Assembly: GCA_001793945.1 (NCBI GenBank)
Contig: MGIW01000003.1
Coordinates: forward strand, 129,630-193,629
Direction of reading: 5' to 3'
DNA: 64,000 nucleotides
From: Candidatus Wolfebacteria bacterium RIFOXYD12_FULL_48_21
GTDB taxonomy: Bacteria > Patescibacteriota > Minisyncoccia > UBA6257 > UBA9933
Program-made: the position numbers and the translations under genes
Notes under the pieces: model-generated
Seen by the model: the letters and a program-made list of their open reading frames with translations, nothing else
Databases searched by the model: none
What the model was told of the DNA's origin: nothing
Shown here: positions 1-64,000 of the stretch, in pieces
How the letters are laid out: each line of letters begins with the position of its first letter
Numbering within the stretch: the first letter of the stretch is position 1

Positions 1-952
1 CCATCATTGCGTCATAGGAGTTTGCTGCAACCAGCTCAGGCATCTCATGATATTTTTCCTGATACATCGCAACAAACCTCTGCGCTTCCTTTTGACCCGA
101 CATCACATCGAACGGGTACGGATATACGATGCCGTCGGCAATGTCCGCGTAGTCCTTTTGCAGTGCGGCATTTTCCGCCCCCAATTGGCCAAGCCAGTTC
201 ACATTGATCCCTAATTCTTTTGCCTGCTTCATCGTTGCGCCCATTTTAGGGCCGGCCGCATGAATGTTCAAAATCGTATCGGGATTTTTTGCCTTTATCT
301 TTACCAGCTCCGTTCGCACATCATCTTGCGCCAACTCCACTCCCTCTACTGCAACAACGGTGCCACCCAACTTTTCAAATGCTTCCTTGAAATACTTGGC
401 ATGTTCTTCTCCGAACGGATTTTTTGCCTGTACGATGGCAACGGTGCGCGCATTGGTTTTTTCGTACGCATACCCCGCCAATGCATCCATCATATCCTTC
501 GTACTTGCGATCGTCCTGAAAAAATAATCATCCTGGCTCATTTGATTAAGCCCTGCAAAAGGAGATATCAGAATCACCTTGTTCTCGTTGATGATCGGAA
601 GCATCGGAATGACCGTTGAATTCCATGAATCACCCACAATGTATTTAACCTTATCGATCTCTATCAGTTTTTGAACTGCGCTTACCGCCTTCGCCGGGGA
701 TGCTTCGCTATCTTCAACGATAAGCTCCACTTTTTTACCGTTGATTCCACCGTTCTTATTGATCTCATCCCTCGCCAACTCGACGCCTCGCAACTCCTGC
801 TGTCCGAAGTATGCGGCATTACCGGTGAGTGTCCCAATCACGCCAATCTTGACCACATTCGCCTCTGCGCTTCCTTGATACATTACATATCCCCCTACCA
901 ACGCCACCACCGCAACAACGGCAGCGGTTATTATTTTTGTTGTTTTATTCAT
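1..952 (-). CDS. ABC transporter substrate-binding protein, branched-chain amino acid (LivJ/LivK-like) family. C-terminal part runs off the window start
   Basis: Manual reverse-complement translation from the ATG at 950-952 gives MNKTTKIITAAVVAVVALVGG (signal peptide), then KIGVIGTLTGNAAYFGQQELRGVELARDEINKNGGINGKKVELIVEDSEASPAKAV, typical of periplasmic Leu/Ile/Val-binding proteins. This ORF is not in the supplied track because it is partial. Confidence 0.55.
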   Translation of the reverse strand, partial: MNKTTKIITAAVVAVVALVGGYVMYQGSAEANVVKIGVIGTLTGNAAYFGQQELRGVELARDEINKNGGINGKKVELIVEDSEASPAKAVSAVQKLIEIDKVKYIVGDSWNSTVIPMLPIINENKVILISPFAGLNQMSQDDYFFRTIASTKDMMDALAGYAYEKTNARTVAIVQAKNPFGEEHAKYFKEAFEKLGGTVVAVEGVELAQDDVRTELVKIKAKNPDTILNIHAAGPKMGATMKQAKELGINVNWLGQLGAENAALQKDYADIADGIVYPYPFDVMSGQKEAQRFVAMYQEKYHEMPELVAANSYDAMM

Positions 953-1131
953 GTATATGTTATTTAAGATGTTGACCGATCGGGTCCATCATCCTTTTAT
1001 TTATTGATTATACTGCAATAGTACACTAAAATCTTATATCTGTCCATAATTTAAACATTTAATCCTCAATTATACCCGATAAATACTGCCGTATTTTGAT
1101 ATATTTAAAAACTGTTGTATTATTTAAACAT

Positions 1132-1866
1132 ATGGACCACACAAAGGAACTAATGGTTTTAACGCATTTTGGCCTTTCCCAGGCAGAAATCGATACTTAC
1201 CTTGCTTGCCTTAAACTTGGCGGATCTCCCGCAAGCACCATAGCCAAAACAACAGGAGCAAAACGAGCCTCTATTTATGCCGTTCTTAGATCGCTCGCAG
1301 AAAAAGGGTTCGTACTCCTTTATTTCAAAAAGGGGAAACGCGTGTACCACGCCGTCGATCCGCAAAAATTGCCCCGCATCTACGAAAAGAAACTGGACAT
1401 GCTCAGTAGTATGGTCCCCTACCTAAAATCAATCGAAAAAAGCCCGTTTAAGCCATTTGGTCTCCGTTTTATTGAAACCAGAGAAGAGCTGGAATTATTT
1501 TATAATGAAACATTGACCGGTCGTACGGGTGGCGAACATTATGTCATCGGCAATGTACTCGCCTGGGAGGGAATGGCCCATGATTTTTTTAAACGATACA
1601 GAGAACAGCGAGCAAAACAGAAGATCAAAACGCGACTACTGCTTTCTGCCGAGTCGGCTTCAAGTAACCCGATAGACCAATCACTCTTGCGAGAGGTTAA
1701 ATATCTTCCGGAAAAATACAAGTTTAAGAGTACTATCAACATATTCAGCGACAGTATTTTGATCATAAGCCCCGAACTCGAATCATTGGCGGTTGCTATT
1801 ACCGTACCGGCAATGATCGATGTCTTTAGGTCGATGTTCGATATTATTTGGGATTTCATCGATTGA
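1132..1866 (+). CDS. TrmB-family HTH transcriptional regulator
   Basis: LTHFGLSQAEIDTYLACLKLGGSPASTIAKTTGAKRASIYAVLRSLAEKGFV matches the TrmB N-terminal wHTH pattern. The start was chosen at the internal Met (MDHTKEL) of ORF 1096..1866. Confidence 0.5.
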   Translation: MDHTKELMVLTHFGLSQAEIDTYLACLKLGGSPASTIAKTTGAKRASIYAVLRSLAEKGFVLLYFKKGKRVYHAVDPQKLPRIYEKKLDMLSSMVPYLKSIEKSPFKPFGLRFIETREELELFYNETLTGRTGGEHYVIGNVLAWEGMAHDFFKRYREQRAKQKIKTRLLLSAESASSNPIDQSLLREVKYLPEKYKFKSTINIFSDSILIISPELESLAVAITVPAMIDVFRSMFDIIWDFID

Positions 1867-1901
1867 TCACCTTCATACTATTCCGTCATCGCAAGACGGA
1901 T

Positions 1902-1930
1902 AATGTAACGATGTCAGACATCGTTACATT
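1902..1930. repeat. 29-bp palindrome AATGTAACGATGTCAGACATCGTTACATT (REP-like). One of 5 copies in the window; this one lies between convergent genes.
   Basis: Perfect inverted repeat. The same sequence occurs at 28430-28458, 45186-45214, 45391-45419 (imperfect) and 45929-45956. Confidence 0.7.
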
Positions 1931-2762
1931 ATTTTTCTTTGTATTGTTTGATTGTTCCGTTTTCGATGATTAACTGGACCATGCCGTCGGTGTCGGTGCG
2001 GAACAGGCGGGCTTTGGCCTGTTTGATGCGGTCCAGCACTTCAGCGGTCGGGTGGCCGTAGGAGTTCTTGCCCACCTCTATTACGGCAATCGCGGGGCTA
2101 ACTACCCGCAAAAACTCCGCGGTCGTGGAAAATCGCGACCCGTGATGCGGGATCTTCAAGATATCCGCTTTGATGTTTTTACTCCCCACAAGCTGCAACT
2201 CCGTGTCTTTGCCTATGTCGCCCGTGAACAATGCCGAGATTCCTCCGCTTGTCAGCTTTGCCACCAGCGCACCTTCATTCTTGTTTTTCCCGTGCGCGGA
2301 CAAAATATCTATCTTGCTATCCATATATCTTATGCCATCCCCTTCGCTCAAGCTGACAACCGGAATATTCTTTTCTTTTACTAAACTTGCCAGCTCCTTA
2401 AAACTTTCCGAGTTACTTCCTGTGCCGTTATATATAAATGCGCCAACCTCATAGTGCTTCAATACATCAAGCAACCCGCCAAAATGGTCAAGTTCCGCGT
2501 GCGATAGCATAATAATATCAATATAGCGGTCATGCCAAGGCAATACAGCCCCCAATTGTTGCGCGGCCTTGCCGTTTGGCGGGCCGCCATCGATCAACAA
2601 TTTTACGCCGCCCGGCATAACCACCATTTCGCTATCGCCTTGCCCTACGGCAAAGAAATATAATTCGAGCCGCTTACCAAAGTCGTCGAATACAATGCTA
2701 CCCCACGCAAGCGCATCGAGGATGACTGTGCCGACGATGATTATTTTAAGATTGATTTTCAT
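1929..2762 (-). CDS. comEC: ComEC/Rec2 C-terminal metallo-beta-lactamase domain protein (second half of a split ComEC)
   Basis: MBL motifs SHAELDHFGG and HHGS. It lies immediately downstream, on the same strand, of the ComEC membrane-domain ORF. Confidence 0.55.
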   Translation of the reverse strand: MKINLKIIIVGTVILDALAWGSIVFDDFGKRLELYFFAVGQGDSEMVVMPGGVKLLIDGGPPNGKAAQQLGAVLPWHDRYIDIIMLSHAELDHFGGLLDVLKHYEVGAFIYNGTGSNSESFKELASLVKEKNIPVVSLSEGDGIRYMDSKIDILSAHGKNKNEGALVAKLTSGGISALFTGDIGKDTELQLVGSKNIKADILKIPHHGSRFSTTAEFLRVVSPAIAVIEVGKNSYGHPTAEVLDRIKQAKARLFRTDTDGMVQLIIENGTIKQYKEK

Positions 2763-3046
2763 AGGGAAGTTATGTCATTCCGTAACTGAGCTTGTCGAAG
2801 TGATACGGAATCTCGTTGATCAAATACGAGATCCTGAAACAAGTTCAGGATGACATTCAATACCGAAGCGTCCAACATGTACGCCTTGCGAAGGCGTACA
2901 TATGGTTCAAATTCTATTACATATTGCCTTCGGCAAGCGCCGGTAGTGGATTCCCGCCGGAGTTTACCCCGTACTGCGATACGGGGCCCGAAGTTCGGGA
3001 ATGACAAGAGAGGAGCCGGTATGACAATATACACGAGACGCGTCTT
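2763..3046. repeat. Cluster of palindromic hairpin (MITE/REP-like) elements separating the two ComEC ORFs
   Basis: Contains gtcattccgtaactgagcttgtcgaagtgatacggaatc and ggatgacattc/ggaatgacaag modules shared with dozens of other intergenic loci. Confidence 0.6.
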
Positions 3047-4486
3047 CTACGCATCGCCCAATATTTGCGTCTTGCGATGACGCAAATATAGTAGTATTCC
3101 TCCGACGACTGCGTAATAGAACAATAACAATACACCCGTCATTGGCATTGCAAATCCTTTATATGCGCCGAACAGCTCTATTACTCCTATCTCGTATTGC
3201 AACAGCACCGACACACCCCACGCGGGTATGGTCGCTAGCGGAACCGCAACAAACCCGATTGCCGCTATAAGAAATCCCAATCCCATTGTAACGGGAATAA
3301 ACGAGAGGATGACAATATTGGATGCGAGCGACACCAGCGAAAACGAACCGATTGATTGCATGAGTATGGGAAACACCATGAGCTGCGCCGACAGCGTACC
3401 CGACAAGTTTTCCCGCCAATTTAGCACGCCGCTTTTCTTTCGCTTAATGTATGCATCAAGATATGGCTTCACATAAATGATGCCTATTAGTGCGACAAAT
3501 GAAAGCTGAAACCCGAGGTCGTACCGAAGCACATTCGGGTTATACAACACCATAGCGCAGGCGCTTATGGCTATCGCGTTGCGCATGCTATGTGTGCGCC
3601 CAATGTGAGTTGCCAACAACACGATACTCCCCATGATCGCCGCGCGCACCACCGATGCTTCGGCGCCGGCCATGACCACGAAGCCTACTACAGCGCCGAG
3701 TGTTGCGTAAAACGCCGCTGTGCGGCGCAACAGCAACCCACAGGCCAACAGTATCGCTTCCGCAACCACACTAATGTTATACCCGGACAGCGCAACCAAG
3801 TGCGTCGTGCCGCTGTTTGCCATATTTTCCCTGAACTCCCAGTCGAACTCGGCGCGTTCGCCCAGTGTGATCCCCGCGAGCAGTGCCGCTTCGTCGGCAG
3901 GCAATGTCCGCTTGTATGTTTCAACGGCTGATCTTCTTATCGCAAATAGTCGCGTTACAATCGGATTGCCGTCGTTTCTTTTTACTCTATCCACTTCGGG
4001 AAATTGCATCGTTGCAAACAATGCGTCTTTCAATAAAAACCTCCAGCTATCTTCTTTTGGTCTTTGTATGTTTCCTGTCAGCACAAGCGCATCGCCATAT
4101 GCTACGGTCGGATATGCCCGAGCTACTACCGAAAGTCTTCCCGTATGCGGCTCGTCCAGCCGCACGATAAGCCTTTGGCTGTTTTCCATCTTGCGGACCT
4201 CTATTACATGCGCGCGTATTGCCGCCTGCGTGCCTATGAGCGGCGCTATTTGGTCCTGTTGATGCACATTATATCCGGTCCAATACAGCCCTCCCAATAT
4301 GCCCATGAGCGCAAGCGTAGCCAGCCACCCCAGTCGGACACTCCCTTTTTTGTATGCGATCCAACCGAGGCTTCCCGCAATGACCACAACGCTTGCGGAC
4401 ATGCCCGAGAGGTTCATTGCCGGGGCAAAAAATATGCCAAGCAGAAAAAACACGATCCCGAAAAATACGGATTCGTGGAGGTGCAT
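3047..4486 (-). CDS. comEC: ComEC/Rec2 competence-family integral membrane domain protein (first half of a split ComEC)
   Basis: 479-aa polytopic membrane protein with a ComEC-like competence domain, directly upstream and co-oriented with the MBL-domain ORF. Confidence 0.55.
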   Translation of the reverse strand: MHLHESVFFGIVFFLLGIFFAPAMNLSGMSASVVVIAGSLGWIAYKKGSVRLGWLATLALMGILGGLYWTGYNVHQQDQIAPLIGTQAAIRAHVIEVRKMENSQRLIVRLDEPHTGRLSVVARAYPTVAYGDALVLTGNIQRPKEDSWRFLLKDALFATMQFPEVDRVKRNDGNPIVTRLFAIRRSAVETYKRTLPADEAALLAGITLGERAEFDWEFRENMANSGTTHLVALSGYNISVVAEAILLACGLLLRRTAAFYATLGAVVGFVVMAGAEASVVRAAIMGSIVLLATHIGRTHSMRNAIAISACAMVLYNPNVLRYDLGFQLSFVALIGIIYVKPYLDAYIKRKKSGVLNWRENLSGTLSAQLMVFPILMQSIGSFSLVSLASNIVILSFIPVTMGLGFLIAAIGFVAVPLATIPAWGVSVLLQYEIGVIELFGAYKGFAMPMTGVLLLFYYAVVGGILLYLRHRKTQILGDA

Positions 4487-4747
4487 ATTAGATTTGTGAC
4501 ATGGTTAATGTTGCAAGGTGCATGGGAATGTTTATCATCCCCGGCGCTTTTATTTGTCATCCCGAACTTCGGGCCCCGTATCGCAGTGCGGGGTAAACTC
4601 CGGCGGGGATCCAGAGTTTTCTGCAGTGGCGGTGTTTGGATATTCAGACTCTGGATCCCGTGTCCCCGTATCGTGGTACGGGGCAGGCTGCGCACGGGAT
4701 GACAATACGAAGAGGAGTGACGATTTGCGCAGGGATGGAACAATTGC
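4487..4747. repeat. Hairpin repeat cluster (module ctggatcccgtgtccccgtatcgtggtacggggcaggctgcgcacgggatgacaat)
   Basis: This module recurs almost verbatim at 17570-17640 (reverse orientation), 35015-35075 and 47170-47230. Confidence 0.65.
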
Positions 4748-5275
4748 TTAAAAATCTACGCCTTTTTTTGCTTTTATCCCCTTTGAAAACGCGTGTTTTA
4801 TTTCGTTCATTTCCGTTACGGTGTCGGCCAATGCGATGAAACTTTTTGGCGCGTTGCGACCGGTCAGAATTACATCGATGCTTTCGGGGACTTTTTTTAA
4901 TAAGTCAGTTACGCTTTTTGCCGTAATCAATTTCAATTCCACTGCATTGTTTATTTCGTCAAGGATCACGAGGTCGTATTTTTTTGACGCGATTAATTTC
5001 TTTGCTTCTTGCAGTCCATCTTCGGCCGCCTTTTTATGTTCCTTGAATGGCAATGCATCTCCTGGAAGATTTACAAACCCTTTTCCTGTTTTGATTATTC
5101 TGAATTTGCCCGTAGGTATGTTGCATGCCTTTGCGAATAGGTCTTCCCCACTCTTCCATGGACCTTTTATGAACTGTATCATCACAACCTTTTTCCCGTA
5201 GCCCAATGCACGCAAGGCTACGCCAAGTGAGGCGGTTGTCTTTCCTTTTCCATTGCCAGTGTTTATGAGGATCAT
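4748..5275 (-). CDS. cobO: ATP:cob(I)alamin (corrinoid) adenosyltransferase, CobO/BtuR family
   Basis: MILINTGNGKGKTTASLGVALRALGYGKKVVMIQFIKG P-loop signature of CobA/CobO adenosyltransferases. Confidence 0.65.
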   Translation of the reverse strand: MILINTGNGKGKTTASLGVALRALGYGKKVVMIQFIKGPWKSGEDLFAKACNIPTGKFRIIKTGKGFVNLPGDALPFKEHKKAAEDGLQEAKKLIASKKYDLVILDEINNAVELKLITAKSVTDLLKKVPESIDVILTGRNAPKSFIALADTVTEMNEIKHAFSKGIKAKKGVDF

Positions 5276-5594
5276 ATTGCTTTCATTGTAGCAAAATAAA
5301 AAAGCGGCGTCAGCCGTTTTTTACTTCTTCGCCGTAATCATACACTTTGCATAACCCTTTATTAATATTGTCTTTTCTCAAATTTTCTATTACCATACTA
5401 TTAAGTAAAGGTTACTGATACTATAATTTCACTACTCCGATAGTACCTGTAAACCATTTCAAAAAATTAAGCGAGCCTGAAGGGCTTTTGTAAGAGAAGC
5501 TGGCTCGCCTTGCCGATGTGGCAAATAATACTATTGTTAAAACTAAACAGTAATTGACCCAATATTATCATAATTTAGATTTTAATTTTCAATC

Positions 5595-6524
5595 ATGACC
5601 ACCGACGAGGCCCAAGATAAAAAACCCATAGTTTCGGAAAGAGATTTTTACGATTTAGTCGACAATACGCCGATTTGCATCAAAGCCTTCGACAAGGACG
5701 GCAAGCTTATTTTTGTTAACAAGGGGGGCAGGGATGAGCATTCTATCAAAGATACCGACGACATCTCCAAATGGGACTGGCTGGGAACAGTCAAAGAACC
5801 ATACCGAGCCGCGGCTTGGGAAAAATTTGAAAAAGCGCTAAAGGGAGAGCCGAGCACCGTTGAATTTGAACATACACCGGAAGGATCAAAACATGCGTGG
5901 TGTTCCGGCACTCTTTCCCCTATCAAAGATGAAAACGGCAATGTTAAATCCGTCTTGTTTTATTCCATTGATGTTAGCTCCCTAAAGGTTGCCGAGCTGG
6001 CGGCACAAGAAAGGGAACAGATGTTTCAAACACTCCTTGATTCCGTTCCTCTTTGCATTAAATGGTTTAATGCAAAAGGTAATTTAATTTCAGTGAATAA
6101 AGGAGGTAGAAAGGAGCATTTTCTGGAAAATTTAACCGAAGAGGAAATTACAAATTGGGACTACATGGGATGCATTGACGAGGCATATCGCTCGCAAGTC
6201 AAAGAAAGCATGACTGCGGCACTGAAGGGAGTAGGGAGCAGCTTTCCCATAAAGCATCCCCCCGGAACCTCGGAAGGCACATGGTGCCAATCTACCATGC
6301 TGCCGGTAAAAGGTTACGACGGCAACATCAAATATGTCTTATTTTTGTCGCGAGACATAACCGACGAAAAATTAATAGGAGAAGAACGGCAAAAATCAGA
6401 AGCAGAAATGAAGCAAAAAAATGAAGAGCTGGAAATATTTAACAAAATGACCGTCAATAGAGAGCTGAAGATGATTGAATTAAAGGAGAAAATAAAAGAA
6501 TTGGAAGAAAAATCGCACCCGTAA
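5595..6524 (+). CDS. Tandem double PAS-domain protein with a C-terminal coiled coil. No output domain is visible.
   Basis: Two internally repeated ~120-aa units (CIKAFDKDGKLIFVNKGGRDEH... / CIKWFNAKGNLISVNKGGRKEH...) with a PAS-like pattern. The C-terminus is K/E-rich coiled coil. Confidence 0.45.
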   Translation: MTTDEAQDKKPIVSERDFYDLVDNTPICIKAFDKDGKLIFVNKGGRDEHSIKDTDDISKWDWLGTVKEPYRAAAWEKFEKALKGEPSTVEFEHTPEGSKHAWCSGTLSPIKDENGNVKSVLFYSIDVSSLKVAELAAQEREQMFQTLLDSVPLCIKWFNAKGNLISVNKGGRKEHFLENLTEEEITNWDYMGCIDEAYRSQVKESMTAALKGVGSSFPIKHPPGTSEGTWCQSTMLPVKGYDGNIKYVLFLSRDITDEKLIGEERQKSEAEMKQKNEELEIFNKMTVNRELKMIELKEKIKELEEKSHP

Positions 6525-6563
6525 TTTTACGGGTGCGATTTTAAATTCATCATTATTTCGACT

Positions 6564-6767
6564 TTAATTACGCCCTTGTGTCGCAATCATACGCTTCGCG
6601 CGAACCCACTCTTGAACGGAACCGGGGAAGCCGCTCCGGTGCTGCTCGCCACTACTCGCCGACCAGTAAAAAAGTCTTCTCTGCATTTCCGAATTTGCTC
6701 GCAAGTATGTTGCATTCCTTTGCGAACAGGTCTTCCCTCTCCCGTTGCCGGTGTTTATGAGAATCAT
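6564..6767 (-). pseudogene. Truncated duplicate of the cobO 5' end (MILINTGNGRGKT...) plus its upstream region
   Basis: 6690-6810 aligns to 5101-5320 (cobO start and promoter region) with an internal deletion. The reading frame decays after ~15 codons. Confidence 0.5.
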
Positions 6768-6820
6768 ATTGCTTTCAATGTAGCAAAATTAAAAAACGGC
6801 GTCAGCCGTTTTTTGCCATG

Positions 6821-6903
6821 TGCGCGGGAGAGGACTTGAACCTCCACGGGATTGCTCCCACAACCACCTCAAGGTTGCGCGCCTGCCATTTCGCCACCCG
6901 CGC
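6821..6903 (-). tRNA. tRNA-Leu(GAG), class II with a long variable arm
   Basis: The reverse complement reads GCGCGGGTGGCGAAATGGCAGGCGCGCAACCTTGAGGTGGTTG...GGTTCAAGTCCTCTCCCGCGCA. It has a 7-bp acceptor stem, anticodon stem CAACC/GGTTG and loop TTGAGGT (anticodon GAG). Confidence 0.7.
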
Positions 6904-6908
6904 GTACA

Positions 6909-7556
6909 TTACCCACCAATACTATCTAAAACCTTCCTAATTTTCAAGTGCTTGCGGGATAGACATCTTACATCATCCGCATAGTACATATATTTGATTA
7001 ATATATCTGATTCTTTCTTCGCGTACCTTAATTGATACACCGAGCTGCTTGGTTTTTCCGCACAATGCCCTTTTATTCCGCACGACTGATTTATCTCCGA
7101 GCGTAGCCAATCAATATGACCGCGACTTGCCGAAACGAAGCTCGTATAATACATGAGGCTTGATTTCCACCGCGGATCCCAGTATGAATAAAAGCACCCA
7201 TCCCCATCAAAATGCCCCCTCAAGAAATCTGCAAAATATTTTTTAGGAATATTTATTTCTTTTAAAATTTTTGTCTTATTCGGCATCAAACCTATTTCTA
7301 TCAAAAAATCATAGAATATTCTGTCTCCCAATTGGATCCGAAAATAATCTTTCTTCTCAGTATATCCGCTCGTATGGCCCTCGGTTTTATTGGAAATACC
7401 AAGACATTCCCTAAAATTATTGATCATCTCCAAATCCTTTGATACAAGAACGATATGTCTCCCATCTTTCGAAAGGCTTCCGTCCGTCACAATCAACCCA
7501 ATCGCATACGCGAACTCAGGAGACCATTCCAGCCTTACTTTGCCGAGCGGTTTCAT
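6909..7556 (-). CDS. Free-standing double-motif LAGLIDADG homing endonuclease
   Basis: Motif 1 is FAYAIGLIVTDGSL and motif 2 is ADFLRGHFDGDGCF. It starts 5 bp upstream of tRNA-Leu(GAG). Confidence 0.7.
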   Translation of the reverse strand: MKPLGKVRLEWSPEFAYAIGLIVTDGSLSKDGRHIVLVSKDLEMINNFRECLGISNKTEGHTSGYTEKKDYFRIQLGDRIFYDFLIEIGLMPNKTKILKEINIPKKYFADFLRGHFDGDGCFYSYWDPRWKSSLMYYTSFVSASRGHIDWLRSEINQSCGIKGHCAEKPSSSVYQLRYAKKESDILIKYMYYADDVRCLSRKHLKIRKVLDSIGG

Positions 7557-7604
7557 AATCTTAATTATATCACCTCAAGGTTGTAGCGTCTACCAATATA
7601 TTCA

Positions 7605-7643
7605 TCAAAAAATCCTCCGTCGGCTGACGGAGGCTCTTTTATT
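7605..7643. terminator. Bidirectional intrinsic terminator (hairpin cctccgtcggctgacggagg flanked by A-run and T-run) after rplS
   Basis: Perfect 8-bp stem with a 4-nt loop, A-rich on the 5' side and T-rich on the 3' side. Confidence 0.5.
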
Positions 7644-7965
7644 ATGCGGCAATGCCGATCTTTTCCCGGGTCTTCTTTTTCGAAAGACTTCGAACGAAGT
7701 AGAGTTTTGCGCGGCGCACTTTTTTCGGGGCGGTGAGCACTTCCACCTTCGAGATCAACGGAGTGTTGAACGGATACACCTTTTCAACGCCAATTTCGCT
7801 GATGATCGAACGGACGGTAAATGTCGAACCGATCTCCTTGCCATGCTTTGTCGCAATAACGATCCCCTGGAATTTGCTGACGCGTTCCTTTTCGCCATCT
7901 TTGATGCGCTCCCAAACGCGAACGCTTGCTCCCGGCTTTATTTTTGCCATGAGTTCTTTATCCAT
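7642..7965 (-). CDS. rplS: 50S ribosomal protein L19
   Basis: SVRVWERIKDGEKERVSKFQGIVIA...TFTVRSIISEIGVEKVYPFNTPLISKVEVL...KVRRAKLYFVR matches L19. Confidence 0.85.
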   Translation of the reverse strand: MDKELMAKIKPGASVRVWERIKDGEKERVSKFQGIVIATKHGKEIGSTFTVRSIISEIGVEKVYPFNTPLISKVEVLTAPKKVRRAKLYFVRSLSKKKTREKIGIAA

Positions 7966-8252
7966 AGTTCGCTTATATTAGTAGATTATGGGGCTGTTGT
8001 CAAACGCACTCTGTCATTCCGAGCGCGGGTCCCGTATCAAGTACGGGATAAACTCCGGCGGGAATCCAGTGTCTTTAATATAGGTCATCACTACTGCAGA
8101 AAACTCTGGATCCCGTGTCGGAGCACGGGATGACACTGCGGGGAGCGGTGGAAATGTGAGATTAGAGGTGTGAGATGTGAGGCGTGGGGATGATGATGCG
8201 AATAAAAACCCCTGCCGTTAAGCAGGGGGTGTATGCAAACAAACGAACAGAC

Positions 8253-9116
8253 TCACTCACAATAAAATCGAGAGCACTTCACTTCGTGCATCCTTGTCGG
8301 AGCAGGCGGGTAAAGTCTTTTGGCGATCTTTGCCAGTAGGTAGCTAACGGCAATGGTCGCCGCCAGAAAAGTCGCGAGTTCGATGTATTGAACCGAACCG
8401 GTGAGAACCATGCCGAGCGCGCCGGGAAAGGCGAGCAATAGGGTGGCACCTTCAGTGGTGGTGTATTTGCCGTAGCTGAGTATTAACGCGCCAATTATCA
8501 CAATAACCACGATAAAGACTGAGCTGAGAACGCCACTGAGTGATGGTATAGGGTGGTTGCCTGCGCCAATAGCGATGAGTGCTATGGCGAATCCGGACAT
8601 GACACAGAGCAAAAGCTGTCCATAAAACCAAAATAATTTTTTGTCGCTTTTGCCGCTTCTTTGGCTGCACAGACTTGATACTGCCACTCCGGCAACGATT
8701 GCCGCCAGAACAGCCGTCATGAGCCACATTGTTTCCTTTAGGGGTTTTGGTTCGGTAAGTTTCTCCTCCGACCATCTCCCATTTTTTAGATTGATCGCGG
8801 TTTTGGTGATCTGCGTCTCCCGCGCCATGGGCAGTCCGAATACCCAAGAACCTCTTTCATCCACCTTTTCCATCTCATACACTCCCTCCCCTTGCCGAAC
8901 AATGGCGAGGACCTTAGGGATGTCTTTCGCGGGAAAATCAATTGGCGGAAGGGCATATCGCTCCGTTTCGGTTACTACTTTCACGACCAATGCGCCTTGC
9001 TCGGTGGTTACCGTTTCCTCTGCCGTCGGCAGTGGCGGCATTTCTGCTTTGGCGATACCTGCAAACAGGGAACATACAAACATTGCCGCAAACAACCCAC
9101 TATTGAGTGTCTCCAC
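8253..9116 (-). CDS. Hypothetical membrane protein (signal peptide, extracytoplasmic domain, ~4 TM helices)
   Basis: Hydrophobic N-terminus and multiple hydrophobic segments. No recognisable motif. Confidence 0.35.
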   Translation of the reverse strand: METLNSGLFAAMFVCSLFAGIAKAEMPPLPTAEETVTTEQGALVVKVVTETERYALPPIDFPAKDIPKVLAIVRQGEGVYEMEKVDERGSWVFGLPMARETQITKTAINLKNGRWSEEKLTEPKPLKETMWLMTAVLAAIVAGVAVSSLCSQRSGKSDKKLFWFYGQLLLCVMSGFAIALIAIGAGNHPIPSLSGVLSSVFIVVIVIIGALILSYGKYTTTEGATLLLAFPGALGMVLTGSVQYIELATFLAATIAVSYLLAKIAKRLYPPAPTRMHEVKCSRFYCE

Positions 9117-9339
9117 TTTTTCTCCTCCTTAAAAATCTGTTTTATAATTGTGTAAAGGTTTCTGACTGAAGAATGCACTAAATGTTTGTTTTTGTCAAAT
9201 CCTGTATTCCGAGTGGAGTGGAGCGCGTGCCGCCATATCCGCCAGCTGACGGAGGTGGAGCAGGAATCTGCTGCCACTCACAACTGCAGATCCCTCGGCA
9301 GGCTCGGGATGACAACTCAAGAAAGTTGTTTACCGCGCC

Positions 9340-10098
9340 CTATGCTCTCACTTTCTTTAAAACCTTTTGCAGGTCGGCGGGTAATTCTGCTTCGATGTTC
9401 AGCTTGTGCCCCTCGGAAGCCAAAAACTCTACTGATTCGGCGTGCAAAAAATGGCGATCGAGCCCGAGCGGGTTCTTTTTTGCTCCGTACATGACATCGC
9501 CGACAATGGCGTGCCCAATGGACGCCAAATGCACCCGTATCTGGTGTGTGCGGCCCGTTTTCGGCTTGGCGCGAACAAGCGTAAACTCATACACCTTCCG
9601 CTTTTCCGATTCCGGATCGTCGAACTCGAACCGTTCCACTACTTCATATTCGGTCAATGCTTCCTTTGTCATTTTCCCTTCATGCACCGTGCGCTTCGTT
9701 GTGCCTCCTTTTAGGCTGATCGGCTTGTTTATGATGCCGCTTTTTTCCTGTATGTTTCCCCAAACAAGCGCAAGATATGTCTTTTGCATGCCATGCGTCT
9801 GAAACAAGTTTTTCAAATATTTAAAATATTCATGACTGCGCGGAACCAAAATGACGCCCGAGGTGTCTTTGTCGAGCCGATGCACGATGCCCGGACGCTG
9901 TTGGGGGTCATCGCCCACCTTTTTTACCTCGGGGTAGTGCTTCAGCAGCCAATCAGTCAGTGCTTCTGTCCCTTTTTCCTTTTTCCCTTTTCCTTTTTCC
10001 TCCTCTGGTTTATACGGGTGTACCAAAAGATGCGCCGGCTTGTTTATGGCCACCACATTTTTATCTTCATATATGACTGTAATGTCTTTGCGTTCCAT
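9340..10098 (-). CDS. RluA-family pseudouridine synthase
   Basis: HRLDKDTSGVILV catalytic Asp motif and the downstream RAKPKTGRTHQIRVHLASIGHAIVGD segment. Confidence 0.7.
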   Translation of the reverse strand: MERKDITVIYEDKNVVAINKPAHLLVHPYKPEEEKGKGKKEKGTEALTDWLLKHYPEVKKVGDDPQQRPGIVHRLDKDTSGVILVPRSHEYFKYLKNLFQTHGMQKTYLALVWGNIQEKSGIINKPISLKGGTTKRTVHEGKMTKEALTEYEVVERFEFDDPESEKRKVYEFTLVRAKPKTGRTHQIRVHLASIGHAIVGDVMYGAKKNPLGLDRHFLHAESVEFLASEGHKLNIEAELPADLQKVLKKVRA

Positions 10099-10140
10099 AG
10101 GTGTAGAGTAATGTAAAAAGAGATAAGGGACAAGGAATGG

Positions 10141-10410
10141 GCTATAACCTATAACTAATGACTAATGACCGATGACTAATAACGGGATGCGGGGGGTAAT
10201 GTACTTGAGTGTCATCCCCGCGGAGGGGGGGATCCAGAGTACACATGCGAAATACTGGATACCCGTTTTCACGGGAATGACAACGAGGTTGGCCTGTCAT
10301 CCCGAGTGTAACGCAGCGAAGCGGAGTGAAATCGAGGGATCTGCGGTAACAAGCAGATTCCTCGGCTCCTCCGTCGGCTGACGGATGCGCTCGGAATGAC
10401 AATACGGGGA
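10141..10410. repeat. Composite repeat: TAACYRATAAC low-complexity module + gggatgcgggg + hairpin module gtcatcccgagtgcaacgcagcgaagcggagtgaaatcgagggatctg...cgctcggaatgaca
   Basis: The same hairpin module is nearly identical at 25860-25970 and 34840-34935. Confidence 0.65.
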
Positions 10411-10514
10411 AGGGGGGTAGAGATGAGAGGTGGGAGATGAGAAAAAAAATAGGGGGCTGCCTCGCGCAAGGCAGCCCCCGTACTACAGAGGAAGGAGAGT
10501 GGTGGTGGGTGGTA

Positions 10515-10940
10515 CTACGCCAGGGCTGAGGCGAGCTCGTGGCCCAGGCGTATATGGTTGGCGGCGGCGCAGAGCTGCACTACGAACTCTTTGTAGTGCT
10601 TCTGCAGCGCCTGCCGCAGCATATCCTTTTTCTCGCGAAGCATGTCCGCGAGACTCAACAACAAGCTCCGCAGCCCGTCTTTCGTGAACACCTTAGACAG
10701 GCGCTCGGCGATTGTCGAATCGGCGAAGAATGCTTCGGGCATTTTTTCGAATACCGCCGAAAGGTCCTTTCGGGCCTCGCTTACTACATCGAACTCGATG
10801 GCACAGTGGCTGTGCAGCAAGTGTCTTTCACGAACCCTGTAGTTTGCACCATTGGCTATGGTCATGTGACAGCAGGAGCAAACGGGCGTCCCGCCGTTGT
10901 ACTGCTGGGCAAATGGGAACTTAAATTCTGCGATCTTCAT
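10515..10940 (-). CDS. Hypothetical protein with a Cys/His cluster (CSCCH...HSHC), possible zinc ribbon
   Basis: ORF only. No family recognised. Confidence 0.3.
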   Translation of the reverse strand: MKIAEFKFPFAQQYNGGTPVCSCCHMTIANGANYRVRERHLLHSHCAIEFDVVSEARKDLSAVFEKMPEAFFADSTIAERLSKVFTKDGLRSLLLSLADMLREKKDMLRQALQKHYKEFVVQLCAAANHIRLGHELASALA

Positions 10941-11081
10941 GTACTCTCCTTCTTGCGTGAAATGTTTTTCTCCTTCCTCAAATTAAGATGTTCTGAAATG
11001 AATAATATACCACACGGAGTGCTTTGTCAACCTTAACAAAAACCGCCAGTCTATCGTGTGATAGGCTGGCGGTTTTTAGTA

Positions 11082-12227
11082 TTAGGCTTCGGCTTCTTCA
11101 GCCTCCTTCTTTTTTGCGGTCTTTTTATGGCCTTTGAGCTTCAAAAGGATGCGCTTTTCCTCGGGTTTTATGGCCTCGATGGTAAATGCGTGCTTTTTGC
11201 CCGGTTCCATGTTCTTTTTCAGTTCCTCAGGGGATCCGAATTCGGATACATGGATCAAGCCGTACAGGTCCTGACCAAGATCGATATATGCGCCAAACGG
11301 GTTGACCTTATACACCTTTCCTTCGATTTCCTGCCCTTCTTTGAACTTATCATTCACCGTTTCCCACGGATTCGGCTTCAATGCCTTGAGGGAAAGGAAA
11401 ACCTTGTCGTCTTTGATCTCGATGATCTTTACCTTGATCTCTTCGTCGATCTTTACCACCTCTTTCGGGGTGTCGATCAAACGATAATCAAGCTCGGAAA
11501 TGTGGATCAAGCCTTCGATGGCCGGATTGTCGATAAAACGGACAAATGCGCCGAAATCTGCAATACCCGATACCACGCCGCCGATTATGTCGCCAACGGT
11601 GTATTTGGCAAGCAATTCACGCACATTTTCCTCTACCGCCTCCTTTTCGGAGATGATGAGCTTGTTGTTGCGCGGGTTCAGGTCGATGATCTTGACCTTC
11701 AGCTCTTCGCCTACAAATTTCTTCAATTCTTCAAGTATTCGAGATTGGTCACCCTTCTCGATGCGCGGATAATGCTCGCTGGACAGCTGGGAAACCGGCA
11801 AAAACGCCTTGGTTCCGTGGATATCCGCCACAAGGCCGCCACTGTTGGCACCCTTTATCTTGACGGGAAACGGCTCGTCGGTGTCTTTTAACTCCTTCAA
11901 ACCCTGCCAATTCTTCTGTTCCTGCGCGTTTATAAGGGATAATTCGACATAACCCTCGTTATTTTCGAGCGAAGTTATCTTTGCGCTCACGGTGTCGCCC
12001 GGGTTCATTCCTTTCACAATGTCGCGAGAATTGATCAGTTCGATGCCGTATACGAGACCGGTACCGTACTTTCCAAGGTCAAAGTGTACGCCGCGCTTTG
12101 TCTTCGCGAGCAACTTTGCCTCGATCAAGTCTCCTTCCTTGAGGAACGAGATGATGTTCGCATCCGCCTTCGTCAGCTGATTCATGGCGGATGAGTTTTT
12201 TATTTCTACATTAATATTAGTGACCAT
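11082..12227 (-). CDS. rpsA: 30S ribosomal protein S1 (four S1 domains)
   Basis: Repeated S1-domain pattern (GDLIEAKLL..., GDTVSAKITSLE..., GDIIGGVVSGIADFGAFV..., GQEIEGKVYKVNPFGAYI...). Confidence 0.8.
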   Translation of the reverse strand: MVTNINVEIKNSSAMNQLTKADANIISFLKEGDLIEAKLLAKTKRGVHFDLGKYGTGLVYGIELINSRDIVKGMNPGDTVSAKITSLENNEGYVELSLINAQEQKNWQGLKELKDTDEPFPVKIKGANSGGLVADIHGTKAFLPVSQLSSEHYPRIEKGDQSRILEELKKFVGEELKVKIIDLNPRNNKLIISEKEAVEENVRELLAKYTVGDIIGGVVSGIADFGAFVRFIDNPAIEGLIHISELDYRLIDTPKEVVKIDEEIKVKIIEIKDDKVFLSLKALKPNPWETVNDKFKEGQEIEGKVYKVNPFGAYIDLGQDLYGLIHVSEFGSPEELKKNMEPGKKHAFTIEAIKPEEKRILLKLKGHKKTAKKKEAEEAEA

Positions 12228-12316
12228 AGACCAACAGCATACGCAAAAACTATTTGAAAATCAAGGGGAAATGGGGTATTATAGGAACTAAGCCACAAGA
12301 AGTGAAGTGCGCGTAT

Positions 12317-12383
12317 TGTCATTCCCGCGAAGGCGGGAATCCACTTCTATTTAAATAGATTCCCGCCTTCGCGGGAATGACAG
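12317..12383. repeat. Perfect 25-bp inverted repeat hairpin tgtcattcccgcgaaggcgggaatc / gattcccgccttcgcgggaatgaca (17-nt loop) in the rpsA-MBL divergent intergenic region
   Basis: Read directly from the sequence. It is a member of the gtcattccc...gggaatgaca family. Confidence 0.6.
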
Positions 12384-12393
12384 CGATACTTTT

Positions 12394-13017
12394 ATGATTA
12401 TCACTTACTACGGAGAAAACAGCTTCAAAATACAAAGCGGCGAATTCACCATTTTGACCGATCCGGTCGACGCCTCAAGCGGCTTGACCCCGCCCCGCTT
12501 CAAATACGATATCTTGCTCAAGACACTTACCGCCTTCCCACCGCATGAAAGTATGCCGGAGCAGGGAATATCCATCTACGGTCCCGGCGAGTACAATGTG
12601 GAAGGTGCGACCATATTCGGCTATTTATCTGAAAATGAGGTCACTGATAAGATACTCAAGACCGTTTATGTGGTCACGCTTGAAGACATCAAGCTCTGTT
12701 TCCTTGGACATCTTGCCGATATCCCCTCCCCCGCCATCATGGAACGGCTTGAAGACATCGATATACTCTTCGTCCCCGGTGGTGGCACCCCTTATATCGA
12801 CCAAAAGAAGGTCGCCAAACTCGTAAAGCAAGTCCAGCCAAAAATAGTCATCCCGACCGCGTTCAAAGTTCCGGGACTTAAGCGGCAAGCGGAAGATCTT
12901 AAGACATTATTGGAAGAGCTTGACCAAAAGGACGCAGAATCGCAAGAAAAGCTCACGATCAAGAAAAAGGACCTTTCAATCATCAAGCCGACACAAGTTA
13001 CGATTCTTAACCCATAA
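12394..13017 (+). CDS. MBL-fold metal-dependent hydrolase (UPF0173-like)
   Basis: The pattern YYGENSFKIQSG..TILTDP ... DILFVPGGG is typical of small MBL-fold hydrolases. Confidence 0.5.
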   Translation: MIITYYGENSFKIQSGEFTILTDPVDASSGLTPPRFKYDILLKTLTAFPPHESMPEQGISIYGPGEYNVEGATIFGYLSENEVTDKILKTVYVVTLEDIKLCFLGHLADIPSPAIMERLEDIDILFVPGGGTPYIDQKKVAKLVKQVQPKIVIPTAFKVPGLKRQAEDLKTLLEELDQKDAESQEKLTIKKKDLSIIKPTQVTILNP

Positions 13018-13597
13018 ATTAGTCTAATTTCACTATTCCCCGCGGTTGTCATCCCGAGCTTGTCGAGGGATCTGCAGTTTTGTAAAGCAGATTCCTCGAC
13101 TCCTCCGTGGGCTGACGGATTCGCTCGGAATGACAATTGCCATGCGCCATTATCTCCAACGGATTCGCCGATCCGACCAAAAAACAAAGCAGAAATGGCT
13201 GATCGGGTTGACTGGCGCTTCCGCTCTGATTATCATCTTTGCGTGGGTGCTTTATATGCAGGCGTTCGTATTTACCCGCTCGGATGACACCGTGAAAGAA
13301 GACATGCGCATAGCATTTTGGCCGGTGCTCAAAAACGGACTATCCATTACCGGCTCATCCGTTAGGCATGCATTCGACGATATTCTTTCCGAAATGCCGG
13401 AGGTTGGAAGAAGGACCACAACGATAGAGAATCCAGAATGATAGTACAAACTCAACCCATGTCATCCTGAGCTTGTCGAAGGATCTGCAGTTTTGTAAAG
13501 CAGATTCCTCGGCTACGCGGAATACCGCGGAGTTTACCCTGAGCTTGTCGAACGGGCTCAGAATGACACCCATGCCCAAACAATAACCTTAATTACC
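13018..13597. repeat. Hairpin repeat modules (gtcatcccgagcttgtcgagggatctgcagttttgtaaagcagattcctcg...ctcggaatgaca) flanking and overlapping a short ORF
   Basis: Two near-identical copies at 13050-13140 and 13455-13580. Confidence 0.6.
13141..13441 (+). CDS. Small hypothetical membrane protein (single TM helix)
   Basis: ORF only. The start was chosen at the Met that follows the repeat module. Confidence 0.2.
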
Positions 13598-16051
13598 ATG
13601 GACGAACAGACAGATAAAGTTGAAAAAAGGGGGATCGAACGCGAGCTCCAAGAATGTTACCTCGACTACGCAATGTCGGTTATTATTTCGCGCGCATTGC
13701 CCGATGTCCGCGACGGCATGAAACCGGTTCAACGGCGTATTTTGTGGGCCATGTGGGAAACAGGCCTTAAGGCAGGCGTAAAATACCGCAAGTCCGCTGC
13801 CGTTGTCGGCGAAGTACTCAAGAGCTATCACCCGCACGGTGACTCCGCCGTGTACGATGCCATGGCACGCATGGCACAAGACTTTTCACTCCGATACCCG
13901 CTAATCGATGGTCAAGGAAACTGGGGATCCATCGACGGCGATAACCAAGCGGCAATGCGTTACACCGAGTGCCGTCTTTCCAAAATATCCGAGGAACTTC
14001 TGTTCGATATCGAAAAAGATACCGTTGCATGGGGCGCAAACTATGACGGCACCTCCCAAGAACCGCTCGTACTGCCGGCGCGACTGCCGGCCCTGCTTTT
14101 GAACGGCGTAGCCGGTATCGCCGTCGGCATGGCCACCAATATCCCGCCGCACAACCTGCGCGAGATAGTCGACGCCATTTTGCATCTTTCTGAAAATCCG
14201 CACGCAAGCACCGATGACCTGATCCAGTTCATCAAAGGGCCCGATTTCCCGACCGGCGGTATTATTTACGATAAGCATGCGATCGCCGAAGCATACAAGA
14301 CCGGTCGCGGTGGCGTGACCATGCGCGCCGTTTCCGATATTCATGAACGCAAAAGCGGTCTATTTAATATCGTCATCACCGAGATCCCCTATCAGGTCAA
14401 CAAATCGGAATTGCTCGCAAAAATCGCCGGGCTTGTTACCGAAAAGAAGATCGAGGGTATCAAGGACCTGCGCGACGAATCGGACCGCGATGGATTGCGT
14501 GTAGTCGTCGAACTGAAGAACGATGCCGCACCGCAAAAGGTTTTGAACCAGCTGTACAAGCACACCGACTTGCAGAAGAACTTTAACTTCAATATGACGG
14601 CACTCGTTCCGTCTCCGGCCGGACTACAGCCACAGCTGCTTTCATTAAAGGACATTCTCGGGTTTTACCTTGAACACCGTAAAGAAGTGGTCCGTAAGCG
14701 CGCCGAATATGAATTGCGCAAGGCACAGGAACGCGCCCACATATTGGAAGGGCTCGCTAAGGCACTCGAGTTCATCGATGCCGTCATCGCGACCATCAAA
14801 AAATCAAAAGACAAAGAGGAGGCGCATGAGAATCTTATAAAGAAGTTCAAGCTTACTCCTATCCAAACGACGGCTATCCTTGAAATGCGCCTGCAAACGC
14901 TTGCCGCACTCGAAAGCAAAAAGATCGAAGACGAGCTGAAAGAAAAGATGCGAATCATCAAGGAGCTCCAAACGCTTTTGGCGAGCGTTGCAAAGATATT
15001 GGGCGTCATCACGAATGAATTGCGCGATCTGCGCGACAAGTTCGGCGATGATCGCCGCACCAAGGTCGTACCGGGCGCCATCGGCGAGTTCAAGGAGATA
15101 GACCTCATTCCCGAAGAGGATGTCATTATCACTCTTTCCCAAAGCGGCTATATCAAGCGCGTTACGGCCGACACCTACAAGGCACAGAAGCGCGGTGGCA
15201 AAGGGCTGATAGGCTCCGAAGTAAATGAAGAAGATACACTCGTAAACTTCATTTCCGGAAACACGCACGATAACATTTTGTTCTTTACCCACACGGGGCG
15301 CGTATTCCAAACCAAGGTCTACGATGTGCCGCAGGGCAGCCGCACTGCAAAGGGCAAGCTGATGCAAAACTTCCTCGATCTTCCGCCCGAAGAAAAGATC
15401 AATGCGGTCATTGCCTATCCTGATGGAGGCGTCGAAGGGCGTTATCTCGTCATGCTTACCGCAGACGGAACGATCAAAAAGACATCACTATCCGAATTTG
15501 CCAACATCCGCAGGACGGGCATCATCGCCATTAACCTTGCAAAGGGCGACTCGCTCATCGGCGTAAAACTTTCTTCCGGCAAAGATGAGATCATCATCAC
15601 CACAAACGCCGGGCAAGCCATTCGCTTCAAGGAAACCGACGCCAAACCGCTCGGTCGTGCAGCGGCAGGCGTGCGGGGCATCAAATTGAAGAAGGAAGAT
15701 CGCGTCGCCGGTTTCGACATTGTCCAATACGACGAGAAGACCGAGCATAAAAAACAGACCTTGCTCGTAGTATCCGAAAACGGTTTTGCGAAGCAAACGC
15801 CTATCAGCGAATACAAAACGCAGACCCGTGGCGGCATGGGCATCAAGACCTCCAATGTGACCCCGAAGATCGGCAACATCATCAGCGGTCAGATCATTCG
15901 CGATGAAGAAGAGCTGCTTGCCGTTTCCAATAAGGGCCAGATTATCCGCATCCCGCTTAAAGATGTCCGCACCGCAGGACGCGCGACCAGCGGCGTGAAG
16001 ATCATGAGCCTCAAGGAAAAAGATAAGCTGGCAGGAGTGGTGGCACTCTAA
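13598..16051 (+). CDS. gyrA: DNA gyrase subunit A
   Basis: The N-terminus [31 protein letters not shown] and the C-terminal beta-pinwheel repeats match GyrA. Confidence 0.9.
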
Positions 16052-16194
16052 TGCGAGACCAGAGATACGAGGCACGAGGTTAGAAAAAATGGAATGCGAA
16101 AGCATTCCATTTTTTCTTATCTCTTGTCTCTGGTCTCTCACCTCTAACCTCCAATCTCTTACCTCTTACCTCCCTCTTCTGCTATACTATACAT

Positions 16195-17478
16195 ATGCAA
16201 CTCACACGCAATCAGATTATGATTCTTGGCGGAGCGGCGCTCACCATCGTCCTATTTATCGGCATCTTTGTTTATCTTATCCCCGCATTGCAGCAACAAA
16301 GCTCCGATGAGCCCGCCACAAAAATAACGCTTACTATTTGGGGTATAGAGGACCCGGGTAATTTTTCCGCGCTCACGAGCGCATACACCGCTGCGCACCC
16401 GAATGTGCAGCTGCGCTACACGCAGGTTCCCGAAGACCGCTACGAACAGACCCTGCTTAACGCGCTTGCCACCGACATGGGGCCGGATATTCTTATGGTG
16501 CACCGCAGTTGGGTGCAACGATACAGCGACAAGATCATGGCAGCCGACCATCCGGAGATCCAGCCGGCGGAACTTCGCAGCCTTTTTCCGAATGTTGTTG
16601 CCAATGACTTTACCTACCTGAATTATGTATTCGCCCTTCCGCTATACATCGACTCGCCTGCGCTCTTCTATAATAAAGCTCTGTTCGACAACAAAGGCGT
16701 TGCCGTTGCGCCTAAAACATGGAACGACATAAAGACGCTTGTTCCGTATTTTACGGAGTTCACCGTCAATAGACAGTTGCAAAAATCAGCCATAGCACTC
16801 GGTGGCACGACCAAATCCATTACGAACGCGCCCGATATTCTTTCCTTGCTCATGTTCCAGTTCGGAGCAAAAAATCTCGAGACCATTGGGCAGCGCACAT
16901 CGTTTGAAGCCTCGGCAAAAAATGCGCTCGACTTCTATACACAATTTTCTACGCCGAACAATCCGAACTACACATGGAACGATTCATTTGCACGCGCAGA
17001 TAATGCGTTCGGTGCGGGCGACACTGCCATGACCATCGGCTACGCACGCGATATGAAAGGACTTGTGCAAAAAAACCCCTATCTCGACTTTGGCGTTTAC
17101 CCAATGCCGCAAAACGATACGACCAATCTGGTCAACTATGCCGATTACTGGGGGCTCGGCGTTTCCGCAAAAAGTCTGAACATCAAATTTGCATGGCGCT
17201 TCGTCATTAACGCGACCACTGACCCTGCGCTGGCCTCGCTTTACATGACGCGCTCCGGGAATCCCCCTGCGCTTCGCACGCTCATCAACGATACGCTTCG
17301 CGACCCCAAACTTGGCGTGTTTTCCCGTCAGGCACTCACCGCCCGAGCTCCATTCCAATATGAAGTTACCGGTTATCGCATCGCACTTTCCCGCGCCATC
17401 GAATCGGTGTTGACCGGAAAATTCAATTCACAATCCGCCCTTGAAAAGGCTTCTGCCGAGATCAATGATCTGTTTTGA
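16195..17478 (+). CDS. ABC transporter extracellular solute-binding protein (family 1, sugar-type)
   Basis: N-terminal TM/signal sequence, ~420 aa, with the conserved SBP_bac_1-like layout. Confidence 0.5.
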   Translation: MQLTRNQIMILGGAALTIVLFIGIFVYLIPALQQQSSDEPATKITLTIWGIEDPGNFSALTSAYTAAHPNVQLRYTQVPEDRYEQTLLNALATDMGPDILMVHRSWVQRYSDKIMAADHPEIQPAELRSLFPNVVANDFTYLNYVFALPLYIDSPALFYNKALFDNKGVAVAPKTWNDIKTLVPYFTEFTVNRQLQKSAIALGGTTKSITNAPDILSLLMFQFGAKNLETIGQRTSFEASAKNALDFYTQFSTPNNPNYTWNDSFARADNAFGAGDTAMTIGYARDMKGLVQKNPYLDFGVYPMPQNDTTNLVNYADYWGLGVSAKSLNIKFAWRFVINATTDPALASLYMTRSGNPPALRTLINDTLRDPKLGVFSRQALTARAPFQYEVTGYRIALSRAIESVLTGKFNSQSALEKASAEINDLF

Positions 17479-17817
17479 TTATTGCATTATTCCCGCGCCC
17501 ACCTGCAACGCTATAGCAACTGCGCACAGGAAGGCTGAGAGGTAGTGCGAGAAGGTTGTCATCCCGTGCGCAGCCTGCCCCGTACCACGATACGGGGACA
17601 CGGGATCCAGAGTTTTCTGCAGTAGTAACGCCCTGCGCTTAAGACACTGGGTTCCAGATCGAGTCCGGAATGACGATACAAAGAAAATGACAATGCGGTT
17701 AATGTGTCATTCCGAGTGGAGCAGTACTCTGCGAAATCGAGGAATCTGCTTTCTGCTTGCGGGCTGCAGATCCCTCGACAAGCTCGGGATGACAGTCTAT
17801 GCTAATAGCATATCCAT
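17479..17817. repeat. Hairpin repeat cluster (reverse-orientation copy of the ccccgtaccacgatacggggacacgggatccag module, plus gtcattccgagtggagcag...gctcgggatgaca)
   Basis: Shared modules with 4650-4715 and 9210-9300. Confidence 0.6.
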
Positions 17818-18216
17818 ATGAAAAAAATAATCCTCTCTTTCACTTTATCCTTGGCGCTCATCTCTTTACTCGCTGCTCCTGTCGTTTTTGGCGCCGGGCT
17901 CGTGCAATGCGACGAACAGAACCCTGCAAGCTGCACCTTGTGCGCACTCTTTGCCACCGTCAAGGCGATCTATGATTTCATTACCCAGCTCACTATCGTA
18001 CTCGCCGTCGGCTATATCATGTTTGGCGGATATGAGATGCTCATAGCCGGAGCAAATCCGGGGCTTTACGCAAAGGGCAAAAATCACATCTTCCAAGCAT
18101 TCATTGGCCTCGCCATCGTTCTTGCCGCATGGTTCATTGTTGATATTCTTATGCGCGCCCTTACCGGTTCGGGCGATATCTACGGCGCACCGTGGAGAAC
18201 ACTGAATTGCCAGTAA
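17818..18216 (+). CDS. Small secreted protein with two hydrophobic helices, TrbC/VirB2-pilin-like (paralogue 1 of 3)
   Basis: Signal peptide followed by two hydrophobic helices separated by a short loop, ~130 aa. It is one of three tandem paralogues. Confidence 0.35.
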   Translation: MKKIILSFTLSLALISLLAAPVVFGAGLVQCDEQNPASCTLCALFATVKAIYDFITQLTIVLAVGYIMFGGYEMLIAGANPGLYAKGKNHIFQAFIGLAIVLAAWFIVDILMRALTGSGDIYGAPWRTLNCQ

Positions 18217-18253
18217 TGCTTCGGGGATTTTTATACTTCACACCCCGTAATGT

Positions 18254-18658
18254 ATGAGGTATACTATAATCATGTACTCAATTATTGTAGCTATTCTTTC
18301 TTTTTCATTATTCGCTTCGTGTGCGCTTGCGGCAACAACAGGGCCTGGGCCCACCGTCCAAACCGCCCCCAACGAGCCGATCGGATCCTCTATCACTTTC
18401 GATAGCGCCTTCGGCAATGCGACTATTACCGATGTGCTCAACAGGCTCATCGATTATGGCATCGCCATTGCCGCCTCCTTGGCCGCAATCATGATCCTTT
18501 GGGGAGCGTTTCAGATTATGACATCGGCCGGAGTCGAAAAAAAATATGCCGCCGGCAAACAGACGATCCTGTATGCCCTCGGCGGGTTGGTCATCATCAT
18601 TCTTGCGCGCGGATTGGTCGCTATATTCAGAGGATTGATCATAGGCCTCGGCGCTTGA
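18254..18658 (+). CDS. Small secreted two-helix protein, TrbC/VirB2-pilin-like (paralogue 2 of 3)
   Basis: Same architecture as paralogue 1. Hydrophobic segments ...AIAASLAAIMILWGAFQIMTSAG... and GKQTILYALGGLVIIILARGLVAIF. Confidence 0.35.
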   Translation: MRYTIIMYSIIVAILSFSLFASCALAATTGPGPTVQTAPNEPIGSSITFDSAFGNATITDVLNRLIDYGIAIAASLAAIMILWGAFQIMTSAGVEKKYAAGKQTILYALGGLVIIILARGLVAIFRGLIIGLGA

Positions 18659-18690
18659 TAAAAGGTCGGTTTATTTGATAAAATAACTAT

Positions 18691-19041
18691 ATGAAAAAAA
18701 TAACACTCGCATCAGTAGCAGCAACGGCACTTGCCATGCCGGTACTCGGTTTTGCAGTAGCAGAGCTTCCGCCAGCGCGGGATACCGGAGGCACAGGAGT
18801 CGAGCCGATCATCCGCATCCTTAATACGGTCGGCAACTGGATGTTCGGCATCTTGATCGCAGCAGCGGCGATTTATATCTTACTTGCCGCGTTCAAGTTC
18901 CTTACGGCGTCAGGAGATTCAAAGAAGATCGACGAAGCAAAACACATGCTCACCTACGCGCTTGTCGCCATCGTCGTTGGAGCCCTTACCAAGGGAATCA
19001 TCGCGATTGCACAGGCAATTGCAGCAGGCTCAGGAATATAA
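18691..19041 (+). CDS. Small secreted two-helix protein, TrbC/VirB2-pilin-like (paralogue 3 of 3)
   Basis: Same architecture: signal peptide MKKITLASVAATALAMPVLGFAVA, then two hydrophobic helices. Confidence 0.35.
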   Translation: MKKITLASVAATALAMPVLGFAVAELPPARDTGGTGVEPIIRILNTVGNWMFGILIAAAAIYILLAAFKFLTASGDSKKIDEAKHMLTYALVAIVVGALTKGIIAIAQAIAAGSGI

Positions 19042-19054
19042 GTTTTTAACACAA

Positions 19055-19086
19055 AAAAGAAGCCCCGATTGCTCGGGGCTTTTTGT
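19055..19086. terminator. Bidirectional intrinsic terminator aaaaagaagccccgattgctcggggcttttt
   Basis: GC-rich 6-bp stem with an A-run upstream and a T-run downstream. The identical hairpin recurs at 20030-20062 and 45971-46004. Confidence 0.55.
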
Positions 19087-19099
19087 CGCCTTATTTCGT

Positions 19100-19789
19100 T
19101 CAATGATGCACGAATGAGGCGGTCATCGTACATCCTTCGGGAACCTTAATGGCAACCGCCATCGGCTCCTTTCCTGACTTCTTCCCGAAGTCGGTCTGTT
19201 CCCCAAAGGGAGTTGGCCCGGTTCCGTCGAGCCGGTCGAGCTCTCCTGCCTTTGCCGTAGCAGAAGAGAATGTTACCCGATAGTTAGCGGGGAGCGCCAC
19301 CAGTACCGGCTTATCTCCGGCAGGCACGACAAACTCTTTCGAATCTACCGGGCCGGTTACCTTGGAGAAGTCGTAGGCGGCGGCGTATTGCCTTCCGGAA
19401 TCTACGCGTGTTGGCATCTCCTTGACTATATTCTCCGGTACGATCATCTTGATGCCGATGATCACCAACAGCCCGATGAGTCCCCATTTGATCAGAATCT
19501 TTCCTACCTTCCCTCCTCCGCCGACCACCCTTTCCCTATCCGTTGTCCACGCCCCAGAAGATTCCGATGGGTCATTTCCTGTTCTGCTTCTTATATCACT
19601 TGCTGTTTCTATCGCCTTTCTCAATATCTGAGCTTTCTCTGGATTAGAAAATAATGAAACGCGCGTACTGCCAGGATGTTCGAGCTCCCTATTAACAGTG
19701 TGCTCGAACATCGCTTTCTCTTCCATCTTCTCAAGCTCTTCCCTTCGAGCAATACATTCTTCACTATCGAAAAACATGGCAACCTCCAC
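19100..19789 (-). CDS. Hypothetical single-pass membrane protein (TM helix KWGLIGLLVIIG), paralogue of 20078..20518
   Basis: Shares the TM motif KWGLIGL and a downstream beta-rich domain with the neighbouring ORF. Confidence 0.3.
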   Translation of the reverse strand: MEVAMFFDSEECIARREELEKMEEKAMFEHTVNRELEHPGSTRVSLFSNPEKAQILRKAIETASDIRSRTGNDPSESSGAWTTDRERVVGGGGKVGKILIKWGLIGLLVIIGIKMIVPENIVKEMPTRVDSGRQYAAAYDFSKVTGPVDSKEFVVPAGDKPVLVALPANYRVTFSSATAKAGELDRLDGTGPTPFGEQTDFGKKSGKEPMAVAIKVPEGCTMTASFVHH

Positions 19790-20029
19790 TAATAGGGTTA
19801 AGGATGTTTAGGATATGCACTTGAAATTAGCTATTTATGTATTTAAAGGTTCTTATGCGCTACTTACATAATGTACCATTCTTTAATATTTGTCAATCTA
19901 TATGATGGCGCGGTTATTTGCAGAGATATTGTGCGTTCACCTATATACTTATTGCTGCAGCTATTAAATCACTTACCGAGGGGTTTTATCGAAATCACGG
20001 GAGCAATCATAGCAGGCGAACTATAATAT

Positions 20030-20062
20030 AAAAAGAAGCCCCGATTGCTCGGGGCTTTTTGT
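20030..20062. terminator. Intrinsic terminator, identical hairpin gccccgattgctcggggc
   Basis: See 19055..19086. Confidence 0.5.
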
Positions 20063-20077
20063 TGTGCACTTCAGTCG

Positions 20078-20518
20078 CTATCCGGGGAGGAATTGGCGGT
20101 TCAATGTCAACTCCATCTTTCCAGCCTTCTTAGCACGCACCTTAATGACAGGCGGCCACTGTTCAACTGCAAACAGTTCACCGGGCCCATCTTTGCGATA
20201 AGCCTTCCCGTCGAGGAAATCGTACTCCACCTCGATGTGCGGTGATGCGGTGATTTGATACCACATCGTACCATCTTTCGTTCGGTAGCACGGAAAGGTT
20301 ATGGCCACCCATTCCCCTTTAGGAAGGATCTTTTCTTCCTGAACGACCTCCTCCTTCCGTTGGGAGAGGTCCCAAACCGTGTTACTTTGCGGTTCTATTC
20401 GGCCAGCAACGATCCATATCATGAGCATCACTACCAAGCCAATGAGCCCCCATTTAACCAGGAGCTTTCCCACCCTTTTCACCCGCTCAAGGAGCGGTTG
20501 TTTTTTTGCTTCCGCCAT
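20078..20518 (-). CDS. Hypothetical single-pass membrane protein downstream of the SPFH gene (possible NfeD-like partner)
   Basis: TM helix LLVKWGLIGLVVMLMIWIV. It overlaps the stop of the SPFH ORF. The start was chosen at the internal Met MAEAKK. Confidence 0.3.
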   Translation of the reverse strand: MAEAKKQPLLERVKRVGKLLVKWGLIGLVVMLMIWIVAGRIEPQSNTVWDLSQRKEEVVQEEKILPKGEWVAITFPCYRTKDGTMWYQITASPHIEVEYDFLDGKAYRKDGPGELFAVEQWPPVIKVRAKKAGKMELTLNRQFLPG

Positions 20519-21446
20519 TTCTTCCTCCCGCACTTCCGTGCGCTCTGGCAGCGGCAATTACGCCGCCGATTAATTTCCCGAGACCGTCTCCACTCCCCTC
20601 GTCCACGATTCGAACGATTTCTTCGTTGATCCTGTGTTGGATCGTTCCCTCCTGGATTTGGACGGCCATAGTAGCATCCTTGAACGACACATCATCATGG
20701 CCCTTTTTAAGAATCTCCATGCGTTTTTTGAACGCCACCATTTCTTCCGCTTTCTGGGCGTTCTTGATCTTCATCGCCTTTCGCTCTGCCGCCGCGGCAA
20801 CAACATTTTTCGGTTCTACCAGCTGAGCCATATTCAGCCCAACCAATTTCACTCCGAATTGTTCAACGCAATACTCACCGTCATTCTCTGACAGCTTGAT
20901 CACGAGATCATCAAGGAAATCATCCCTCTTAGGGGCATTCGCCGCCGTTTCGAGATAGTTTTCCTTTACGAGCGCATCGACAATCCGGAGAATAAACTCC
21001 TGATACATCTTTTTTGCCTGATCGGCTGTATGAGGCTCCTCGCTTCTATCCTGAGCAAACCTTTCAACGGCCGTGCGCGCGATGCGCATGGTTTTCTTCG
21101 CAACGCCCTCCTGCTTGCCGTTCTTGATGAATTTTTCCCCGCCTCCTTCTGCTACTTCAAACAGCATTGTTAGCGAAGTCGTCAATTCGTCCTTGTTCGG
21201 CAATACGATCTCGAACTCCTCCACCGTTACATCGAACCGGCGCGGTACTTCAATGAAATCGGATATGACTCCCTTGAACCACAGAAACATGGCTCTCGGT
21301 CTCATGACCTTGTCTGTCGCCACCCCTCTTCGGGTGATAATCCGAACTTTCTCCGGATCTCCGAGGGGAACATATGCATAGCATCCCCACAAAATCGCCC
21401 CGCCAGCCACTATCATCAGCACTAAAATCGTTATGATCGTTCCCAT
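20487..21446 (-). CDS. SPFH/band-7 (stomatin/prohibitin/flotillin-like) domain membrane protein
   Basis: N-terminal TM helix followed by a ~250-aa domain with an SPFH-like pattern and a C-terminal coiled coil. Confidence 0.5.
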   Translation of the reverse strand: MGTIITILVLMIVAGGAILWGCYAYVPLGDPEKVRIITRRGVATDKVMRPRAMFLWFKGVISDFIEVPRRFDVTVEEFEIVLPNKDELTTSLTMLFEVAEGGGEKFIKNGKQEGVAKKTMRIARTAVERFAQDRSEEPHTADQAKKMYQEFILRIVDALVKENYLETAANAPKRDDFLDDLVIKLSENDGEYCVEQFGVKLVGLNMAQLVEPKNVVAAAAERKAMKIKNAQKAEEMVAFKKRMEILKKGHDDVSFKDATMAVQIQEGTIQHRINEEIVRIVDEGSGDGLGKLIGGVIAAARAHGSAGGRNGGSKKTTAP

Positions 21447-21761
21447 CTTCCCTCTCCTTCCGCGTTAGCGATGTAGATTCCTTTTATATATTCAGTTCTT
21501 AAAGGTCAGTCTTATTTAATATATATATACCATATTTGTATTCGTTTGTCAATATGTACAGAAAGCCCGGTTCTGGCTATACTTTTTTTACTAATTGCTT
21601 TGTATTTGTCATTCCGAGCCCATTCGACAAGCTCAGGGTGAACTCCGTGAAACGGAGCCGAGGAATCTGCCTTTACTACAGATACCTCGTCCGCCGACTG
21701 GCGGATCTGTATGACAACTTATCCGTTATTGGTCGTAGGTTGTTAGTTATAAGTTATTTTA

Positions 21762-21807
21762 GCCGGGGTGGCGAAATTGGCAGACGCACTCTCGTAAAAC
21801 TTCACAT
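21762..21807 (+). pseudogene. tRNA 5'-half fragment (acceptor GCCGGGG + D-arm TGGCGAAATTGGCAGACGC) immediately 5' of tRNA-Leu(TAG)
   Basis: The D-arm is almost identical to that of the adjacent intact tRNA-Leu. No anticodon or T arm follows. Confidence 0.3.
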
Positions 21808-21889
21808 GCCCCCATGGCGAAATTGGTAGACGCGCCAGTTTTAGGAACTGGTTCCGCAAGGATTAGAGGTTCGAGTCCTCTTGGGGGCA
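21808..21889 (+). tRNA. tRNA-Leu(TAG), class II
   Basis: Sequence GCCCCCATGGCGAAATTGGTAGACGCGCCAGTTTTAGGAACTGGTTCCGCAAGGATTAGAGGTTCGAGTCCTCTTGGGGGCA. It has a 7-bp acceptor stem, anticodon loop TTTAGGA (anticodon TAG) and T-loop TTCGAGT. Confidence 0.75.
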
Positions 21890-21895
21890 CATTCG

Positions 21896-22090
21896 TTTTT
21901 CTCGGCCTTAGGCCGGCCTCACTTTTGAACAGATGTTCGGCCGGCACTCCTTGAGTCGAAGCCGCACCGCAAGGTATGCAGGCTCAAGTCCTGTCCCCGG
22001 CACATATTTCAATTATTTTTTCGTCTTAGGCCGGCTCGCCTGAATAGATGCTCACCGGCACTCTGATGCATCGCCCTCACGATCTATCCG
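21896..22090 (+). repeat. Two imperfect ~50-nt tandem units (cttaggccggcYYcRc...gaaYagatgYtc..ccggcactc) with GC-rich hairpins, downstream of tRNA-Leu(TAG). The first is followed by a tRNA-3'-end-like CCCCGGCACA.
   Basis: Units at 21896-21950 and 22017-22064 were aligned by eye. The palindromic GGCCGG stems are read directly. Confidence 0.4.
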
Positions 22091-22101
22091 TATACATCTT
22101 T

Positions 22102-22151
22102 TTTTATTTGCTGTCCAAATGTACGACCGTACATTTGGACAGCAAATAAAA
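22102..22151. repeat. 40-bp perfect palindrome tttgctgtccaaatgtacg-ac-cgtacatttggacagcaaa (extends to 50 bp with the flanks). Copy 1, downstream of the PaaX-like gene.
   Basis: The 42-bp core atttgctgtccaaatgtacgaccgtacatttggacagcaaat is identical to 22847-22888. Confidence 0.8.
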
Positions 22152-22193
22152 CATCCGGCGTATATGTCTCATTTTCCGTGCGCTATTCACCGC

Positions 22194-22802
22194 TTATATT
22201 ACATGCTTTAAATTCCCAGTGCTTCCCACTTCGAATATCTCCACAAAGCCTTCAAGTTTCATTTTCATAATATCGGCGATCAATTCCTTTGGTATTTTTG
22301 TCTTCCCGATCCACACGCTTTTCTGTGCCATTTTAAAATCCAAATTCCCCAACACCATCCTTAGCCATGTACGCTTTTTCGTATATTCTTCCGGGATATC
22401 AAACATGACAATAATAACCTTATTCCCTTTTTCCTTTGGATAATACACATCGGGATATCCTTCTTTGCTTTTTAAAAATTCCAACTTCTGTTTTCCGCGT
22501 TCTGTTATTTTATATTTCTTTTTTTCCACTCCTATCTCTTCATTTATTAGCCCGTCTCTTTTTAATTTGTAGATCAGGCTATAATATCTGTTTGTCATCT
22601 TTCGCTCTTCTTCTTCGGTTCGCTTTCGCACATCGCGCCCGGTCCGTATTTTGTTTAAATTATAGTTAATGTCTATCGGCGATGCGCCGCGCCCACCTTC
22701 AACGACAGCCTCCAGCAGATCAAGCTGTGCGTCAATTCCCTCGCTTATCGCCTCCAATATTCTAAGTGATGATTTGTATCTCATGTTCTGCCTATCTTTC
22801 AT
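22194..22802 (-). CDS. PaaX-like regulator: N-terminal winged-helix HTH plus C-terminal Cas2-like (ferredoxin-fold) domain
   Basis: RYYSLIYKLKRDGLINEEIGVEKKKYKITERGKQ is wHTH-like. KVIIVMFDIPEEYTKKRTWLRMVLGNLDFKMAQKSVWIG fits the Cas2 / PaaX-middle-domain pattern (hhhhhYDh...RR.L...L..G.RVQ.SVF). Confidence 0.4.
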   Translation of the reverse strand: MKDRQNMRYKSSLRILEAISEGIDAQLDLLEAVVEGGRGASPIDINYNLNKIRTGRDVRKRTEEEERKMTNRYYSLIYKLKRDGLINEEIGVEKKKYKITERGKQKLEFLKSKEGYPDVYYPKEKGNKVIIVMFDIPEEYTKKRTWLRMVLGNLDFKMAQKSVWIGKTKIPKELIADIMKMKLEGFVEIFEVGSTGNLKHVI

Positions 22803-22846
22803 GCTTTAATTACGATGTGCTTTTCATATAAGTATACCATTCCCAT

Positions 22847-22888
22847 ATTTGCTGTCCAAATGTACGACCGTACATTTGGACAGCAAAT
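22847..22888. promoter_or_regulatory. Second copy of the 40-bp perfect palindrome, ~45 bp upstream of the PaaX-like gene start. Candidate operator.
   Basis: Identical to 22106-22147. A -10-like tatactta lies between the palindrome and the start codon on the minus strand. Confidence 0.45.
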
Positions 22889-23001
22889 CCATGGTGGTCA
22901 TTTTTATCCCGATTCCAATTTATTTGCGCTAAATCAACTACCCTCGTCAGAGCAGAGGGGGATTCGGAATATCAAGCGTCGCCGCAAAGATAGGCAACAA
23001 T

Positions 23002-23038
23002 AAAAAGCCGCAACGCGTTGACGCGTTGCGGTTGTTTT
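23002..23038. terminator. Intrinsic terminator aaaagccgcaacgcgttgacgcgttgcggttgtttt
   Basis: 10-bp GC-rich stem flanked by an A-run and a T-run. Confidence 0.5.
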
Positions 23039-23223
23039 GATCTCTCTTCCTATATATCTCTGTAGTAGAAAAGCAGATCCCTCCGCTCCTCCGTCACCTG
23101 CCTGCCGGTAGGCAGGGCTGACGGATCCGGTCGGGATGACAGGATACTGGATTCCCGTTTTCACGGGAATAACAGAACGGGAGGCGGGAATGACACCGTA
23201 CCGGACCCCTATTTTCACAGAAA

Positions 23224-24354
23224 TTACATGGGAGAAAATACCCCGGCCCATTTTTTGCCTTTTCTGTTTGGCTTGTGCTCTTTGACTTCAATCTGCTCGA
23301 CTTCTTTCCCTTGTAGGGCAAAGTGCCGAGTGACATATTTTATAATGTCCGGGTCTTTCGGCGTCGGGTTAAAATCAACCAATCCCTCCTTCGTTTCATC
23401 CTCCCCTTTAAACTTCACGCGGATGAGATAACTGCCTTGCGCGGTGCGCGCCTTGCACTCGTTCTTTACCAGCTTCCCGACGAACTTGTTGCCGTCGCCG
23501 AGGTCGACTTGCACCTTTGCGGTCTTTCCGGCGAGCAGTTCTTTGAACTTGTCCATCGCTTCCGCGATCCACAACTCCCCCGCTGCAAGTGGGCGGGGCG
23601 GCTTGCATAAACTTACACCATCGCACCACACACTTCCGTCGTCCCAGTACACATACCGATAACAACGGGGCTTATCTGCGTCATCTCTGTTCGATTCGCC
23701 CAGCTTTTTTTGTCTCGCAAAAAATCGCGTACCCATGCAGGTCTTTATCGACGGAGTACCGTCGAAATCGAACACCACGAATTTTTTCCCGAAACGATAT
23801 ACCGGGTCATCTTGCATTCCGTGTGGGAATGCAAAGTCGCCTACCGATTGTTCATTGCCTATGGCGTAGAACCACGGTGTGAGCTTTCCGCACAGTACCC
23901 AGCGTTTAAACCCGGGATGCGCTTCGTGCTTTTCTGCGGTGCCATAACCCACTTTCGTAAATGCGCTCAAGGCGGCTTCCAGCGTTTCCCATTCGATAAA
24001 CACCACTCCTTCCTGTTCCGTATATCGGTGCGTCACAATTCCGCACCGGCCTTCCGGTGGATCTTTAATTTCGAGTACTTCCAAATATCCTCCACCATTT
24101 CCATAATTGCCGATGCCGTGATATCGATGCTGCACGATATCGTACCGTGAGTAGTTCCCGTAAACACCGTGCGCAAGCAGCACTCGCCTGGTTGTAGCCT
24201 CTTCGATCGTACGAACATGCGTCCGCAAAAATTCCACAACCTGCGCACTTTCGCCGATAGGGCAAGTGAATTTTACCGGCTGGCCTGTGCCCGTATGTCC
24301 TTCTCCATGCTGATATGAGCTAAATCTGTCGCTGTCATTCTGCGCCATGTGCAC
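23224..24354 (-). CDS. Hypothetical protein (possible metallophosphoesterase-like N-terminus). Function unknown.
   Basis: 376-aa ORF with good coding appearance. Only weak motif resemblance. Confidence 0.3.
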   Translation of the reverse strand: MHMAQNDSDRFSSYQHGEGHTGTGQPVKFTCPIGESAQVVEFLRTHVRTIEEATTRRVLLAHGVYGNYSRYDIVQHRYHGIGNYGNGGGYLEVLEIKDPPEGRCGIVTHRYTEQEGVVFIEWETLEAALSAFTKVGYGTAEKHEAHPGFKRWVLCGKLTPWFYAIGNEQSVGDFAFPHGMQDDPVYRFGKKFVVFDFDGTPSIKTCMGTRFFARQKKLGESNRDDADKPRCYRYVYWDDGSVWCDGVSLCKPPRPLAAGELWIAEAMDKFKELLAGKTAKVQVDLGDGNKFVGKLVKNECKARTAQGSYLIRVKFKGEDETKEGLVDFNPTPKDPDIIKYVTRHFALQGKEVEQIEVKEHKPNRKGKKWAGVFSPM

Positions 24355-24892
24355 TCCTCCCCTTTCTTTGATTATGCAGTTTTAAAGGTTAGCTTCTTTC
24401 GAAAACCTACCATTATTTTTTAGTGAAGTCCAGCGGCCGGGGGCAACTTATAACTAATAACTGATAACCGATAACGGGAGCGGGGATGCTAACCGATGAC
24501 CGATAACTAATGACTAATGACGGGATGCTGGATTCCCGCCTGCGCGGGAATGACAATGCAAAATACTGGATCCCGGCTTTCGCCGGGATGACAATGCGGG
24601 GAGGGGGAAATGACCGATGACTGATGACCGATGACGGGATGCGAGGAGGAGGGTATAAAGTATAAGGTATACGGTATGGGGAGGATTTCTAATTACGGAT
24701 TTTTAATTTCTAATGAGGGATGCGAGGAGAGTGTCATCCTGAACCTGATTCAGGATCTTGTGAGAAAGAAACGAGATTCCGAAACAAGTTCGGAATGACA
24801 GATAGTCGAGGCGGGGGATATAGAGTGCGAATGCGAAATACTGGATTCCCGTTTTCACGGGAATGATAGAAGGAGGAAAAAATAAAAGCGAT
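24355..24892. repeat. Dense composite repeat block: TAACYRATAAC low-complexity, ggattcccgcctgcgcgggaatgacaatgc, ctggatcccggctttcgccgggatgacaatgcgggg, and gggtataaagtataaggtatacggtatgggg purine tract
   Basis: Each module recurs at many other loci (e.g. 26025-26055, 26930-26960, 47037-47085, 50940-50990). Confidence 0.65.
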
Positions 24893-25810
24893 TTACTCGC
24901 TTTTATTTTTCCTCCTCCGCCCGTGAAATGTTTGGTGTATTTCCTTGAGTTCCTTGTTGGTTATGTGCGTGTATATCTGCGTGGTCGCGATGTTTGCGTG
25001 GCCGAGCATTTCCTGTACCGACCGTATGTCCGCTCCGTTGATCAACAGGTCAGTCGCGAAACTATGCCGCAACATGTGCGGATGCACATGCTTTGCTATG
25101 CCCGCCTTGCGCGAATAAAAATCAACCAGCCGTTGCACCGTCCGCGGAACGATTCTCCCGATTACCTTCGGACTCTTTGCCTTGGTGTAACTCACGAACA
25201 TCGCCTCCTCCGCGTCTCCCCTTTTCTCTAAATAATTTTTTATTTCCTTTACGGACCGTTCATCCAAAAACACCACCCGCAGTTTATTCCCCTTTCCGCG
25301 CACCGTCACTTCTCCCCGATCGAAATCCATGTAACGGTTCAAACTACACAACTCCGATATGCGCAACCCGGTCGAGAACAATACTTCGAGTATCGCACGA
25401 TCCCGCAATGCTTTTGTATCGCCTCCGCTTACGGCGCTCAAGAGCCGTTCAAGCTCATCATATTCCATAACCTCTATTTGTCGTGCCGGCACTTTGGGCA
25501 GCTCTATCTTGTCGGGCGATAATACCTTGTGGTCGTTTTTTATAAGGTACTTCAAAAAGTTTCGAAGCGCTATTATATAGTAGCTCTGTGTGGACTTACT
25601 ATACTGCTCCCCTCTTCCATTTGACGAGCGCGCCAAGTGCAACCGAAAATCCCGTACCCGCTCCACGGTTATGTCTGCTTCGCTCTTGATCCCCTCAACC
25701 TCGAAAAACTTTTTCAGATACCGCCCGTAGTTCTCCCCGGTCTTTTGCGATCGATTTTTTTCTATCTCGAGGTAGTCAAGATATTCTTTTAGCAGAATGT
25801 TTACATCCAT
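24893..25810 (-). CDS. Tyrosine site-specific recombinase, XerC/XerD family
   Basis: N-terminal core-binding SAM-like domain (LKEYLDYLEIEKNRSQKTGENY). C-terminal catalytic residues R..HxxR..Y are present (LRHSFATDLL, ...GHANIATTQIYTHI). Confidence 0.7.
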   Translation of the reverse strand: MDVNILLKEYLDYLEIEKNRSQKTGENYGRYLKKFFEVEGIKSEADITVERVRDFRLHLARSSNGRGEQYSKSTQSYYIIALRNFLKYLIKNDHKVLSPDKIELPKVPARQIEVMEYDELERLLSAVSGGDTKALRDRAILEVLFSTGLRISELCSLNRYMDFDRGEVTVRGKGNKLRVVFLDERSVKEIKNYLEKRGDAEEAMFVSYTKAKSPKVIGRIVPRTVQRLVDFYSRKAGIAKHVHPHMLRHSFATDLLINGADIRSVQEMLGHANIATTQIYTHITNKELKEIHQTFHGRRRKNKSE

Positions 25811-25864
25811 TACCCTCAGTATAGCAAATTGTTTTGCGACAGAATACCGAGCGTGATTTGTCAT

Positions 25865-26330
25865 CCCGAGTGCAACGCAGCGAAGCGGAGTGAAATCGAG
25901 GGATCTGATAGTAGCAAGCAGATTTCTCGACTCCTCCGTCGGCTGACGGATGCGCTCGGAATGACAGGGTGAGGTGGGATCCAGTTTTTTCTGCGGTAGC
26001 GGTGCCTTGGGTAATGGATACTGGATTCCCGCCTGCGCGGGAATGACAATGCAGGCGGAGAGGTGAGAGATTGGAGGGGGGGTGTCATCCCGAGTGCAAC
26101 GCAGCGGAGCGGAGTGGAATCGAGGGATCTGACTTTATACTACAGATTCCTCGGCACTTGAAGCGCAGAACCTTATGCACCTCGAGTACCCCCGGCACGC
26201 TACACACTCGTTTCACTCGTTAGCAACGCCGAGGGTCGGGCTCGAGATGACAATGCGGGGGAAAAATAACTGATGACAGGATGCGGGGGCAATACGAGGG
26301 TTTATTTTGCCGAATTTTTGTAGAACAGGT
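25865..26330. repeat. Hairpin repeat block (gtcatcccgagtgcaacgcagcgaagcggagtgaaatcgagggatctg... twice, ctggattcccgcctgcgcgggaatgacaatgc)
   Basis: Near-identical to 10290-10400 and 34840-34935. Confidence 0.65.
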
Positions 26331-26390
26331 GTGATCCGCCAGCCGGCGGATTGTTTCACATTCGGCAAAACCAAAAAATGTGAGATAAAA

Positions 26391-26675
26391 TGTTTCACGT
26401 GAAACAATTTACCTCGTTTTTCGCCCCAAGTGTGAAACAATTATGTTTCACACCGTGCACAGTGTTTCACGTGAAACACTTTATCTCGTTTTTCGCCCCT
26501 CCTCCTCTTTTTAGCGATTTGTGAAATCTGTCATTTTGAACAAATTGTTTCACGTGAAACAATTTGTCTCATATTTAGCCTATAGGTGTGAAACAACGAT
26601 GTTTCACACTGTGCACAGTGTTTCACGTGAAACACTTTATCTCGTTTTCCTTGAATAATTGTTTCACGTGAAACA
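26391..26675. promoter_or_regulatory. Cluster of five perfect consensus parS sites TGTTTCACGTGAAACA (26391-26406, 26463-26478, 26546-26561, 26619-26634, 26660-26675), plus two variant inverted repeats GTGTGAAACA-N4-TGTTTCACAC (26430-26453, 26586-26609)
   Basis: Each 16-mer is an exact palindrome. It equals the ParB-binding parS consensus tGTTtCAcGTGAAAca known from Bacillus and many other bacteria. Confidence 0.7.
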
Positions 26676-26699
26676 CTTTTGCTCACTTTTTGGCTTTTT

Positions 26700-27044
26700 G
26701 CCTATTTATTGGTTCGGCAGTTACCCCTGAGTTATCCACAACCAATTGGGGATAACTCGGCAATACCCCCCCCCGGGGGGGGGATGACTTATGACCGATA
26801 ACCAATAACTGATGACGGGATGCTTTATTCCCGCCTGCGCGGGAATGACACGCTCCCCGTATTGTCATCCCGTGCCACGACACGGGATCCAGTATTTTCT
26901 GCGGTAGTAACATATATAGATATTCAGACTCTGGATCCCGGCTTTCGCCGGGATGACAATACCGAGATGCGGGATGCTAACTGATGACCGATGACCGATA
27001 ACTAATAACGGGGGAGGGGCAGGATGGCGTAGCTCGGGTTCGGG
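26700..27044. repeat. Hairpin and low-complexity repeat block (ggattcccgcctgcgcgggaatgaca, ctggatcccggctttcgccgggatgacaat, TAACYRATAAC)
   Basis: Shared modules. Confidence 0.6.
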
Positions 27045-27482
27045 TTGTATACTGTTGGTATGAACGATCACCTACAAACCGGATCGCTTGGGGAGGATTT
27101 AGCCAGCCACATCCTTTCCGACTCTGGGCATACCGTACTTGAGCGCAATGCCCGCATGAAGTTCGGGGAGATCGATATTGTTTCCCGAAGCCCCAAAGGG
27201 GTCCTTATTTTTACGGAGGTTAAAACGCTTAAACGACCGTACGCGCTTTTCCCGGAAGATAACTTGACCCGGGCGAAGTTCATGAAACTTTCCCGCACTT
27301 GTTCCGCTTATGCCAACGCTCACCCCGAGCTTGTGAGCAACTCGCTCGGCTGGCGCATAGACCTTATCGCCATCATCGTCGATCCTACACTTCCCCTACC
27401 ATCCGAGTACCGCATGACCTCTTTCGGCAAAAATAATTTTGCCATATCGCACTACGAGAATATTTCTTCGCGTTTTAGTTAG
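27045..27482 (+). CDS. YraN-family (UPF0102) predicted endonuclease
   Basis: LGEDLASHILSDSGHTVLERNARMKFGEIDIVSRSPKGVLIFTEVKT matches the UPF0102 signature (GE.D.h pattern). Confidence 0.55.
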   Translation: MYTVGMNDHLQTGSLGEDLASHILSDSGHTVLERNARMKFGEIDIVSRSPKGVLIFTEVKTLKRPYALFPEDNLTRAKFMKLSRTCSAYANAHPELVSNSLGWRIDLIAIIVDPTLPLPSEYRMTSFGKNNFAISHYENISSRFS

Positions 27483-28459
27483 GGCATGGGGGGGGTAAAG
27501 TATGAGGTATGAGGTATGAGGTATACGGTATACGGTATGGGAGGGGGAGAGAGATTAGAAATTAGATGTTAGAGATGAGAGATTGGAGGGGGGGGAGGGG
27601 GGAGATGAGAGGCGAGAGGTGAGAGATAAGAGATGAGAGAAAGAGGGGAGACGCGATAATTCGGCAACATTATTGTTATCCACACTTGCGCTGTTTGCCG
27701 AATGTTTTGTATACTGTAGTCAGATATACATGGGTAGCACAATTCAATATCTAACACGGCTTTGATTCCCTCTTGCGTCGGAAAAAATAAGTCACACACA
27801 CTTTAGATTACGCAACTCTTTTGTCTTGGCGTAAGCCTGACTATTCTTATTCCGAGCCGTCATCTGACGGACGACGAATTAGGACCTCGCGGTAAAGCGA
27901 TGGGATTCCGGATCAAGTCCGGAATGACAGAGAGAGGAGGCTCGGGATGACATGCCGAGTTTCGTAATTTAAAAACTCACTTGAACCGCACATGACACTC
28001 TTGCGTTTGTCATCTCGCATATGTTCGCCTCTTTTGTCTTTTTCCAAAAAGACTTTTTGTCGTTTTAGTCTGCCGCCGACAAAGTCGCATATAATGGATT
28101 CCCGCCTTCGCGGGAATGACACAGAGAAGAATCGGAATGACAAGGGGCTAAGCTGTCATCCTGAACTTGTTTCAGGATCTCATGAGAAAGAAACGAGATT
28201 CCGAAACAAGTTCGGAATGACAGATAGTCGAGGACAGGCCCTCCTCCGCCGGTATGACAGAGAGAAAGATAGGAATGGCAGAGGGAAACAAATTTCATTT
28301 TTAAAAACAAACTTCACTAAAAAAATCTCCACCCCGCACATGCAATCAATTACCAAACTTAACCAAATGAAAAAGAACTGGATACCGGCCTCCGCCGGTA
28401 TGACACAGGGGGGGGGTCGCAAGAAGAAAAATGTAACGATGTCAGACATCGTTACATTG
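27483..28459. repeat. Long repeat-laden leader: purine-rich low-complexity tracts (27483-27660), hairpin modules (27900-28440) and a REP-like 29-bp palindrome (28430-28458) upstream of the giant surface protein gene
   Basis: gagataagagatgagag-type tracts plus ggattcccgccttcgcgggaatgaca and ctggataccggcctccgccggtatgaca modules. Confidence 0.55.
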
Positions 28460-31400
28460 ATGAAGCGCGGTTTCGTATTTTCGATGGTACTGATGATGGT
28501 ATTGTCGAATGTGTTTATGGCGAACGCCGCTACCTATACCTTTACCCAGACCAACTGGAGTGGGGGAGTTACCGCAAACAATGCCGTGCATGACACGGGC
28601 AACAATCAGGCACAGCAGAGCTGGCAGCAGTTTTCCACATCAACCGCATCGCTCGCGGTAGTAAACAGCGGAGCTGATGTGCAGATCGGCACTGCGGCAT
28701 CGTCGACCACACAGAGCGACGAGGGGAGTACCGTAACTGGATTCGCACTGGCGGGTGCTTCGAACTCGCAAACGAGCGTCAGTGGATCGGGAACCGGGGC
28801 AAACGTTCAACTTGCGACCGTCCCGGGGCAGTTCGGTTCCGGCGTCGACGGGGCAGTTACGATTTCAACATCGAAAAATATCAACACCGACACGATCGCC
28901 AGCGGCCGCACCTGCGCAGATGGAATTTCATATAACATTGTCGCGCTTACCGCTAATACTGCAACCCTTTCGGGTACCCCTCCGGCGGGATGTTTTGCGG
29001 CAGGCGACAAGGTGATGATTTTGAACGAGCAGGGCTACGGCACGAATGTGACCAATGTGGGTAATTATGAATTTTTGGATGTGCAATCCATTTCGGGCAA
29101 TGTTATTACCTTTACAGAAAGCAAGACTAAATATTATGGAAATGCGGAAGGCAATGATTTTGACTATACCGATTGGCAGCAAGTTTCGGCGGGAAACAGC
29201 CATACCTCGGCGGTAAAGACCGATGGGACGCTGTGGGCGTGGGGGAATAATAGCTACGGTCAGCTTGGACTTGGCAATACCACCAGTCAGACATCGCCAG
29301 TACAGGTGGGGACCGGCACGAACTGGCAGCAAGTTTCCGCGGGCACTTACCATACCATGGCGGTCACAACCGACGGAACGCTATGGGCGTGGGGATATAA
29401 TAGCAATGGACAGCTTGGTTTGGGAGACACGACCCAGCGCACTTCACCGACACAAGTTGGCACCGGCACCAACTGGGCGTCCGTGTCTGCGGGTGGGTTC
29501 CACGCCTTGGCGGTAAAGACCGATGGGACGCTGTGGGCGTGGGGGAATAATGGCTACGGGCGATTAGGAGATGGGACCACGACCCAGCGCACTTCACCGG
29601 TGCAGATCGGAACCGATACAACCTGGCAATCCGTTTCGACGGGAGATATTCACACCTTAGCGGTAAAGACCGATGGGACGCTGTGGGCGTGGGGGCATAA
29701 TGGCTTCGGCCAGCTTGGATTGGGAGACACGACCCAGCGCACTTCACCGGTGCAGATCGGAACCGATACAACCTGGCAATCCGTTTCGGCGGGTTCATCA
29801 CACACCATGGCGGTCAAGACCGGCGGCACCCTGTGGGCGTGGGGGTATAATGGTTTAGGGCAACTCGGCCTTGGCGATACCACCCAGCGGACATCGCCGG
29901 TGCAGGTGGGGACTGATACCGACTGGCAACAGGTATCGAGTGGAGGGGGTCATAACATGGCAGTTAAAGCGGGCGTGGTGCTGGGGACGGGAAGAAATGA
30001 TGCATTTCAGCTTGGGATAACCTATAACCTAAATAGACTGGTGTTTACGCAGTCTGCGCATCAAAAAATCGTATTGCAGCGCATACCCCAGTATACCAGC
30101 GTGGATATCACGGCGACCGGCACTATAACTGCCAGCCCATGGAATGGGGAAAGAGGTGGGGTGCTTGCGTTTTATGCGAGCGGAAATGTGAATGTGCAAC
30201 TTGGAGGAAGTATCAATGTCGTAGGAAAGGGGTATCGATCTGGCAATGGAAGCAACTATGATATATATGAGGGCCTATATGATTATGGGTATGCAGGAGA
30301 GTCATATAATGACACCTTTGGTGAAGGCTATGGGGGTGGCGATGGGTATTGCTCTGAAGTTGGGGGGTGTGCAGATGGGCCCGGTGGAGGAGTCCATACG
30401 GGTGTTTATGGAGGCGCTGCACTTTCCAAGATATTTATGGGTGCTGGCGGAGGAGAGGGTGGCGGATCGCTCGGAGCTGGAGGTGGCATAGTATATATTT
30501 CATCCGATAGCTTGAGTTTAAGTGGTTCGATTTCAGTTAATGGCGGAGGTGGAGATGCGAACGGAGGTGGAGCTGGCGGATCTGCGTATCTTATCGGCGG
30601 GTCGCTTACTGTTGGTACAAATGTTCTTACTTCTACGGGAGGTACTTCTACTTCACCAAATGCAAATGGTGGGATTGGAAGAATTAAGCTTAGCTCAAGC
30701 AGCATTTCAGGAACGACTAACCCAGCTGCGGAGACTTCCGCTCTTCCAACAATATACTATACCTCCGGGGCATATATCTCGGGCGCGATGGACCTTGGTA
30801 ATGTAGGTGGATATACGACGCTTAACTACAGCGCTTCGACAACCGCTCAGACTGTGGTGACTATTGATGTGCGCGCAGGCAACACGGCCACGCCGGATGG
30901 CACTTGGACCGCGTGGACGACCGGCGTTTCGAGTGGCGGAGATATTTCTGCGCTCGGGGCAAACCGTTATTTCCAATATCGGGCGAATTTAGCGACGAGC
31001 GATAATACGCAAACGCCTGCCTTGCACGATGTTTCGGTAGGCTACAGCATTTACGCGACAGACCAGACGCTCACTTCATCGAAGTACGACACAAGCAGCG
31101 CAGACAATGCGATGGGATCCATTGCATGGGATGAGGATGCTTCATTGCCGGCCGGGACGACCGTGACGGTTTCCTTGCGCACCGCGGCAACGGAAGTGGC
31201 TCTTACCGATGCAACATGGTACGCATTCACAAACGCATCCGACGATTGTGCGAAGGTAGATACGACTGTCACCTGTCCGTCAGCCGCGCTTGCCTCTGCT
31301 TCGGCATCGCTCGCCGACAATATTGATGACCAATGGTATCAATATAAGGTGTCGGTGACTTCGACCGGCGTAAACACGCCGACCATCCCGGAGGTGCGCG

Positions 31401-34400
31401 TGCAATATGTGGTAAATGCACCGCCAGAGCTCTCGGCGGTGACCGCAACGCAAATAGCGACATCGAGCGATGCCAACTGGGGCAAGATACAGATAAACTA
31501 TTCAGTGCGCGATATCGACAGTGAAACCGGATCTATTACCCCGGGATATGTAACGCCGTTGTTCGAGTACAATATCGGCGGTGGCTGGGTCGCCATCGAC
31601 GAGGCCAACCTTTCCGCAAATGCGCTCGACAACAAAATAGTTACACAGATAGGCTACACCGCATACAGTGCCACATGGGATGTGCAAACCGCCATTCCGG
31701 CGCAATATTTCGCATCCGCGCAGGTGCGCGTAACCGTCGACGACAACGAACCTGCAAACAATACCGCTCAGGCGACTGCGGCAGAATTCGTGCTCGACAC
31801 AACAGCACCAACCGTTTCGGGAACCATCAATGGCACTTCAAATGAATTGACCTACTCTGTTTCCGACGACCAAAATGTTTCCTATCGTCTTTCAAACAAT
31901 AGCGACGGTTCCTATGATAGCGTAAACGCCGCTTCCGGTTCGTGGGTCGCCGCCGGGGCACCGTCGGCAAGCGCGACCACCACATGGGAACTTGCAGGGG
32001 CACCGAGCAATCAGATCGCATATCTTGAGGGCCGCGATGTGTACGGCAACACGGCATCGACTACTATCATCGGCCCTTCAGCGCCTACCTACTTCGATCT
32101 GAAGGATGCTTCGAATGTGCTTATCGATAACTACCAGATATTCCTTTCATGGAAAGTATACACGGCGACCACATCTGCGTCATTCAACCGATATGAGTTG
32201 TACCGTTCGACCGACGGATATACCTACGGGTTGCGGAGCACCATCACCGATTCAGCGACCAATTACTATACGAACACCGGACTCGCCTCTTCGACCACCT
32301 ACTACTATAAGCTGTTGGCCGTCGACAGTGACGGGGATGTTTCGCCCTATTCCACCGTCCTTAGTCATCAACCAAGCGGACAGGGAGGAACCGACTCTAC
32401 TTCGCCGACCATCTCACTTGTAACGGCTACCGATACGCAATCGACCTATGCGAAGATAACATTCACCACAAATGAACTCGCCTTTGGTACGGTTGAATAT
32501 CATGCGGAAGGAGGCTCGCCGTATGCGCTATCCGAAACCAAGGATACCATTGCAACCGCCCACACGATTGTACTTACCGATCTGACGCCGAATACTACCT
32601 ATACATATCGTGTGCAGGCGACCGATATTGCCGGAAATGAAACAACTGACGAAAGCCTTGGCGCAGGATATACATTTACAACCCGCGGGGGCCCGATCAT
32701 TACCGATGTCACCGCCATTCTTGCCGATGACCGCAATGCGACCGTCGCGTGGAATACAAATGTTGATTCCAATTCGACCTTGGTTTATGCCGAAAATGCA
32801 GTAACACTGACTAACGGCGTAGGCACTACCGCCGTGCAAGACACTTCGTTTGCCGGAGGCGCAGGGCCGCTGTATCAGCACCGTATCACACTGACCAGTC
32901 TTACGCCGCGCACGACATACTATTACTATGTACAGTCGACCGACATTGATGGCAATACGGGTGTAGATAAGAACGGCCTGAATTATTACACCTTTACCAC
33001 ATCGTACGATACCAAGGCACCGACTGTTTCCAATATTACCACCCCGGTGATCACCGAAACCGCCGTGGTTGTACTGTGGAAAACGGATGAACTTTCTGAC
33101 TCACAGGTATCTTATGGCACCGAATCGGGTACCTATACCGAGACCACAACACTCGACACCAATATGTCGATCGTTCATGCGGTAACCTTAACCGGTCTTA
33201 CCGCCGGGACCGACTACTACTATGTAGTCAAATCGAACGACCCTGCAGGCAATGCAACGACTTCGCCTGAACAGAGCGTGACTTCCGCTGATGCGCAAGA
33301 AATATTGATCGTTACCATCGGAGGGGGAGGCGCCGGCAAGACCGATAATCCGCCACCAGATGTGAAGGACACGGCCCCGGCCGCCATCAGCAACATCAAG
33401 ATCGTGAATACGACCGCATTTGGCGCGACGCTTTCCTTTGAAACGAATGAGCCTACTGTGATCGGACTGCGTTATGGCCAAACCACCGCGTATGACCGCG
33501 CGGAGGCAAGTATCGATTGGAAACTGTCCCATGAGATCAAGCTCAGCGGCTTGCGCTTGGGGACCGATTATCACTTCCAGATCAAGGCGATCGACAAGGG
33601 CGGTAACGAAGCATTTTCCGATGACACAACCTTCACGACGAAGTTCATAGCGGAAGCAAGCGAAAGTGCGCGGACGATCGAAAATATCCAGCAGTATGAG
33701 CAGGAGATCGAAGATTCGCTCGCATCCATTTTGCCGAGCATCCTTCCTCCGTTCGTTGAAGATGCACGCGTAACCGACATAACAGAAAGCGCAGCTACCA
33801 TCAATTGGAGAACAAACATCAATTCGTATGCGACCGTTTCGTATGCGACCGAAGAAGAGTATTTGGCTGCAACCACCACCAGGACCGTATACACGGGAGA
33901 GGTTTCCGATATATCCGCAAAGACCCGCGAGCACTCGCTGATATTGATCGGGCTTAAACCGAACACGACCTATCACTTTAAGGCAAAGTCGTTCTCTGTG
34001 CCGCAAGTAGTTGGCGAAGGTCGCGATATGACCTTTATCACAAAGGCACCGGCCGTACAGGCGAGTGTGATCGATGTGAAGACCTCATCGTTCCGCGCCG
34101 CGTGGACAACCGATGTGGCCGCAAGCTCTATCGTGGAATACAAGAACTTGACCACGGGAGTCATCGAGCGCATCATCAACGAACCGTTGGTTACCTACCA
34201 CGATATTCTCGTTGATAATCTTCGCCCGGGAACCCGGTATGAAGTGAAGGTACTCGGGTACAGCGCATCGGGTAACCTGCTTTCCTCGGGAACAGCCATG
34301 AATGTGCTGACTTCTACCGATATTGCGGCACCGAAGATTGGCAACTTCAAGGTTGACGGCGCATTAGTACCGGGTCGCACAGACCGCATCCAGACCATCG

Positions 34401-34711
34401 TGTCATGGACGACCGATGAGCCGGGAACCGGCATCGTAGAATATCAGGAGGGTGCGGGCAGCGTTGCCGATGGGTTTGCCAATAAGGTAACCATCACCGA
34501 CAGCTATGTCACCAACCATGTGGTCATCCTTGCCAACCTGAAACCGGGAACCATTTACCAGTTCAAGATCACATCGGCAGACCAAGCAGGCAACACCGCC
34601 AGCTTCGGCCCGCGCACGATCATCACCCCGCAAAAGGGTGAGTCGATCTTCGATGTCATCTTTAAGAACTTTGAAGATACCTTTAAGTTCTTAAGAGGGG
34701 CGGGGCAGTAA
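28460..34711 (+). CDS. Giant secreted/surface protein (~2080 aa): signal peptide, ~7 RCC1 repeats, a Gly-rich region, then many FN3/Ig-like (purple-acid-phosphatase-N-like) repeats
   Basis: Repeated DGTLWAWGNNxYGQLGLGDTTQRTSPVQ units, a GGGxGG-rich stretch at ~30280-30700, and repeated ~90-aa beta-sandwich units with Y..Y..V.A.D..GN motifs. The start was chosen at MKRGFVFSMVLMMVLSNVFMANA rather than the repeat-derived upstream extension of ORF 27992..34711. Confidence 0.55.
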   Translation: MKRGFVFSMVLMMVLSNVFMANAATYTFTQTNWSGGVTANNAVHDTGNNQAQQSWQQFSTSTASLAVVNSGADVQIGTAASSTTQSDEGSTVTGFALAGASNSQTSVSGSGTGANVQLATVPGQFGSGVDGAVTISTSKNINTDTIASGRTCADGISYNIVALTANTATLSGTPPAGCFAAGDKVMILNEQGYGTNVTNVGNYEFLDVQSISGNVITFTESKTKYYGNAEGNDFDYTDWQQVSAGNSHTSAVKTDGTLWAWGNNSYGQLGLGNTTSQTSPVQVGTGTNWQQVSAGTYHTMAVTTDGTLWAWGYNSNGQLGLGDTTQRTSPTQVGTGTNWASVSAGGFHALAVKTDGTLWAWGNNGYGRLGDGTTTQRTSPVQIGTDTTWQSVSTGDIHTLAVKTDGTLWAWGHNGFGQLGLGDTTQRTSPVQIGTDTTWQSVSAGSSHTMAVKTGGTLWAWGYNGLGQLGLGDTTQRTSPVQVGTDTDWQQVSSGGGHNMAVKAGVVLGTGRNDAFQLGITYNLNRLVFTQSAHQKIVLQRIPQYTSVDITATGTITASPWNGERGGVLAFYASGNVNVQLGGSINVVGKGYRSGNGSNYDIYEGLYDYGYAGESYNDTFGEGYGGGDGYCSEVGGCADGPGGGVHTGVYGGAALSKIFMGAGGGEGGGSLGAGGGIVYISSDSLSLSGSISVNGGGGDANGGGAGGSAYLIGGSLTVGTNVLTSTGGTSTSPNANGGIGRIKLSSSSISGTTNPAAETSALPTIYYTSGAYISGAMDLGNVGGYTTLNYSASTTAQTVVTIDVRAGNTATPDGTWTAWTTGVSSGGDISALGANRYFQYRANLATSDNTQTPALHDVSVGYSIYATDQTLTSSKYDTSSADNAMGSIAWDEDASLPAGTTVTVSLRTAATEVALTDATWYAFTNASDDCAKVDTTVTCPSAALASASASLADNIDDQWYQYKVSVTSTGVNTPTIPEVRVQYVVNAPPELSAVTATQIATSSDANWGKIQINYSVRDIDSETGSITPGYVTPLFEYNIGGGWVAIDEANLSANALDNKIVTQIGYTAYSATWDVQTAIPAQYFASAQVRVTVDDNEPANNTAQATAAEFVLDTTAPTVSGTINGTSNELTYSVSDDQNVSYRLSNNSDGSYDSVNAASGSWVAAGAPSASATTTWELAGAPSNQIAYLEGRDVYGNTASTTIIGPSAPTYFDLKDASNVLIDNYQIFLSWKVYTATTSASFNRYELYRSTDGYTYGLRSTITDSATNYYTNTGLASSTTYYYKLLAVDSDGDVSPYSTVLSHQPSGQGGTDSTSPTISLVTATDTQSTYAKITFTTNELAFGTVEYHAEGGSPYALSETKDTIATAHTIVLTDLTPNTTYTYRVQATDIAGNETTDESLGAGYTFTTRGGPIITDVTAILADDRNATVAWNTNVDSNSTLVYAENAVTLTNGVGTTAVQDTSFAGGAGPLYQHRITLTSLTPRTTYYYYVQSTDIDGNTGVDKNGLNYYTFTTSYDTKAPTVSNITTPVITETAVVVLWKTDELSDSQVSYGTESGTYTETTTLDTNMSIVHAVTLTGLTAGTDYYYVVKSNDPAGNATTSPEQSVTSADAQEILIVTIGGGGAGKTDNPPPDVKDTAPAAISNIKIVNTTAFGATLSFETNEPTVIGLRYGQTTAYDRAEASIDWKLSHEIKLSGLRLGTDYHFQIKAIDKGGNEAFSDDTTFTTKFIAEASESARTIENIQQYEQEIEDSLASILPSILPPFVEDARVTDITESAATINWRTNINSYATVSYATEEEYLAATTTRTVYTGEVSDISAKTREHSLILIGLKPNTTYHFKAKSFSVPQVVGEGRDMTFITKAPAVQASVIDVKTSSFRAAWTTDVAASSIVEYKNLTTGVIERIINEPLVTYHDILVDNLRPGTRYEVKVLGYSASGNLLSSGTAMNVLTSTDIAAPKIGNFKVDGALVPGRTDRIQTIVSWTTDEPGTGIVEYQEGAGSVADGFANKVTITDSYVTNHVVILANLKPGTIYQFKITSADQAGNTASFGPRTIITPQKGESIFDVIFKNFEDTFKFLRGAGQ

Positions 34712-35090
34712 GATGAGAGGGTAGAGATGGGAGATTAGAGGTTAGAAAAAGGAGCGCCGTCAGGCGCTCCTTTTTGTATCCTACATGCTATTTGCTACAT
34801 GTTACACCCTTGGCGATTCCTTTTTTGTTGGGGGTATTGTCATCCCGAGTGCAACGCAGCGAAGCAGCGTGAAATCGAGGGATCCGCAGTAAAAACAGAT
34901 TCCTCGTCCGCCGGCTGGCGGATCGGAATGACAATGCGGGGGGGGGAGGTGTGTCACCCCGGCGGATACCGGGGTCCAGGTTTTTGCAGTGGTGCCGCAT
35001 TGTGCTGAAAACTCTGGATCCCGTGTCCCCGTATCGTGGTACGGGGCAGGCTGCGCACGGGATGACAATGCGGGGGGAAGGGCAATGCGT
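34712..35090. repeat. Hairpin repeat block (purine tract, gtcatcccgagtgcaacgcagcgaagcagcgtgaaatcgagggatccg..., ctggatcccgtgtccccgtatcgtggtacggggcaggctgcgcacgggatgacaatgcgggg)
   Basis: Shared modules with 4650-4715 and 10290-10400. Confidence 0.65.
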
Positions 35091-35606
35091 CTATTTCACT
35101 TCAATGGTGCGTTCGTTGATGGTGTCTCCATACGACAGGGTAACCGTTATTTTTTCTCGGGGGAGCGCCTTTGTTATGCGCTCGGGCCATTCTACTAAAA
35201 TGATATTCTGTGGGTCGCTTAGCAACTTCTTGAACCCGAGCTCTTTCATTTCACTTGCATCGCCGATGCGATAACAATCGAAGTGGTGCGCTTTTTGAAA
35301 TGCGGGCTCACTGGATACCGGCCTCCGCCGGTATGACAATGCGCGCGGGGATGACAGAGGGAGATGCGGGAATGCCACTGCGGGCAACGCGTAAGAACGC
35401 AGTAAGGTAAATGTTGGGCTCACGATTTTTTTCTTTACGCCAAGCTCGCGCAATAGGCCTTGAATAAATGTTGTCTTTCCGGCGCCTAGATCGCCTTTAA
35501 AAACAACGACAAAAGCGTGCTTCCCCGATTTTGTCCGTGCGACTTCTTCAGCAAACAGCTTTGCTATCTTTTTTGTTTCAGTAGATGAGGTTGTTTTATA
35601 CTGCAT
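35091..35606 (-). CDS. tsaE: tRNA threonylcarbamoyladenosine biosynthesis ATPase TsaE (YjeE), carrying an in-frame repeat-element insertion
   Basis: P-loop GDLGAGKTTFIQGL, then SPTFTL ... HHFDCYRI. The normal ~11-aa linker between these motifs is expanded to ~38 aa, encoded by the hairpin repeat at 35305-35395. Confidence 0.6.
   Translation of the reverse strand: MQYKTTSSTETKKIAKLFAEEVARTKSGKHAFVVVFKGDLGAGKTTFIQGLLRELGVKKKIVSPTFTLLRSYALPAVAFPHLPLSSPRALSYRRRPVSSEPAFQKAHHFDCYRIGDASEMKELGFKKLLSDPQNIILVEWPERITKALPREKITVTLSYGDTINERTIEVK
35305..35395. mobile_element. MITE/REP-like hairpin element (ctggataccggcctccgccggtatgacaatgcgcgcggggatgacag...) inserted in-frame inside tsaE
   Basis: The same module occurs intergenically at 28384-28410, 36045-36075, 51075-51110 and 60650-60680. 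Here it is translated without a stop (…LRSYALPAVAFPHLPLSSPRALSYRRRPVSSEPAFQKA…). Confidence 0.55.
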
Positions 35607-35752
35607 TGATTTTATGATGCAAAAAAGCATAGGAAAATGCAACTGGATACCAGCCGGATCCGCCGGCTGGCGGACTCGTGCCACGATACGGGACCCGCGT
35701 TCGGAATGACAATGCATTTACTGTGTCACCCCGGCGGAGGCCGGGGTCCATA

Positions 35753-36034
35753 CTATAAGTCATCATACAAATCCTTCCATTCAGGATTTTCTTTTTCTAT
35801 TAATTTCAACTTCCAATTCCTGTGCCACTCTTTTAGGCATTTCTCTCTTGCAATCGCGCTACGCACATCAGGCGTCGCCTCAAAATACACCAATCTGTCT
35901 ATGCTATATATTTTTGTAAATCCTTCTATCAGCTTTTCTTTATGTTCGTATACTCTTCTTTTTAGATCATTTGTTACTCCGATATATAATGTTCCATTTC
36001 GTTTATTGGCGAGAATATATATGTAATACTGCAT
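35753..36034 (-). CDS. GIY-YIG nuclease-superfamily small protein (UPF0213-like)
   Basis: YYIYILANKRNGTLYIGVTNDLKRRVYEHK is a canonical GIY-YIG motif. The start was chosen at MQYYIYIL, after the repeat-derived N-terminal extension. Confidence 0.55.
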   Translation of the reverse strand: MQYYIYILANKRNGTLYIGVTNDLKRRVYEHKEKLIEGFTKIYSIDRLVYFEATPDVRSAIAREKCLKEWHRNWKLKLIEKENPEWKDLYDDL

Positions 36035-36174
36035 TTCTTTATTATACTGGATACCGGCCTGCGCCGGTATGACAGTACGGGGAGGTGTGACACCCCGGCG
36101 CGTTCGGAATGACAATGCGGGGCCTCGCACAAACAAAAACAACCCCGGAGGGTTGTTTTTGTTTGAAGGATATT

Positions 36175-36792
36175 TTATCGCTTCTTCCATTGCGGGGCGC
36201 GTCGTGCCTTTTTGAGGCCCGGCTTCTTTCGTTCCACTGCCCGCGGATCGCGGGTCAACAGATCGAGTCTGCGCAAACGCTTCTGGAATACCGGATTGAA
36301 CTTGATCAATGCCCGGGCAATTCCGAGACGCGCCGCTTGCGACTGTGCCATCGGTCCGCCTCCCTTTACTTTAATGATCGCTCCAAGCTTGTCGGAGATT
36401 TTCATCTTTTCGAGCGCGCTCTCGACATCCTTTTCATATCGCTCGACGCCGAAGTATTCTTTCAATGTCTTGTTGTTGATCTTGATGCCCTCCATTTTAG
36501 TGAAGAGGCGAACACGCGCAACTGCCGTCTTGCGGCGACCGACGGCTTCGAAGTACTTGTCCTTCTTTCCGCTGGTTCGCTTCGGTTTTTCCCCGACAGC
36601 CACCTCTTCTATTACCAGAGCTTCGTCTGCCTCCTCCTCTTTGGTTAAGGCTTCGTCGATTCCCTTAACGACCTCGTCTTCAAAAGCTGCCTTCTCCTTC
36701 GCCACAACTTCGGCGGATGAGTCAACAACTTTCTTATCCTTCGACTTGCTCAGGACTTCGTCCTTTTTTGTTTTTTTCGTTGTTTCCGTCAT
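36175..36792 (-). CDS. rpsI: 30S ribosomal protein S9 (with a charged N-terminal extension)
   Basis: The C-terminus GGGPMAQSQAARLGIARALIKFNPVFQKRLRRLDLLTRDPRAVERKKPGLKKARRAPQWKKR matches S9. Confidence 0.8.
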   Translation of the reverse strand: MTETTKKTKKDEVLSKSKDKKVVDSSAEVVAKEKAAFEDEVVKGIDEALTKEEEADEALVIEEVAVGEKPKRTSGKKDKYFEAVGRRKTAVARVRLFTKMEGIKINNKTLKEYFGVERYEKDVESALEKMKISDKLGAIIKVKGGGPMAQSQAARLGIARALIKFNPVFQKRLRRLDLLTRDPRAVERKKPGLKKARRAPQWKKR

Positions 36793-36893
36793 ATAAATAA
36801 CCGATAACCAATAACTGATAACTGATAACGGGATGCGGATTGCATCTGATTCCGTTTCATTGTTATGGGTTTTTGGTTTTTGGTTTTTGGTTA
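36793..36893 (-). promoter_or_regulatory. Conserved ~100-nt intra-operon element between rplM and rpsI. A near-identical copy lies between rpsG and fusA (39596-39693).
   Basis: The core ataacgggatgcggattgcatctRattccgtttcattgttatgggtttttggttt is ~55 nt and near-identical at both loci. It is preceded by TAACYRATAAC low-complexity. Confidence 0.45.
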
Positions 36894-37235
36894 TTACTCA
36901 ATGATCAACCGCTTCATGCGGGGGACTTGCAATCGGTTCTTTGGCAACATGCGCATGACCGCACGCTTCAACACCTCCTGCTTTCCCTTTTTTGCTACGA
37001 CCTCCGCATAGGTTTCTTCTTTGATCCCACCCATGTATCCGGAGTGGTGATAGTAGACCTTGTCGGATTCCTTCTTTCCGCTGATCGTCATGCCGTCGAC
37101 ATTCTTTACGATCACCCGATCTTCACCCGCGAGCCTTGGCTCGTAGTTCGGGCTTTTCTTGCCTTGTAAGATGGTCGAGATCTCAGTCGCCAGCCGGCCC
37201 ATATTCTGATTTTTTGCGTCTATTGTGTAGTCCAT
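36894..37235 (-). CDS. rplM: 50S ribosomal protein L13
   Basis: GRLATEISTILQGKKSPNYEPRLAGEDRVIVKNVDGMTISGKKESDKVYYHHSGYMGGIKE matches L13. Confidence 0.8.
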   Translation of the reverse strand: MDYTIDAKNQNMGRLATEISTILQGKKSPNYEPRLAGEDRVIVKNVDGMTISGKKESDKVYYHHSGYMGGIKEETYAEVVAKKGKQEVLKRAVMRMLPKNRLQVPRMKRLIIE

Positions 37236-37450
37236 ATCTGTGAGCCTTTATTTCGGCTATTGTTTATTTTTACCGAAATAATTGCTTTAAGTCAAATGAA
37301 TCCTTTGGTTGTCTAAATAAGACCATATTTACAGCACTTGTCATTCCGAGCCGCCAACCGGCGGACGAGGGATCTGCAGATTCCTCGATTCCGCGGAGTA
37401 CCGCTTCACTCGGAATGACATCGCATATAATTTCCAAATAAATCCAATTA

Positions 37451-39595
<2,145 letters not shown>

Positions 39596-39693
39596 ATAAA
39601 TAACCTATAACCTATAACCGATAACCGATAACGGGATGCGGATTGCATCTAATTCCGTTTCATTGTTATGGGTTTTTGGTTTTCGGTTGTTGG
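39596..39693 (-). promoter_or_regulatory. Second copy of the conserved intra-operon element (between rpsG and fusA)
   Basis: See 36793-36893. Confidence 0.45.
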
Positions 39694-40161
39694 TTATCTT
39701 GCAAAGTGTGCGAAGGCGCGGTTTGCTTCGGCCATCTTGTGCACATTTTGCTTCTTTTTGATCGCGGTTCCTTCGCCCTTATAGGAAGCGATGAGTTCTT
39801 CAGCGAGACGCTCCGACATTGCTTTGCCTTTTTTGGCCCGTGCCGCGTCAATCATCCACTTGCAACCCAAGAAAAACTTTCGTTCTGCGCGTACTTCGCG
39901 GGGAACCTGATAGTTCGCACCGCCAACGCGCTTACTGACAACCTCAAGCAAGGGAGAAGCATTTTCCAACGCTTTCTCGAACACCTCAAGCGGGCTCATC
40001 TGTAATTCCTTTTCTATGATGTTAAATGCACCATATACAACCCGCTCGGCAACCGTCTTTTCGCCGTCAAACATCATGTAATTGATGAATCGGGACAACG
40101 CGATGGAGCCATGCTTCACATCCGGCGTGTGATATTTTTTAAATTTTCTGTTTCTTCGCAT
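39694..40161 (-). CDS. rpsG: 30S ribosomal protein S7
   Basis: MRRNRKFKKYHTPDVKHGSIALSRFINYMMFDGEKTVAERVVYGAFNII matches S7. Confidence 0.9.
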   Translation of the reverse strand: MRRNRKFKKYHTPDVKHGSIALSRFINYMMFDGEKTVAERVVYGAFNIIEKELQMSPLEVFEKALENASPLLEVVSKRVGGANYQVPREVRAERKFFLGCKWMIDAARAKKGKAMSERLAEELIASYKGEGTAIKKKQNVHKMAEANRAFAHFAR

Positions 40162-40241
40162 AAATTTATGATTTAGGATTTATGATTTAAGATTTAAGAA
40201 CCAATTCCCTTGCATCTTAAATCTTGCATCTTAAATCTTTT

Positions 40242-40661
40242 TTACTTAGCTGTCTTGGCTTTTTTCGCGCCATACTTACTGCGACCCTGATTCATCTTTA
40301 CACAACCTGCCGTATCGAGTACGCCACGCACAATGTGGTACCGTACGCCCGGTAAATCCTTTACGCGTCCGCCGCGGATCATAACAACCGAGTGCTCCTG
40401 GAGGTTATGTCCCATTCCCGGAATGTACGCGGATACTTCCATGCCGTTGGTCAAACGAACACGGGCGACCTTGCGAAGCGCCGAGTTTGGCTTCTTCGGA
40501 GTGGTGGTAAACACCTTCAAACATACGCCTCGTTTGAACGGAGACGTAGAGTTCACCGGGCGGTTCAAGATCGTATTGAAATACAACCCCATCGCCGGCG
40601 ACTTGGACTTCAGATTTTTGCTCTGGCGTCCTTTCTTAATTAGTTGTCTAATAGTAGGCAT
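40242..40661 (-). CDS. rpsL: 30S ribosomal protein S12
   Basis: [13 protein letters not shown]...[59 protein letters not shown] matches S12. Confidence 0.9.
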
Positions 40662-40989
40662 CTCTCTTTCCCGGTCTACATGGGGTTGGCGAACTGCTGC
40701 GTTGCCTTCCTCGCGCCCTTCCTCGAAGGAGGGTCACTCCATCTCGGTCGTTCGCTCGTTGGCGCCTTGCACTTCATCCAACCGCATGTAGCCGGTTTTT
40801 TAATATAAACAATACTATCCCTTCGACGGATTTTCATGCATAGCAGATGAATCAAGGGAGTGACTCTTTTGCCATGAATACGAAATATCCAAAAGGGTTC
40901 CGAACATCTTTAACAGTACCTGCGTCATCGCTTCTTTTTACTCGCGATGCCGTATGTTTCCCATTAAAGTTTGCCGCTCCGGTATTTTA

Positions 40990-41115
40990 AATCACAAAGT
41001 TTATTTGTCATCCCGAGCCCATTCGACAAGCTCAGGGTAAACGGAGCCGAGGGGTCTGCTTTTTACTACAGATTCCTCGATTTCGCGGGGGTACCGCTCC
41101 ACTCGGAATGACACA
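40990..41115. repeat. Hairpin module gtcatcccgagcccattcgacaagctcagggtaaacggagccgagg...ctcggaatgaca (a near-copy of 21605-21720)
   Basis: The two copies align along most of their length. Confidence 0.6.
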
Positions 41116-41208
41116 CTTTGTAATTTTATTTATCGGTGGCTATTCCAAATTAAGGGTTGTCTTGTAAAATCCGCCATGGGCGAACTGCGCGACAAGCCTC
41201 AAAAAGGG

Positions 41209-41282
41209 TGGGTGATGAGGGATTCGAACCCCCGACCCTCTCGGTGTAAACGAGATGCTCTAACCAACTGAGCTAATCACCC
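41209..41282 (-). tRNA. tRNA-Val(TAC)
   Basis: The reverse complement reads GGGTGATTAGCTCAGTTGGTTAGAGCATCTCGTTTACACCGAGAGGGTCGGGGGTTCGAATCCCTCATCACCCA. Anticodon loop TTTACAC, T-loop TTCGAATC. Confidence 0.75.
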
Positions 41283-41379
41283 GAATTGACTAATAACTAC
41301 TAACTAATAACTTATAACAAAATACGATTTGACTCCTCTAAAAAGTGTTTCCATAATACCTTTACTTATTGCATTAGTC

Positions 41380-41621
41380 AATGTTTCTACGGATAAAATA
41401 GGCGCATTATCATCCCGTGCTCAAGCCTGTCCGCCAGCCGGCGGAACACGGGATCCAGAGTTTTTACATTGGCGATACTTAGGCATTCAGACCCTGGATT
41501 CCCGTTTTCCCTCCCAAGGTGGGCAGGCACGGGAATGACAATGCGGGGAGATAACCGATGACCAATAACTAATGACCGATAACGGGATGCAATGGAATGA
41601 AAATGCGGGGATGCGGGGGGG
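41380..41621. repeat. Hairpin repeat block (…gtcatcccgtgctcaagcctgtccgccagccggcggaacacgggatccag…, ctggattcccgttttccc…cacgggaatgacaatgcgggg, TAACYRATAAC)
   Basis: Shared modules. Confidence 0.6.
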
Positions 41622-42230
41622 TTATCTGTCTCCGTTTGGGAGCTGGGCGTCTTCCTTTATGGAGCGGCTGATCAGGCTTTCCACATAGATCATTCCTAAA
41701 AAGAACAGGGCTGTGAATATCGCCACTGTTTTTATGTCTTTTTTCCACAATTCGGCCCGTTCGGCGAACACATACCCTACCGAAACAAATGTTGTCGTCC
41801 AAATAAATGCAGCGGGGATGCTGTATTTAAGCAGTTTTTTGAATGGGGTTCTGAAATATCCGCTCGACATAAGCATAAATCGGTTCATTCCCCATGCGAA
41901 TTTTGACATAAAAATATACAATCCCTCGCGTTTTTTGAGCTTTTTGAACATATTTTCCAGCTTTTCCACATCAAAAATCCAAAATTTCTTTCTTTCCCCC
42001 GCGCCTACCTTCATTCCTATGGCCCAATACCCAATATCGTGCAAAATAACCGCGCAAAATGCCACTAAAATGGTATCCATGAAGTCGATAACCTGCCCGC
42101 GTACCAAAATGCCCGCCAAAATAAGGAACATCTCCCCCTCGATGAACATGCCCAAAAACACGATCATATAGGTCGCAATAAGGCCTATTTGGGTAAATTG
42201 CAGCAACAATGCCTCCATATTTTGTATCAT
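41622..42230 (-). CDS. DedA/VTT-family membrane protein
   Basis: LLLQFTQIGLIATYMIVFLGMFIEGEMFLILAGIL… matches the DedA N-terminal pattern. The start was chosen at MIQNMEAL. Confidence 0.55.
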   Translation of the reverse strand: MIQNMEALLLQFTQIGLIATYMIVFLGMFIEGEMFLILAGILVRGQVIDFMDTILVAFCAVILHDIGYWAIGMKVGAGERKKFWIFDVEKLENMFKKLKKREGLYIFMSKFAWGMNRFMLMSSGYFRTPFKKLLKYSIPAAFIWTTTFVSVGYVFAERAELWKKDIKTVAIFTALFFLGMIYVESLISRSIKEDAQLPNGDR

Positions 42231-42301
42231 ATCATTGCTTTGGGGGATAAAAAAGCCCGCCCATATCGCTATAGGCGGGTTATTCTCCTTAGGGAAGGCC
42301 A

Positions 42302-42727
42302 CTAGTCGAACATCCAGTCCTTGAGGACCCACTGTTCCACCTGCTGTTGGCCGTTGCCATTGAACCGGAATACCTTTTCGGTCGTCCCGATCACCCTGTT
42401 GCCGTACCGGCTATAGGCGACCACAAGCATGTGCACCACTTCTTCTCCGTGCACATGGTTCTTGATCTTGATGTCCACCGACTGCTTGGGTAGGTAAAAC
42501 ATCGGGAGTTCCGTTCCGTTTTGCACGAGCCGTATCTTGTATTGGCTCGCGTTTACGACCATGAGGTAGGAACTGTAGTAAAATGAGTTCTTACCCCCAT
42601 GCGTATACTCCTGCCGGTAATCCTGCTTATGCTCTACAGGAACTGCGGTGTAAATAGTAACCCCTTTTACTCCGCACCCACACAATAGGCACAGGGCCGC
42701 TAATGCGGCAATCGCCGTTTTCTTCAT
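42302..42727 (-). CDS. Lipoprotein (lipobox LLCGCG), unknown function
   Basis: MKKTAIAALAALCLLCGCG signal/lipobox. The start was chosen at this Met. Confidence 0.4.
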   Translation of the reverse strand: MKKTAIAALAALCLLCGCGVKGVTIYTAVPVEHKQDYRQEYTHGGKNSFYYSSYLMVVNASQYKIRLVQNGTELPMFYLPKQSVDIKIKNHVHGEEVVHMLVVAYSRYGNRVIGTTEKVFRFNGNGQQQVEQWVLKDWMFD

Positions 42728-42966
42728 TTCCGGCCTCCTTTTTTCCGGTTGCCCCTTTGCTGTTCCAGCGTATAGGATGCTGCCATGAACAAGCACCCGA
42801 TCAATACCCACAGAGCCCCGAGCACAATAGACGAGACTCCCACCGGTCTTCCCATTGCCGCCGTGCTTTTCAGCGCCGCAAACCCGTCACTTGTGACCTT
42901 GGCGCCAATTACGATAATGCCAAACGCCGAGAGCCTCTGTATGTACTTCCCGAGCTTTTCTCTCAT
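42724..42966 (-). CDS. Small hypothetical membrane protein
   Basis: ORF with two hydrophobic segments. The start was chosen at MREKLGKY. Confidence 0.2.
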   Translation of the reverse strand: MREKLGKYIQRLSAFGIIVIGAKVTSDGFAALKSTAAMGRPVGVSSIVLGALWVLIGCLFMAASYTLEQQRGNRKKGGRK

Positions 42967-43113
42967 GTTCCTGCCTCCCCATAGTAGTGGTTTTTGACTA
43001 AGTTCTAATATAATTTTACAACTTTTGTTTACTTTAGTCAATCCCCATATAACTAACACACACTTCGGACAAAAAGAGGCGTGGTACTTGATGGTTATGA
43101 ATGAGTTTGTCAT

Positions 43114-43275
43114 TCCGAGCGCAGCGGAGCGGAGTCGAGGAATCTGTTGCTACCAACAACTTTAGATTTCTCAACAGGATAGGGGACGGGGATCCAGGTT
43201 TTCTATAGCGGTGTCCGCTTTGCGCAAAAGACTCTGGATTCCGGCCTCCGCCGGAATGACAATACGGTATGGAAG
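43114..43275. repeat. Hairpin repeat block (gtcattccgagcgcagcggagcggagtcgaggaatctg…, ctggattccggcctccgccggaatgacaat)
   Basis: Shared modules. Confidence 0.6.
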
Positions 43276-43283
43276 GTGGACTA

Positions 43284-43324
43284 TAAAAATATCCGTCCGC
43301 CAGCTGGCGGACGGATATTTTTAT
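43284..43324. terminator. Bidirectional intrinsic terminator aaaaatatccgtccgccagctggcggacggatattttt downstream of thrS
   Basis: Perfect 11-bp stem with a 4-nt loop, an A-run 5' and a T-run 3'. Confidence 0.6.
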
Positions 43325-43325
43325 G

Positions 43326-45131
43326 TTATTTCGTCAATTCACTCTCTATTTCCTTAAGGAACACGCTTGTTTTCTTTATGCCCAGGTCGCCCTCGCCTCG
43401 CTTGCGAATGGCCACGCTTTTGGCGGCGACTTCCTTATCGCCGATAACCAATAGGTAGGGGATGCGTTTCATTTCCGCTTCGCGGATCTTTTTGCCAACG
43501 CTCCCGTCATAATCAGCCACTTCTACGCGCGCGCCCAATGCTTCAAGCTGGGCTGCGACTTCTTTTGCGTATGGAAGATGAGCTTCGCCCACATTGATGA
43601 CCTTGCACTGCACGGGGGATAGCCATGTCGGCAGGTCGCCCGCGGTCGTTTCGAGTAAGAATGAAAAGAACCGTTCGAATGACCCGAGGATGGCCCGGTG
43701 TATGACGACCACCGGCTGCTCCGTTCCATCTTTGTCTATGTAATTCAAGTTGAACTTTGCCGCGGAGTAGTAGTCTACCTGAATGGTCGCGATAGTATCT
43801 TCCTTTCCGTAAATGTTCTTGATCTGAATGTCTATCTTCGGCCCGTAGAACGATGCCTCGCCAAGCCCTTCGACGAATTCAAGTTTGAGCTTTTTAAGCA
43901 CGCTTCTCAGCACGCTTGCGCCGTCTTCCCACATTTTTTTGTTTTTTACATCGCCGTATTTCTCCTTGTTCTTGAAGTCGGGGAGGGAAAGGCGGAACCA
44001 GTAGCCACCGATGTTAAAATCATCGTAGACTTCCTTGAACAATTCGAGAATGCCGATTATTTCCGCTTCCAATTGTTCCTGCGTGGCGTAGATGTGCGAA
44101 TCGTTTTGGGTAAACCCGCGCGTGCGGATCATGCCGCTTAATGTTCCCGATCGTTCAAAGCGGAACACATTGCCGAACTCGGCCATGCGAAACGGCAGGT
44201 CGCGGTAGCTCATCAATTTATGGTTGTAAATCGAGTGATGATGTGGGCAGTTCATAGGGCGCAAATAGTAGCGCTCTCCCTCTATCTCGATCGGTGCGTA
44301 CATGTCTTCCTTATAATGGGCGAGGTGTCCGGAGGTTTTATACAACCCCTCTTTGGCCAAAATAGGCGTCAAAACATGCTTGTATCCAGCCTTTTGCTCC
44401 TTGTCGTACATGTAGGTTTCAATCAAGTGTCGCACCAAATATCCGTTCGGAAGCCACAAGGGGAGCCCTTTGCCGATCTTTTCATCTACCATAAACATGT
44501 CGAGTTTTTCGGCAAGCACGCGATGGTCGCGGCGCTCCGCCTCTGCCAACATATGCAAATGCGCTTCGAGATCTTCTTTTGTTTCAAAGGCAAGGCCGTA
44601 GATACGCGTAAGCATCGGGTTCTTTTCCGAACCTTTCCAATATGCCCCGGCGATCTTTTGCAGTTTAAATGCTTCCGGATTTATTTCTTTGGTCGATGCC
44701 ACATGCGGGCCCGCGCATAAATCGGCAAAAATCACTTCTTTACCGCTTTTTGTCGCGTACATCGTCGGCTCTTTGCCGTCTTTTTTTAGATCCTTGATCA
44801 GCTCCAATTTATATGGCTGATTTTTGAAAAACTTTTTTGCTTCGTCGTAGGTGGTCTTTTCTTTTTTAAACACCAACTCTTTTTTCATCAATCCGCGCAT
44901 GCGGTTTTCAAGCGCCTGCAAGTCTTTATCGGTCACTTTTGCGTTTCCAAAATCGAAATCATAATAAAATCCGTTTTCTATCACCGGCCCGATGCCGAGC
45001 TTGGTTCCCGAAAACTGCTTCAAAACCGCCTCTGCCAATAAGTGGGAAAGGGAGTGCCTGACCTTTTCCAAATTGTTGCCCATAGCTTTTTTACTAACAG
45101 CTTTTTTGATCGTTTTTTTCGTCGTTTTCAT
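43326..45131 (-). CDS. thrS: Threonyl-tRNA synthetase
   Basis: Class II aaRS motifs and a ThrRS-like pattern (…RDHRVLAEKLDMF…, …PMNCPHHHSIY…, the C-terminal anticodon-binding domain). Confidence 0.85.
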   Translation of the reverse strand: MKTTKKTIKKAVSKKAMGNNLEKVRHSLSHLLAEAVLKQFSGTKLGIGPVIENGFYYDFDFGNAKVTDKDLQALENRMRGLMKKELVFKKEKTTYDEAKKFFKNQPYKLELIKDLKKDGKEPTMYATKSGKEVIFADLCAGPHVASTKEINPEAFKLQKIAGAYWKGSEKNPMLTRIYGLAFETKEDLEAHLHMLAEAERRDHRVLAEKLDMFMVDEKIGKGLPLWLPNGYLVRHLIETYMYDKEQKAGYKHVLTPILAKEGLYKTSGHLAHYKEDMYAPIEIEGERYYLRPMNCPHHHSIYNHKLMSYRDLPFRMAEFGNVFRFERSGTLSGMIRTRGFTQNDSHIYATQEQLEAEIIGILELFKEVYDDFNIGGYWFRLSLPDFKNKEKYGDVKNKKMWEDGASVLRSVLKKLKLEFVEGLGEASFYGPKIDIQIKNIYGKEDTIATIQVDYYSAAKFNLNYIDKDGTEQPVVVIHRAILGSFERFFSFLLETTAGDLPTWLSPVQCKVINVGEAHLPYAKEVAAQLEALGARVEVADYDGSVGKKIREAEMKRIPYLLVIGDKEVAAKSVAIRKRGEGDLGIKKTSVFLKEIESELTK

Positions 45132-45185
45132 AGTGATGATATTACCCTTATTAAACGCCAAACCAACCAAAATTGCAAAACGCCA

Positions 45186-45214
45186 AATGTAACGATGTCT
45201 GACATCGTTACATT
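45186..45214. repeat. 29-bp REP-like palindrome AATGTAACGATGTCTGACATCGTTACATT immediately upstream of the RAYT gene
   Basis: Inverted repeat read directly from the sequence. Confidence 0.7.
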
Positions 45215-45233
45215 TGCGTGCTATTATATAAAC

Positions 45234-45914
45234 ATGTCTGAACTATACCATGCTCTTAACCGAGGAGTTGATAAGAAGAAAATATTTCTGGACAAACAGG
45301 ACCACTTGCGATTTATTCATGACCTTTATGAATTCAATGACGAAGCTCCGGCGAGCAATAATTGCCACGGCTTTCGCCGGATGCCGGTTAAATGTAACGA
45401 TGTCGGACGTCGTTATATTAAACGATCCCGATTGGTTACCATCCATGCATTCTGTCTCATGCCAAACCATTATCATCTGCTTTTAAGCCCGCGCGTCGAG
45501 AATGGTATCCCTTTATTTATGAAGAAGTTGAATGGCGGATATGCAAAGTATTTCAACGAACGATACGATCGAAAAGGGACATTATTTGAGGGAAGGTATA
45601 AGTCGGTGCCGGTAACGGCGCAATCACACTTTATTCACTTGCCCTATTATATTCACTTGAACCCGTTGGATATGTTTGATCACGGATGGCGGGATCGGGT
45701 AGTTCATAGCCATGCCGATACCATAAAATATTTGGAAAATTATCGATGGTCGAGCCATTTGGACTATTTGGGGAAAAAGAATTTCCCCTCGGTTACACAA
45801 CGAGAGTTCCTGCTCGAATTTTTTGGAGGACAGGAGGGATACGCGCAAGCGTTAGCCCAATGGGTCAAAGATATTAGTATCAACGAGATACATGACATCA
45901 TCTTAGAAAAGTGA
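45234..45914 (+). CDS. IS200/IS605-family Y1 (HuH) transposase of the REP-associated tyrosine transposase (RAYT) type, interrupted in-frame by a copy of its own palindrome (45391-45419)
   Basis: HuH motif CLMPNHYHLLL and Tyr motif GTLFEGRYKS. The palindrome is translated as …VKCNDVGRRYI… without a stop. Confidence 0.5.
   Translation: MSELYHALNRGVDKKKIFLDKQDHLRFIHDLYEFNDEAPASNNCHGFRRMPVKCNDVGRRYIKRSRLVTIHAFCLMPNHYHLLLSPRVENGIPLFMKKLNGGYAKYFNERYDRKGTLFEGRYKSVPVTAQSHFIHLPYYIHLNPLDMFDHGWRDRVVHSHADTIKYLENYRWSSHLDYLGKKNFPSVTQREFLLEFFGGQEGYAQALAQWVKDISINEIHDIILEK
45391..45419. repeat. Imperfect copy of the 29-bp palindrome inside the RAYT coding sequence
   Basis: aatgtaacgatgtcggacgtcgttatatt. Confidence 0.6.
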
Positions 45915-45928
45915 CTGCAGTAAACGCA

Positions 45929-45956
45929 AATGTAACGATGTCAGACGTCGTTACAT
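45929..45956. repeat. REP-like palindrome copy immediately downstream of the RAYT gene
   Basis: aatgtaacgatgtcagacgtcgttacat. Confidence 0.65.
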
Positions 45957-45970
45957 CGCAAGGTGTGCAT

Positions 45971-46004
45971 AAAAAGAAAGGCCCCGATTGCTCGGGGCTT
46001 TTTG
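45971..46004. terminator. Bidirectional intrinsic terminator (identical gccccgattgctcggggc hairpin)
   Basis: Third copy of the hairpin seen at 19062 and 20038. Confidence 0.5.
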
Positions 46005-46025
46005 TCGCTTCCTTAATCGCCGTTT

Positions 46026-46457
46026 TTATTCGTGGCGTTTGAGGCTGATACACTTTCGCTCGTTCGTTCGGGTATTGAGGGAGTAGGTGACGGTCATTTT
46101 CGTTCCGGGCTTTACCGCATCAAAGATCTGCGGGCTTACCCATTCGGCGAATGAATAGCCGTCATTGCAGTTGATCTGCAGCATCAGCTCACATTCTCCC
46201 GTTTTTCGGACATACTTCAATTCACCGTAGGGAACCTGTATCACGGGGGCGCCACTGTTAACGCGCGGGTAGCAGACATACTTCATCGCCACCCCTCCCT
46301 CCACCTCGTGGACCGAACTGGTCGGGTTTTTCTGCTCTTTTTTGGCTCCCCTTCGGTCTCTCACAAGGTTTAAAATAATCACCGCGAGACCGCCAATCGT
46401 TACAAAAATTGCCCCCATGACCAGCCCGAGACCCAGTTGGGCCAATAGCTTATCCAT
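46026..46457 (-). CDS. Hypothetical membrane-anchored protein. A ~46-aa hydrophobic micro-ORF overlaps its start at 46448-46588.
   Basis: N-terminal TM helix LGLGLVMGAIFVTIGGLAVIIL. Confidence 0.3.
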   Translation of the reverse strand: MDKLLAQLGLGLVMGAIFVTIGGLAVIILNLVRDRRGAKKEQKNPTSSVHEVEGGVAMKYVCYPRVNSGAPVIQVPYGELKYVRKTGECELMLQINCNDGYSFAEWVSPQIFDAVKPGTKMTVTYSLNTRTNERKCISLKRHE

Positions 46458-46684
46458 TTTTGTCGCCCTCCTTTTTGCGCTCTTTTAAAACCAGAGCGAT
46501 AAATGCCAACCATGAAAAAGCTACCAAAACGAGCGTAGCTATCCCTAAAAACTCCGGGTTTTCAGAAAACAACATCCTTATGTATTCCATACCTTTTCTC
46601 CCGTCCAAAAGTAATATTGAAAATCTACTGGGTTTATAGTGTCATTTATTTACCTGTTTGTCAACTTTTGCCAATAAAAAAGGC

Positions 46685-47030
46685 CCAGCGACATGTGTCG
46701 CCGGGCCTTGGAAGGCTTGCTGCTGAAGAAGTGAGGTAGTCTTTGTGGTGCTGAACCCACCTGACACGGCTTATTCCCCCAAGGTGATGGGGTACACGAC
46801 CTATTTGCCCCTGATGTTTTAATTGAGGTGCCCCCCCATAAAGCAAAGTGCCCTTCGCCCATCAGAAACTACTAATTCGCTTTGCCGATACCGTGTCCGA
46901 TCCAGCGCCCCGATGACGGAGCGGTATCCCCTTGTCCCCCACCTCTCCGGAGTTCTCCAGCAGCAAACTGCTAATCTCAATGATACTGGGGGAATCTTAG
47001 CCAATTGAGTAGTCCGTGTCAATGGCGCGG
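46685..47030 (-). ncRNA. Candidate structured non-coding RNA (~340 nt, GC-rich, no convincing ORF) ending in an intrinsic terminator on the minus strand
   Basis: The hairpin GGCCCGGCGACA-CATG-TGTCGCTGGGCC + UUUUUU forms a G-U wobble only in the minus-strand RNA (a C-A mismatch on the plus strand), implying minus-strand transcription. Six-frame ORFs are short and low-complexity. Confidence 0.2.
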
Positions 47031-47036
47031 GATAGG

Positions 47037-47470
47037 AGGGTGGGTATAAAGTATAAGGTATACAGTATAGGGTATGGGTGGGGTAATTTATAATTTTTAA
47101 TTTCTAATTTCTAATGAGGGAGGCGGGGATCCAGTATTCTCTGCGGTAGTGACACAGGGATATCTATACTCTGGATCCCGTGTCCCCGTATCGTGGTACG
47201 GGGCAGGCTGCGCACGGGATGACAATGCGGGGAGGAGAGGAGGGTATAAAGTATAAGGTATACAGTATAGGGTATGGGTGGGGTACGGGGGAGGGAGAAA
47301 AGAGATAAGAGGTGAGAGATGAGAGGGAAGGGGGAAATAACTTATGCCTGATAACGGATAATTAATAACGGGATGCGGGATACTAACTACTAACTAATGA
47401 CCGATGACGGGGGCCGGGGTGGAGACAGGAGGTTAGGGGTAAGGGAAAAGAGAGGGGAAGGAGAGTAATG
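47037..47470. repeat. Low-complexity and hairpin repeat block. The 46-bp direct repeat gggtataaagtataaggtatacagtatagggtatgggtggggta occurs at 47037 and 47245. There are also purine tracts, TAACYRATAAC and a ctggatcccgtgtccccgtatcgtggtacggggcaggctgcgcacgggatgacaatgcgggg module.
   Basis: Read directly from the sequence. Confidence 0.65.
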
Positions 47471-47472
47471 TG

Positions 47473-47502
47473 CAAAAAGTCGGCGCATGCGCCGACTTTT
47501 TA
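47473..47502. terminator. Intrinsic terminator aaaaagtcggcgcatgcgccgactttttatt downstream of dnaE
   Basis: Perfect 8-bp stem gtcggcgc/gcgccgac flanked by an A-run and a T-run. Confidence 0.55.
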
Positions 47503-47563
47503 TTCTGTTATTGGCTATGAGTTATAGGTTATTGGTTATTGGTTATAGGTTATAGGTTCTTAG

Positions 47564-50500
47564 TCAGATAAGCTCCACCGCGCCTTCGCAGATGAACTTC
47601 ATTTCTGTATCTTTTGCGGAGAGTTTGCCCTCTGCGACGATCAGTTTGTTTTCCACCCAGAGGTTCGGGTTGCGCGCGAGCGTTTCCGTGAACACGATTG
47701 CTTCGATGCTTTCGTTCGCGTCTTCAATGCGGGCAAATGCCATCGGCTTTCCTGCTTTAGTGGTTATCTTTTTTACTCCCGTTACCACGCCGGCGATGCG
47801 ATGCTTTTGTTGGTCTTTCTGCTCCAGCTGCAGTAGGTCACGAATAGATTTTACCTTGTATTGCACCAACTGTGCCTTGTGTTCGGAAAGGGGATGGTCG
47901 GAAATGTACAACCCGAGCAGTTCTTTTTCCCAGTTCAGCTTGTCCTTTTTAGAAATAGGCTCGGCATCCCTTAGATTCAAAACGCTTTTCGAATAGACCG
48001 TACCAAAGAGATTGTTTTGATTGGATACCTCATTCTTTTTCATCGTCTGCGAATACCGCAATATCTCGTCCATGTTCGCGAGTACCTTTCCCCGCTCAAG
48101 CTTGAACGAATCAAATACGCCGGCCTTGGTCAAACTTTCTATTGATTTTTTATTGATGTCCTTGTGCTTTACGCGCGTCAGGAAATCCTCGAGATCCACA
48201 TACGGTCCGCCGGCCTGTCGTTCGGCAATGATCGCTTCGACCACCGCGGCCCCTACATTTTTTATCGCCTGCAATCCGAATCGGATGCTCGTTCCTTGCG
48301 GAGCAAAGCTTACCGCACTTTCGTTTATGTCAGGCGGTAGCACCAACACGCCGTGCTTTTTTGCCTCATCTATTAGAAACGCGATGCGTTCCACATCGTC
48401 GCTTTCCGAGTTGAAAAGCGCCGTCATAAACTCAATAGGGTAGTGTGCCTTCAAGTACGCCGTCTGGTAACCTATCAATCCATAGCAGACGCTGTGCGAT
48501 CGGTTGAAACCGTATTTCGCGAACGGCGGGAACAATTCCCATATCTTCCGGGCTATCTTTTCGTTGATACCATTGGCGATCATACCGTTGATTAGCTTTC
48601 CCTCCTGCTCGTCGAGCAGTGCTTTGATCTTTTTGCCGATCGCCTTGCGCAATGTGTCCGCCTCGGCAAGCGTGTATCCGGCAAGGTCGCGCGCGATGCG
48701 CATCATCTGCTCCTGATAAATGCCGATGCCGTAGGTTTTTCCAAGGATCGGCGCGAGCATGGGGTGCAGAAGTTTTACTTCTTCACGGCCATACTTTCGG
48801 TTGATATAATCCGGGATCAGTTCCATTGGGCCCGGGCGATAGAGTGCCACCATGGCGACGACATCTTCGAATTCGGTTGGCTTTAGTTCCTTTAGATAGC
48901 GGCGCATGCCTGCGGATTCAAACTGGAACACTCCCACCGTATCGCCATTTTGCAGCACCTCAAATGTTTGCGCGTCATCCAGCGGAATGTCTGAAATATT
49001 TACAAGCTCTCCCGTGCTTTCCTGTACCAATCGCAATGCCTCTTCGATGATCGTCAGGTTTCGCAGTCCGAGAAAGTCCATTTTGAGCAACCCAAGTTTT
49101 TCAACGATTCCTTGTTCAAATTGCGTAATGACCGAATTTTCATTTTGCGGCGATCGCTGCAACGCCACCACATCGGTTAGCGGTTCCGCGGAAATGATAA
49201 TGCCGCACGCGTGCACCGACGCATGCCGGGCAACTCCTTCGAGTTTCTTTGCGGCGTCTATCAGCTTTTTTGCATCCGGATTTGTGGCATACATCGTGCG
49301 CATTTCTTCCACCGCGTCGAGCGCCTGTCCAAGATTTTTTACCGGAGTCGGGGGAGCGGGAACCAGCTTTGCCACCTGATCACAAAATGCATAGGGCAAG
49401 CCAAGCGCGCGACCTGCGTCGCGAATTGCCGCCCGTGCCGCCATTGTTCCGAATGTAATGATCTGCGCAACCCGGTCTTCTCCATATTTCTGCCGCACAT
49501 AATTTACTACTTCGTCGCGCCGCTTGTCGGCGAAATCAATATCAATATCGGGCATTTGGATGCGATCGGGATTCAGAAACCGCTCAAACAAAAGATCATA
49601 TTTGATCGGGTCCACATCGGTAATGTTCAGCACATAGGCTACGAGGCTTCCCGCCGCCGATCCTCGGCCCGGCCCCACCACCACCCCGTGATCGCGCGCC
49701 CATTTAATAAAATCTTGCACGATCAAAAAGTAATCGGCATACCCTGTGTTTCGTATAACGCCAATTTCGTATTCCATTCGATCGCTCACTTCCTGTGTAA
49801 TTTCTTTGTAGCGCGACGAGAGCCCTTCCCGTATTATTTTTTCGAGATAGTCCATGCTATCCATCCCTCCGGGTGTGGCAAACTTCGGCAAACGCACCAC
49901 ATCCAGCTCAAGCTCCACATTGCATCGCTCCGCTATCTTTGCCGTGTTTTCTATCGCTTCGGGAATATCGGCAAACCACTCTGCCATTTCTTCGGGCGAG
50001 TTCATTGCATAATTTTCATCCATCATAGACATGCGCCCTATGTCGTTCACCGTATTGCCGGTCTGGACCGCAAGTAAAATGTCTTGATATTGCGCATCTT
50101 CCGGGCGCGCATAATGAATATCTTTTGTTGCCACTACGGGGATGCCGAGTTTTTTCGCGATAGTTTTTAATCCTTTTACCGCGATATCCGCATCCGGAAT
50201 GTTCGGCAAATGCCATATTTCAATAAAAAAATTATCTTTGCCAAACAGATCCCTATACTCTTTTGCCACAGCCTCCGCTTCTTCCATTCGGCCGTGCACG
50301 CATAGTTGGGCTATTTCTCCGCCAAGACAACCGGACAGCGCAATAATCCCTTCGTGCCACTGCGCCAAGATCTCCCTATCTACTCGCGGCTTATAATAAA
50401 ACCCCTCCAAGTGCGAGCTTGAAGACAATTTAAGCAGGTTTTTCCAACCTTTTTCGCTCTCGCAGAGTAATGTGAGGTGGTTATAATTTTCCTTTGTTTT

Positions 50501-50767
50501 TTTGCCGGTTCCTTCGCTTTCGGATGGTGTCAGCTTCCGATCGAGCCGGCTGCCTTTTGCCACATAGGCTTCCATGCCGAGCAATGGCTTGATGCCGGAC
50601 TTTTTTGCCTTCGAGTAAAACTCAACCGCTCCATAGAGGTTGCCGTGATCGGTTAATGCCAATGATTCCATGCCGAGTTCTTTTGCGCGCGCAACAAGAT
50701 CGTCTATCTTTGCCAAACCATCGAGCAGGGAGTAGTGGGAGTGGGTGTGGAGGTGGGTGAATTTCAT
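47564..50767 (-). CDS. dnaE: DNA polymerase III alpha subunit
   Basis: N-terminal PHP domain (MKFTHLHTHSHYSLLDG), polymerase core motifs and a C-terminal OB fold, ~1067 aa. Confidence 0.9.
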   Translation of the reverse strand: MKFTHLHTHSHYSLLDGLAKIDDLVARAKELGMESLALTDHGNLYGAVEFYSKAKKSGIKPLLGMEAYVAKGSRLDRKLTPSESEGTGKKTKENYNHLTLLCESEKGWKNLLKLSSSSHLEGFYYKPRVDREILAQWHEGIIALSGCLGGEIAQLCVHGRMEEAEAVAKEYRDLFGKDNFFIEIWHLPNIPDADIAVKGLKTIAKKLGIPVVATKDIHYARPEDAQYQDILLAVQTGNTVNDIGRMSMMDENYAMNSPEEMAEWFADIPEAIENTAKIAERCNVELELDVVRLPKFATPGGMDSMDYLEKIIREGLSSRYKEITQEVSDRMEYEIGVIRNTGYADYFLIVQDFIKWARDHGVVVGPGRGSAAGSLVAYVLNITDVDPIKYDLLFERFLNPDRIQMPDIDIDFADKRRDEVVNYVRQKYGEDRVAQIITFGTMAARAAIRDAGRALGLPYAFCDQVAKLVPAPPTPVKNLGQALDAVEEMRTMYATNPDAKKLIDAAKKLEGVARHASVHACGIIISAEPLTDVVALQRSPQNENSVITQFEQGIVEKLGLLKMDFLGLRNLTIIEEALRLVQESTGELVNISDIPLDDAQTFEVLQNGDTVGVFQFESAGMRRYLKELKPTEFEDVVAMVALYRPGPMELIPDYINRKYGREEVKLLHPMLAPILGKTYGIGIYQEQMMRIARDLAGYTLAEADTLRKAIGKKIKALLDEQEGKLINGMIANGINEKIARKIWELFPPFAKYGFNRSHSVCYGLIGYQTAYLKAHYPIEFMTALFNSESDDVERIAFLIDEAKKHGVLVLPPDINESAVSFAPQGTSIRFGLQAIKNVGAAVVEAIIAERQAGGPYVDLEDFLTRVKHKDINKKSIESLTKAGVFDSFKLERGKVLANMDEILRYSQTMKKNEVSNQNNLFGTVYSKSVLNLRDAEPISKKDKLNWEKELLGLYISDHPLSEHKAQLVQYKVKSIRDLLQLEQKDQQKHRIAGVVTGVKKITTKAGKPMAFARIEDANESIEAIVFTETLARNPNLWVENKLIVAEGKLSAKDTEMKFICEGAVELI

Positions 50768-50830
50768 AGAGGGGTCGCGAATAATGCGAATTAGGCGCAA
50801 ATAATGCGAATACAAATAGACGCATATCAC

Positions 50831-51130
50831 AAATCTACACCTCTTCTTTGTCCCATTATACCTAATATGCTCTTTGGGGCAACTTTGCGTATGAGATGTG
50901 AGGTAGGGGGTGTGAGGTATGAGGTGGGAGGGGGGGGAGGGGGTATAAAGTATAAGGTATACGGTATACGGTATGGGGGGGGAGGGGAAGAAAAAAAGAG
51001 ATGAGAGGTGAGAGATAAGAGGGGGAGGAGAGATAAGGGGGAATTTCTAATTACTAATTTTTAATTTCTAAATAAAATACTGGATCCCGGCCTCCGCCGG
51101 GATGACAATGCAAAATATTGGATTCCTATT
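50831..51130. repeat. Purine-rich low-complexity and hairpin repeat block
   Basis: ggtataaagtataaggtatacggtatacggtatgggg, gagataagag tracts, and ctggatcccggcctccgccgggatgacaatgc. Confidence 0.6.
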
Positions 51131-51287
51131 TTTTTGCTTTCGCATAAAGCTACAGCAGGGCAATGCGCGGGAATGACGGTGCCAAATGGGGTGTATTTTT
51201 ATTCCTATTGACACGGTTTTTAAATCCATTACTATATATCACAAATAAAGGTCATATTGTATTATTTTTACATACCAGACATTTTAA

Positions 51288-51527
51288 ATGGCACAAGAAA
51301 GTGTTGCGACTCCTACGCAGAATTATTTGGAGAACGAAGACCTTGTCTTCGAAATAGGTGACGAGGAAATTGAGACGAAGAAAAAGCGTGGCGATGACGA
51401 TCATGTCGGATACGGTCAGGAAGCCGAACCGGCCGATGATGATATCGTCTCGGGCGACGAGGAAGATGTAGAGCTTGAAGAGTTTTCCGGCTTCGATTGG
51501 GCCGACGAAGAAGACATCGTTGAATAA
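51288..51527 (+). CDS. Small highly acidic hypothetical protein
   Basis: 79 aa, D/E-rich, followed by an intrinsic terminator (51533-51563). Confidence 0.3.
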   Translation: MAQESVATPTQNYLENEDLVFEIGDEEIETKKKRGDDDHVGYGQEAEPADDDIVSGDEEDVELEEFSGFDWADEEDIVE

Positions 51528-51589
51528 GCCTTAAAAAAAGACGCTTTACTGCGTCTTTTTTTGTGCCTTTCTTTTAATTTTAGTACACT

Positions 51590-51900
51590 AATAAGGGGTA
51601 ATTTTAAATTTATAATTTATAATTTTTAATGAGGATGCGGGGGGGATAATTTTAAATTTATAATTTTTAATGAGGATGCGGGATTCCCGCCTTCGCGGGA
51701 ATGATATACTCCCCGTATTGTCATCCCGTGCCACGACACGGGATCCAGTGTTTTCCGCGGTAGTAACATATGGATGTTCAGACTCTGGATACCGACCGGA
51801 GTTTATCCCGTACTTGATACGGGACCCACATTCGGTATGACAAGGCGGGGGAAAATAACCTATAACCGATAACCTATAACGGGATGCGGGAGGATACTAA
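51590..51900. repeat. Hairpin repeat block (ggattcccgccttcgcgggaatgata, tgtcatcccgtgccacgacacgggatccag, TAACYRATAAC)
   Basis: Shared modules. 51700-51760 is near-identical to 26855-26905. Confidence 0.6.
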
Positions 51901-51959
51901 TAACAAAAATTGATAAAAATAATTGACTTTTAAAGCTCTTTGCTGTGTAATTCCATTCT

Positions 51960-54047
51960 ATGCCAAAAACAACTCACGCTAAAAAGGCAGTCGATCATGT
52001 GCGCCGGAATCTTATTATTAAGATTTCCGCCATTGCCGTTATTCTTTTTGCATCACTTGGAACCTTCGGGGTCATCCACATTGCCCGTATCGCAAAACAA
52101 CTTCCCGATCCTGAAAAGTCCGGCGGGTGGCAAATGCAGGAATCGACAAAACTCTACGACCGCACCGGCGAGATTCTTTTATACGAGATCAACGCAGAGG
52201 GAAAGCGCACTGTCATCCCTTATGATCAAATACCCAATCGTGTGAAGCAGGCGACTGTCGCCATAGAAGACAGTGGTTTTTATACGCATTCCGCCATCGA
52301 TATCAGTGGCATTTTTCGTGCGTTTTTTATAAATACCCTCAGTGGCGAAATAAGCCAGGGCGCTTCGACCATCACCCAACAGTTGGCAAAAAATGCCTTT
52401 CTTTCGCCGGAACGAACCTACACCCGTAAGATCAACGAGATCATTCTTGCTTTTTGGATTGAACGCTATTATACAAAAGACGAAATTCTTAATCTTTATT
52501 TAAACCAGATCGCATATGGCGCGGGAGCGAACGGTATAGAAGCCGCCGCACAGACTTATTTCGGAAAGTCCGCGAAGGATCTTTCCCTTCTTGAATCGGC
52601 CACGCTTGCCGCCATCGTTCAACGCCCCAGCTATTATTCCCCATGGGGTTCCCATAAGGGCGATTTGCTTAAGCGAAAAGATCGCGTCTTGGAAGAAATG
52701 TATGCCGCCGGCCATATTACCCAAAAGGAACGCGATGCCAATCTTAAAGTATCGCCCCGTTTTCTTGAACAAAATATCGGATCCATAAAGGCTGCTCATT
52801 TTTCCATGGCGGTGCGTGACTATTTGTTGAATAAATATGGAGAAGATATTATCAACAAAAGGGGATTAAAGGTCATTACCACACTCGATTATGACCTGCA
52901 GCAAATTGCCGAACGCGCAGTAAAGGATGGTGCGGCACGCAATACCGAACTCTATCAAGGACACAATGCTTCCCTGGTTGCAGAAGATCCAAAAACGGGC
53001 CAAGTACTTGCGCTTGTTGGTTCTGCCGATTACTTCGACGAAACCATCGATGGCAATTTCAATGTCGCCACTCAGGGACTTCGCCAACCGGGTTCGTCTA
53101 TTAAGCCGTTTGCCTATATGACAGCTTTCCAAAAAGGATACACTCCCGAAACCCTTTTGTTTGATGTGTCTACCGAGTTTGATACAAGCGGCACGGTAAG
53201 TTACCGCCCGGAAAACTACGATCATTCCTACCGCGGGCCTATCAATATGCGCAACTCGCTTGCGCAATCCATCAATGTTACCGCAGTAAAGACCCTTTAT
53301 CTTGCGGGTATTAACGACACGATCAAAAATGCATTTGATTTCGGTCTTACCACATTGACCGACCCAAACCGCTACGGCCTTTCGTTTGTTCTTGGCGGTG
53401 GGGAAATCCGTCTTATCGACATGGTCGGTGCCTATTCCGTGCTTTCTCAAGACGGCATAAAACACCAACAGGCTTTTGTTTTGAGTGTTACCGACGAACA
53501 GGGGAGTGTTTTGGAAAAATATCTCGACAGATCAACACAGATCATCGACTCCCGCTATCCGCGTATGGTCAACGATATTCTTTCCGACCCCGTTGCGCGG
53601 AGACCTCTTTTTGAAAGTAGTTTTGATTTGACCGTATTTCCTGATCGCGATGTAGCCCTAAAAACCGGAACCACCAACGACTACCGCGATGCGTGGGTAT
53701 TTGGCTATACGCCTTCATTGGTCGTTGGCGTGTGGGCGGGAAACAATAATAATGCCCCAATGCAACAAAGTGGCGGCAGTATTCTTGCGGCGGTTCCTAT
53801 TTGGAATACATTTATGACCGAGGCACTTCCTAAATTTCCTACAGAAACCTTTACCCGACCGGAAGCTGTTTCCGTGTCAAAACCCATGTTTGACGGAAAT
53901 TACCGTTCAAACGGAGAAGTGCATTCCATTCTTCATTATGTTGATCGGGAAGATCCTACCGGTTCCATGCCCAGCAACCCTGCACAGGATCCCCAATACA
54001 ACCTCTGGGAAGCGCCTGTACGCGCTTGGGCTAATATAAACCTATAA
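51960..54047 (+). CDS. Class A penicillin-binding protein (bifunctional glycosyltransferase/transpeptidase, PBP1A-type)
   Basis: GT51 motifs (AIEDSGFYTHSAIDISG, GASTITQQLAKN) and transpeptidase motifs SSIKPF and KTGTTND. Confidence 0.8.
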   Translation: MPKTTHAKKAVDHVRRNLIIKISAIAVILFASLGTFGVIHIARIAKQLPDPEKSGGWQMQESTKLYDRTGEILLYEINAEGKRTVIPYDQIPNRVKQATVAIEDSGFYTHSAIDISGIFRAFFINTLSGEISQGASTITQQLAKNAFLSPERTYTRKINEIILAFWIERYYTKDEILNLYLNQIAYGAGANGIEAAAQTYFGKSAKDLSLLESATLAAIVQRPSYYSPWGSHKGDLLKRKDRVLEEMYAAGHITQKERDANLKVSPRFLEQNIGSIKAAHFSMAVRDYLLNKYGEDIINKRGLKVITTLDYDLQQIAERAVKDGAARNTELYQGHNASLVAEDPKTGQVLALVGSADYFDETIDGNFNVATQGLRQPGSSIKPFAYMTAFQKGYTPETLLFDVSTEFDTSGTVSYRPENYDHSYRGPINMRNSLAQSINVTAVKTLYLAGINDTIKNAFDFGLTTLTDPNRYGLSFVLGGGEIRLIDMVGAYSVLSQDGIKHQQAFVLSVTDEQGSVLEKYLDRSTQIIDSRYPRMVNDILSDPVARRPLFESSFDLTVFPDRDVALKTGTTNDYRDAWVFGYTPSLVVGVWAGNNNNAPMQQSGGSILAAVPIWNTFMTEALPKFPTETFTRPEAVSVSKPMFDGNYRSNGEVHSILHYVDREDPTGSMPSNPAQDPQYNLWEAPVRAWANINL

Positions 54048-54062
54048 CGACTTCGTTCGTAA

Positions 54063-54092
54063 TAAAAAATCTCCTTAGCGGGAGATTTTTTA
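54063..54092. terminator. Bidirectional intrinsic terminator aaaaaatctccttagcgggagatttttt between the PBP gene and dnaN
   Basis: Perfect 6-bp stem flanked by an A-run and a T-run. Confidence 0.55.
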
Positions 54093-54202
54093 CAGTCCTG
54101 TTCAGATGGTATGTAGTATGAGGTAGGTAGTATACAGTATGGATGTATAAGAGTTAAATAATTAGTATATACCAAATTATATACTTAATACCTTCTACTT
54201 CT

Positions 54203-55321
54203 TCATGTATTATTTATCGGCATGATGATATAGAAATAATCTTGCACATTCATCGGCCGTATGATCGCGGGTTTATTATCCCCATTTAGTCCGATCGTTA
54301 TATTTTCCGTTTCGATATTTTTTATACCATCAAATAGAAACTTCCAGTTAAATACGATTTCCATTGAATCACCTTTTATTTTTGCCGGTATCAGATACTG
54401 ATTTTCTCCCAATATTGGGTTTGCCGAGAATAATTCTATGTTTTTTACCCCTTCTTTTATGATAACCCTGATCTCATTCATCTTATCAGAGAAAGATCCT
54501 GTCAATTTCAACGCATTTACTAATTGATCCCTATTTACCGTAATTTCTATCGCTATTTCTTTTGGGATAATTGGCTGATAATCGGGAAAATCTCCATTTA
54601 TAACCCGGGAAACCAGTTCAAATTTATCAGTTCGGAATAATATTTGATTTAAATCGAAGTAAATAGATATTTTCTCTTCGTCTTTCTCCGACATAATCCT
54701 TACCAGTTCCTGTATGGTCTTTAGCGGAACGATCATCTTCAGCTTCTGTTCTATATTTGCCTTATAACTATTTTCATCGATTGTTCTTTCTGCAAGCCTA
54801 AAACTATCCGTAGCGGCAAACTTTATGATGTTTACCTGATAATCAAACAACACGCCACCCAGCTCCGGACGAATAGCGGAACCTTGACTCGCCATAACAA
54901 TAGACAGAAAGGTATCTTTCAATAATCCGCTTTCCATCTGTAAATATTCCCTTTCGTTCTCTATTTTCGGAATAATAGGGAACTCTTCTTTTTTTGTTCC
55001 CTGTATTTTCGCCTGATAATTCTCTGTTTTTATGACCAAATTGTTATTTTTAGTCTCCAAACTAACCCGCTCGCTCTCAAGATTATTAATGATCGACGAA
55101 AGAATACTCAATGGAACCGTTATACTCCCATCTTTGATGACTTTTGCCGGAATAACACTCGATATCGCCATTTCAAGATTCGTTACCGAAAACTTTATTT
55201 TATTTTCATGTGTTTCTATAAGGCAGTTTTTCAGAATAGGGAGTGATGCATTTTCCGATCCGATTTTTCCGAGTGCAGTGATACCTTCTTTAAGGTTTGT
55301 TTTCAGTACGATGAGTTCCAT
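54203..55321 (-). CDS. dnaN: DNA polymerase III beta sliding clamp
   Basis: 372 aa with a three-domain beta-clamp pattern, directly downstream of dnaA. Confidence 0.85.
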   Translation of the reverse strand: MELIVLKTNLKEGITALGKIGSENASLPILKNCLIETHENKIKFSVTNLEMAISSVIPAKVIKDGSITVPLSILSSIINNLESERVSLETKNNNLVIKTENYQAKIQGTKKEEFPIIPKIENEREYLQMESGLLKDTFLSIVMASQGSAIRPELGGVLFDYQVNIIKFAATDSFRLAERTIDENSYKANIEQKLKMIVPLKTIQELVRIMSEKDEEKISIYFDLNQILFRTDKFELVSRVINGDFPDYQPIIPKEIAIEITVNRDQLVNALKLTGSFSDKMNEIRVIIKEGVKNIELFSANPILGENQYLIPAKIKGDSMEIVFNWKFLFDGIKNIETENITIGLNGDNKPAIIRPMNVQDYFYIIMPINNT

Positions 55322-55399
55322 AAAATAAAATTTGTTTGTAATGCATTCTTACTACTTCTGTTACTATAATATATTAAAAATAGTAGAAGCAGTAGTAGG

Positions 55400-55475
55400 G
55401 GTGTGGACAGTGTGGATAAGTGGATAATGGATAACAATAGAAACGGATTTATTTAATTCTGCAGTGTGGATAAAA
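55400..55475. promoter_or_regulatory. DnaA-box cluster in the dnaA-dnaN intergenic region (tgtggacag, tgtggataa, tggataatg, tgtggataa)
   Basis: Multiple matches to TGTGGATAA (complement TTATCCACA) within 75 bp. Confidence 0.6.
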
Positions 55476-55487
55476 AGCGGGAAAAAA

Positions 55488-56855
55488 TTATTTGCTGTTG
55501 ATAACTTCTTTAATGGAAGTTATCTTATTTCCCAGTTTTTGGTCCGAAGTCAATAATTTCGAGATTTTATCGCATGCGTGCATAACTGTTGAATGGTCTC
55601 TTTTCCCCATTTTATACCCGATATCCGAGTAGGACATCCCCAAGAGATCCTTCATAAGAAACATGGTGATCTGACGCGGTTCGACAACCTCCTTTCTTCT
55701 TCCCTGGTCGGTCAGTTCCTTTTCAGTCAGTTCAAAAAAGTTTGCAACTACCTGCATAACCTGATTTGGGGTTACATTTTTAAAGGAATGTTTGGTCGTT
55801 TTGTCGATAATTTCTTCAACAATGGATTTTGTAACCTCAATACCCTTCACATCCTGATAAAACATGATTTTTTTCAGGACGCCCTCTATTTCCCGAATGT
55901 TTCGTTGCATTTTTTCCGCAATGAACTCAGCCACTTGATCGGAAACGGTCATGCCCTCCTGTTCCAACTTCTTTTTAATGATAGCGAGGCGCATTTCATA
56001 GTCGGGATAGGATATATCCACGATCATGCCACTGCTAAAGCGGGAGCGAAGCCGTTCTTCAAGAATGGAGGTTTCGTGAGGTGGGCGATCGGAAGAAAGA
56101 ATAATCTGCTTATCGTTATCATACAGCGCATTGAATGTGTGAAAAAATTCCTCTTCACTTGCCGCCTTTCCTGCTATGAACTGAATATCGTCGATAATAA
56201 GTACATCTACCGAGCGGTATATGCGCTTCATATCTTCCATCCGCCTGTTTTTTATGGAAAAGACAATGTCATTTACGAACTTTTCCGACGGAATATATTT
56301 GACCTTAAGATTATTGCCATGGGTCTGGCGAATCTGATTTCCTATGGATTGCATCAAATGGGTCTTTCCAAGGCCGGAACCACCATAGATGAATAACGGG
56401 TTATATTTTTTACCCATATCCTTTATGACCGCAAGGGAAGCGGCATAGGCGAGTTCGTTTGAAGAGCCTACTATATATGACTTAAAGGTATATTTCGGGT
56501 GGAGGTTTGTTTCCGGGTCTATCTTAAATTCGTCAAAGGTGGCTTGTTGCGGAGCAGAGGAACGCTCCTTTTTGCTCTCTCCATGGGCTTTTTGAGACTC
56601 TGCGGGCAAGGAGGCTACCGTGTAGCGCACTTTTCTTACTGAGTCGTCAAGGGAAACAAGAATCTCGAAGATCGATTTGTGATATTTATTCTCTACCCAT
56701 TCCTTTGCGAAGTTATTGGAAAGCGCTATTACCAGCTCTCCGTCCGCCGATCGGTCGAGCAGCCTGCTGTTTTTGAACCAGGTCAAAAAGTTGGGCTGGG
56801 TCATTTGTATTTCGAGCTCCGCCAAGGCGGATTTCCAGAGTTGATCGAGTTCCAT
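55488..56855 (-). CDS. dnaA: Chromosomal replication initiator protein DnaA
   Basis: AAA+ motifs (PLFIYGGSGLGKTHL, Walker B VDVLIIDDIQF) and the C-terminal DNA-binding domain (…GRRKEVVEPRQITMFLMKDL…). Confidence 0.9.
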   Translation of the reverse strand: MELDQLWKSALAELEIQMTQPNFLTWFKNSRLLDRSADGELVIALSNNFAKEWVENKYHKSIFEILVSLDDSVRKVRYTVASLPAESQKAHGESKKERSSAPQQATFDEFKIDPETNLHPKYTFKSYIVGSSNELAYAASLAVIKDMGKKYNPLFIYGGSGLGKTHLMQSIGNQIRQTHGNNLKVKYIPSEKFVNDIVFSIKNRRMEDMKRIYRSVDVLIIDDIQFIAGKAASEEEFFHTFNALYDNDKQIILSSDRPPHETSILEERLRSRFSSGMIVDISYPDYEMRLAIIKKKLEQEGMTVSDQVAEFIAEKMQRNIREIEGVLKKIMFYQDVKGIEVTKSIVEEIIDKTTKHSFKNVTPNQVMQVVANFFELTEKELTDQGRRKEVVEPRQITMFLMKDLLGMSYSDIGYKMGKRDHSTVMHACDKISKLLTSDQKLGNKITSIKEVINSK

Positions 56856-57252
56856 AATAAATAACGGTTAACTAATAACTCATGACCCATAACGGAATGC
56901 AAAAATCCAAAATTTCAAAAGAAATATACGGATAAGGGTCGTTTCTTTAACTAATAAAATCATTATACAGATTTATAAAATTATAGCGAATAGTGTGGAA
57001 AAGTAAAAAAATGGGGAATAGGTGTGGATAACTCGTATACCCCGCATAAACACTGGGTAAAATCACTCTACCCATTGACACAATATGCGGGAAAAGTTTG
57101 TGATTAGACCATAAAAATAGTTGTCCAAGTAGTTATCCACATACCTACAAAATAGATAATTTTAAAATTTTAAATTTGAAGAAGAATGCGTCTGGGCTTC
57201 TGTGCTGGGGAGGGCTTGCATTTTCTAACCAATTCCGATATAGTAGACCATT
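56856..57252. promoter_or_regulatory. Candidate oriC: DnaA boxes (56994 tgtggaaaa, 57023 tgtggataa, 57133 ttatccaca) and an AT-rich unwinding region (57150-57185) between divergent dnaA and rpmH
   Basis: Canonical rnpA-rpmH / dnaA-dnaN arrangement with perfect DnaA boxes on both strands. Confidence 0.6.
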
Positions 57253-57399
57253 ATGTCAGTTACATACCAGCCAAACAAGCGAAAAAGAGCGCGAACCCAC
57301 GGGTTTTTGGAGCGCACCGCAACACCGGGTGGCCGCCGTGTTTTGGTAGCCCGCCGAAGGAAGGGGCGGAAGCAGTTGACCGTTAAAAAGGCCTCGTAA
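57253..57399 (+). CDS. rpmH: 50S ribosomal protein L34
   Basis: [44 protein letters not shown]. This ORF is not in the supplied track because it is shorter than the cutoff. Confidence 0.8.
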
Positions 57400-57522
57400 A
57401 TAACGAAGGCCTTTTTTAAACCAATAAAATCGCAAATGGCATCAGGAGGAGGGCTCTTTTTATCCTCCTTCAGCCATTTGCGATTTTATTGTATACTATA
57501 CATTATAGACAGAACTCTTAGC

Positions 57523-57846
57523 ATGCTTGCAAAACGGTACAAGTTAAATATCGCGGAGTTTATCAAAAAAAGGCCTTCGTTTGTAAAAAAAGGCCCCTTT
57601 TTTGCGGTGAAAATAGCCGCAAACGGGCTTTCCTATAGCCGATTTGGGGTTGTGGTGGGAAAAAAGGTAGATAAGCGGGCTACGGAACGAAATAAGATCA
57701 AGCGTATGTTTTATGAAGCAATTCGCGTACGAAATCTGCAAAATATAGAAGGAAGAGATATTTTGATCATCGTTTATCCGGAAATTAACCAATTCGCACG
57801 GGAAGAAGTTATAAAACTGGTAAAAGAGTATGAGTTTGTGAAATAA
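57523..57846 (+). CDS. rnpA: RNase P protein component
   Basis: Immediately downstream of rpmH. Basic, with an RnpA-like pattern (…FGVVVGKKVDKRATERNKIKRMFYEAIR…). The start was chosen at MLAKRYKL. Confidence 0.65.
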   Translation: MLAKRYKLNIAEFIKKRPSFVKKGPFFAVKIAANGLSYSRFGVVVGKKVDKRATERNKIKRMFYEAIRVRNLQNIEGRDILIIVYPEINQFAREEVIKLVKEYEFVK

Positions 57847-58172
57847 AACACACGCCTTGCAAATCATCATCCGTTTCTCTGTCATTCCCGCCCGTTCGAT
57901 GGGCTTAGGGTAAAACTCCGGCGGGAATCCACCTCATTTTTAAATAAATATTTTTCCTACTTTTTTAGTAAAAGTAGGGCAAAAATCGCGAGCGAATAAA
58001 AATGACGGAATGGTCTCGTAAATTTCTTACGAAAACGAGAACTCGCCGTTGCTACGGCTCAAACAACTCGTTTTCTGTGGAAATTTATTCTCGCCCATTT
58101 GATCCGACATTTTCACAGGCTCGCATAAGGCAAACATACAGAAAGAAGCGCTTTCACGCTCCTTTCCAATAT

Positions 58173-58436
58173 CTAATCCCCGCAACCTTCATTGTAACGC
58201 GTTTTCGTGGCAATCGGATTTTTAATATCATTTCCGCCCTCCGTGGGTTCATACCCAAGGTCTCTAAGAATAGGATAAATATAGTGTCTTTCAGCGCCCA
58301 CGCTCGCCGATAGATCGCAATAGAGTTCTTTATCAGCAAAATAATCTTTTGTGAAAAATAAGATAATGATTAATGGAATAGAAAAAGCTATTCCGCACAG
58401 CAAAGATACAAATATTTTATTTAAAGTGGAATTCAT
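58173..58436 (-). CDS. Small hypothetical membrane protein
   Basis: ORF with N-terminal TM helix SLLCGIAFSIPLIIILFF. Confidence 0.2.
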   Translation of the reverse strand: MNSTLNKIFVSLLCGIAFSIPLIIILFFTKDYFADKELYCDLSASVGAERHYIYPILRDLGYEPTEGGNDIKNPIATKTRYNEGCGD

Positions 58437-58440
58437 AAAA

Positions 58441-58668
58441 TCATTTTGATTTAGGAGTTAATTGGAAAAAGAAACCAATAATTAATAGTATAATACCAAG
58501 CTTAAATTGAAAAGGGTTTTTAAAATATACAATTCCATATTGCGTGCCGCCATCAAGTCTTTCAAATGTTCCACCATCAGGAAAATCTCCTAAGGCATAA
58601 GTAATTAAGAGCGTTCCTGCGATGTTTAAAAATAAGCCTATATTATTAAGGGATAAATATTTGCGCAT
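58441..58668 (-). CDS. Small hypothetical membrane protein (two TM helices)
   Basis: ORF only. Confidence 0.2.
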   Translation of the reverse strand: MRKYLSLNNIGLFLNIAGTLLITYALGDFPDGGTFERLDGGTQYGIVYFKNPFQFKLGIILLIIGFFFQLTPKSK

Positions 58669-58709
58669 AATTCGGGTAGGCTTTATTTTTAAACATTTCC
58701 CTTTTAAAT

Positions 58710-60476
58710 TTACACCATCTGATAATGTATTTCGCGGACGCCTTTGAGGCTCTTTATTTTTAGCACCAGTTTTTCTGCTTTTCCGCTGTTGTCTATATCG
58801 CAGAGGATTTTGATGATGGGGAGCGATCCGCGTTGGGAGGGGTGAATGTGCGTGAGGTTGATGATGTTGATTCGCGCGCGGGATATGACGCTTGAAATAT
58901 CTTTCAGCATACCCACCCGATCATCCACGGTTATTTTTAGTTCGAGTTGCGGGCCTTTGCGCAATATAGATGTTTCCTGCCTGATCATTCTTCGAATGCG
59001 TTGTTTTGCCGATGATGTCTTTGCGAACTTCAGCCACGATTCCGATGGCTTTTTATTTTTTTGCACCAAAATATCCACCAGGTCTCCCGATTGTATTTGA
59101 TAATCAAGCGGAACTATTTTGTTGTTTATCTTTGCGCCTACGCAGCGGTCGCCTATTTCGCTGTGGATCTGATACGCAAAGTCTATGGGCGTCGAACCCG
59201 CGGGCAGATCGATGACTTCCCCTTTTGGCGTTATGGCAAAGACCCGATGCTTAAAGAAATCTATTTTCAGTGAGTTTACAAATTCCTCCGGATCCGTAAA
59301 ATCTTTTTGCCATTCGCGCAATTGATTGACCCAATTCAATTCGTCCTGCTTTGCTGAAATGTTTTTATTTCCTTCGATAAACTTTTTTGTCGTCTTAGCC
59401 TGGCTATATGCCCAGTGCGCGGCGATGCCGTGCTCCGCCGCATCGTGCATTTGTAATGTGCGGATCTGTATTTCCGTTATCTTTTTATCTTCACAAAATA
59501 CGGTCGTGTGCAGACTTTTGTATCCGTTCGGTTTCGGAAGTGCGATATAATCTTTAATCTTTCCGGGTAGTGGCGGCCACAGTTGGTGTACGATGCCGAG
59601 TGCGGCATAACATTCTTCCACCGTGGAAACAATCACACGCAACGCGACCAAATCGTAGATCTGGTCGAGGTTCATGTCGGAGCGTAGCAGTTTTTTATAC
59701 AGACTTGAAATGCGTTTTGCGCGGTAGTTGATCGCAATCGGTTTTATGTGCGCGTTTGCGAGTGCCGCCCGCAACACGGGTTCCACGCGCTCAAGATATG
59801 CGACGCGTTCGCTATATTTCTCTTCGACATTTTTTGTCATCCACTCGTGTTCTTCCGGATGCAGATACAAAAAAGTCAGGTCCTCGAGTTCGCCGGAAAG
59901 GTTTTGCATGCCGAGGCGATAGGCGAGCGGGGCATATATTTCGAGCGTTTCGAGCGCGATGCGTTTTTGTTTTAGCGGTGGCATGGCACCAAGTGTGCGC
60001 ATATTATGCAGTCGATCGGCAAGTTTGATAAAAACGACGCGCAGGTCTTCGCTGATCGCAAGAATCATTTTGCGCAAGTTTTCCGCTTGCTGGTTTACGC
60101 GATCCTTTTCCGTTTTTACCGATGTGCGGTATTTTAAATGGCCGAGTTTGGTGACGCCGTTTACTAAAAAAGAAACTTCTTCCCCAAACTCTTTTTTAAG
60201 TGTTTCGAGTTTGTAGGGCGTGTCTTCTACCGTGTCGTGTAAAAGCCCCGCCGCTATAGTGGTGGTGTCCATGTCCCATTCGGCAAGCGTGAGCGCGGTT
60301 TGGAATACATGGTTAAAATAGGGTTCCCCGGAGTTGCGCTTTTGCGGGGCGTGTTCCTTTTGTGCCGTTTGGAATGCCCTGCGTAAAAAATCCGTTTCTT
60401 CCGCGGATAACGCCCTGTGTTGTGTAATCGCTTGAGTCAAGGCTTCAAACGAGGATGTAGGTGGTTTAAGTGGCAT
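58710..60476 (-). CDS. rel: RelA/SpoT-homologue (p)ppGpp synthetase/hydrolase (HD, synthetase, TGS and ACT domains)
   Basis: HD motif GLLHDTVEDT, synthetase-domain pattern, and the C-terminal ACT domain. Confidence 0.8.
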   Translation of the reverse strand: MPLKPPTSSFEALTQAITQHRALSAEETDFLRRAFQTAQKEHAPQKRNSGEPYFNHVFQTALTLAEWDMDTTTIAAGLLHDTVEDTPYKLETLKKEFGEEVSFLVNGVTKLGHLKYRTSVKTEKDRVNQQAENLRKMILAISEDLRVVFIKLADRLHNMRTLGAMPPLKQKRIALETLEIYAPLAYRLGMQNLSGELEDLTFLYLHPEEHEWMTKNVEEKYSERVAYLERVEPVLRAALANAHIKPIAINYRAKRISSLYKKLLRSDMNLDQIYDLVALRVIVSTVEECYAALGIVHQLWPPLPGKIKDYIALPKPNGYKSLHTTVFCEDKKITEIQIRTLQMHDAAEHGIAAHWAYSQAKTTKKFIEGNKNISAKQDELNWVNQLREWQKDFTDPEEFVNSLKIDFFKHRVFAITPKGEVIDLPAGSTPIDFAYQIHSEIGDRCVGAKINNKIVPLDYQIQSGDLVDILVQKNKKPSESWLKFAKTSSAKQRIRRMIRQETSILRKGPQLELKITVDDRVGMLKDISSVISRARINIINLTHIHPSQRGSLPIIKILCDIDNSGKAEKLVLKIKSLKGVREIHYQMV

Positions 60477-60479
60477 GCT

Positions 60480-60690
60480 GTGATTGTATTACACCATATA
60501 GGGCAAGAAAAGGGAAGAAGGATAAGGGGGGGTATGGGGGAGGTATAAGGTATACGGTATGGAGTATACGGTATGGGCGGGGGGGTAAGGGGTGAGGTGT
60601 GAGGTGTGAGGTGGGAGATGAGGAAAAAGAGGGGGGTAGAGATATTTATACTCTGGATCCCGGCCTCCGCCGGGATGACAACCTCCCCTA
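60480..60690. repeat. Purine-rich low-complexity tract plus a ctggatcccggcctccgccgggatgaca hairpin module
   Basis: ggtataaggtatacggtatgg… and ggtgtgaggtgtgaggtgggagatgagg tracts. Confidence 0.55.
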
Positions 60691-60832
60691 CTACTGTCTG
60701 TTTATTACTCACAAAATTTACTTTTTGTCCGAAATGCGCGTTAGTGGAGCAAAAGTTGACATACCGTTCTTTATATGCCATAAAAAGAATAGACCTTATA
60801 CAGATTAATACTATGGAAATTGGAGGAATGCT

Positions 60833-61483
60833 ATGCAAACAATGTCACCGAGGGAGTTTTGCGTATTTTTGGGAGTGGTGGCGGCACTTATCGCAGGGTT
60901 TTGTTTTATGGGGGTGTATATACCCATCCCAAAATCACCTTTTGAGGCTGCGTTTTTCTTTGCCATTGTTGGGTCGCTTCTGTGGCTTTTTGCACGGGAG
61001 GTCGTGTGCGTTCCGCTGAAACGGTCATTTCTGGTGGACAAGGACGGCAAGGTGCTCGGCTACCACGATGTAAACAGATTTATGAGAACGCGCGTTTTGA
61101 AAGAGGTGGGTGCTAAGGTAGTGCCGCATGTGTTCTCGCGGGTCAAGGCGGCGCGCGCGATAGAGATCCCGATCGGTGCTCGGCTCCTAAAAGTAAGTCT
61201 GAGTGTGGAGGCCCTTGTGGATAGGGGGCGGCTGCAAGACTACTTTAATGCCTTTTTGATCGACTCATGGTCTGATCAGCCAGCTTTTCGGCTCGACAGA
61301 ATACTCAGGGGGTTTTTGTCGGAGCATGAAGGATGGATGCGCGGCACGGCCAGTTTGTGTTCGAAAGAGGAGGTCATTGAGGGGAAGCTTTTCGATTGGT
61401 TAAAAGAAAAACTTCCGCCCGTTGGGCTTGTGTGCGTATCGGCGGAGTGTTCCGTCGAAGAAGCACCGTATGTCATTTCCTGA
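60833..61483 (+). CDS. Membrane protein with 2 N-terminal TM helices and a bacterial-PH-like (bPH_2/DUF304-like) domain, paralogue 1 of 3
   Basis: Two TM helices, then FLVDKDGKVLGYHDVNRFMRTRVLKEVGAKVV…IEIPIGARLLKVSLSV. It has its own terminator at 61503-61532. Confidence 0.35.
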   Translation: MQTMSPREFCVFLGVVAALIAGFCFMGVYIPIPKSPFEAAFFFAIVGSLLWLFAREVVCVPLKRSFLVDKDGKVLGYHDVNRFMRTRVLKEVGAKVVPHVFSRVKAARAIEIPIGARLLKVSLSVEALVDRGRLQDYFNAFLIDSWSDQPAFRLDRILRGFLSEHEGWMRGTASLCSKEEVIEGKLFDWLKEKLPPVGLVCVSAECSVEEAPYVIS

Positions 61484-61627
61484 TTCACTATAGTGTGTGA
61501 GCCAAAGCCCGGGTATATCCCGGGCTTTTTTACGGCATAGTGTTTTGACATTTTACGCAGTACGCATTATAACATAATCAGACCGAAGTCTTTTATAAAC
61601 AAATAGTGAAAAGAAAGGGGGGGATAC

Positions 61628-62272
61628 ATGAAGATGTATACCGGTAAACAGCGTGCGACTCGATTTTTGGCAGTGGTTATATTCGCCTTCGTTTATAGCG
61701 GGGCCGGCTATTTTTATGTGTTGTACTGCAAAGATTCTCCTATGCCATTTATGATGTTGGCGGTCATCCTTTTTGTTCCGCTGTGGAAATGGGCGACCGG
61801 GTTCACGGCGCTCAAGGATGCGTTTCTGGTGAATAAAAATAACAGGGTGCTTTCCTATCACGAGGACAATCTTTTTATTCGCACGAGTATGTTGAAAAAG
61901 ACCGGCATGCGTGTCGTGCGCAGTGATCTGCAAGATGTCGTCATTGATGGAACCTTTAGGGTGTTGGTGGGTGGCGAAGGGAAATTCGTACAGATCGAAA
62001 CGGCCGTATGGGCCAGTGTCGATATGTTCCGACTGCAGCAGTACCTCGACACCTTTTTCCCGCGTAATTACCAATCGTATTCTCCGGAGGCTCGATTAAA
62101 GGAATTGGTTGAAAAGTTTTTTGAAGAGCAAAATCGACAGCCGTACGAAGAGGGCGATGCCGTTTCGGTTGCGAATGTCGTCGGCAAAAAACTTGCCGAG
62201 CATCTTAAGGAGCAGCTGCCGCTAATAGGTCTCCGCGCGCATCTGATTTCTGGCATGATAATGGAGGAATGA
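61628..62272 (+). CDS. Membrane protein with 2 TM helices and a bPH-like domain, paralogue 2 of 3
   Basis: AFLVNKNNRVLSYHEDNLFIRTSMLKKTGMRVVRSDLQDVVIDGTFRVLVGGEGKFVQIET. It has its own terminator at 62294-62321. Confidence 0.35.
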   Translation: MKMYTGKQRATRFLAVVIFAFVYSGAGYFYVLYCKDSPMPFMMLAVILFVPLWKWATGFTALKDAFLVNKNNRVLSYHEDNLFIRTSMLKKTGMRVVRSDLQDVVIDGTFRVLVGGEGKFVQIETAVWASVDMFRLQQYLDTFFPRNYQSYSPEARLKELVEKFFEEQNRQPYEEGDAVSVANVVGKKLAEHLKEQLPLIGLRAHLISGMIMEE

Positions 62273-62416
62273 GCAACGAAATCTATCGCGGTGCAAAACC
62301 CCGCTTCGGCGGGGTTTTTTACGACATAATTATTTTGACATTTCTGCCCGGGTGGGATATAAGAAAAGTAGAACTTAGTTAACGGTTTTATAACCTTTAT
62401 AGGGAGGAGCAGTGAC

Positions 62417-63067
62417 ATGCGGACATATACGAAGAAAAATGTCTCACGGCGCATCAAAGTATGGGTGATAATTTTTTCCATCGGATTGGTGATTGGCATG
62501 GAGCGGCTTTTTATCACGGCTAACAACCACATTGTTTTGGGGCAGACCTCTTTTCCCCCTTTTTTTAGGGTGATAGCTTTGGTCGTGGTGTTTTCTGCTT
62601 GGGCTTACTGCACCCTACGGTATGCCGGCAGTTTCAAAAGCCTCAAGCGGGTGTGCTTTCTATCCGAGAAGAACATTGTTGATTTTTATATGACCGACGA
62701 TTTGTATGCGCTTGATGCAGATCTGCGCAAGGTGAGCCATATGTTCATCAACCCCGAGAAGCACAGAATTGAACGCTCAATAATGTTTCCATCTCGGGGG
62801 GAAATTGTTCGGTGCGTTATTACGCTCGAGGTTTTGCCCGATGTCGCCAGTCTGCAGAAATATGTCGATGCGCATTATGGCGGTACGGAATCCGTCAATC
62901 GCACCGCTGTTCGAGACATCCTTACGAGGGCGCTTAAGGATGTTGCGCTCGACCCTGCAATATTGGTTTCTATCAAGAGAAGGATACGACTAGACCTCGC
63001 CAATTATGGGCTCGTGGCAACCCGGTGCGATTGCGTAAGCAGTAATCACCGCTGGTTCCTTGGGTAG
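62417..63067 (+). CDS. Membrane protein with 2 TM helices and a bPH-like domain, paralogue 3 of 3 (most divergent)
   Basis: Same length and architecture; the family motif has decayed (…FLSEKNIVDFYMTDDLYALDADLRKV…SLQKYVDAHY). Terminator at 63088-63117. Confidence 0.3.
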   Translation: MRTYTKKNVSRRIKVWVIIFSIGLVIGMERLFITANNHIVLGQTSFPPFFRVIALVVVFSAWAYCTLRYAGSFKSLKRVCFLSEKNIVDFYMTDDLYALDADLRKVSHMFINPEKHRIERSIMFPSRGEIVRCVITLEVLPDVASLQKYVDAHYGGTESVNRTAVRDILTRALKDVALDPAILVSIKRRIRLDLANYGLVATRCDCVSSNHRWFLG

Positions 63068-63113
63068 AAAAATCGGTAAAGGATATACAAAGCCCCGCTT
63101 CGGCGGGGCTTTT

Positions 63114-64000
<887 letters not shown>

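Follow-up and report, generated by a model that had tools for sequence, protein, structure and literature searches.

The window (the whole 64-kb stretch of DNA analysed here, from Candidatus Wolfebacteria RIFOXYD12_FULL_48_21, a small groundwater bacterium) holds about 27-28 repeat blocks between positions 2773 and 60680, a replication origin region and one copy of a gene for a small GIY-YIG nuclease. The block count agrees with the 28 or more given in an earlier note on this DNA, which also placed blocks in nearly every intergenic region over 150 bp; this was overstated, as they occupy ~19-21 of 26 such regions. Comparison of loci bears out the shuffling of modules described there, with combinations differing from one locus to the next. 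The features are listed below, with strand where assigned; hairpin units are called SRM (Ssn-related motif) units after the family they fit.

2773-3026: first block; two-hairpin doublet 2773-2855, long-loop unit 2946-3006
4555-4704: head-to-head doublet, 54-nt unit as right arm
8012-8186: doublet and GAGR heptamer array; long-loop arm at 8012, short unit 8106-8135
9203-9314: long doublet of the TGTATTCCGAG...CTCGGGATGACA type
10145-10442: block of TRAC array, head-to-head doublet 10210-10282, long doublet 10295-10401 and GAGR array
12317-12382: close-set head-to-head doublet made of two 28-nt units; just 2 mismatches in 28 separate its left arm from the Neisseria NTS consensus
13047-13568: two long doublets, 13047-13135 and 13460-13568
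17557-17794: head-to-head doublet 17557-17676, long doublet 17705-17794
21607-21716: long doublet adjoining tRNA-Leu
23133-23195 (-): SRM units; covariance-model match 23147-23174
24445-24870 (-): mosaic block; heptamer arrays, head-to-tail SRM singlets 24528-24555 and 24566-24593, two-hairpin doublet 24732-24800, singlet 24841-24868
25859-27013: two mosaic blocks around a palindrome cluster at 26.3-26.7 kb; long doublets 25859-25966 and 26083-26252, singlets 26021-26048 and 26823-26850, head-to-head doublet 26863-26958, TRAC heptamer arrays
27500-28405 (-): mosaic block upstream of a giant RCC1-repeat gene; GTAT and GAGR heptamer arrays, SRM units 27900-27929, 28094-28121 and 28378-28405, doublet 28154-28222
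34838-35075: long doublet 34838-34933, head-to-head doublet 34952-35067 with the 54-nt long-loop unit as right arm
35311-35384 (-): SRM-derived in-frame insertion of ~24 codons inside tsaE (35094-35606, -); covariance-model match 35311-35338
35640-35751: SRM units 3' of ssn, directly after the stop; inverted unit 35724-35751 (NTS-forward on +; covariance model 45 bits) and a long-loop unit on -
35753-36034 (-): ssn-like gene for a 93-aa single-domain GIY-YIG nuclease (MQYYIYILANKRNGTLYIGVT...); Pfam PF01541, 1.8e-16; from translation and tblastn coordinates
36047-36125 (-): SRM units 5' of ssn; TGTCATACCGGCGCAGGCCGGTATCCAG (covariance-model match 36047-36074, 45.6 bits) is separated from the ATG by 12 nt, with a degenerate second unit further upstream
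36798-36892 (+): TRAC heptamer array that finishes in ...ACGGGATGC, accompanied by a GGTTTTT array of partial complementarity, immediately 5' of the rpsI start
37339-37420: long doublet
39601-39693 and 56862-56896: near-identical TRAC array copies, upstream of fusA and dnaA respectively
41006-41610: long doublet 41006-41113, head-to-head doublet 41408-41540, TRAC arrays 41287-41321 and 41552-41586
43108-43261: degenerate left arm and 28-nt unit 43234-43261
47044-47552: mosaic block; GTAT, AATT, GAGR and TRAC arrays, truncated left arm at 47121, 54-nt unit 47171-47224; the sole reversed TRAC array (47518-47552) adjoins a terminator
50889-51883: mosaic blocks upstream of dnaE and a PBP gene; arrays, singlets 51080-51107 and 51679-51706, head-to-head doublet 51719-51842
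55322-57435: replication origin region, not part of the repeat family; dnaA (55488-56855, -), DnaA boxes at 55411, 55465, 57023 and 57133
57880-57932 (+): lone long-loop unit right of the origin, NTS-forward on +
60543-60680 (-): last block, right of the origin and oriented as on the left side; GTAT and GAGR arrays, unit 60653-60680; several assemblies break here

All five hairpin modules quoted in the earlier note are present where it had found them, and all are variants, far above chance, of one unit: a TGTC tag, an 8-bp stem beginning with AT, a loop of 4 nt that can extend to ~40 nt, and an ATCCAG tail. The sequence RRATGACAATGCGGGG has 12 copies against 0.03 expected, 10 of them on the plus strand, and the published SRM regular expression matches 12 times, compared with 0.26 in dinucleotide shuffles. 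A covariance model of the unit found 26 at E<=0.01. Stems are 98% paired, with compensatory changes at four of the eight pairs and 21 doubly changed stem cells against 6.5 in shuffles; the hairpin stem is therefore under selection. Several stem variants stand side by side (ATTCCCGC, ATCCCGGC, ATACCGGC...). Besides forming the right arm in 4555-4704, the 54-nt long-loop unit recurs at 35014-35067, at 47171-47224 and, inverted, at 17557-17610. Long TGTCATYCCGAG...CTCGGRATGACA elements carry G in place of the critical C after the outer palindrome and fit SRM only through inner, weaker hairpins. Doublets form long hairpins when folded, with z about -5.5 (-30.6 kcal/mol, z -5.5 for the block with the 10295-10401 doublet).

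From their sequence the hairpins fit Ssn-related motifs, the same kind as CGTC-tagged REPs, the dRS3/NTS repeats of Neisseria and RPE-4/-6 of Rickettsia. The composite MITE/REP-like modules reported earlier are real repeats, but their identity as a single known unit had been missed. The pattern occurs in at least 120 stretches from many phyla, Rickettsia and several CPR lineages among them. The TGTC/CGTC tag, the 8-bp stem opening with A-T then T-A, the 4-nt loop and the CCA tail agree with the description of CGTC-1 REPs, a family that includes dRS3 and RPE-6/RPE-4 (Di Nocera, De Gregorio & Rocco 2013, PMC3733652). Shared too are head-to-head dimers with 20-100-bp spacers, foldable into one long hairpin, and occasional copies inside genes. 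In that survey of five phyla, none of them CPR, head-to-tail dimers were negligible and singlets often dimer remnants, whereas in this window head-to-tail runs prevail together with same-strand singlets. The long intergenic mosaics, in which dRS3-type hairpins lie between a small set of repeat modules shuffled per locus, resemble neisserial intergenic mosaic elements (NIMEs), a genus-level name, so that the likeness is one of resemblance and not membership; in place of Neisseria RS families, tandem arrays of period 7 and SRM doublets are interleaved here, and no link to surface-antigen genes is seen.

The ssn-like gene was overlooked earlier, when the family was called non-autonomous; it is a candidate cognate gene within the window. 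Its product carries Y6, Y17 and E64 where N. meningitidis SsnA has been mutated; the catalytic residues of that enzyme were named by Chenal et al. 2025 (PMC11893778). Homologues at E<=1e-5 number 7997 or more, most of them 92-98 aa long. The gene with its flanking inverted SRMs has the published NTS-ssn-NTS layout, which also surrounds homologues in L060, L023, L099, L108 and L132. The same layout, with Neisseria-type hairpins, accompanies homologues of 54-74% identity in a Gammaproteobacterium, Methylotenera and others.

The Neisseria SRM/NTS system with Ssn (PMC11893778) is among the closest known. The reverse complement of CTGGATTCCCGCCTGCGCGGGAATGACA matches the NTS consensus CGTCATTCCCGCGMAVGCGGGAATCYRG at 27 of 28 positions, the unit is likewise directional through non-palindromic flanks, inverted hairpins enclose the gene for a small single-domain GIY-YIG protein whose catalytic positions agree, and copies are clustered and mostly intergenic in a genome with competence genes. 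Differences are the host, a CPR/Patescibacteria genome of ~1 Mb from a group absent from that paper; the tag, TGTC and not CGTC; co-existing stem and long-loop variants; an upstream flank (CCCCGCAT) that is conserved here and variable in N. meningitidis; the strong single-strand bias of singlets; interleaving with heptamer arrays; and an Ssn predicted from sequence.

The common orientation noted earlier is real. Among the 26 covariance-model units, 20 have ...ATGACA on the plus strand and six the opposite, all six being left arms of inverted pairs; for singlets alone the ratio is ~13:0. By third-codon GC skew and DnaA boxes the origin lies next to dnaA (55.3-57.4 kb), and the skew shows no switch at the 26.5-kb palindrome cluster. 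With the origin there, nearly all hairpin copies fall on one replichore. No more than four elements lie to its right (57-73 kb, with L128), at 57880 (+), 72852 (+) and 60653 (-) and one doublet, and only a few heptamer arrays (57.2, 60.5 and 63.5 kb) keep the plus orientation across it. A bias holding on both sides of oriC is hence not established for the hairpins, and the argument that it ignores oriC was based on a misplaced or untested origin.

Repeat content differs among relatives. At orthologous spacers a close relative with genes of 80-95% nucleotide identity (L189) has other module combinations, while a congener (L217) has almost no repeats in the syntenic 20 kb and no ssn cassette between rpsI and tsaE. 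In protein alignment the in-frame hairpin insertion in the TsaE loop ranges from 0 to 37 aa among relatives. Lineage-specific gain, loss and reshuffling of repeats is thus shown. The differing spacers, the near-absence in the congener and the lineage-specific tsaE insertions support recent activity of the family, as had been suggested; the orientation-specific insertion proposed with it is not demonstrated. Same-superfamily hairpins in frame in a housekeeping-protein loop, varying in presence and length among relatives, recall Rickettsia palindromic elements, but the window has one clear host-gene case; a second in-frame palindrome lies inside the Y1 gene and comes from another repeat family.

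We favour, at a probability of about 75%, an explanation in which the SRM hairpins are tied to the Ssn encoded in the window. The chief alternative, itself rather unlikely, makes them host-selected, essentially immobile signals (protein-binding sites, or at the RNA level weak terminators, mRNA stabilisers or processing sites), oriented by selection relative to replication or transcription and differing among relatives by slippage and recombination. The selected stem would suit such a role, as would head-to-tail tandem copies, which suggest local duplication. REPs elsewhere have been proposed as RNA elements (PMC3733652), and NTS has a host function in N. meningitidis transformation (PMC11893778). 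Some units are followed by CCAGTATTTT, for which a loose terminator scan flags a few of them, but separate hairpin-plus-T-run terminators adjoin the hairpins in the same spacers; the SRM hairpins are not canonical terminators, and the earlier note was right that this is not simple terminator reuse. Across 57 kb unit orientation is independent of the strand of flanking genes, as that note had stated, so a transcript-level role cannot account for the bias. Immobile signals also sit poorly with a congener lacking hairpins at the same spacers, with several variants and lengths of in-frame unit in one tsaE loop, and with Ssn proteins 70-80% identical across unrelated phyla, which indicates horizontal spread.

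Mobilisation as classical REPs/REPINs by a REP-associated tyrosine (Y1/HUH) transposase is less probable still. IS200/IS605-type single-strand transposition yields a bias toward the lagging-strand template, as seen here, the doublets are REPIN-like in folding as long hairpins and being the likely replicative unit, the hairpins have a short unpaired tag, and an enzyme gene has copies of its own repeats on either side. The window even has a Y1_Tnp gene (45234-45914; PF01797, 4e-10), but its NCBIfam REP_Tyr_transpos match is weak (35.8 bits, far under the cut-off of 80), and the repeat on its flanks is another palindrome, AATGTAACGATGTCnGACATCGTTACATT (5 copies), in place of TGTC hairpins. Beside a homologue 70% identical (L151) the palindrome differs again, so the Y1 enzyme co-varies with its own repeats and co-exists here as a separate system. 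The SRM tag is TGTC/CGTC, not GTAG, the enzyme beside the hairpins is a GIY-YIG nuclease, and no dedicated transposase was found for CGTC REPs in the 2013 survey (PMC3733652). Ordinary MITEs of a DDE-transposase insertion sequence, with TGTCAT...ATGACA terminal inverted repeats and target-site duplications, are hardly credible: many copies are 80-170 bp long with clear terminal inverted repeats, but 12 long doublets inspected at their flanks gave no consistent target-site duplication, no DDE transposase was found in the window, half-elements and head-to-tail arrays are common, and the ends themselves are hairpins identical to NTS.

The heptamer arrays reside alongside the hairpins, interleaved with them, and the SRM/Ssn model does not explain their origin. 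Three asymmetric classes lie 31:2 on one strand, with 0.14 arrays expected. They resemble the intergenic tandem TAACTGA-type heptamers of Beggiatoaceae, Cyanobacteria and Bacteroidetes (MacGregor 2015, PMC4679880) and cyanobacterial STRR, and some likewise end a few nt from start codons, here those of rpsI, fusA and dnaA, which are without an obvious ribosome-binding site. The arrays here, however, are degenerate (TRAC+NNN) with the terminal sequence given above, are antisense to those three genes, include three further classes (GAGR, GTAT, AATT), keep to one genomic strand and are physically interleaved with SRM hairpins.

Under the Ssn explanation, the single-stranded unit, read from TGTC to ATCCAG, would be the Ssn binding site. 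If it behaves like its N. meningitidis counterpart, Ssn would cut a few nt upstream of the hairpin and ignore duplex DNA, RNA and the opposite strand; the window's own Ssn would presumably cut the window's hairpins. The SRM-bracketed ssn cassette would be the autonomous form, inverted doublets (TGTCAT...ATCCAG, spacer, CTGGAT...ATGACA) its gene-less MITE/REPIN-like derivatives, and singlets half-elements. Spread may proceed via single-stranded DNA, and, given the strand bias, the strand open to cleavage would serve as lagging-strand template in the left replichore. Against this explanation, the 64 kb carry just one ssn copy, and Ssn is a nuclease for which we know of no strand-transfer activity or transposition chemistry; reshuffling could be recombination between repeats. 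In N. meningitidis SsnA, changing the stem sequence while keeping its structure abolishes activity (PMC11893778), so one enzyme may not accept every stem variant found here. The competence gene for ComEC lies in the window and that for DprA just outside, and the system may also trim incoming single-stranded DNA in the cell. The repeats are of an already known kind, and only their one-directional layout and fast turnover are unusual.

A short module recurs in the intergenic spacers of the 64-kb window, of which about 13.7 kb is spacer of at least 90 nt. On the complement of the strand quoted in the earlier note, it consists of the tag TGTC, an 8-bp stem that opens with an A-T and then a T-A pair, a 4-nt loop and the tail ATCCAG (alignment A1). 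Among 19 aligned units the tag is TGTC in 17, the remaining two having TATC and GGTC; stem pair 5-24 is A-U in all 19 and pair 6-23 is U-A in 17. The stem variants ATTCCCGC, ATCCCGGC, ATACCGGC, ATTCCGGC, ATTCCCGT and ACCCCGGC all retain pairing. Overall the stem is 98% paired, with changes on both sides at four of its eight pairs; doubly changed stem cells number 21 versus 6.5 in shuffles, a count reached by 0 of 500 shuffles, and this covariation signal is lost once the partner column is slid. Covariance-model matches of 28 nt that score at least 37 bits number 21.

The 54-60-nt module is a unit whose loop is a structured 30 nt. Composite palindromes are two inverted units, heads out, with a 40-60-nt spacer (e.g. 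26863-26958, 12317-12382 and 4555-4704), and in the gtcatYccgag...ctcggRatgaca elements a small central hairpin links two long-loop units of opposite orientation. When folded, the composites form single long DNA hairpins (z about -5.5). The window holds at least nine such head-to-head doublets, about 13 same-strand single units (singlets) and several head-to-tail runs. Two relatives, L219 and L077, have head-to-head dimers only, and the pairs at L219 and at a Rickettsia locus are exclusively tight and head-to-head, so the many same-strand singlets and the head-to-tail runs appear peculiar to the Wolfebacterium lineage.

The earlier note had quoted five modules as filling nearly every intergenic region over 150 bp in 28 or more blocks. 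All five were recovered by repeat finding and can be read directly in the spacers, and the 3' motif quoted there, RRATGACAATGCGGGG, occurs 12 times in the window versus 0.03 expected. Grouping end motifs with period-7 arrays yields about 27-28 blocks (2773-60680), in line with the number in the note. ‘Nearly every’ is too strong, about 19-21 of the 26 spacers over 150 bp being filled. A search against Rfam matched only three tRNAs in the window.

Two published repeat classes describe this unit. In Chenal et al. (2025, PMC11893778) the Neisseria Transformation Sequence (NTS; dRS3) is given as CGTCATTCCCGCGMAVGCGGGAATCYRG, alongside a degenerate Ssn-related motif (SRM). The commonest window unit, TGTCATTCCCGCGCAGGCGGGAATCCAG, is identical to the NTS consensus at 27 of 28 positions, and the published SRM expression matches the window 12 times versus a mean of 0.26 in 100 dinucleotide shuffles. 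The CGTC-1 REPs carry CGTC, or in many copies TGTC, as their tag; the first and second pairs of the 8-bp stem are A-T, the loop has 4 nt and the tail is CCA; their dimers are mostly head-to-head, head-to-tail ones being negligible, and they have been equated with Neisseria dRS3 and Rickettsia RPE-6/RPE-4 (Di Nocera et al. 2013, PMC3733652). Window units match CGTC-1 in tag, stem, loop and tail; the tail ...ATCCAG fits CCA, with C25 at least 90% conserved and A27 invariant. In arrangement the picture is mixed: singlets and head-to-tail runs accompany the head-to-head dimers that predominate in CGTC-1. A scan of species-representative genomes found the hairpin pattern in at least 120 stretches, belonging, among the matches listed, to Proteobacteria, Planctomycetes, Nitrospirae, Chloroflexi, Bacteroidetes, several CPR lineages and a Rickettsia endosymbiont, a distribution consistent with the wide spread reported for these elements. 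The window repeats are a known kind of system, in a host that is new for it at phylum level.

A candidate partner enzyme lies within the window, between two hairpins.

The ssn-like gene and its flanking hairpins (window coordinates)
35753-36190, minus strand: ssn-like open reading frame with a GIY-YIG domain, PF01541 being its only domain
36047-36074, same strand as the gene: SRM upstream of ssn, 12 nt before the ATG
35724-35751, inverted relative to the gene: SRM downstream of ssn, directly after the stop codon

The likely start is the ATG at 36034, giving 93 aa, and the protein carries Y6, Y17 and E64; it is identical to a protein of Candidatus Wolfebacteria bacterium RIFOXYD12_FULL_48_21, a member of the Candidate Phyla Radiation (CPR). 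The Neisseria meningitidis enzyme, SsnA, has 94 aa with GIY-YIG as its single domain, and loses its activity on the substitutions Y6A, Y17A and E64A (PMC11893778). By comparison with this published description the two are alike in size, domain and catalytic positions, and the bracketing of the window gene is the NTS-ssnA-NTS layout of the same paper. A search for a solved SsnA structure found none, and PADLOC gave no meaningful result for Ssn.

Among loci fetched by hairpin pattern or flank pattern alone, ssn homologues occur in 12, some of which are one locus in different assemblies. The same bracketing is found at five other loci: L060 (a Gammaproteobacterium), L023 (Methylotenera), L099, L108 and L132; several of these homologues have exact Neisseria-type hairpins at their flanks. 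The window Ssn is 54-60% identical to the NTS-bracketed homologues of Methylotenera and a Gammaproteobacterium, which lends indirect support to its putative homology with SsnA and membership of CDD family cd10448. At E<=1e-5 the family contains at least 7997 proteins, mostly of 92-98 aa, and identity is 66-81% among the matches listed, from Omnitrophica, KSB1, anammox bacteria, Ignavibacteria, Zixibacteria and CPR. Such identity across phyla suggests that the Ssn family has spread horizontally.

Membership in the REP/REPIN-RAYT class was considered, the window having both inverted doublets and a Y1/HUH transposase-like gene (45234-45914, in region 45186-45957). The tag of the repeats is TGTC and not GTAG, and the Y1 gene is flanked by an unrelated palindrome family, its own perfect AATGTAACGATGTCnGACATCGTTACATT. 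Further copies of this palindrome lie at 1902-1930 and 28430-28458, and one in frame within the gene (45391-45419) encodes VKCNDVGRRYIK. A Y1 homologue at another locus (L151, 2377-3063), 70% identical, has a different flanking palindrome, ATGTACGTCATCTGATGACGTACAT. The Y1 gene and its palindrome form a REP/RAYT-like pair of their own, which is not what mobilises the TGTC hairpins. Inverted ends, as in a MITE of the DDE type, are present, but the flanks have no consistent target-site duplication (none was found by eye at the flanks of long doublets) and no DDE transposase was found among the window genes.

Orientation was called with a covariance model from 19 units; detection by it is circular, the model having been built from window sequences, while the strand call, with directions separated at about 48 versus 12 bits, is not. 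At E<=0.01 there are 26 units, with TGTCAT->ATCCAG, the presumed cleavable direction, on the minus strand in 20 and on the plus strand in six, all six being left arms of inverted pairs, one of which brackets ssn. Lone units are about 13:0, and the bias does not follow the strand of the adjoining genes; the earlier note was right on both the common orientation and its independence of the neighbouring genes. A close relative, metagenome contig L189, has a similar pattern (18 to 5). Relatives do not show the bias without exception: around a Y1 gene at L151, singlets of both strands occur within 2 kb.

Between 1 and 55 kb nearly all genes, irrespective of their strand, have negative third-codon GC skew on the plus strand; the sign is positive from 57 kb onward. 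Of six perfect DnaA boxes, four flank dnaA. The skew switch and the boxes together place the origin at 55.3-57.4 kb. The stretch 1-55 kb is thus one replichore, where the minus strand is leading-strand sequence and lagging-strand template. A palindrome cluster with two DnaA boxes at 26.3-26.7 kb was rejected as the origin because third-codon GC skew keeps its sign there. The cluster (26391-26675) comprises five exact 16-bp palindromes TGTTTCACGTGAAACA, 41-83 bp apart, between a Xer-like recombinase gene and yraN; DnaA boxes are at 26732 and 27676, GTGTGAAACA half-sites lie between the palindromes, and L189 conserves about 88% of the region. The arrangement resembles an iteron or operator array.

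To the right of the origin, read to 73 kb with the aid of contig L128, which runs beyond the window's right end, repeats are sparse: apart from one doublet there are three lone units, at 57880 (+), 72852 (+) and 60653 (-). For the hairpins, a bias that persists across oriC is therefore not supported, these few copies being equally compatible with a flip and with no flip. At two places in this part a plus-strand hairpin unit is succeeded by about 70 nt of conserved sequence (…TACTTTTTTAaTAAAaGTAcGGCAAAAATCGCGAGCGAaTAAAA), which lies directly upstream of genes (57933-58001, and L128 20464-20540, equivalent to about 72.88-72.96 kb of the window); it occurs inverted in the congener contig L217 at about 4985-5030. 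No Rfam family matched it, and it may be a promoter or leader element.

Signs of recent activity come from relatives. Most of the metagenome contigs matched by a lineage-specific flank were unrelated; the orthologous ones were L138 and L189. Gene DNA of L189 is 80-95% identical to window 20.6-28.1 kb, and its orthologous spacers hold the same kinds of modules in other numbers and orders. The congener contig L217 (Candidatus Wolfebacteria GW2011_GWE1_48_7) is collinear with window 28-51 kb, its TsaE being 71% identical. Its rpsI-tsaE spacer is 218 nt and lacks ssn, its dnaE-thrS gap is 162 nt versus 2.4 kb in the window, and its 20 kb contains only two weak covariance-model matches. Six assemblies of the window locus (L001-L006) are 99.96-100% identical, and their comparison for insertion polymorphism yielded only contig breaks at the 60.5-kb block.

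The repeats have also entered a coding sequence. TsaE has 171 aa in the window versus 147 aa in many Wolfebacteria, and tsaE (35094-35606) contains at about 35311-35384 an in-frame insertion of 24 codons of hairpin-repeat sequence. Relatives have 0, 9, 11, 18, 24, 25 or 37 residues inserted at the same surface loop, and the insertions are translated hairpin units, e.g. LSSPRALSYRRRPVSS and LSFPRRRES. This matches the in-frame insertion behaviour of Rickettsia RPEs. The proposal of a recently active family agrees with the gain, loss and reshuffling on short time scales seen in L189, L217 and tsaE; this evidence specifies neither the responsible enzyme nor whether recombination between copies suffices.

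Interleaved with the hairpins are heptamer arrays. About 25, with a period of 7, 14 or 21, are listed by Tandem Repeats Finder. Under a simple definition of at least three units, three classes were counted by strand; the shuffle expectation is 0.14 in total.

Heptamer arrays of at least three units, by strand
TRAC+NNN: 13 on the plus strand, 1 on the minus strand
GAGR+NNN: 12 on the plus strand, 1 on the minus strand
GTAT+NNN: 6 on the plus strand, 0 on the minus strand

TRAC arrays nearly always end ...ACGGGATGC, and most modules finish ...ATGC on the plus strand (GACAATGC, 14:1). Some arrays are partly complementary pairs around true terminators (16052-16194, 36798-36892 and 40164-40239). 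Near-identical TRAC arrays at 36798-36836, 39601-39639 and 56862-56900 stop 6-7 nt short of the rpsI, fusA and dnaA start codons; they are antisense to the gene, the coding strand reading ...GGTTATTTAT-ATG, with no obvious ribosome-binding site between. The closest description of the arrays is that of the TAACTGA direct repeats of Beggiatoaceae, Cyanobacteria and Bacteroidetes (MacGregor 2015), although the window TRAC+NNN arrays are degenerate and contain few exact TAACTGA units. Period-7 arrays are frequent in some other SRM loci, for example a Parcubacteria MAG, an Anaerohalosphaeraceae chromosome (where one abuts a hairpin) and a Chloroflexota MAG, and were seen beside SRM hairpins at L009 (6930-7043), L024, L018 and L126 (Anaerohalosphaeraceae, Parcubacteria, Chloroflexota and Betaproteobacteria), a recurrence in unrelated phyla that hints at a link beyond the Wolfebacterium genome. 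In other phyla arrays fall within 200 nt of SRMs in 19% of cases versus 7% at random, a weak, suggestive comparison confounded by both being intergenic. Tandem repeats are nowhere mentioned in the Ssn paper (PMC11893778), and we regard the arrays as a co-resident feature outside the SRM explanation.

By analogy with N. meningitidis, Ssn would bind the hairpin only as single-stranded DNA and in one direction, cutting a few nucleotides upstream. Our reading of the published oligonucleotide lengths (37 nt being 6 nt, the cut and NTS) would put the cut about 3 nt upstream of the unit. The predicted site, CCCCG/CAT-TGTCAT (slash, cut), is within one base of the end of conserved module sequence, which stops at ...ATGACAATG/C, about where such a cut would fall. 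A cut at ...CCCCG/CATTGTCAT, if true, would link the conserved ATGC module boundary to the enzyme. More speculatively, the ssn cassette would be the autonomous element, with doublets and singlets as its derivatives, its spread or retention would go via the lagging-strand template, and the system might also trim incoming single-stranded DNA; of competence genes, comEC lies in the window (3047-4486) and dprA at about 68-69 kb (L128).

These steps can be put together as follows. NTS-ssn-NTS would be an IS-like mobile element that moves via single-stranded DNA at the replication fork, with a GIY-YIG nuclease in the role of the Y1 transposase; its MITEs would be the inverted doublets, singlets would gather with the cleavable strand on the lagging-strand template, and repeated cutting and repair beside hairpins would leave behind the same-strand arrays ending ...GGGATGC. 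We think this unlikely, at roughly one chance in five. Accumulation of singlets on the lagging template would give the bias of about 13:0 on the left replichore, and the fork model predicts a flip at the origin, at which the two plus-strand singlets at 57.9 and 72.9 kb hint. In N. meningitidis SsnA, changing the stem sequence while keeping the structure abolished activity (PMC11893778). Several stem variants co-exist in the window with the one ssn copy in view, which, given this dependence on stem sequence, argues against a simple one-enzyme picture.

Gene content of the window is otherwise ordinary (gyrA, dnaE, dnaA-dnaN, fusA, ribosomal proteins, thrS, a class A penicillin-binding protein, relA/spoT and comEC), and the DnaA protein is unchanged in Rifle aquifer assemblies. 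Identical 40-bp palindromes TTTGCTGTCCAAATGTACGACCGTACATTTGGACAGCAAA at 22107-22146 and 22848-22887 bracket a gene (22194-22802) for a protein with a winged-helix region and a Cas2/PaaX-like domain, the third gene-within-palindromes arrangement in the window. An open reading frame with a LAGLIDADG homing-endonuclease domain (6909-7556, minus strand) adjoins tRNA-Leu 6820-6903 inside a 550-nt spacer with no other assignment. Partial duplicates of tRNA halves (5' or 3') stand beside intact tRNAs, at 21760-21800 next to tRNA-Leu 21808-21890 and in L128 spacer 17327-17967, where both halves of one tRNA are repeated; they may be integration or excision remnants. Three tandem paralogues (216, 214 and 216 aa; 60833-63067) have no Pfam match, each with a similar terminator and upstream spacer. 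A giant secreted-type protein with RCC1-like repeats is encoded at 28460-34711, with a 150-nt DNA periodicity at 29183-29929; its reading frame as annotated starts at 27992 and takes in 470 nt of hairpin repeats, the true start probably lying farther downstream.

Hairpins of the CGTC/dRS3 type have been known since 2000 and their partner enzyme since 2025. In the main, a known system has been correctly recognised again, and its value is that of a test case more than of a discovery: the observation in the earlier note largely stands, and its interpretation pointed in the right direction but was incomplete, and was mistaken on oriC. Uncommon traits are how densely the repeats fill a very small genome, the singlets on one strand, the insertions that keep tsaE in frame and the heptamer arrays. 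The present lineage of Wolfebacteria offers an unusually clean natural experiment on how these hairpins multiply: a tiny genome, with about one fifth of the window spacer and that mostly repeats, an almost repeat-free congener, a near-identical relative with reshuffled spacers, in-frame insertions in an essential gene (tsaE, tRNA modification) and a strand bias that can be checked against the replication origin in the whole genome. The Ssn system now extends to the Candidate Phyla Radiation. CPR organisms depend on DNA uptake, and a nuclease that trims incoming single strands could matter there.

Follow-up and report, generated by a model that had tools for sequence, protein, structure and literature searches.

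The stretch of DNA analyzed here (the window) comprises 64,000 nucleotides of a contig of Candidatus Wolfebacteria bacterium RIFOXYD12_FULL_48_21. It carries a free-standing homing endonuclease gene (HEG) of the LAGLIDADG type, which lies between the ribosomal protein gene rplS and a gene for tRNA-Leu(GAG). The features of the locus, all on the minus strand, are as follows:

7642..7965, minus strand: rplS, encoding ribosomal protein L19 (PF01245, 101.8 bits), the conserved left neighbor
7614..7633, minus strand: Rho-independent terminator hairpin after rplS (8-bp stem with 6 GC pairs, then a T-run)
7564..7599, minus strand: tRNA-Leu(GAG)-like fragment fused to the HEG promoter, TATTGGTAGACGCTACAACCTTGAGGTGATATAAT
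6909..7556, minus strand: LAGLIDADG HEG (215 aa, ATG start, single-chain, free-standing)
6919..6947, minus strand: sigma-70-like promoter TTGAAA-17-TAGTAT within the 3′ end of the open reading frame (ORF), from the promoter scan
6820..6903, minus strand: tRNA-Leu(GAG), intact (ARAGORN; Rfam tRNA, 47.9 bits)
6791..6814, minus strand: terminator closing the HEG-tRNA unit, from the terminator scan

A first-pass annotation of this DNA had described a two-motif LAGLIDADG ORF situated 5 bp from an uninterrupted tRNA-Leu(GAG) gene, and this description holds: 5 nt separate the stop codon from position +1 of the tRNA on the same strand, and both ARAGORN and Rfam recover an uninterrupted tRNA. The interval that it gave, 6821-7556, corresponds to a real feature but spans the tRNA and the ORF together, the ORF alone occupying 6909-7556. 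The terminator at 7614..7633 separates rplS from the HEG-tRNA unit, and a similar hairpin with a T-run stands ahead of the promoter-fragment motif in most loci. Within the unit, tRNA-Leu(GAG) is cotranscribed with the HEG, and the promoter at 6919..6947, located 15 nt upstream of the tRNA, probably provides it with a second promoter. The DNA of this internal promoter is conserved among the window and loci L147, L148, and L149, and synonymous divergence over the whole ORF is near saturation among the same four (pS 0.64 to 0.68); a comparable arrangement, TTGAAAAT...TAGxxTAAT, is present in a subset of loci. The other tRNAs of these loci have ordinary promoters 20 to 40 nt upstream. The sequence TTGACAAAWTWAT just upstream of the tRNA was considered as a -35 box and rejected, since the paired -10 would fall inside the tRNA. 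A tRNA-Leu 5′ fragment is also present at positions 21762-21789 of the window.

The product of the HEG resembles homing endonucleases in both sequence and predicted structure. PF14528 (LAGLIDADG_3) matches the ORF with 30.4 bits for a Pfam cutoff of 22.5; a search of NCBIfam returned no matching model. The two LAGLIDADG motifs, AYAIGLIVTDGS and LRGHFDGDGC, each end in an acidic residue followed by Gly (D25 in GLIVTDG and D119 in FDGDG), and these two residues, which are predicted to be catalytic, show no variation among 63 sequences derived from the loci and 41 from databases. Q75 and K94 are likewise invariant across the homologs, as is a beta-hairpin at residues 122-137. The AlphaFold2 model (pLDDT 88.5, pTM 0.88) adopts the tandem alpha-beta-beta-alpha-beta-beta-alpha fold with a DNA-binding beta saddle, and its best PDB match in Foldseek is I-Tsp061I (E 1e-11, TM 0.69 to 0.72), to which the ORF is also related at the sequence level (E 1e-5); further structural matches include I-AniI, I-DmoI, and I-SceI, together with LAGLIDADG maturases and WhiA. 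Judged from its sequence, the HEG is intact and under strong purifying selection (dN/dS of 0.05 to 0.08), and the protein retains every hallmark of an active enzyme; only about 1 of 64 copies (L065) is visibly broken. The earlier suggestion of a domesticated or relic gene is at odds with this intactness, with the dN/dS, with the retention of both catalytic Asp residues, and with the sporadic occurrence of the gene in close relatives described below. Annotation pipelines name such genes "hypothetical" or "intein-containing."

The absence of a host intron or intein, also put forward in the first-pass annotation, was borne out. Models of group I and group II introns gave no match at the Rfam gathering score over the whole window, and the intron covariance models gave none between 6300 and 8100 at E≤10, the tRNA being the only element recovered. 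Hint and intein domains were searched for in the ORF with Pfam, and none was found; an intein is rejected because the HEG is an independent 215-aa frame with its own promoter and its own ATG.

Upstream of the ORF lies a tRNA-like fragment (~7564-7599) that the earlier annotation had overlooked. It spans the -35 box and the spacer of the HEG promoter, whose -35 is TAGACG (7592-7587) and whose extended -10 is TGATATAAT (7572-7564), with 10/12 matches and a TG in the promoter scan. The ATG of the window HEG is placed 7 nt past the -10, implying that the mRNA would be leaderless. Conservation of the fragment motif extends over 45 loci, of which 36 have TATAAT and 30 have an ATG 6 to 7 nt downstream; the window contains a single copy, as does each locus, always at the HEG, and we therefore rejected the idea of a general promoter element. 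Its 39-nt consensus over the 45 loci corresponds to positions 13-42 of canonical tRNA-Leu(GAG) save for an inserted T and G40A, and about 30 of 33 positions match between the fragment and the presumed target, with a single indel at the center. We propose that the fragment is an operator and an old copy of the homing site, which, given the one-base difference in spacing from real tRNAs, may be bound differently. Loci L074 and L058 have kept tRNA positions 1-17 immediately after rplS; there, the fragment ends at about position 25, outside the anticodon loop, and its acceptor stem differs from that of the functional tRNA downstream. In these two loci, the fragment and the working tRNA have different origins. 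Concerted evolution of the fragment with the resident tRNA was considered and rejected, the "anticodon stem" of the fragment showing no covariation with the real tRNA stem. A CAACC match between the fragment and the tRNA of the window appears coincidental.

Homologs of the HEG number in the thousands in Patescibacteria (CPR) and fall into thousands of protein clusters. In all 63 usable loci, the ORF and tRNA-Leu(GAG) share a strand and the stop codon falls at -35 to +25 nt relative to the tRNA, the L19 gene is upstream in 55 of 66 loci, and the order rluD-rplS-HEG-tRNA is common. One sister subfamily adjoins tRNA-Leu(TAG) (4/4 cases) and another adjoins tRNA-Phe(GAA) (one case); upstream of these HEGs, no obvious tRNA-like fragment was seen. 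A further subfamily neighbors tRNA-Leu(CAA). A literature search for tRNA-linked LAGLIDADG genes in CPR bacteria found none, and a study of rRNA insertions in CPR (PMC11270868) makes no mention of tRNA-linked copies. Our observations point to a large, hitherto undescribed set of LAGLIDADG genes that stand free in CPR chromosomes.

Occupied sites number 65, versus about 30 empty rplS-tRNA-Leu(GAG) sites; an L19-based metagenome scan revealed many empty sites among close relatives. At the empty sites (these ~30 loci and L040), rplS and tRNA-Leu(GAG) follow each other at a distance of -15 to +230 nt with no intervening HEG, and the L19 proteins are up to 82% identical to those of occupied genomes. 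Among close relatives, occupied sites are interspersed with empty ones, and the HEG is sporadic. The direct abutment of rplS on tRNA-Leu(GAG) is the ancestral arrangement, and occupied genomes have an insert of ~0.75 kb (terminator, promoter, and HEG) between the two genes, with the HEG stop codon abutting or overlapping the 5′ end of the tRNA. The first-pass annotation had envisaged a mobile insertion at a tRNA-associated site, to be recognized by comparing relatives; the polymorphism exists, with ~30 empty loci, and presence or absence at one defined site among relatives is the mark of a mobile element. The same annotation had connected the HEG with a neighboring cobO duplication, which is a separate event, since the close relatives L148 and L149 carry the order HEG-tRNA-cobO-comEC but lack both the PAS gene and the duplication.

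The identity of the HEG is also decoupled from that of its hosts. Hosts that are 93% identical carry HEGs that are only 68% identical, and hosts with ~35% identity carry HEGs with ~52% identity, so that distances between HEGs are compressed in comparison with those between hosts; the correlation between HEG and host (rho 0.5) is below that between two host genes (0.70). Mean identity among occupied genomes is 52.8% for L19 and 58.6% for the HEG. The identity of tRNA-Leu(GAG) follows that of the HEG weakly (partial rho 0.26, Mantel p 0.001) and does not track the host (rho 0.05); tRNA-Val and tRNA-Arg do track the host, and the control tRNA-His also fails to do so. The window and L147 differ over a divergent stretch of 480 nt, read as a recombination tract, with one sharp boundary inside the HEG and the other at the rplS stop codon, although such divergence is not unique to the HEG, the PAS gene holding another divergent patch in the same comparison. 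At L040, the HEG lies apart from tRNA-Leu(GAG) and coexists with a canonical tRNA, and its product has five changes at residues 122-135, which are invariant elsewhere. Viral contigs, examined as a possible vector, yielded only relatives at 24 to 34% identity and no close ones, and a phage vector was rejected on account of this distance.

The tRNA-Leu(GAG) linked to the HEG is, as read from its gene, always a variant allele. We took as canonical the L090/L040 type (...GCGAAATTGGTAGACGCACTACCTTGAGGTGGTAGCG...), and the D-arm in the window reads GGCAGGCGC where the canonical gene has GGTAGACGC. The canonical core occurs in 0/65 HEG-linked and 9/30 HEG-free tRNAs (Fisher 1.2e-5), and the D-arm GGTAGAC[GA][CT] in 3/65 and 15/30, respectively (6e-7), the loci in both comparisons not being phylogenetically independent. 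Excess variation in HEG-linked tRNAs falls at the paired D-stem positions 11 and 25 (alignment numbering), and some empty sites, such as L137 and L070, carry variant D-arms too. The HEG-linked tRNA thus appears immune to cleavage. A hybrid tRNA with a foreign 5′ part and a native 3′ part, in the style of the fungal mORFs, was rejected, as neither part tracks the host.

Our preferred reading, to which we assign a probability of roughly 60%, is that the locus is a mobile, site-specific, free-standing LAGLIDADG cassette of Patescibacteria (Paceibacteria-type CPR) that would target and replace a tRNA-Leu gene. The enzyme would recognize the canonical tRNA-Leu(GAG) gene, approximately from the D-loop to the anticodon loop with a center near positions 25-27, and would cut it in chromosomes devoid of the HEG; recombinational repair from an occupied chromosome would then copy in the HEG together with the cleavage-resistant tRNA allele. 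HEG-carrying organisms encode ComEC. A fragment of the displaced tRNA would be left upstream and kept because it supplies the -35 and the spacer of the HEG promoter, and it probably also acts, like the operator of I-TevI, as an operator for autorepression, the extra base at its center making it noncleavable. Insertion into the 5′ leader would do no harm, as RNase P would free the tRNA from the cotranscript, and deletion of the cassette would be costly because the cassette carries tRNA promoters. We extend this proposal only tentatively, and with some doubt, to a family of Patescibacteria HEGs adapted to tRNA 5′ leaders (Leu-GAG, Leu-TAG, and Phe-GAA), in which RNase P would replace self-splicing and of which the tRNA-Leu(GAG) members would be natural cleave-and-rescue drives. 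Under cleave-and-rescue, installation of the resistant tRNA allele beside the HEG would force rapid compensatory evolution of the D-stem, and the leftover target fragment would be reused as promoter and operator of the HEG.

Two other explanations deserve attention, and we regard both as unlikely. The protein could be a domesticated host factor with irrelevant nuclease activity, either a vertically inherited WhiA-like regulator of the HEG-tRNA-Leu (or rplS) unit acting through the tRNA-like operator or a trans-acting maturase for CPR rRNA introns. We had first favored domestication in view of the tRNA linkage, the synteny, and an identity above that of L19, and we dropped it because of the empty sites and the decoupling from the host. 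The fixed chromosomal position and strong synteny, the partly correlated distances with the HEG at 58.6% identity and L19 at 52.8%, the very low dN/dS, the conserved operator-like motif overlapping the promoter, and the presence of WhiA and LAGLIDADG maturases among the structural matches all fit a host factor. However, many close relatives keep rplS-tRNA-Leu(GAG) without a HEG, so the function is not a core one, and HEG distances are compressed relative to those of hosts. Moreover, the catalytic Asp residues, Q75, and K94 are invariant, unlike in WhiA or pure maturases, and the 215-aa ORF has neither an HTH domain nor a WhiA match in Pfam.

We judge equally improbable that the cassette is a fixed passenger that was once mobile and no longer homes, its ORF being kept for the upstream and internal promoters of tRNA-Leu(GAG) and for a cotranscript protected by translation. 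Since the 3′ end of the ORF holds a promoter and the locus has no space for a tRNA promoter elsewhere, and since only ~1/64 copies are visibly broken (L065), this explanation has some appeal, and it follows the same logic as the retention by embedded promoters in phage T4 (PMC2988022). Yet constraints of promoter and polarity would account for an open frame but not for a dN/dS of 0.05 to 0.08 across the whole protein, and they leave the invariant catalytic residues and the beta-hairpin 122-137 unexplained; the diversification of the D-stem and the presence/absence pattern suggest continuing activity.

Least probable by far is a remnant of an intron- or intein-encoded endonuclease; the first-pass annotation had contemplated a former group I intron, which would have interrupted tRNA-Leu, with the upstream fragment as its 5′ exon, and would since have lost its ribozyme. 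The fragment is a tRNA-Leu 5′ part whose end falls within the anticodon arm or just past it, the region where bacterial tRNA introns usually sit. LAGLIDADG-bearing rRNA introns are indeed numerous in CPR bacteria (PMC11270868), but Rfam is empty of intron matches even at E≤10, the 7 nt from the -10 to the ATG and the 5 nt from the stop to the tRNA leave no ribozyme sequence among promoter, ORF, and tRNA, the fragments of L074 and L058 end at about position 25 rather than in the anticodon loop, and the sister subfamilies adjoin tRNA 5′ ends without any upstream fragment.

The free-standing HEGs described here appear to use tRNA genes as a landing pad and as cover. In cellular genomes, HEGs are thought to persist mainly inside self-splicing introns or inteins, and free-standing HEGs of bacteria are known chiefly from phages. 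If the mechanism that we propose is true, the tRNA 5′ leader, together with processing by RNase P, would constitute a new "safe harbor," a third harmless route besides introns and inteins, and the cassette would be a natural analog of cleave-and-rescue gene drives. It would also explain the erratic evolution of tRNA-Leu(GAG) in these genomes, would imply that recombination between cells of these ultrasmall bacteria is frequent enough to sustain such elements, and would offer compact meganucleases with a predictable tRNA-gene target of ~22 to 30 bp.

The closest parallel may be drawn with the free-standing HEGs of T-even phages (SegB in the T4 tRNA cluster, SegF, SegG, and MobE), which also stand alone between conserved genes with their own promoter. 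As in our loci, intronless homing in T-even phages leaves a given site occupied in some genomes and empty in others. The neighboring gene, rather than the insertion point, is considered to hold the cleavage site, as we infer here, and flanking markers are coconverted, as may also happen in the present loci. Host promoters embedded in T-even HEGs favor their retention (PMC2988022). The T-even enzymes belong to the GIY-YIG or HNH families and reside in phages, whereas the present HEG is a LAGLIDADG gene of bacterial chromosomes, and, unlike them, it lies within a few nucleotides of a tRNA 5′ end and has a tRNA-gene fragment as promoter.

In fungal mitochondria, the mORFs (Allomyces macrogynus atp6; Glomus atp6, atp9, cox2, and nad3) create gene hybrids, in which a free-standing LAGLIDADG or GIY-YIG ORF is inserted with a foreign gene end and the native fragment is left as a duplicate (PMC3630166). 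There too, the leftover piece and the working gene differ in origin, as do the acceptor stems in L074 and L058. The mORFs displace the 3′ part of a mitochondrial protein gene, whereas here the 5′ part of a bacterial tRNA gene would be displaced, and, unlike in mORFs, the leftover fragment has been recruited as a promoter and putative operator. The operator of I-TevI, 15/20 identical to the homing site, extends over the promoter of the enzyme (PMC2988022), much as a target-like sequence, matching at ~30/33 positions, overlaps the HEG promoter. I-TevI is an intron-encoded GIY-YIG enzyme whose binding and repression were established experimentally, whereas binding is here predicted from this resemblance.

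With regard to the protein itself, I-Tsp061I and I-DmoI have the same single-chain, two-domain fold, and LAGLIDADG enzymes of rRNA introns occur in the same group of organisms, the CPR (PMC11270868). I-Tsp061I and I-DmoI are intron-encoded and target rRNA genes, whereas the present family is intronless and tied to tRNA genes. WhiA and LAGLIDADG maturases share the LAGLIDADG fold but have lost the catalytic acidic residues; WhiA, which binds near its own promoter, has gained an HTH. Unlike them, the present family retains D25 and D119 and lacks any additional domain. Lastly, in ClvR drives, a nuclease destroys the ordinary allele of an essential gene and is linked to a recoded, resistant copy (PMC6442612), and the HEG with its variant tRNA-Leu would work in an analogous manner. 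ClvR is engineered, relies on Cas9, and needs no self-copying, whereas the cassette described here would cleave the canonical tRNA gene and would spread by homing or gene conversion.

Four features of the minus-strand cassette and its promoters concern us first:

6820-6903, minus strand: tRNA-Leu(GAG) gene, uninterrupted (ARAGORN and Rfam)
6909-7556, minus strand, same as the tRNA: LAGLIDADG ORF, the homing endonuclease gene (HEG), 215 aa, ATG start
6919-6947: promoter inside the HEG, additional to the one upstream of it
about 7564-7599, upstream of the HEG: tRNA-Leu(GAG)-like promoter motif of ~35 nt, present in the window and in 45 loci

The first-pass annotation had described a LAGLIDADG ORF 5 bp from an uninterrupted tRNA-Leu(GAG) gene and outside any intron or intein, a description that ARAGORN, Rfam and Pfam confirm. 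The stop codon lies 5 nt from tRNA position +1, both LAGLIDADG motifs are present (AYAIGLIVTDGS and LRGHFDGDGC), and the Pfam profile LAGLIDADG_3 scores 30.4 bits, above its cut-off of 22.5. By sequence, the closest solved structure is I-Tsp061I (E of 1e-5), and the fold predicted by AlphaFold2 from 41 homologues (pLDDT 88.5) superposes on I-Tsp061I (TM about 0.7), I-AniI, I-DmoI and I-SceI. By sequence, the window insert has every feature expected of an active LAGLIDADG enzyme. As to its nature, the view of a free-standing, mobile insertion at a tRNA site stood, whereas those of a relic and of an intron-derived gene did not. A former group I intron finds no support, since group I and group II intron models gave no match in the window at the gathering score, nor in 6300-8100 at E≤10. 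A relic is not borne out either, given that D25 and D119, like Q75, K94 and the block 117-137, are invariant among homologues, that dN/dS between the window gene and its nearest relatives is 0.05-0.08, and that a single copy (locus L065) is visibly broken; nor is the gene clearly domesticated.

The protein search with the window ORF returned 3815 clusters, the best 120 of which are all full-length proteins of ~215 aa, 57-95% identical and from Patescibacteria (Paceibacterota, Jorgensenbacteria, Wolfebacteria and others). An exhaustive search of 50%-identity representatives reached 1084 clusters at E≤1e-10, 96 of them at E≤1e-30. Some members of this representative search (P0133, P0142, P0148, P0163, P0180, P0190 and others) reach 270-370 aa through an N-terminal extension of ~60-140 residues, which could reflect mis-called starts or an extra domain. 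We sampled 66 loci from species-representative genomes, and in 63 of the 63 that could be judged a tRNA follows the HEG on the same strand, with the HEG stop -35 to +25 nt from the tRNA 5' end. ARAGORN called this tRNA tRNA-Leu(GAG) in 62 loci and left the anticodon uncalled in one (L055); 10 ORFs run into the tRNA, their stop codon within its D-loop. The commonest gene order is rluD-like, rplS (ribosomal protein L19), HEG, tRNA-Leu(GAG), frequently with tRNA-His close by. Many loci (L004, L008, L012, L013, L026, L046, L054, L055, L065 and others, the window not among them) carry the motif TTGACAAAWTWAT at -13 to -1 before tRNA-Leu(GAG), ending exactly at tRNA position -1 in any reading frame; its TGA serves as the stop codon in some loci, falls within Leu-Thr codons elsewhere and is intergenic in L013 and L055. 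A promoter role for this motif was rejected, as its -10 box would lie within the tRNA.

A metagenome scan for rplS-tRNA loci, queried with an L19 alignment, recovered only two occupied loci and about 30 in which no HEG separates the two genes, the rplS stop lying -15 to +230 nt from tRNA-Leu(GAG). This empty-site pattern implies that an ORF stop abutting tRNA-Leu(GAG) is the ancestral state, and the HEG has entered a unit that transcribes mRNA and tRNA together. The L19 proteins of empty loci are up to 82% identical to those of occupied genomes (L095/L022, 82%; L137/L034, 78%; L083/L038, 76%), the mean among occupied genomes being 53%, and the occupied L074 and empty L075 share the synteny of a tRNA array. 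The window HEG is a site-specific insert, polymorphic among relatives. Other sequences have also entered this spacer: in L087 (2867-4312), a 481-aa ORF, which from its look alone we take to be a UbiB/ABC1-type kinase, and a small ORF replace the HEG, so the spacer is able to take other insertions. Fragments of a tRNA-Leu 5' end, each fused to a GC-rich hairpin, lie in the empty spacers of L078 (about 944-1051, intergenic) and, as two tandem copies, of L080 (about 1497-1790); they may have been left by earlier insertions or by break repair. In the empty locus L137 the leader, TCAAATAAT, is similar to TTGACAAAWTWAT.

The tRNA that accompanies the HEG differs from that of empty loci. The canonical core GGTAGACG[CT]ACTACCTTGAGGTGGTAG occurs in 0/65 HEG-linked and 9/30 HEG-free tRNAs (Fisher p 1.2e-5), the D-arm GGTAGAC[GA][CT] in 3/65 versus 15/30 (p 6e-7) and the anticodon arm CTACCTTGAGGTGGTAG in 13/65 versus 11/30 (p 0.13), kinship being ignored in all three tests. 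The excess variation in linked tRNAs falls at D-stem alignment positions 10, 11, 23, 25 and 26 and the next base, 27 (from the D-loop onward, alignment numbers exceed standard tRNA numbers by one), and positions 11 and 25 co-vary. The tRNA allele coupled to the HEG is always a non-canonical one. The sole genome in which the HEG is separated from tRNA-Leu(GAG), L040, has a canonical tRNA (978-1063) 11 nt after rplS and the HEG with its motif (3261-3929) 2 kb off; this HEG is the most deviant copy, substituted at five residues of the 122-135 hairpin that are elsewhere invariant, and the motif upstream of it is degenerate.

The upstream motif (consensus over 45 loci, ATTAATTGGTAGACGCTATTACCTTGAGGTGATATAAT) follows the terminator of the preceding gene and, in a promoter scan, reads as a sigma-70 promoter, TAGACG-17-TGnTATAAT. 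Its -10 box reads TATAAT in 36/45 loci, and the HEG reading frame opens 6-7 nt past it in at least 30 of the 45, which implies a leaderless HEG mRNA. Each locus has a single copy of the motif, always at this place, and the conservation of its spacer far exceeds what a promoter requires. It matches positions 13-42 of canonical tRNA-Leu(GAG) (references L040, L090, L112, L114 and others), that is, the D-loop AATTGGTAGACGC and the anticodon arm ACTACCTTGAGGTGGTA, apart from an extra T at the junction and G40A; the reading in L147 and L148 is even ...GAGGTGGTATAAT. Its best-conserved segment corresponds to the variable D-stem segment of linked tRNAs, and we found no covariation of the motif with the resident tRNA. 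In L074 and L058, tRNA positions 1-17 are retained right after rplS (GCGCGGGTGGCGGAATC and GCCCAGGTGGTGGAATC), with an insertion between them and the D-arm; each fragment has an acceptor stem unlike that of the functional tRNA downstream, indicating different origins for fragment and working tRNA. Sequence comparison indicates that the promoter of the HEG insert derives from a tRNA-Leu(GAG) gene.

HEG identities span a narrower range than host identities: HEGs are 68% identical in hosts with L19 93% and RluD 88% identical, and about 52% identical in hosts about 35% identical (rho HEG-host about 0.5, versus 0.70 between two host genes). The identity of tRNA-Leu(GAG) is unrelated to that of the host (rho 0.05) and correlates with that of the HEG (partial rho 0.26, Mantel p 0.001), whereas the control tRNA-Val and tRNA-Arg follow the host (rho 0.41-0.47). 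The downstream tRNA-His(GTG) also shows no correlation with host L19 across L004-L065 (rho -0.01), a pattern that either co-conversion with the cassette or mere rapid evolution could explain. The window and L147 agree fully in the tRNA and the HEG 3' half and differ by 1-2% in rplS, whereas about 7170-7650 (HEG 5' half, promoter and rplS terminator) diverges by 15-25% with sharp ends. Two further features lie beyond the tRNA:

5595-6524, plus strand, opposite to the cobO copies: PAS-domain gene
5098-5322 and 6687-6814, flanking the PAS gene: duplicated terminator and cobO 5' end, 88-89% identical

A second sharp-edged patch of 15-25% divergence between these two closely related genomes, at 6060-6510 inside the PAS gene, lies in DNA otherwise 98-100% identical, so recombination is general in the population rather than HEG-specific. 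These sharp-edged tracts are evidence of frequent homologous recombination in the population. The cobO duplication, whose tRNA-side copy (ORF 6564-6767) is truncated, had been linked to the HEG; this link fails, because L148 and L149 carry the HEG and the order tRNA-cobO-comEC and lack both the PAS gene and the duplication, which is thus independent of the HEG and was inserted recently, in the lineage of the window and L147.

The family as a whole appears to reside at the 5' ends of tRNA genes. In 4/4 loci (L176, L177, L180, L182) a member with 34-36% identity to the window protein is flanked by tRNA-Lys(CTT) and tRNA-Leu(TAG), its ORF overlapping the tRNA-Leu(TAG) 5' end or stopping within 30 nt of it; the L181 member overlaps the 5' end of tRNA-Phe(GAA), that of L179 adjoins tRNA-Leu(CAA) convergently, and that of L178 lies in a phage tail module. 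The overlaps in these subfamilies are often 10-30 nt. No obvious tRNA-like fragment was found upstream of the HEG in loci L176-L182, and viral contigs yielded only distant relatives. The window itself holds, at 21762-21789 (+), a tRNA-Leu 5' fragment, GCCGGGGTGGCGAAATTGGCAGACGCAC, running from the acceptor stem through the D-arm and lying 18 nt upstream of an intact tRNA-Leu(TAG) (21808-21890), with no endonuclease gene between; it may mark where a cassette has been lost, because a sister subfamily sits at tRNA-Leu(TAG) elsewhere.

Our working model is that the canonical tRNA-Leu(GAG) gene would be the target of the enzyme and that repair would copy the HEG in together with a resistant tRNA. 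The leftover tRNA fragment would double as an operator, presumably non-cleavable because of the extra base at its centre. RNase P would render residence in the tRNA 5' leader harmless, and the embedded promoters, upstream and at 6919-6947, would make deletion of the HEG costly.

Our literature searches found no description of tRNA-linked LAGLIDADG genes in CPR bacteria (Patescibacteria), and a paper on LAGLIDADG genes of CPR rRNA insertions does not mention such copies (PMC11270868). Among the closest precedents are the free-standing Seg/Mob endonucleases of phage T4, including SegB in a tRNA cluster (PMC2988022), and the fungal mitochondrial mORFs, which on insertion bring in a foreign copy of the gene end that they displace (PMC3630166). 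The I-TevI operator shares 15/20 identity with its own homing site (PMC2988022), and the putative operator described here would likewise resemble the homing site. The pairing of a HEG with a resistant tRNA has a precedent in logic in synthetic cleave-and-rescue drives (PMC6442612).

What the first reader, a model, noticed from the sequence alone, without database searches (positions are those of the whole stretch)
21760..23040. tRNA-linked cassette: a PaaX-like (wHTH + Cas2-fold) regulator bracketed by two identical 42-bp perfect palindromes, next to tRNA halves and tandem structured repeats
A 202-aa protein with a winged-helix N-terminus and a Cas2-like ferredoxin-fold C-terminal half (VIIVMFDIPEEYTKKRTWLRMVLGNLDFKMAQKSVW) is bracketed by two identical copies of atttgctgtccaaatgtacgaccgtacatttggacagcaaat (22106-22147 and 22847-22888). 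Each copy is itself a perfect 19-2-19 palindrome, so the flanks act as both direct and inverted repeats. The upstream copy sits in the promoter, which is operator-like. The ~785-bp unit lies ~215 bp downstream of tRNA-Leu(TAG). That tRNA is itself flanked by a tRNA 5'-half fragment and by two tandem GC-hairpin units ending in a tRNA-3'-like CCCCGGCACA. Together this looks like a small integrated or excisable module, or a tightly autoregulated Cas2-fold protein of unknown role. There is no CRISPR array or cas1 nearby.
Basis: partly seen in the sequence, partly recalled or inferred. Interest (0 to 1): 0.7.

Follow-up and report, generated by a model that had tools for sequence, protein, structure and literature searches.

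The report
Cas2-fold regulator bracketed by its operators
A small DNA-binding protein of a tiny groundwater bacterium (a winged-helix domain fused to a Cas2-like domain) has its gene flanked on both sides by the same long palindrome; this layout holds across a large, undescribed protein family and looks like self-regulation through two operators, not a mobile cassette.

Summary

The main new result is that the layout is family-wide. All 12 distinct homologues examined, down to 38% identity, carry their own palindrome at both gene ends. The arms co-vary with the protein, and the centre is always CG-RY-CG.

- Mismatches cluster at positions 4-10 from the centre, which points to protein contacts on duplex DNA rather than a hairpin.
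- The upstream copy overlaps the core promoter. The downstream copy has neither a -10 element nor a U-tract.
- A further copy sits at the same place, between recA and an Endonuclease Q gene, in two species.
- The locus is syntenic across Parcubacteria, no tRNA repeat flanks the far side, and there are no viral relatives. An excisable module is therefore not supported.
- The "tRNA halves" are decayed tandem tRNA-Leu(TAG) duplicates.

Best reading: an autorepressor with an auxiliary downstream operator and a small regulon. The family has at least 702 clusters and appears uncharacterised.

The parts
22194..22802 (-). Gene for a 202-aa wHTH + Cas2-like (PaaX_M) protein. Homologues start at the position of the second ATG (22781), so that may be the true start.
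22847..22888 (.). Promoter-side 20-2-20 palindrome, the proposed primary operator. Its gene-proximal arm holds the -35 box.
   Evidence: A cognate palindrome is present at the same relative place in all 12 homologues.
22831..22858 (-). Predicted sigma-70-type promoter of the gene: -35 TGGACA (22858-22853), 16-nt spacer, TG-extended -10 TATACT (22836-22831).
   Evidence: 10 of 12 matches. The same TGG-TATACT -10 is conserved in the L002, L011 and L013 orthologues.
22106..22147 (.). Identical palindrome 3' of the gene, starting 46 nt after the stop. Proposed auxiliary operator or roadblock site. It is followed by neither a -10 element nor a U-tract.
   Evidence: A downstream cognate copy is present in all 12 homologues.
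21808..21890 (+). Intact tRNA-Leu(TAG) ('tRNA-B'), convergent with the gene. It is a conserved neighbour, not part of the regulatory unit.
   Evidence: The same convergent tRNA-Leu(TAG) occurs in L011, L013, L032, L034 and L036.
21764..21791 (+). 5' fragment (about 27 nt) of a second tRNA-Leu(TAG) ('tRNA-A') that is intact in related strains.
   Evidence: Alignment with L002 and L009. ARAGORN finds the intact copy in L002 at 4473-4555.
21891..22090 (+). Trailer unit 1, then a 38-nt 3' fragment of a tRNA-A-like copy (21965-22002), then trailer unit 2. These are remnants of tandem tRNA-plus-trailer duplications.
   Evidence: (D4).
23006..23033 (.). Canonical bidirectional intrinsic terminator of the upstream 374-aa gene. 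It shows that this genome uses ordinary GC-stem plus U-tract terminators, unlike the palindromes.

Best explanation
**Proposed mechanism**
- The gene encodes a sequence-specific DNA-binding protein. It has an N-terminal winged helix and a C-terminal Cas2-like domain that most likely dimerises, as in Cas2 and PaaX. It lacks PaaX's C-terminal ligand-binding domain.
- The protein binds the long palindrome as a symmetric oligomer.
- Each half-site is bipartite: an inner CGT next to the RY centre, and an outer box about one helical turn away (TTTGGACA in this lineage).
- The promoter-side palindrome covers the -35 box of the gene's own promoter, so binding represses the gene.
- The identical palindrome just past the stop codon is an auxiliary operator. 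Most likely it cooperates with the promoter site by looping the roughly 740-bp gene. Alternatively it acts as a protein roadblock that stops transcription running out of, or into, the gene.
- The same protein controls a very small regulon, which includes an Endonuclease Q DNA-repair gene.

**Shown versus inferred**
- Shown: the fold, the conserved two-palindrome layout, the protein-palindrome co-variation, the mismatch pattern, the promoter overlap, and the conserved extra site.
- Inferred: binding itself, repression, looping or roadblock, and any catalytic role of the conserved Cas2-type Asp.
For: 1. **Fold.** wHTH plus Cas2-like, with PaaX as the best structural match.
2. **Layout is family-wide.** In 12 of 12 distinct family members (38-100% identity, various gene contexts) a cognate palindrome lies both upstream and downstream of the gene, with centres 650-834 bp apart.
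3. **Co-variation.** The arm sequences differ between members, for example GCTGTCCAAATGTACG, ATATGTCCAAATGTACG, GCTGTCCAAATTGACG, ACTTTTATCTGACG, ACTATCCTTAGCTGACG and GTAACCTATTGAACG. The two copies beside one gene match each other. Two different family members, P0005 and P0036, each have their own palindrome; both list a longest contig of 984,447 bp, which hints that they are paralogues in one genome. The most variable protein segment is the predicted recognition-helix region (residues about 42-60).
4. **Mismatch pattern.** Within positions 1-17 of the arms of imperfect copies, 25 of 32 mismatches fall at positions 4-10 from the centre. Positions 1-2 and 11, 12, 14 and 15 never vary within a site. 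This is expected for two protein contact zones on duplex DNA, not for a hairpin stem.
5. **Promoter overlap.** In the window the -35 lies in the arm and is followed by TGnTATACT. The same is seen in L002 and L013, and other members have -35-like TTGACG/TTGAAC at the centre with a -10 at the arm edge.
6. **Downstream copies are not terminators or promoters.** The window's downstream copy has no -10 after it, and its stem is followed by A-runs rather than U-runs. A canonical terminator exists nearby at 23006-23033.
7. **Conserved extra site.** In RIFOXYB1_FULL_54_12 an exact 42-nt copy lies between recA and an EndoQ homologue (PDB 5zb8, 1.4e-45). In the window's own genome type the orthologous spacer has a palindrome at the same place. 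Its changes are symmetric and confined to the tolerant positions, while CGT and TTTGGACA are kept.
8. **Another extra site.** The site in L019 faces -35 TTGGACA, an 18-nt spacer and TGTAAT, followed by about 240 nt of non-coding DNA that ends in a terminator.
Against: - No binding or expression data exist; everything is inferred from sequence.
- A 42-bp perfect palindrome is much longer than typical dimer operators, so the stoichiometry is unknown.
- The role of the downstream copy is not established. Looping and roadblock are guesses, and its downstream neighbours differ between lineages: a convergent tRNA, miaA, argS, or a DNA-alkylation repair gene.
- At least one extra site (L027) lies between convergent genes with no promoter-like element.
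- At the EndoQ gene, the best -10/-35 pair I could find by eye lies about 55 nt downstream of the palindrome, so repression there is not obvious.
- The invariant Cas2-type FDIPE Asp and the KSVW motif would not be needed for a purely structural dimerisation domain. This leaves room for a catalytic role.
Confidence: 0.6

Rival explanations
1. Mobile or excisable cassette. The two palindromes would be the ends, or recombination sites, of a roughly 785-bp element that moves. Possible models are REP/RAYT, IS200, an integron cassette, or a Xer-dependent 'dif module'. The Cas2-fold protein, or a neighbouring xer-like recombinase, would act on them.
For: - The bracket architecture resembles the genuine RAYT gene in the same window. 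That Y1_Tnp gene (45234-45914) is flanked by its own REP-like palindromes, with further copies at 1900-1932 and 28430-28458.
- Extra copies of the palindrome exist at other loci.
- The cassette is AT-rich: 39% GC against 48% for the window.
- Its dS against a related species is 0.135, compared with 0.52 and 0.85 for the flanking genes.
- A tyrosine recombinase gene lies directly upstream in L034 and L036 and one gene away in the window.
- The Cas2-type Asp is invariant.
Against: - The locus is syntenic in lineages with only 41-65% protein identity, and no empty site was found.
- The palindromes co-vary with the protein rather than with the recombinase. Their centre is conserved and their arms are variable, the opposite of dif-type sites.
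- Only about one extra copy per genome was found, and no half-sites occur elsewhere in the 64 kb.
- The extra EndoQ site is positionally conserved between species.
- The high-identity tract between the two species runs from about 21500 to 23250, well beyond the palindromes, so it is an ordinary recombination tract.
- The protein has no HUH, tyrosine- or serine-recombinase motifs, and no viral relatives.
- No tRNA-derived direct repeat lies on the far side of the cassette.
Confidence: 0.08
2. The palindromes work as RNA hairpins rather than DNA operators. The 3' copy would be a terminator or mRNA-stabilising hairpin. The Cas2-like domain (Cas2 and VapD are reported ribonucleases) would bind or cleave these hairpins for post-transcriptional autoregulation.
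For: - The hairpins are very stable: -22 to -24 kcal/mol as DNA, z-scores of -12 to -13.
- The downstream copy lies inside the 3' UTR zone, with its centre 21-77 nt after the stop, in all members.
- In L013 the downstream copy is followed by AATTTTGA in both directions, which is terminator-like.
- Cas2-family motifs are conserved.
Against: - The predicted transcription start lies downstream of the promoter-side palindrome, so that copy would not be in the mRNA.
- In the window the stem is followed by A-runs rather than U-runs on both strands, and canonical terminators are used elsewhere in this genome.
- Imperfect copies tolerate up to five consecutive mismatches in mid-stem but none at positions 1-2 and 11, 12, 14 and 15. 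This is a protein-contact pattern, not a stem pattern.
- Extra sites lie in untranscribed-looking spacers upstream of genes.
Confidence: 0.1
3. An autoregulated toxin-like or defence-like nuclease. The Cas2/VapD-like domain would be an active nuclease, and the wHTH and palindromes would serve only to keep it tightly repressed. The physiological role would be stress response, growth arrest or anti-phage action, not gene regulation.
For: - The catalytic-position Asp (FDIPE) and other polar residues (E138, R144, R148, K161, S162) are invariant.
- PADLOC and NCBIfam Cas2 models give near-threshold hits.
- Tight autoregulation by two operators is typical of harmful genes.
Against: - There is no partner antitoxin or immunity gene, and no defence-island context. 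The neighbours are housekeeping genes.
- The gene is vertically conserved and syntenic across Parcubacteria.
- The extra operator at EndoQ implies a regulatory role.
- The Asp is also conserved in Cas2 proteins whose nuclease activity is dispensable (my background knowledge, not tested here).
Confidence: 0.1

Closest known systems
PaaX (phenylacetyl-CoA-responsive repressor of the paa operon; PDB 8a39; Pfam PF07848 + PF20803 + PF08223)
   Same: - It has an N-terminal winged helix followed by a Cas2-like central domain.
- The Pfam PaaX_M domain scores above its cutoff.
- Like PaaX, the protein is inferred to be a repressor acting on palindromic operators.
   Different: - The protein ends at residue 202 and has no PaaX_C effector domain.
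- The PaaX N-terminal Pfam model does not hit it.
- Sequence identity in the structural alignment is only 10-13%.
- The operator is a 36-42-bp palindrome present at both gene ends, not a short box in target promoters.
- There are no paa genes nearby.
- The Cas2 hallmark motifs (FDI..., KSVW) are retained.
CRISPR-associated Cas2 (TIGR01573 / PF09827)
   Same: - They retain the beta1 'DI' Asp and the 'SV(F/W)' strand motif.
- Some database entries name family members Cas2.
   Different: - Scores fall just below both curated cutoffs: 22.3 against 24.5 and 23.7 against 23.8.
- The domain is fused to a 125-aa wHTH region.
- No cas1 and no CRISPR array are present.
- The gene is a single-copy syntenic gene in a phylum that I recall from the literature as largely lacking CRISPR-Cas; that point was not tested here.
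Repressor genes bracketed by cooperating operators (lambda cI between OR and OL; deoR/lac/gal-type auxiliary operators)
   Same: - The repressor's own gene lies between two sets of its binding sites.
- One site overlaps its promoter and the distal one lies several hundred bp away.
- This is the closest functional analogy for how the pair could work through DNA looping. It rests on textbook knowledge.
   Different: - There is no protein homology.
- Here each site is a single, very long, perfect palindrome.
- The distal site has no promoter of its own.
- Looping is not demonstrated.
REP / RAYT systems (REP-associated Y1 transposase flanked by its REP palindromes)
   Same: - The gene is flanked on both sides by copies of a palindrome that also occurs elsewhere in the genome.
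- A genuine example lies in this same window at 45184-45956.
   Different: - The protein is not a HUH/Y1 enzyme.
- Extra copies number about one per genome rather than tens to hundreds.
- The extra site is positionally conserved between species.
- The upstream copy overlaps the promoter.

Membership tests
PaaX family transcriptional repressor | Central Cas2-like domain (Pfam PF20803 PaaX_M) | tested here: met
   [not shown]
PaaX family transcriptional repressor | N-terminal PaaX wHTH domain (PF07848) | tested here: inconclusive
   There is no PF07848 hit at E<=1; only weak PadR, HTH_45 and F-93 wHTH hits appear. The model does show a three-helix plus beta-wing wHTH.
PaaX family transcriptional repressor | C-terminal effector (phenylacetyl-CoA) binding domain (PF08223 PaaX_C), and association with paa genes | tested here: not met
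   The protein ends at residue 202, directly after the Cas2-like domain, with no PaaX_C hit. No paa genes are among the neighbours.
CRISPR-associated Cas2 | Score above the curated Cas2 model cutoffs | tested here: not met
   TIGR01573 scores 22.3 against 24.5. PF09827 scores 23.7 against 23.8. Both are just below cutoff.
CRISPR-associated Cas2 | Genomic association with cas1 and a CRISPR array | tested here: not met
   No array was found by TRF in the 64 kb. No Cas1 is among the genes called within 10 kb, nor in the 11 other family loci.
CRISPR-associated Cas2 | Ferredoxin-like beta-alpha-beta-beta-alpha-beta fold with a conserved Asp at the end of beta1 | tested here: met
   [not shown]
REP/RAYT or IS200/IS605 element | HUH/Y1 transposase (Pfam Y1_Tnp) | tested here: not met
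   No Y1_Tnp hit for this protein. The true RAYT elsewhere in the window does hit it, at 2.7e-10.
REP/RAYT or IS200/IS605 element | Many dispersed copies of the flanking palindrome, or multiple element copies, in the genome | tested here: not met
   There are only the two flanking copies in 64 kb, even allowing 3 mismatches in a half-site. The representative genome holds 2 exact copies plus 1 near-exact copy. About one extra site per contig set was found in metagenomes.
tRNA-targeting integrative element | Element bounded by direct repeats derived from the tRNA 3' end (attL/attR), with presence/absence polymorphism | tested here: not met
   The tRNA 3'-like fragments occur only on the tRNA side (21867-21889 and 21980-22002); none lies beyond 22888. 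All related loci carry the gene.
Xer/dif-type recombination module | Sites with conserved 11-bp recombinase-binding arms around a 6-8-bp variable centre, which co-vary with the recombinase | tested here: not met
   Here the centre (CG-RY-CG) is conserved, the arms are variable, and the sites track the wHTH-Cas2 gene. Most loci have no adjacent recombinase.
Intrinsic (Rho-independent) terminator | GC-rich stem followed by a U-tract on the transcribed strand | tested here: not met
   The terminator scan does not call either palindrome, and the window copy is followed by A-runs on both strands. The scan does call 23006-23033 nearby.
Autoregulated repressor with a palindromic operator | Operator overlaps the core promoter of the regulator's own gene | tested here: met
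   The -35 lies inside the proximal arm and a TG-extended -10 follows 16 nt on. Equivalent overlaps occur in homologues. This is a consensus prediction only.
Autoregulated repressor with a palindromic operator | The protein binds the operator and represses transcription | not testable with these tools
   This needs EMSA or footprinting, plus in vitro transcription or a reporter assay.

The most novel reading that the evidence does not exclude
The family could be a free-standing, sequence-specific relative of Cas2. In this reading the Cas2-fold dimer, with its conserved catalytic-position Asp, not only binds but also acts on the long palindromes that bracket its own gene, for example by nicking or by processing a cruciform. 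The 'repeat-gene-repeat' unit would then be a self-maintaining element. Its palindromes would be kept identical, flipped at the centre (AC to GT between close strains) and occasionally seeded at new loci such as the EndoQ and trpS spacers. That would make it a Cas2-based counterpart of REP/RAYT. It would also be a living model of how a Cas2-like protein became tied to palindromic repeats before CRISPR.
Probability: 0.07. Interest if true: 0.85.

Novelty: new variant of a known kind. Interest (0 to 1): 0.55.

Why it matters
Patescibacteria (CPR) have tiny genomes, few recognisable transcription factors and almost no experimental genetics. This analysis gives three things.

- **A testable regulator family.** The family is large: at least 702 clusters at 50% identity with E<=1e-30, and nearly all of the 150 members listed are about 175-235 aa. 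Its DNA site can be read directly from the genome, because every member carries two copies next to its own gene. That makes operators and regulons predictable across hundreds of uncultured lineages. It also makes them testable in vitro with nothing more than a synthetic gene and an oligonucleotide.
- **An annotation correction.** Several database entries call these proteins 'CRISPR-associated endonuclease Cas2'. They are not part of any CRISPR system.
- **A link to Cas2 and DNA repair.** The family shows a Cas2 fold used in sequence-specific recognition of long palindromes, which bears on the evolutionary link between PaaX-type regulators and Cas2. The conserved site in front of Endonuclease Q, and a family member next to alkylation-repair and ExoX genes, hint at a DNA-repair regulon in a group where I am not aware of a described DNA-damage response circuit.

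Tried and rejected
- **Hairpin or terminator reading.** Folding shows very stable hairpins. Against this, the mismatch pattern, the absence of U-tracts and the predicted transcription start all argue otherwise.
- **REP-like dispersal.** Half-site searches with 3 mismatches found nothing else in the window. Whole-collection scans found only about one extra site per genome.
- **Phage origin.** There are no relatives in IMG/VR.
- **Cassette-specific horizontal transfer.** The gene's dS is 4-6 times lower than that of its flanking genes. However, the high-identity tract runs from about 21500 to 23250, beyond both palindromes. Strains also mix the identical protein with either tRNA haplotype. This is ordinary homologous recombination.
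- **Downstream copy as a second promoter.** A TATACG lies 17 nt after the outward-facing TGGACA in the window and in L002. Nothing similar is seen in L011 or L013, so I rejected it as a conserved feature.
- **Direct repeat D2 (22192-22224 and 22790-22822, 76% identity).** It spans the stop and start regions. I treated it as chance.
- **Xer/dif reading.** Rejected on site architecture.
- **Second paralogue near the variant sites.** None was found in the DNA held.
- **Literature.** Five full-text searches found nothing on this family or on PaaX/Cas2-like proteins in Patescibacteria.
- **AFDB fold search.** The library was unavailable.
- **Exhausted caps.** I could not scan complete genomes for degenerate sites.
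Full report
**1. Observation**

The window comes from a Candidatus Wolfebacteria (Patescibacteria/CPR) genome. The encoded protein is identical to A2524_03580 of Wolfebacteria RIFOXYD12_FULL_48_21.

The sequence ATTTGCTGTCCAAATGTACGACCGTACATTTGGACAGCAAAT occurs at 22106-22147 and at 22847-22888. It appears nowhere else in the window, even with three mismatches, and no match appeared in 100 shuffles. Each copy has 20-nt arms around a 2-nt centre.

The only gene between the copies is a 202-aa ORF on the minus strand, 22194-22802. The right-hand copy is therefore upstream of the gene and the left-hand copy is downstream.

**2. The protein**

- Pfam gives PaaX_M ('PaaX central Cas2-like domain') above its cutoff. 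CRISPR_Cas2 scores a hair below cutoff, and there are weak PadR-type wHTH hits.
- NCBIfam and PADLOC Cas2 models also score just below or near threshold.
- An AlphaFold2 model built on 23 homologues has pLDDT 85. It shows three helices plus a beta-wing, followed by a beta-alpha-beta-beta-alpha-beta domain.
- The protein stops right after the Cas2-like domain, so it lacks PaaX's effector domain.
- In the family alignment the Cas2 hallmarks are invariant: F134-D135-I-P137-E138, R144, W146, R148 and K161-S162-V163-W164. The segment after the GYGAS turn, which is the start of the long third helix, is the most variable.
- A profile search of 1.84 billion cluster representatives finds 702 clusters at E<=1e-30. 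Nearly all of the 150 listed are about 175-235 aa long.
- Named members are Wolfebacteria or other Patescibacteria. One is labelled 'Lokiarchaeia', but its locus has typical Parcubacteria synteny.
- No relatives were found in IMG/VR.

**3. The bracket is a family trait**

I fetched loci for 11 further distinct homologues (38-97% identity). In every one there is a long palindrome both upstream and downstream of the gene.

- The two copies beside one gene match each other, but the arm sequences differ between members.
- The centre is always CG-RY-CG.
- Centre-to-centre distance is 650-834 bp.
- Two different family members, P0005 and P0036, each have their own palindrome. Both list a longest contig of 984,447 bp, which hints at two paralogues in one genome.
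- The central dinucleotide is AC, GT or AT. It is flipped (AC against GT) between close strains, as expected if it is unconstrained or inverts within the palindrome.

**4. Duplex operator rather than hairpin**

- Counting positions 1-17 of the arms of imperfect copies, 25 of 32 mismatches lie at positions 4-10 from the centre. Positions 1-2 and 11, 12, 14 and 15 are never mismatched. This bipartite pattern, an inner CGT and an outer box one helical turn away, is what protein contacts on B-DNA predict. A stem would not tolerate five consecutive central mismatches, as seen in the L034 upstream copy.
- The promoter scan places a -35 (TGGACA) inside the gene-proximal arm and a TG-extended -10 (TATACT) 16 nt further on. 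The same -10 is conserved in the orthologues L002, L011 and L013. Other members have TTGACG or TTGAAC at the palindrome centre and a -10 at the arm edge. The transcript should therefore start downstream of the palindrome.
- The downstream copies are not followed by -10 elements. In the window they are flanked by a U-run 5' and an A-run 3' on both strands, the reverse of a terminator. An ordinary terminator is present at 23006-23033.

**5. Extra sites**

- A scan of one genome per species found the palindrome only in Wolfebacteria RIFOXYB1_FULL_54_12. It occurs there at the orthologous cassette and at a third place, between recA and a PHP-domain gene. That gene is an Endonuclease Q homologue (5zb8, 1.4e-45).
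- In the window's own genome type the orthologous recA-EndoQ spacer carries a palindrome at exactly the same position (TTTGGTGTCCAAgTTGACG-AT-CGTCAATTTGGACACCAAA). Its differences are symmetric and fall in the tolerant or edge positions, while CGT and TTTGGACA are intact. This site is therefore conserved across species whose EndoQ proteins are 81% identical.
- A metagenome scan with a degenerate core found few further sites:
  - One lies in the P0005-type genome, next to trpS. It faces a promoter-like element and about 240 nt of non-coding DNA that ends in a terminator.
  - One lies in front of a small ORF (L023).
  - One variant site lies between convergent genes with no promoter-like element (L027).
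- The number of sites per genome is therefore very small.

**6. Not a recent insert**

- The gene lies next to a convergent tRNA-Leu(TAG), a Band_7/SPFH gene and T4SS-pilin genes in lineages as distant as 41-48% protein identity. A xer-like recombinase is upstream in some of them.
- No tRNA-derived repeat lies on the far side of the cassette.
- Against the related species in L002, the gene's dS is 0.135, compared with 0.52 and 0.85 for the two neighbours.
- The high-identity tract runs from about 21500 to 23250, past both palindromes. Strains also combine the identical protein with either tRNA arrangement. This is homologous recombination in the population rather than movement bounded by the palindromes.

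**7. The tRNA fragments**

- The window carries, in order: 27 nt of the 5' end of a tRNA-Leu(TAG) 'A', an intact tRNA-Leu(TAG) 'B', a trailer unit, 38 nt of the 3' end of an A-like copy, and a second trailer unit.
- Strains L002 and L009 carry an intact A, a trailer, the 3' part of B, the same trailer, and a truncated A-like 3' end.
- The trailers after the A-type copies are about 85% alike by my reading of the alignment.
- The simplest account is a tandem array of tRNA-plus-trailer copies that lost different members in different strains. Each strain keeps one working tRNA-Leu(TAG).

**8. Mechanism and comparison**

- The evidence best fits a symmetric oligomer of a PaaX-like, Cas2-fold-containing wHTH protein. 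It would bind its long bipartite palindrome, repress its own promoter, use the second copy beyond the stop codon as an auxiliary site (looping or roadblock), and control a tiny regulon that includes EndoQ.
- It works like an operator-bracketed repressor gene (lambda cI between OR and OL, or auxiliary-operator systems). It is structurally closest to PaaX.
- It fails the membership tests for PaaX proper (no effector domain), for CRISPR Cas2 (below cutoffs, no cas1 or array), and for REP/RAYT, IS200, tRNA-integrating elements and dif modules.
- My five full-text searches found no description of the family.

**9. Uncertainties**

- No binding, expression or activity data exist.
- The function of the downstream copy is the weakest step.
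- The invariant Cas2-type acidic and basic residues leave open a catalytic role.
- Complete genomes could not be scanned for degenerate sites.

Noticed in passing
window 45184-45956; also 1900-1932, 28430-28458 and 45393-45420: A genuine REP/RAYT unit. A 226-aa IS200-like Y1 transposase gene (45234-45914; Pfam Y1_Tnp 2.7e-10) is flanked by two copies of the palindrome ATGTAACGATGTC-N-GACATCGTTACAT. More copies lie elsewhere in the window, and a degenerate one lies inside the gene.
   Followed up: partly
window 26386-26758: Five palindromes of the form TGTTTCAC|GTGAAACA lie at 26386-26638; from memory this matches the canonical parS consensus. Next to them is an inverted pair of TTATCCACA-type (DnaA-box-like) motifs at 26729-26758. 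Cumulative GC skew reaches a local minimum at about 24-26 kb (-1.12), though lower values occur later in the window. This may be the origin/partition region, about 3.5 kb from the cassette.
   Followed up: no
window 24383-26081 (xer-like gene 24893-25864); L003 6722-8420 against L007 1687-1849: The roughly 1.7-kb segment carrying the tyrosine-recombinase (xer-like) gene is absent from one otherwise 100%-identical metagenomic contig (L007), where about 165 nt of unrelated sequence replaces it. In the window the segment is flanked by the dispersed CPR-type repeats that translate as '...SFPRRRESS...'. It could be a real deletion or insertion polymorphism, or an assembly collapse across the repeats.
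   Followed up: partly
window 21764-22090; L002 4473-4860; L009: There are two haplotypes of a decayed tandem tRNA-Leu(TAG) array. Different copies are intact in different strains, and strains mix these haplotypes with an identical regulator gene.
   Followed up: yes
L015 6001-8563 (and L016): A 44%-identical family member lies directly upstream of a DNA-alkylation-repair gene (PF08713) and an ExoX-like exonuclease. PIF1, Mrr and Peptidase_S24 genes are nearby. Together with the EndoQ site this hints at a DNA-repair theme. The spacer also holds two copies of a different palindrome, GTAATAGAC(A/T)|(A/T)GTCTATTAC (6776-6795 and 6946-6965).
   Followed up: no
L027 7430-7475 (same contig as L017): A variant palindrome, GGTGTCCAAATTGACG-AT-CGTCAATTTGGACACC, lies between the convergent M50-peptidase and truB genes. 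The genome's cassette uses the GCTGTCCAAATGTACG type. The same variant type is the one found before EndoQ in the window's genome type. It could be a second regulator's site or a tolerated variant.
   Followed up: partly
L019 1663-1935: About 240 nt of non-coding DNA lies between a palindrome-embedded promoter-like element (TTGGACA, 18-nt spacer, TGTAAT) and a strong terminator. It is a possible small RNA or small-protein gene. There is no Rfam match.
   Followed up: partly
window 19057-19084 and 20033-20060: Two identical terminator hairpins (AAGAAGCCCCGA-TTGC-TCGGGGCTTTTT) lie about 1 kb apart: one just after ORF 18691-19041 (which matches the T4SS_pilin genes called in L003) and one downstream of the 159-aa ORF 20078-20557.
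   Followed up: no
window 22106-22888: The cassette has 39% GC, against 48% for the window and 50-52% for the flanking genes. Its synonymous divergence from a related species is 4-6 times lower than that of its neighbours.
   Followed up: yes
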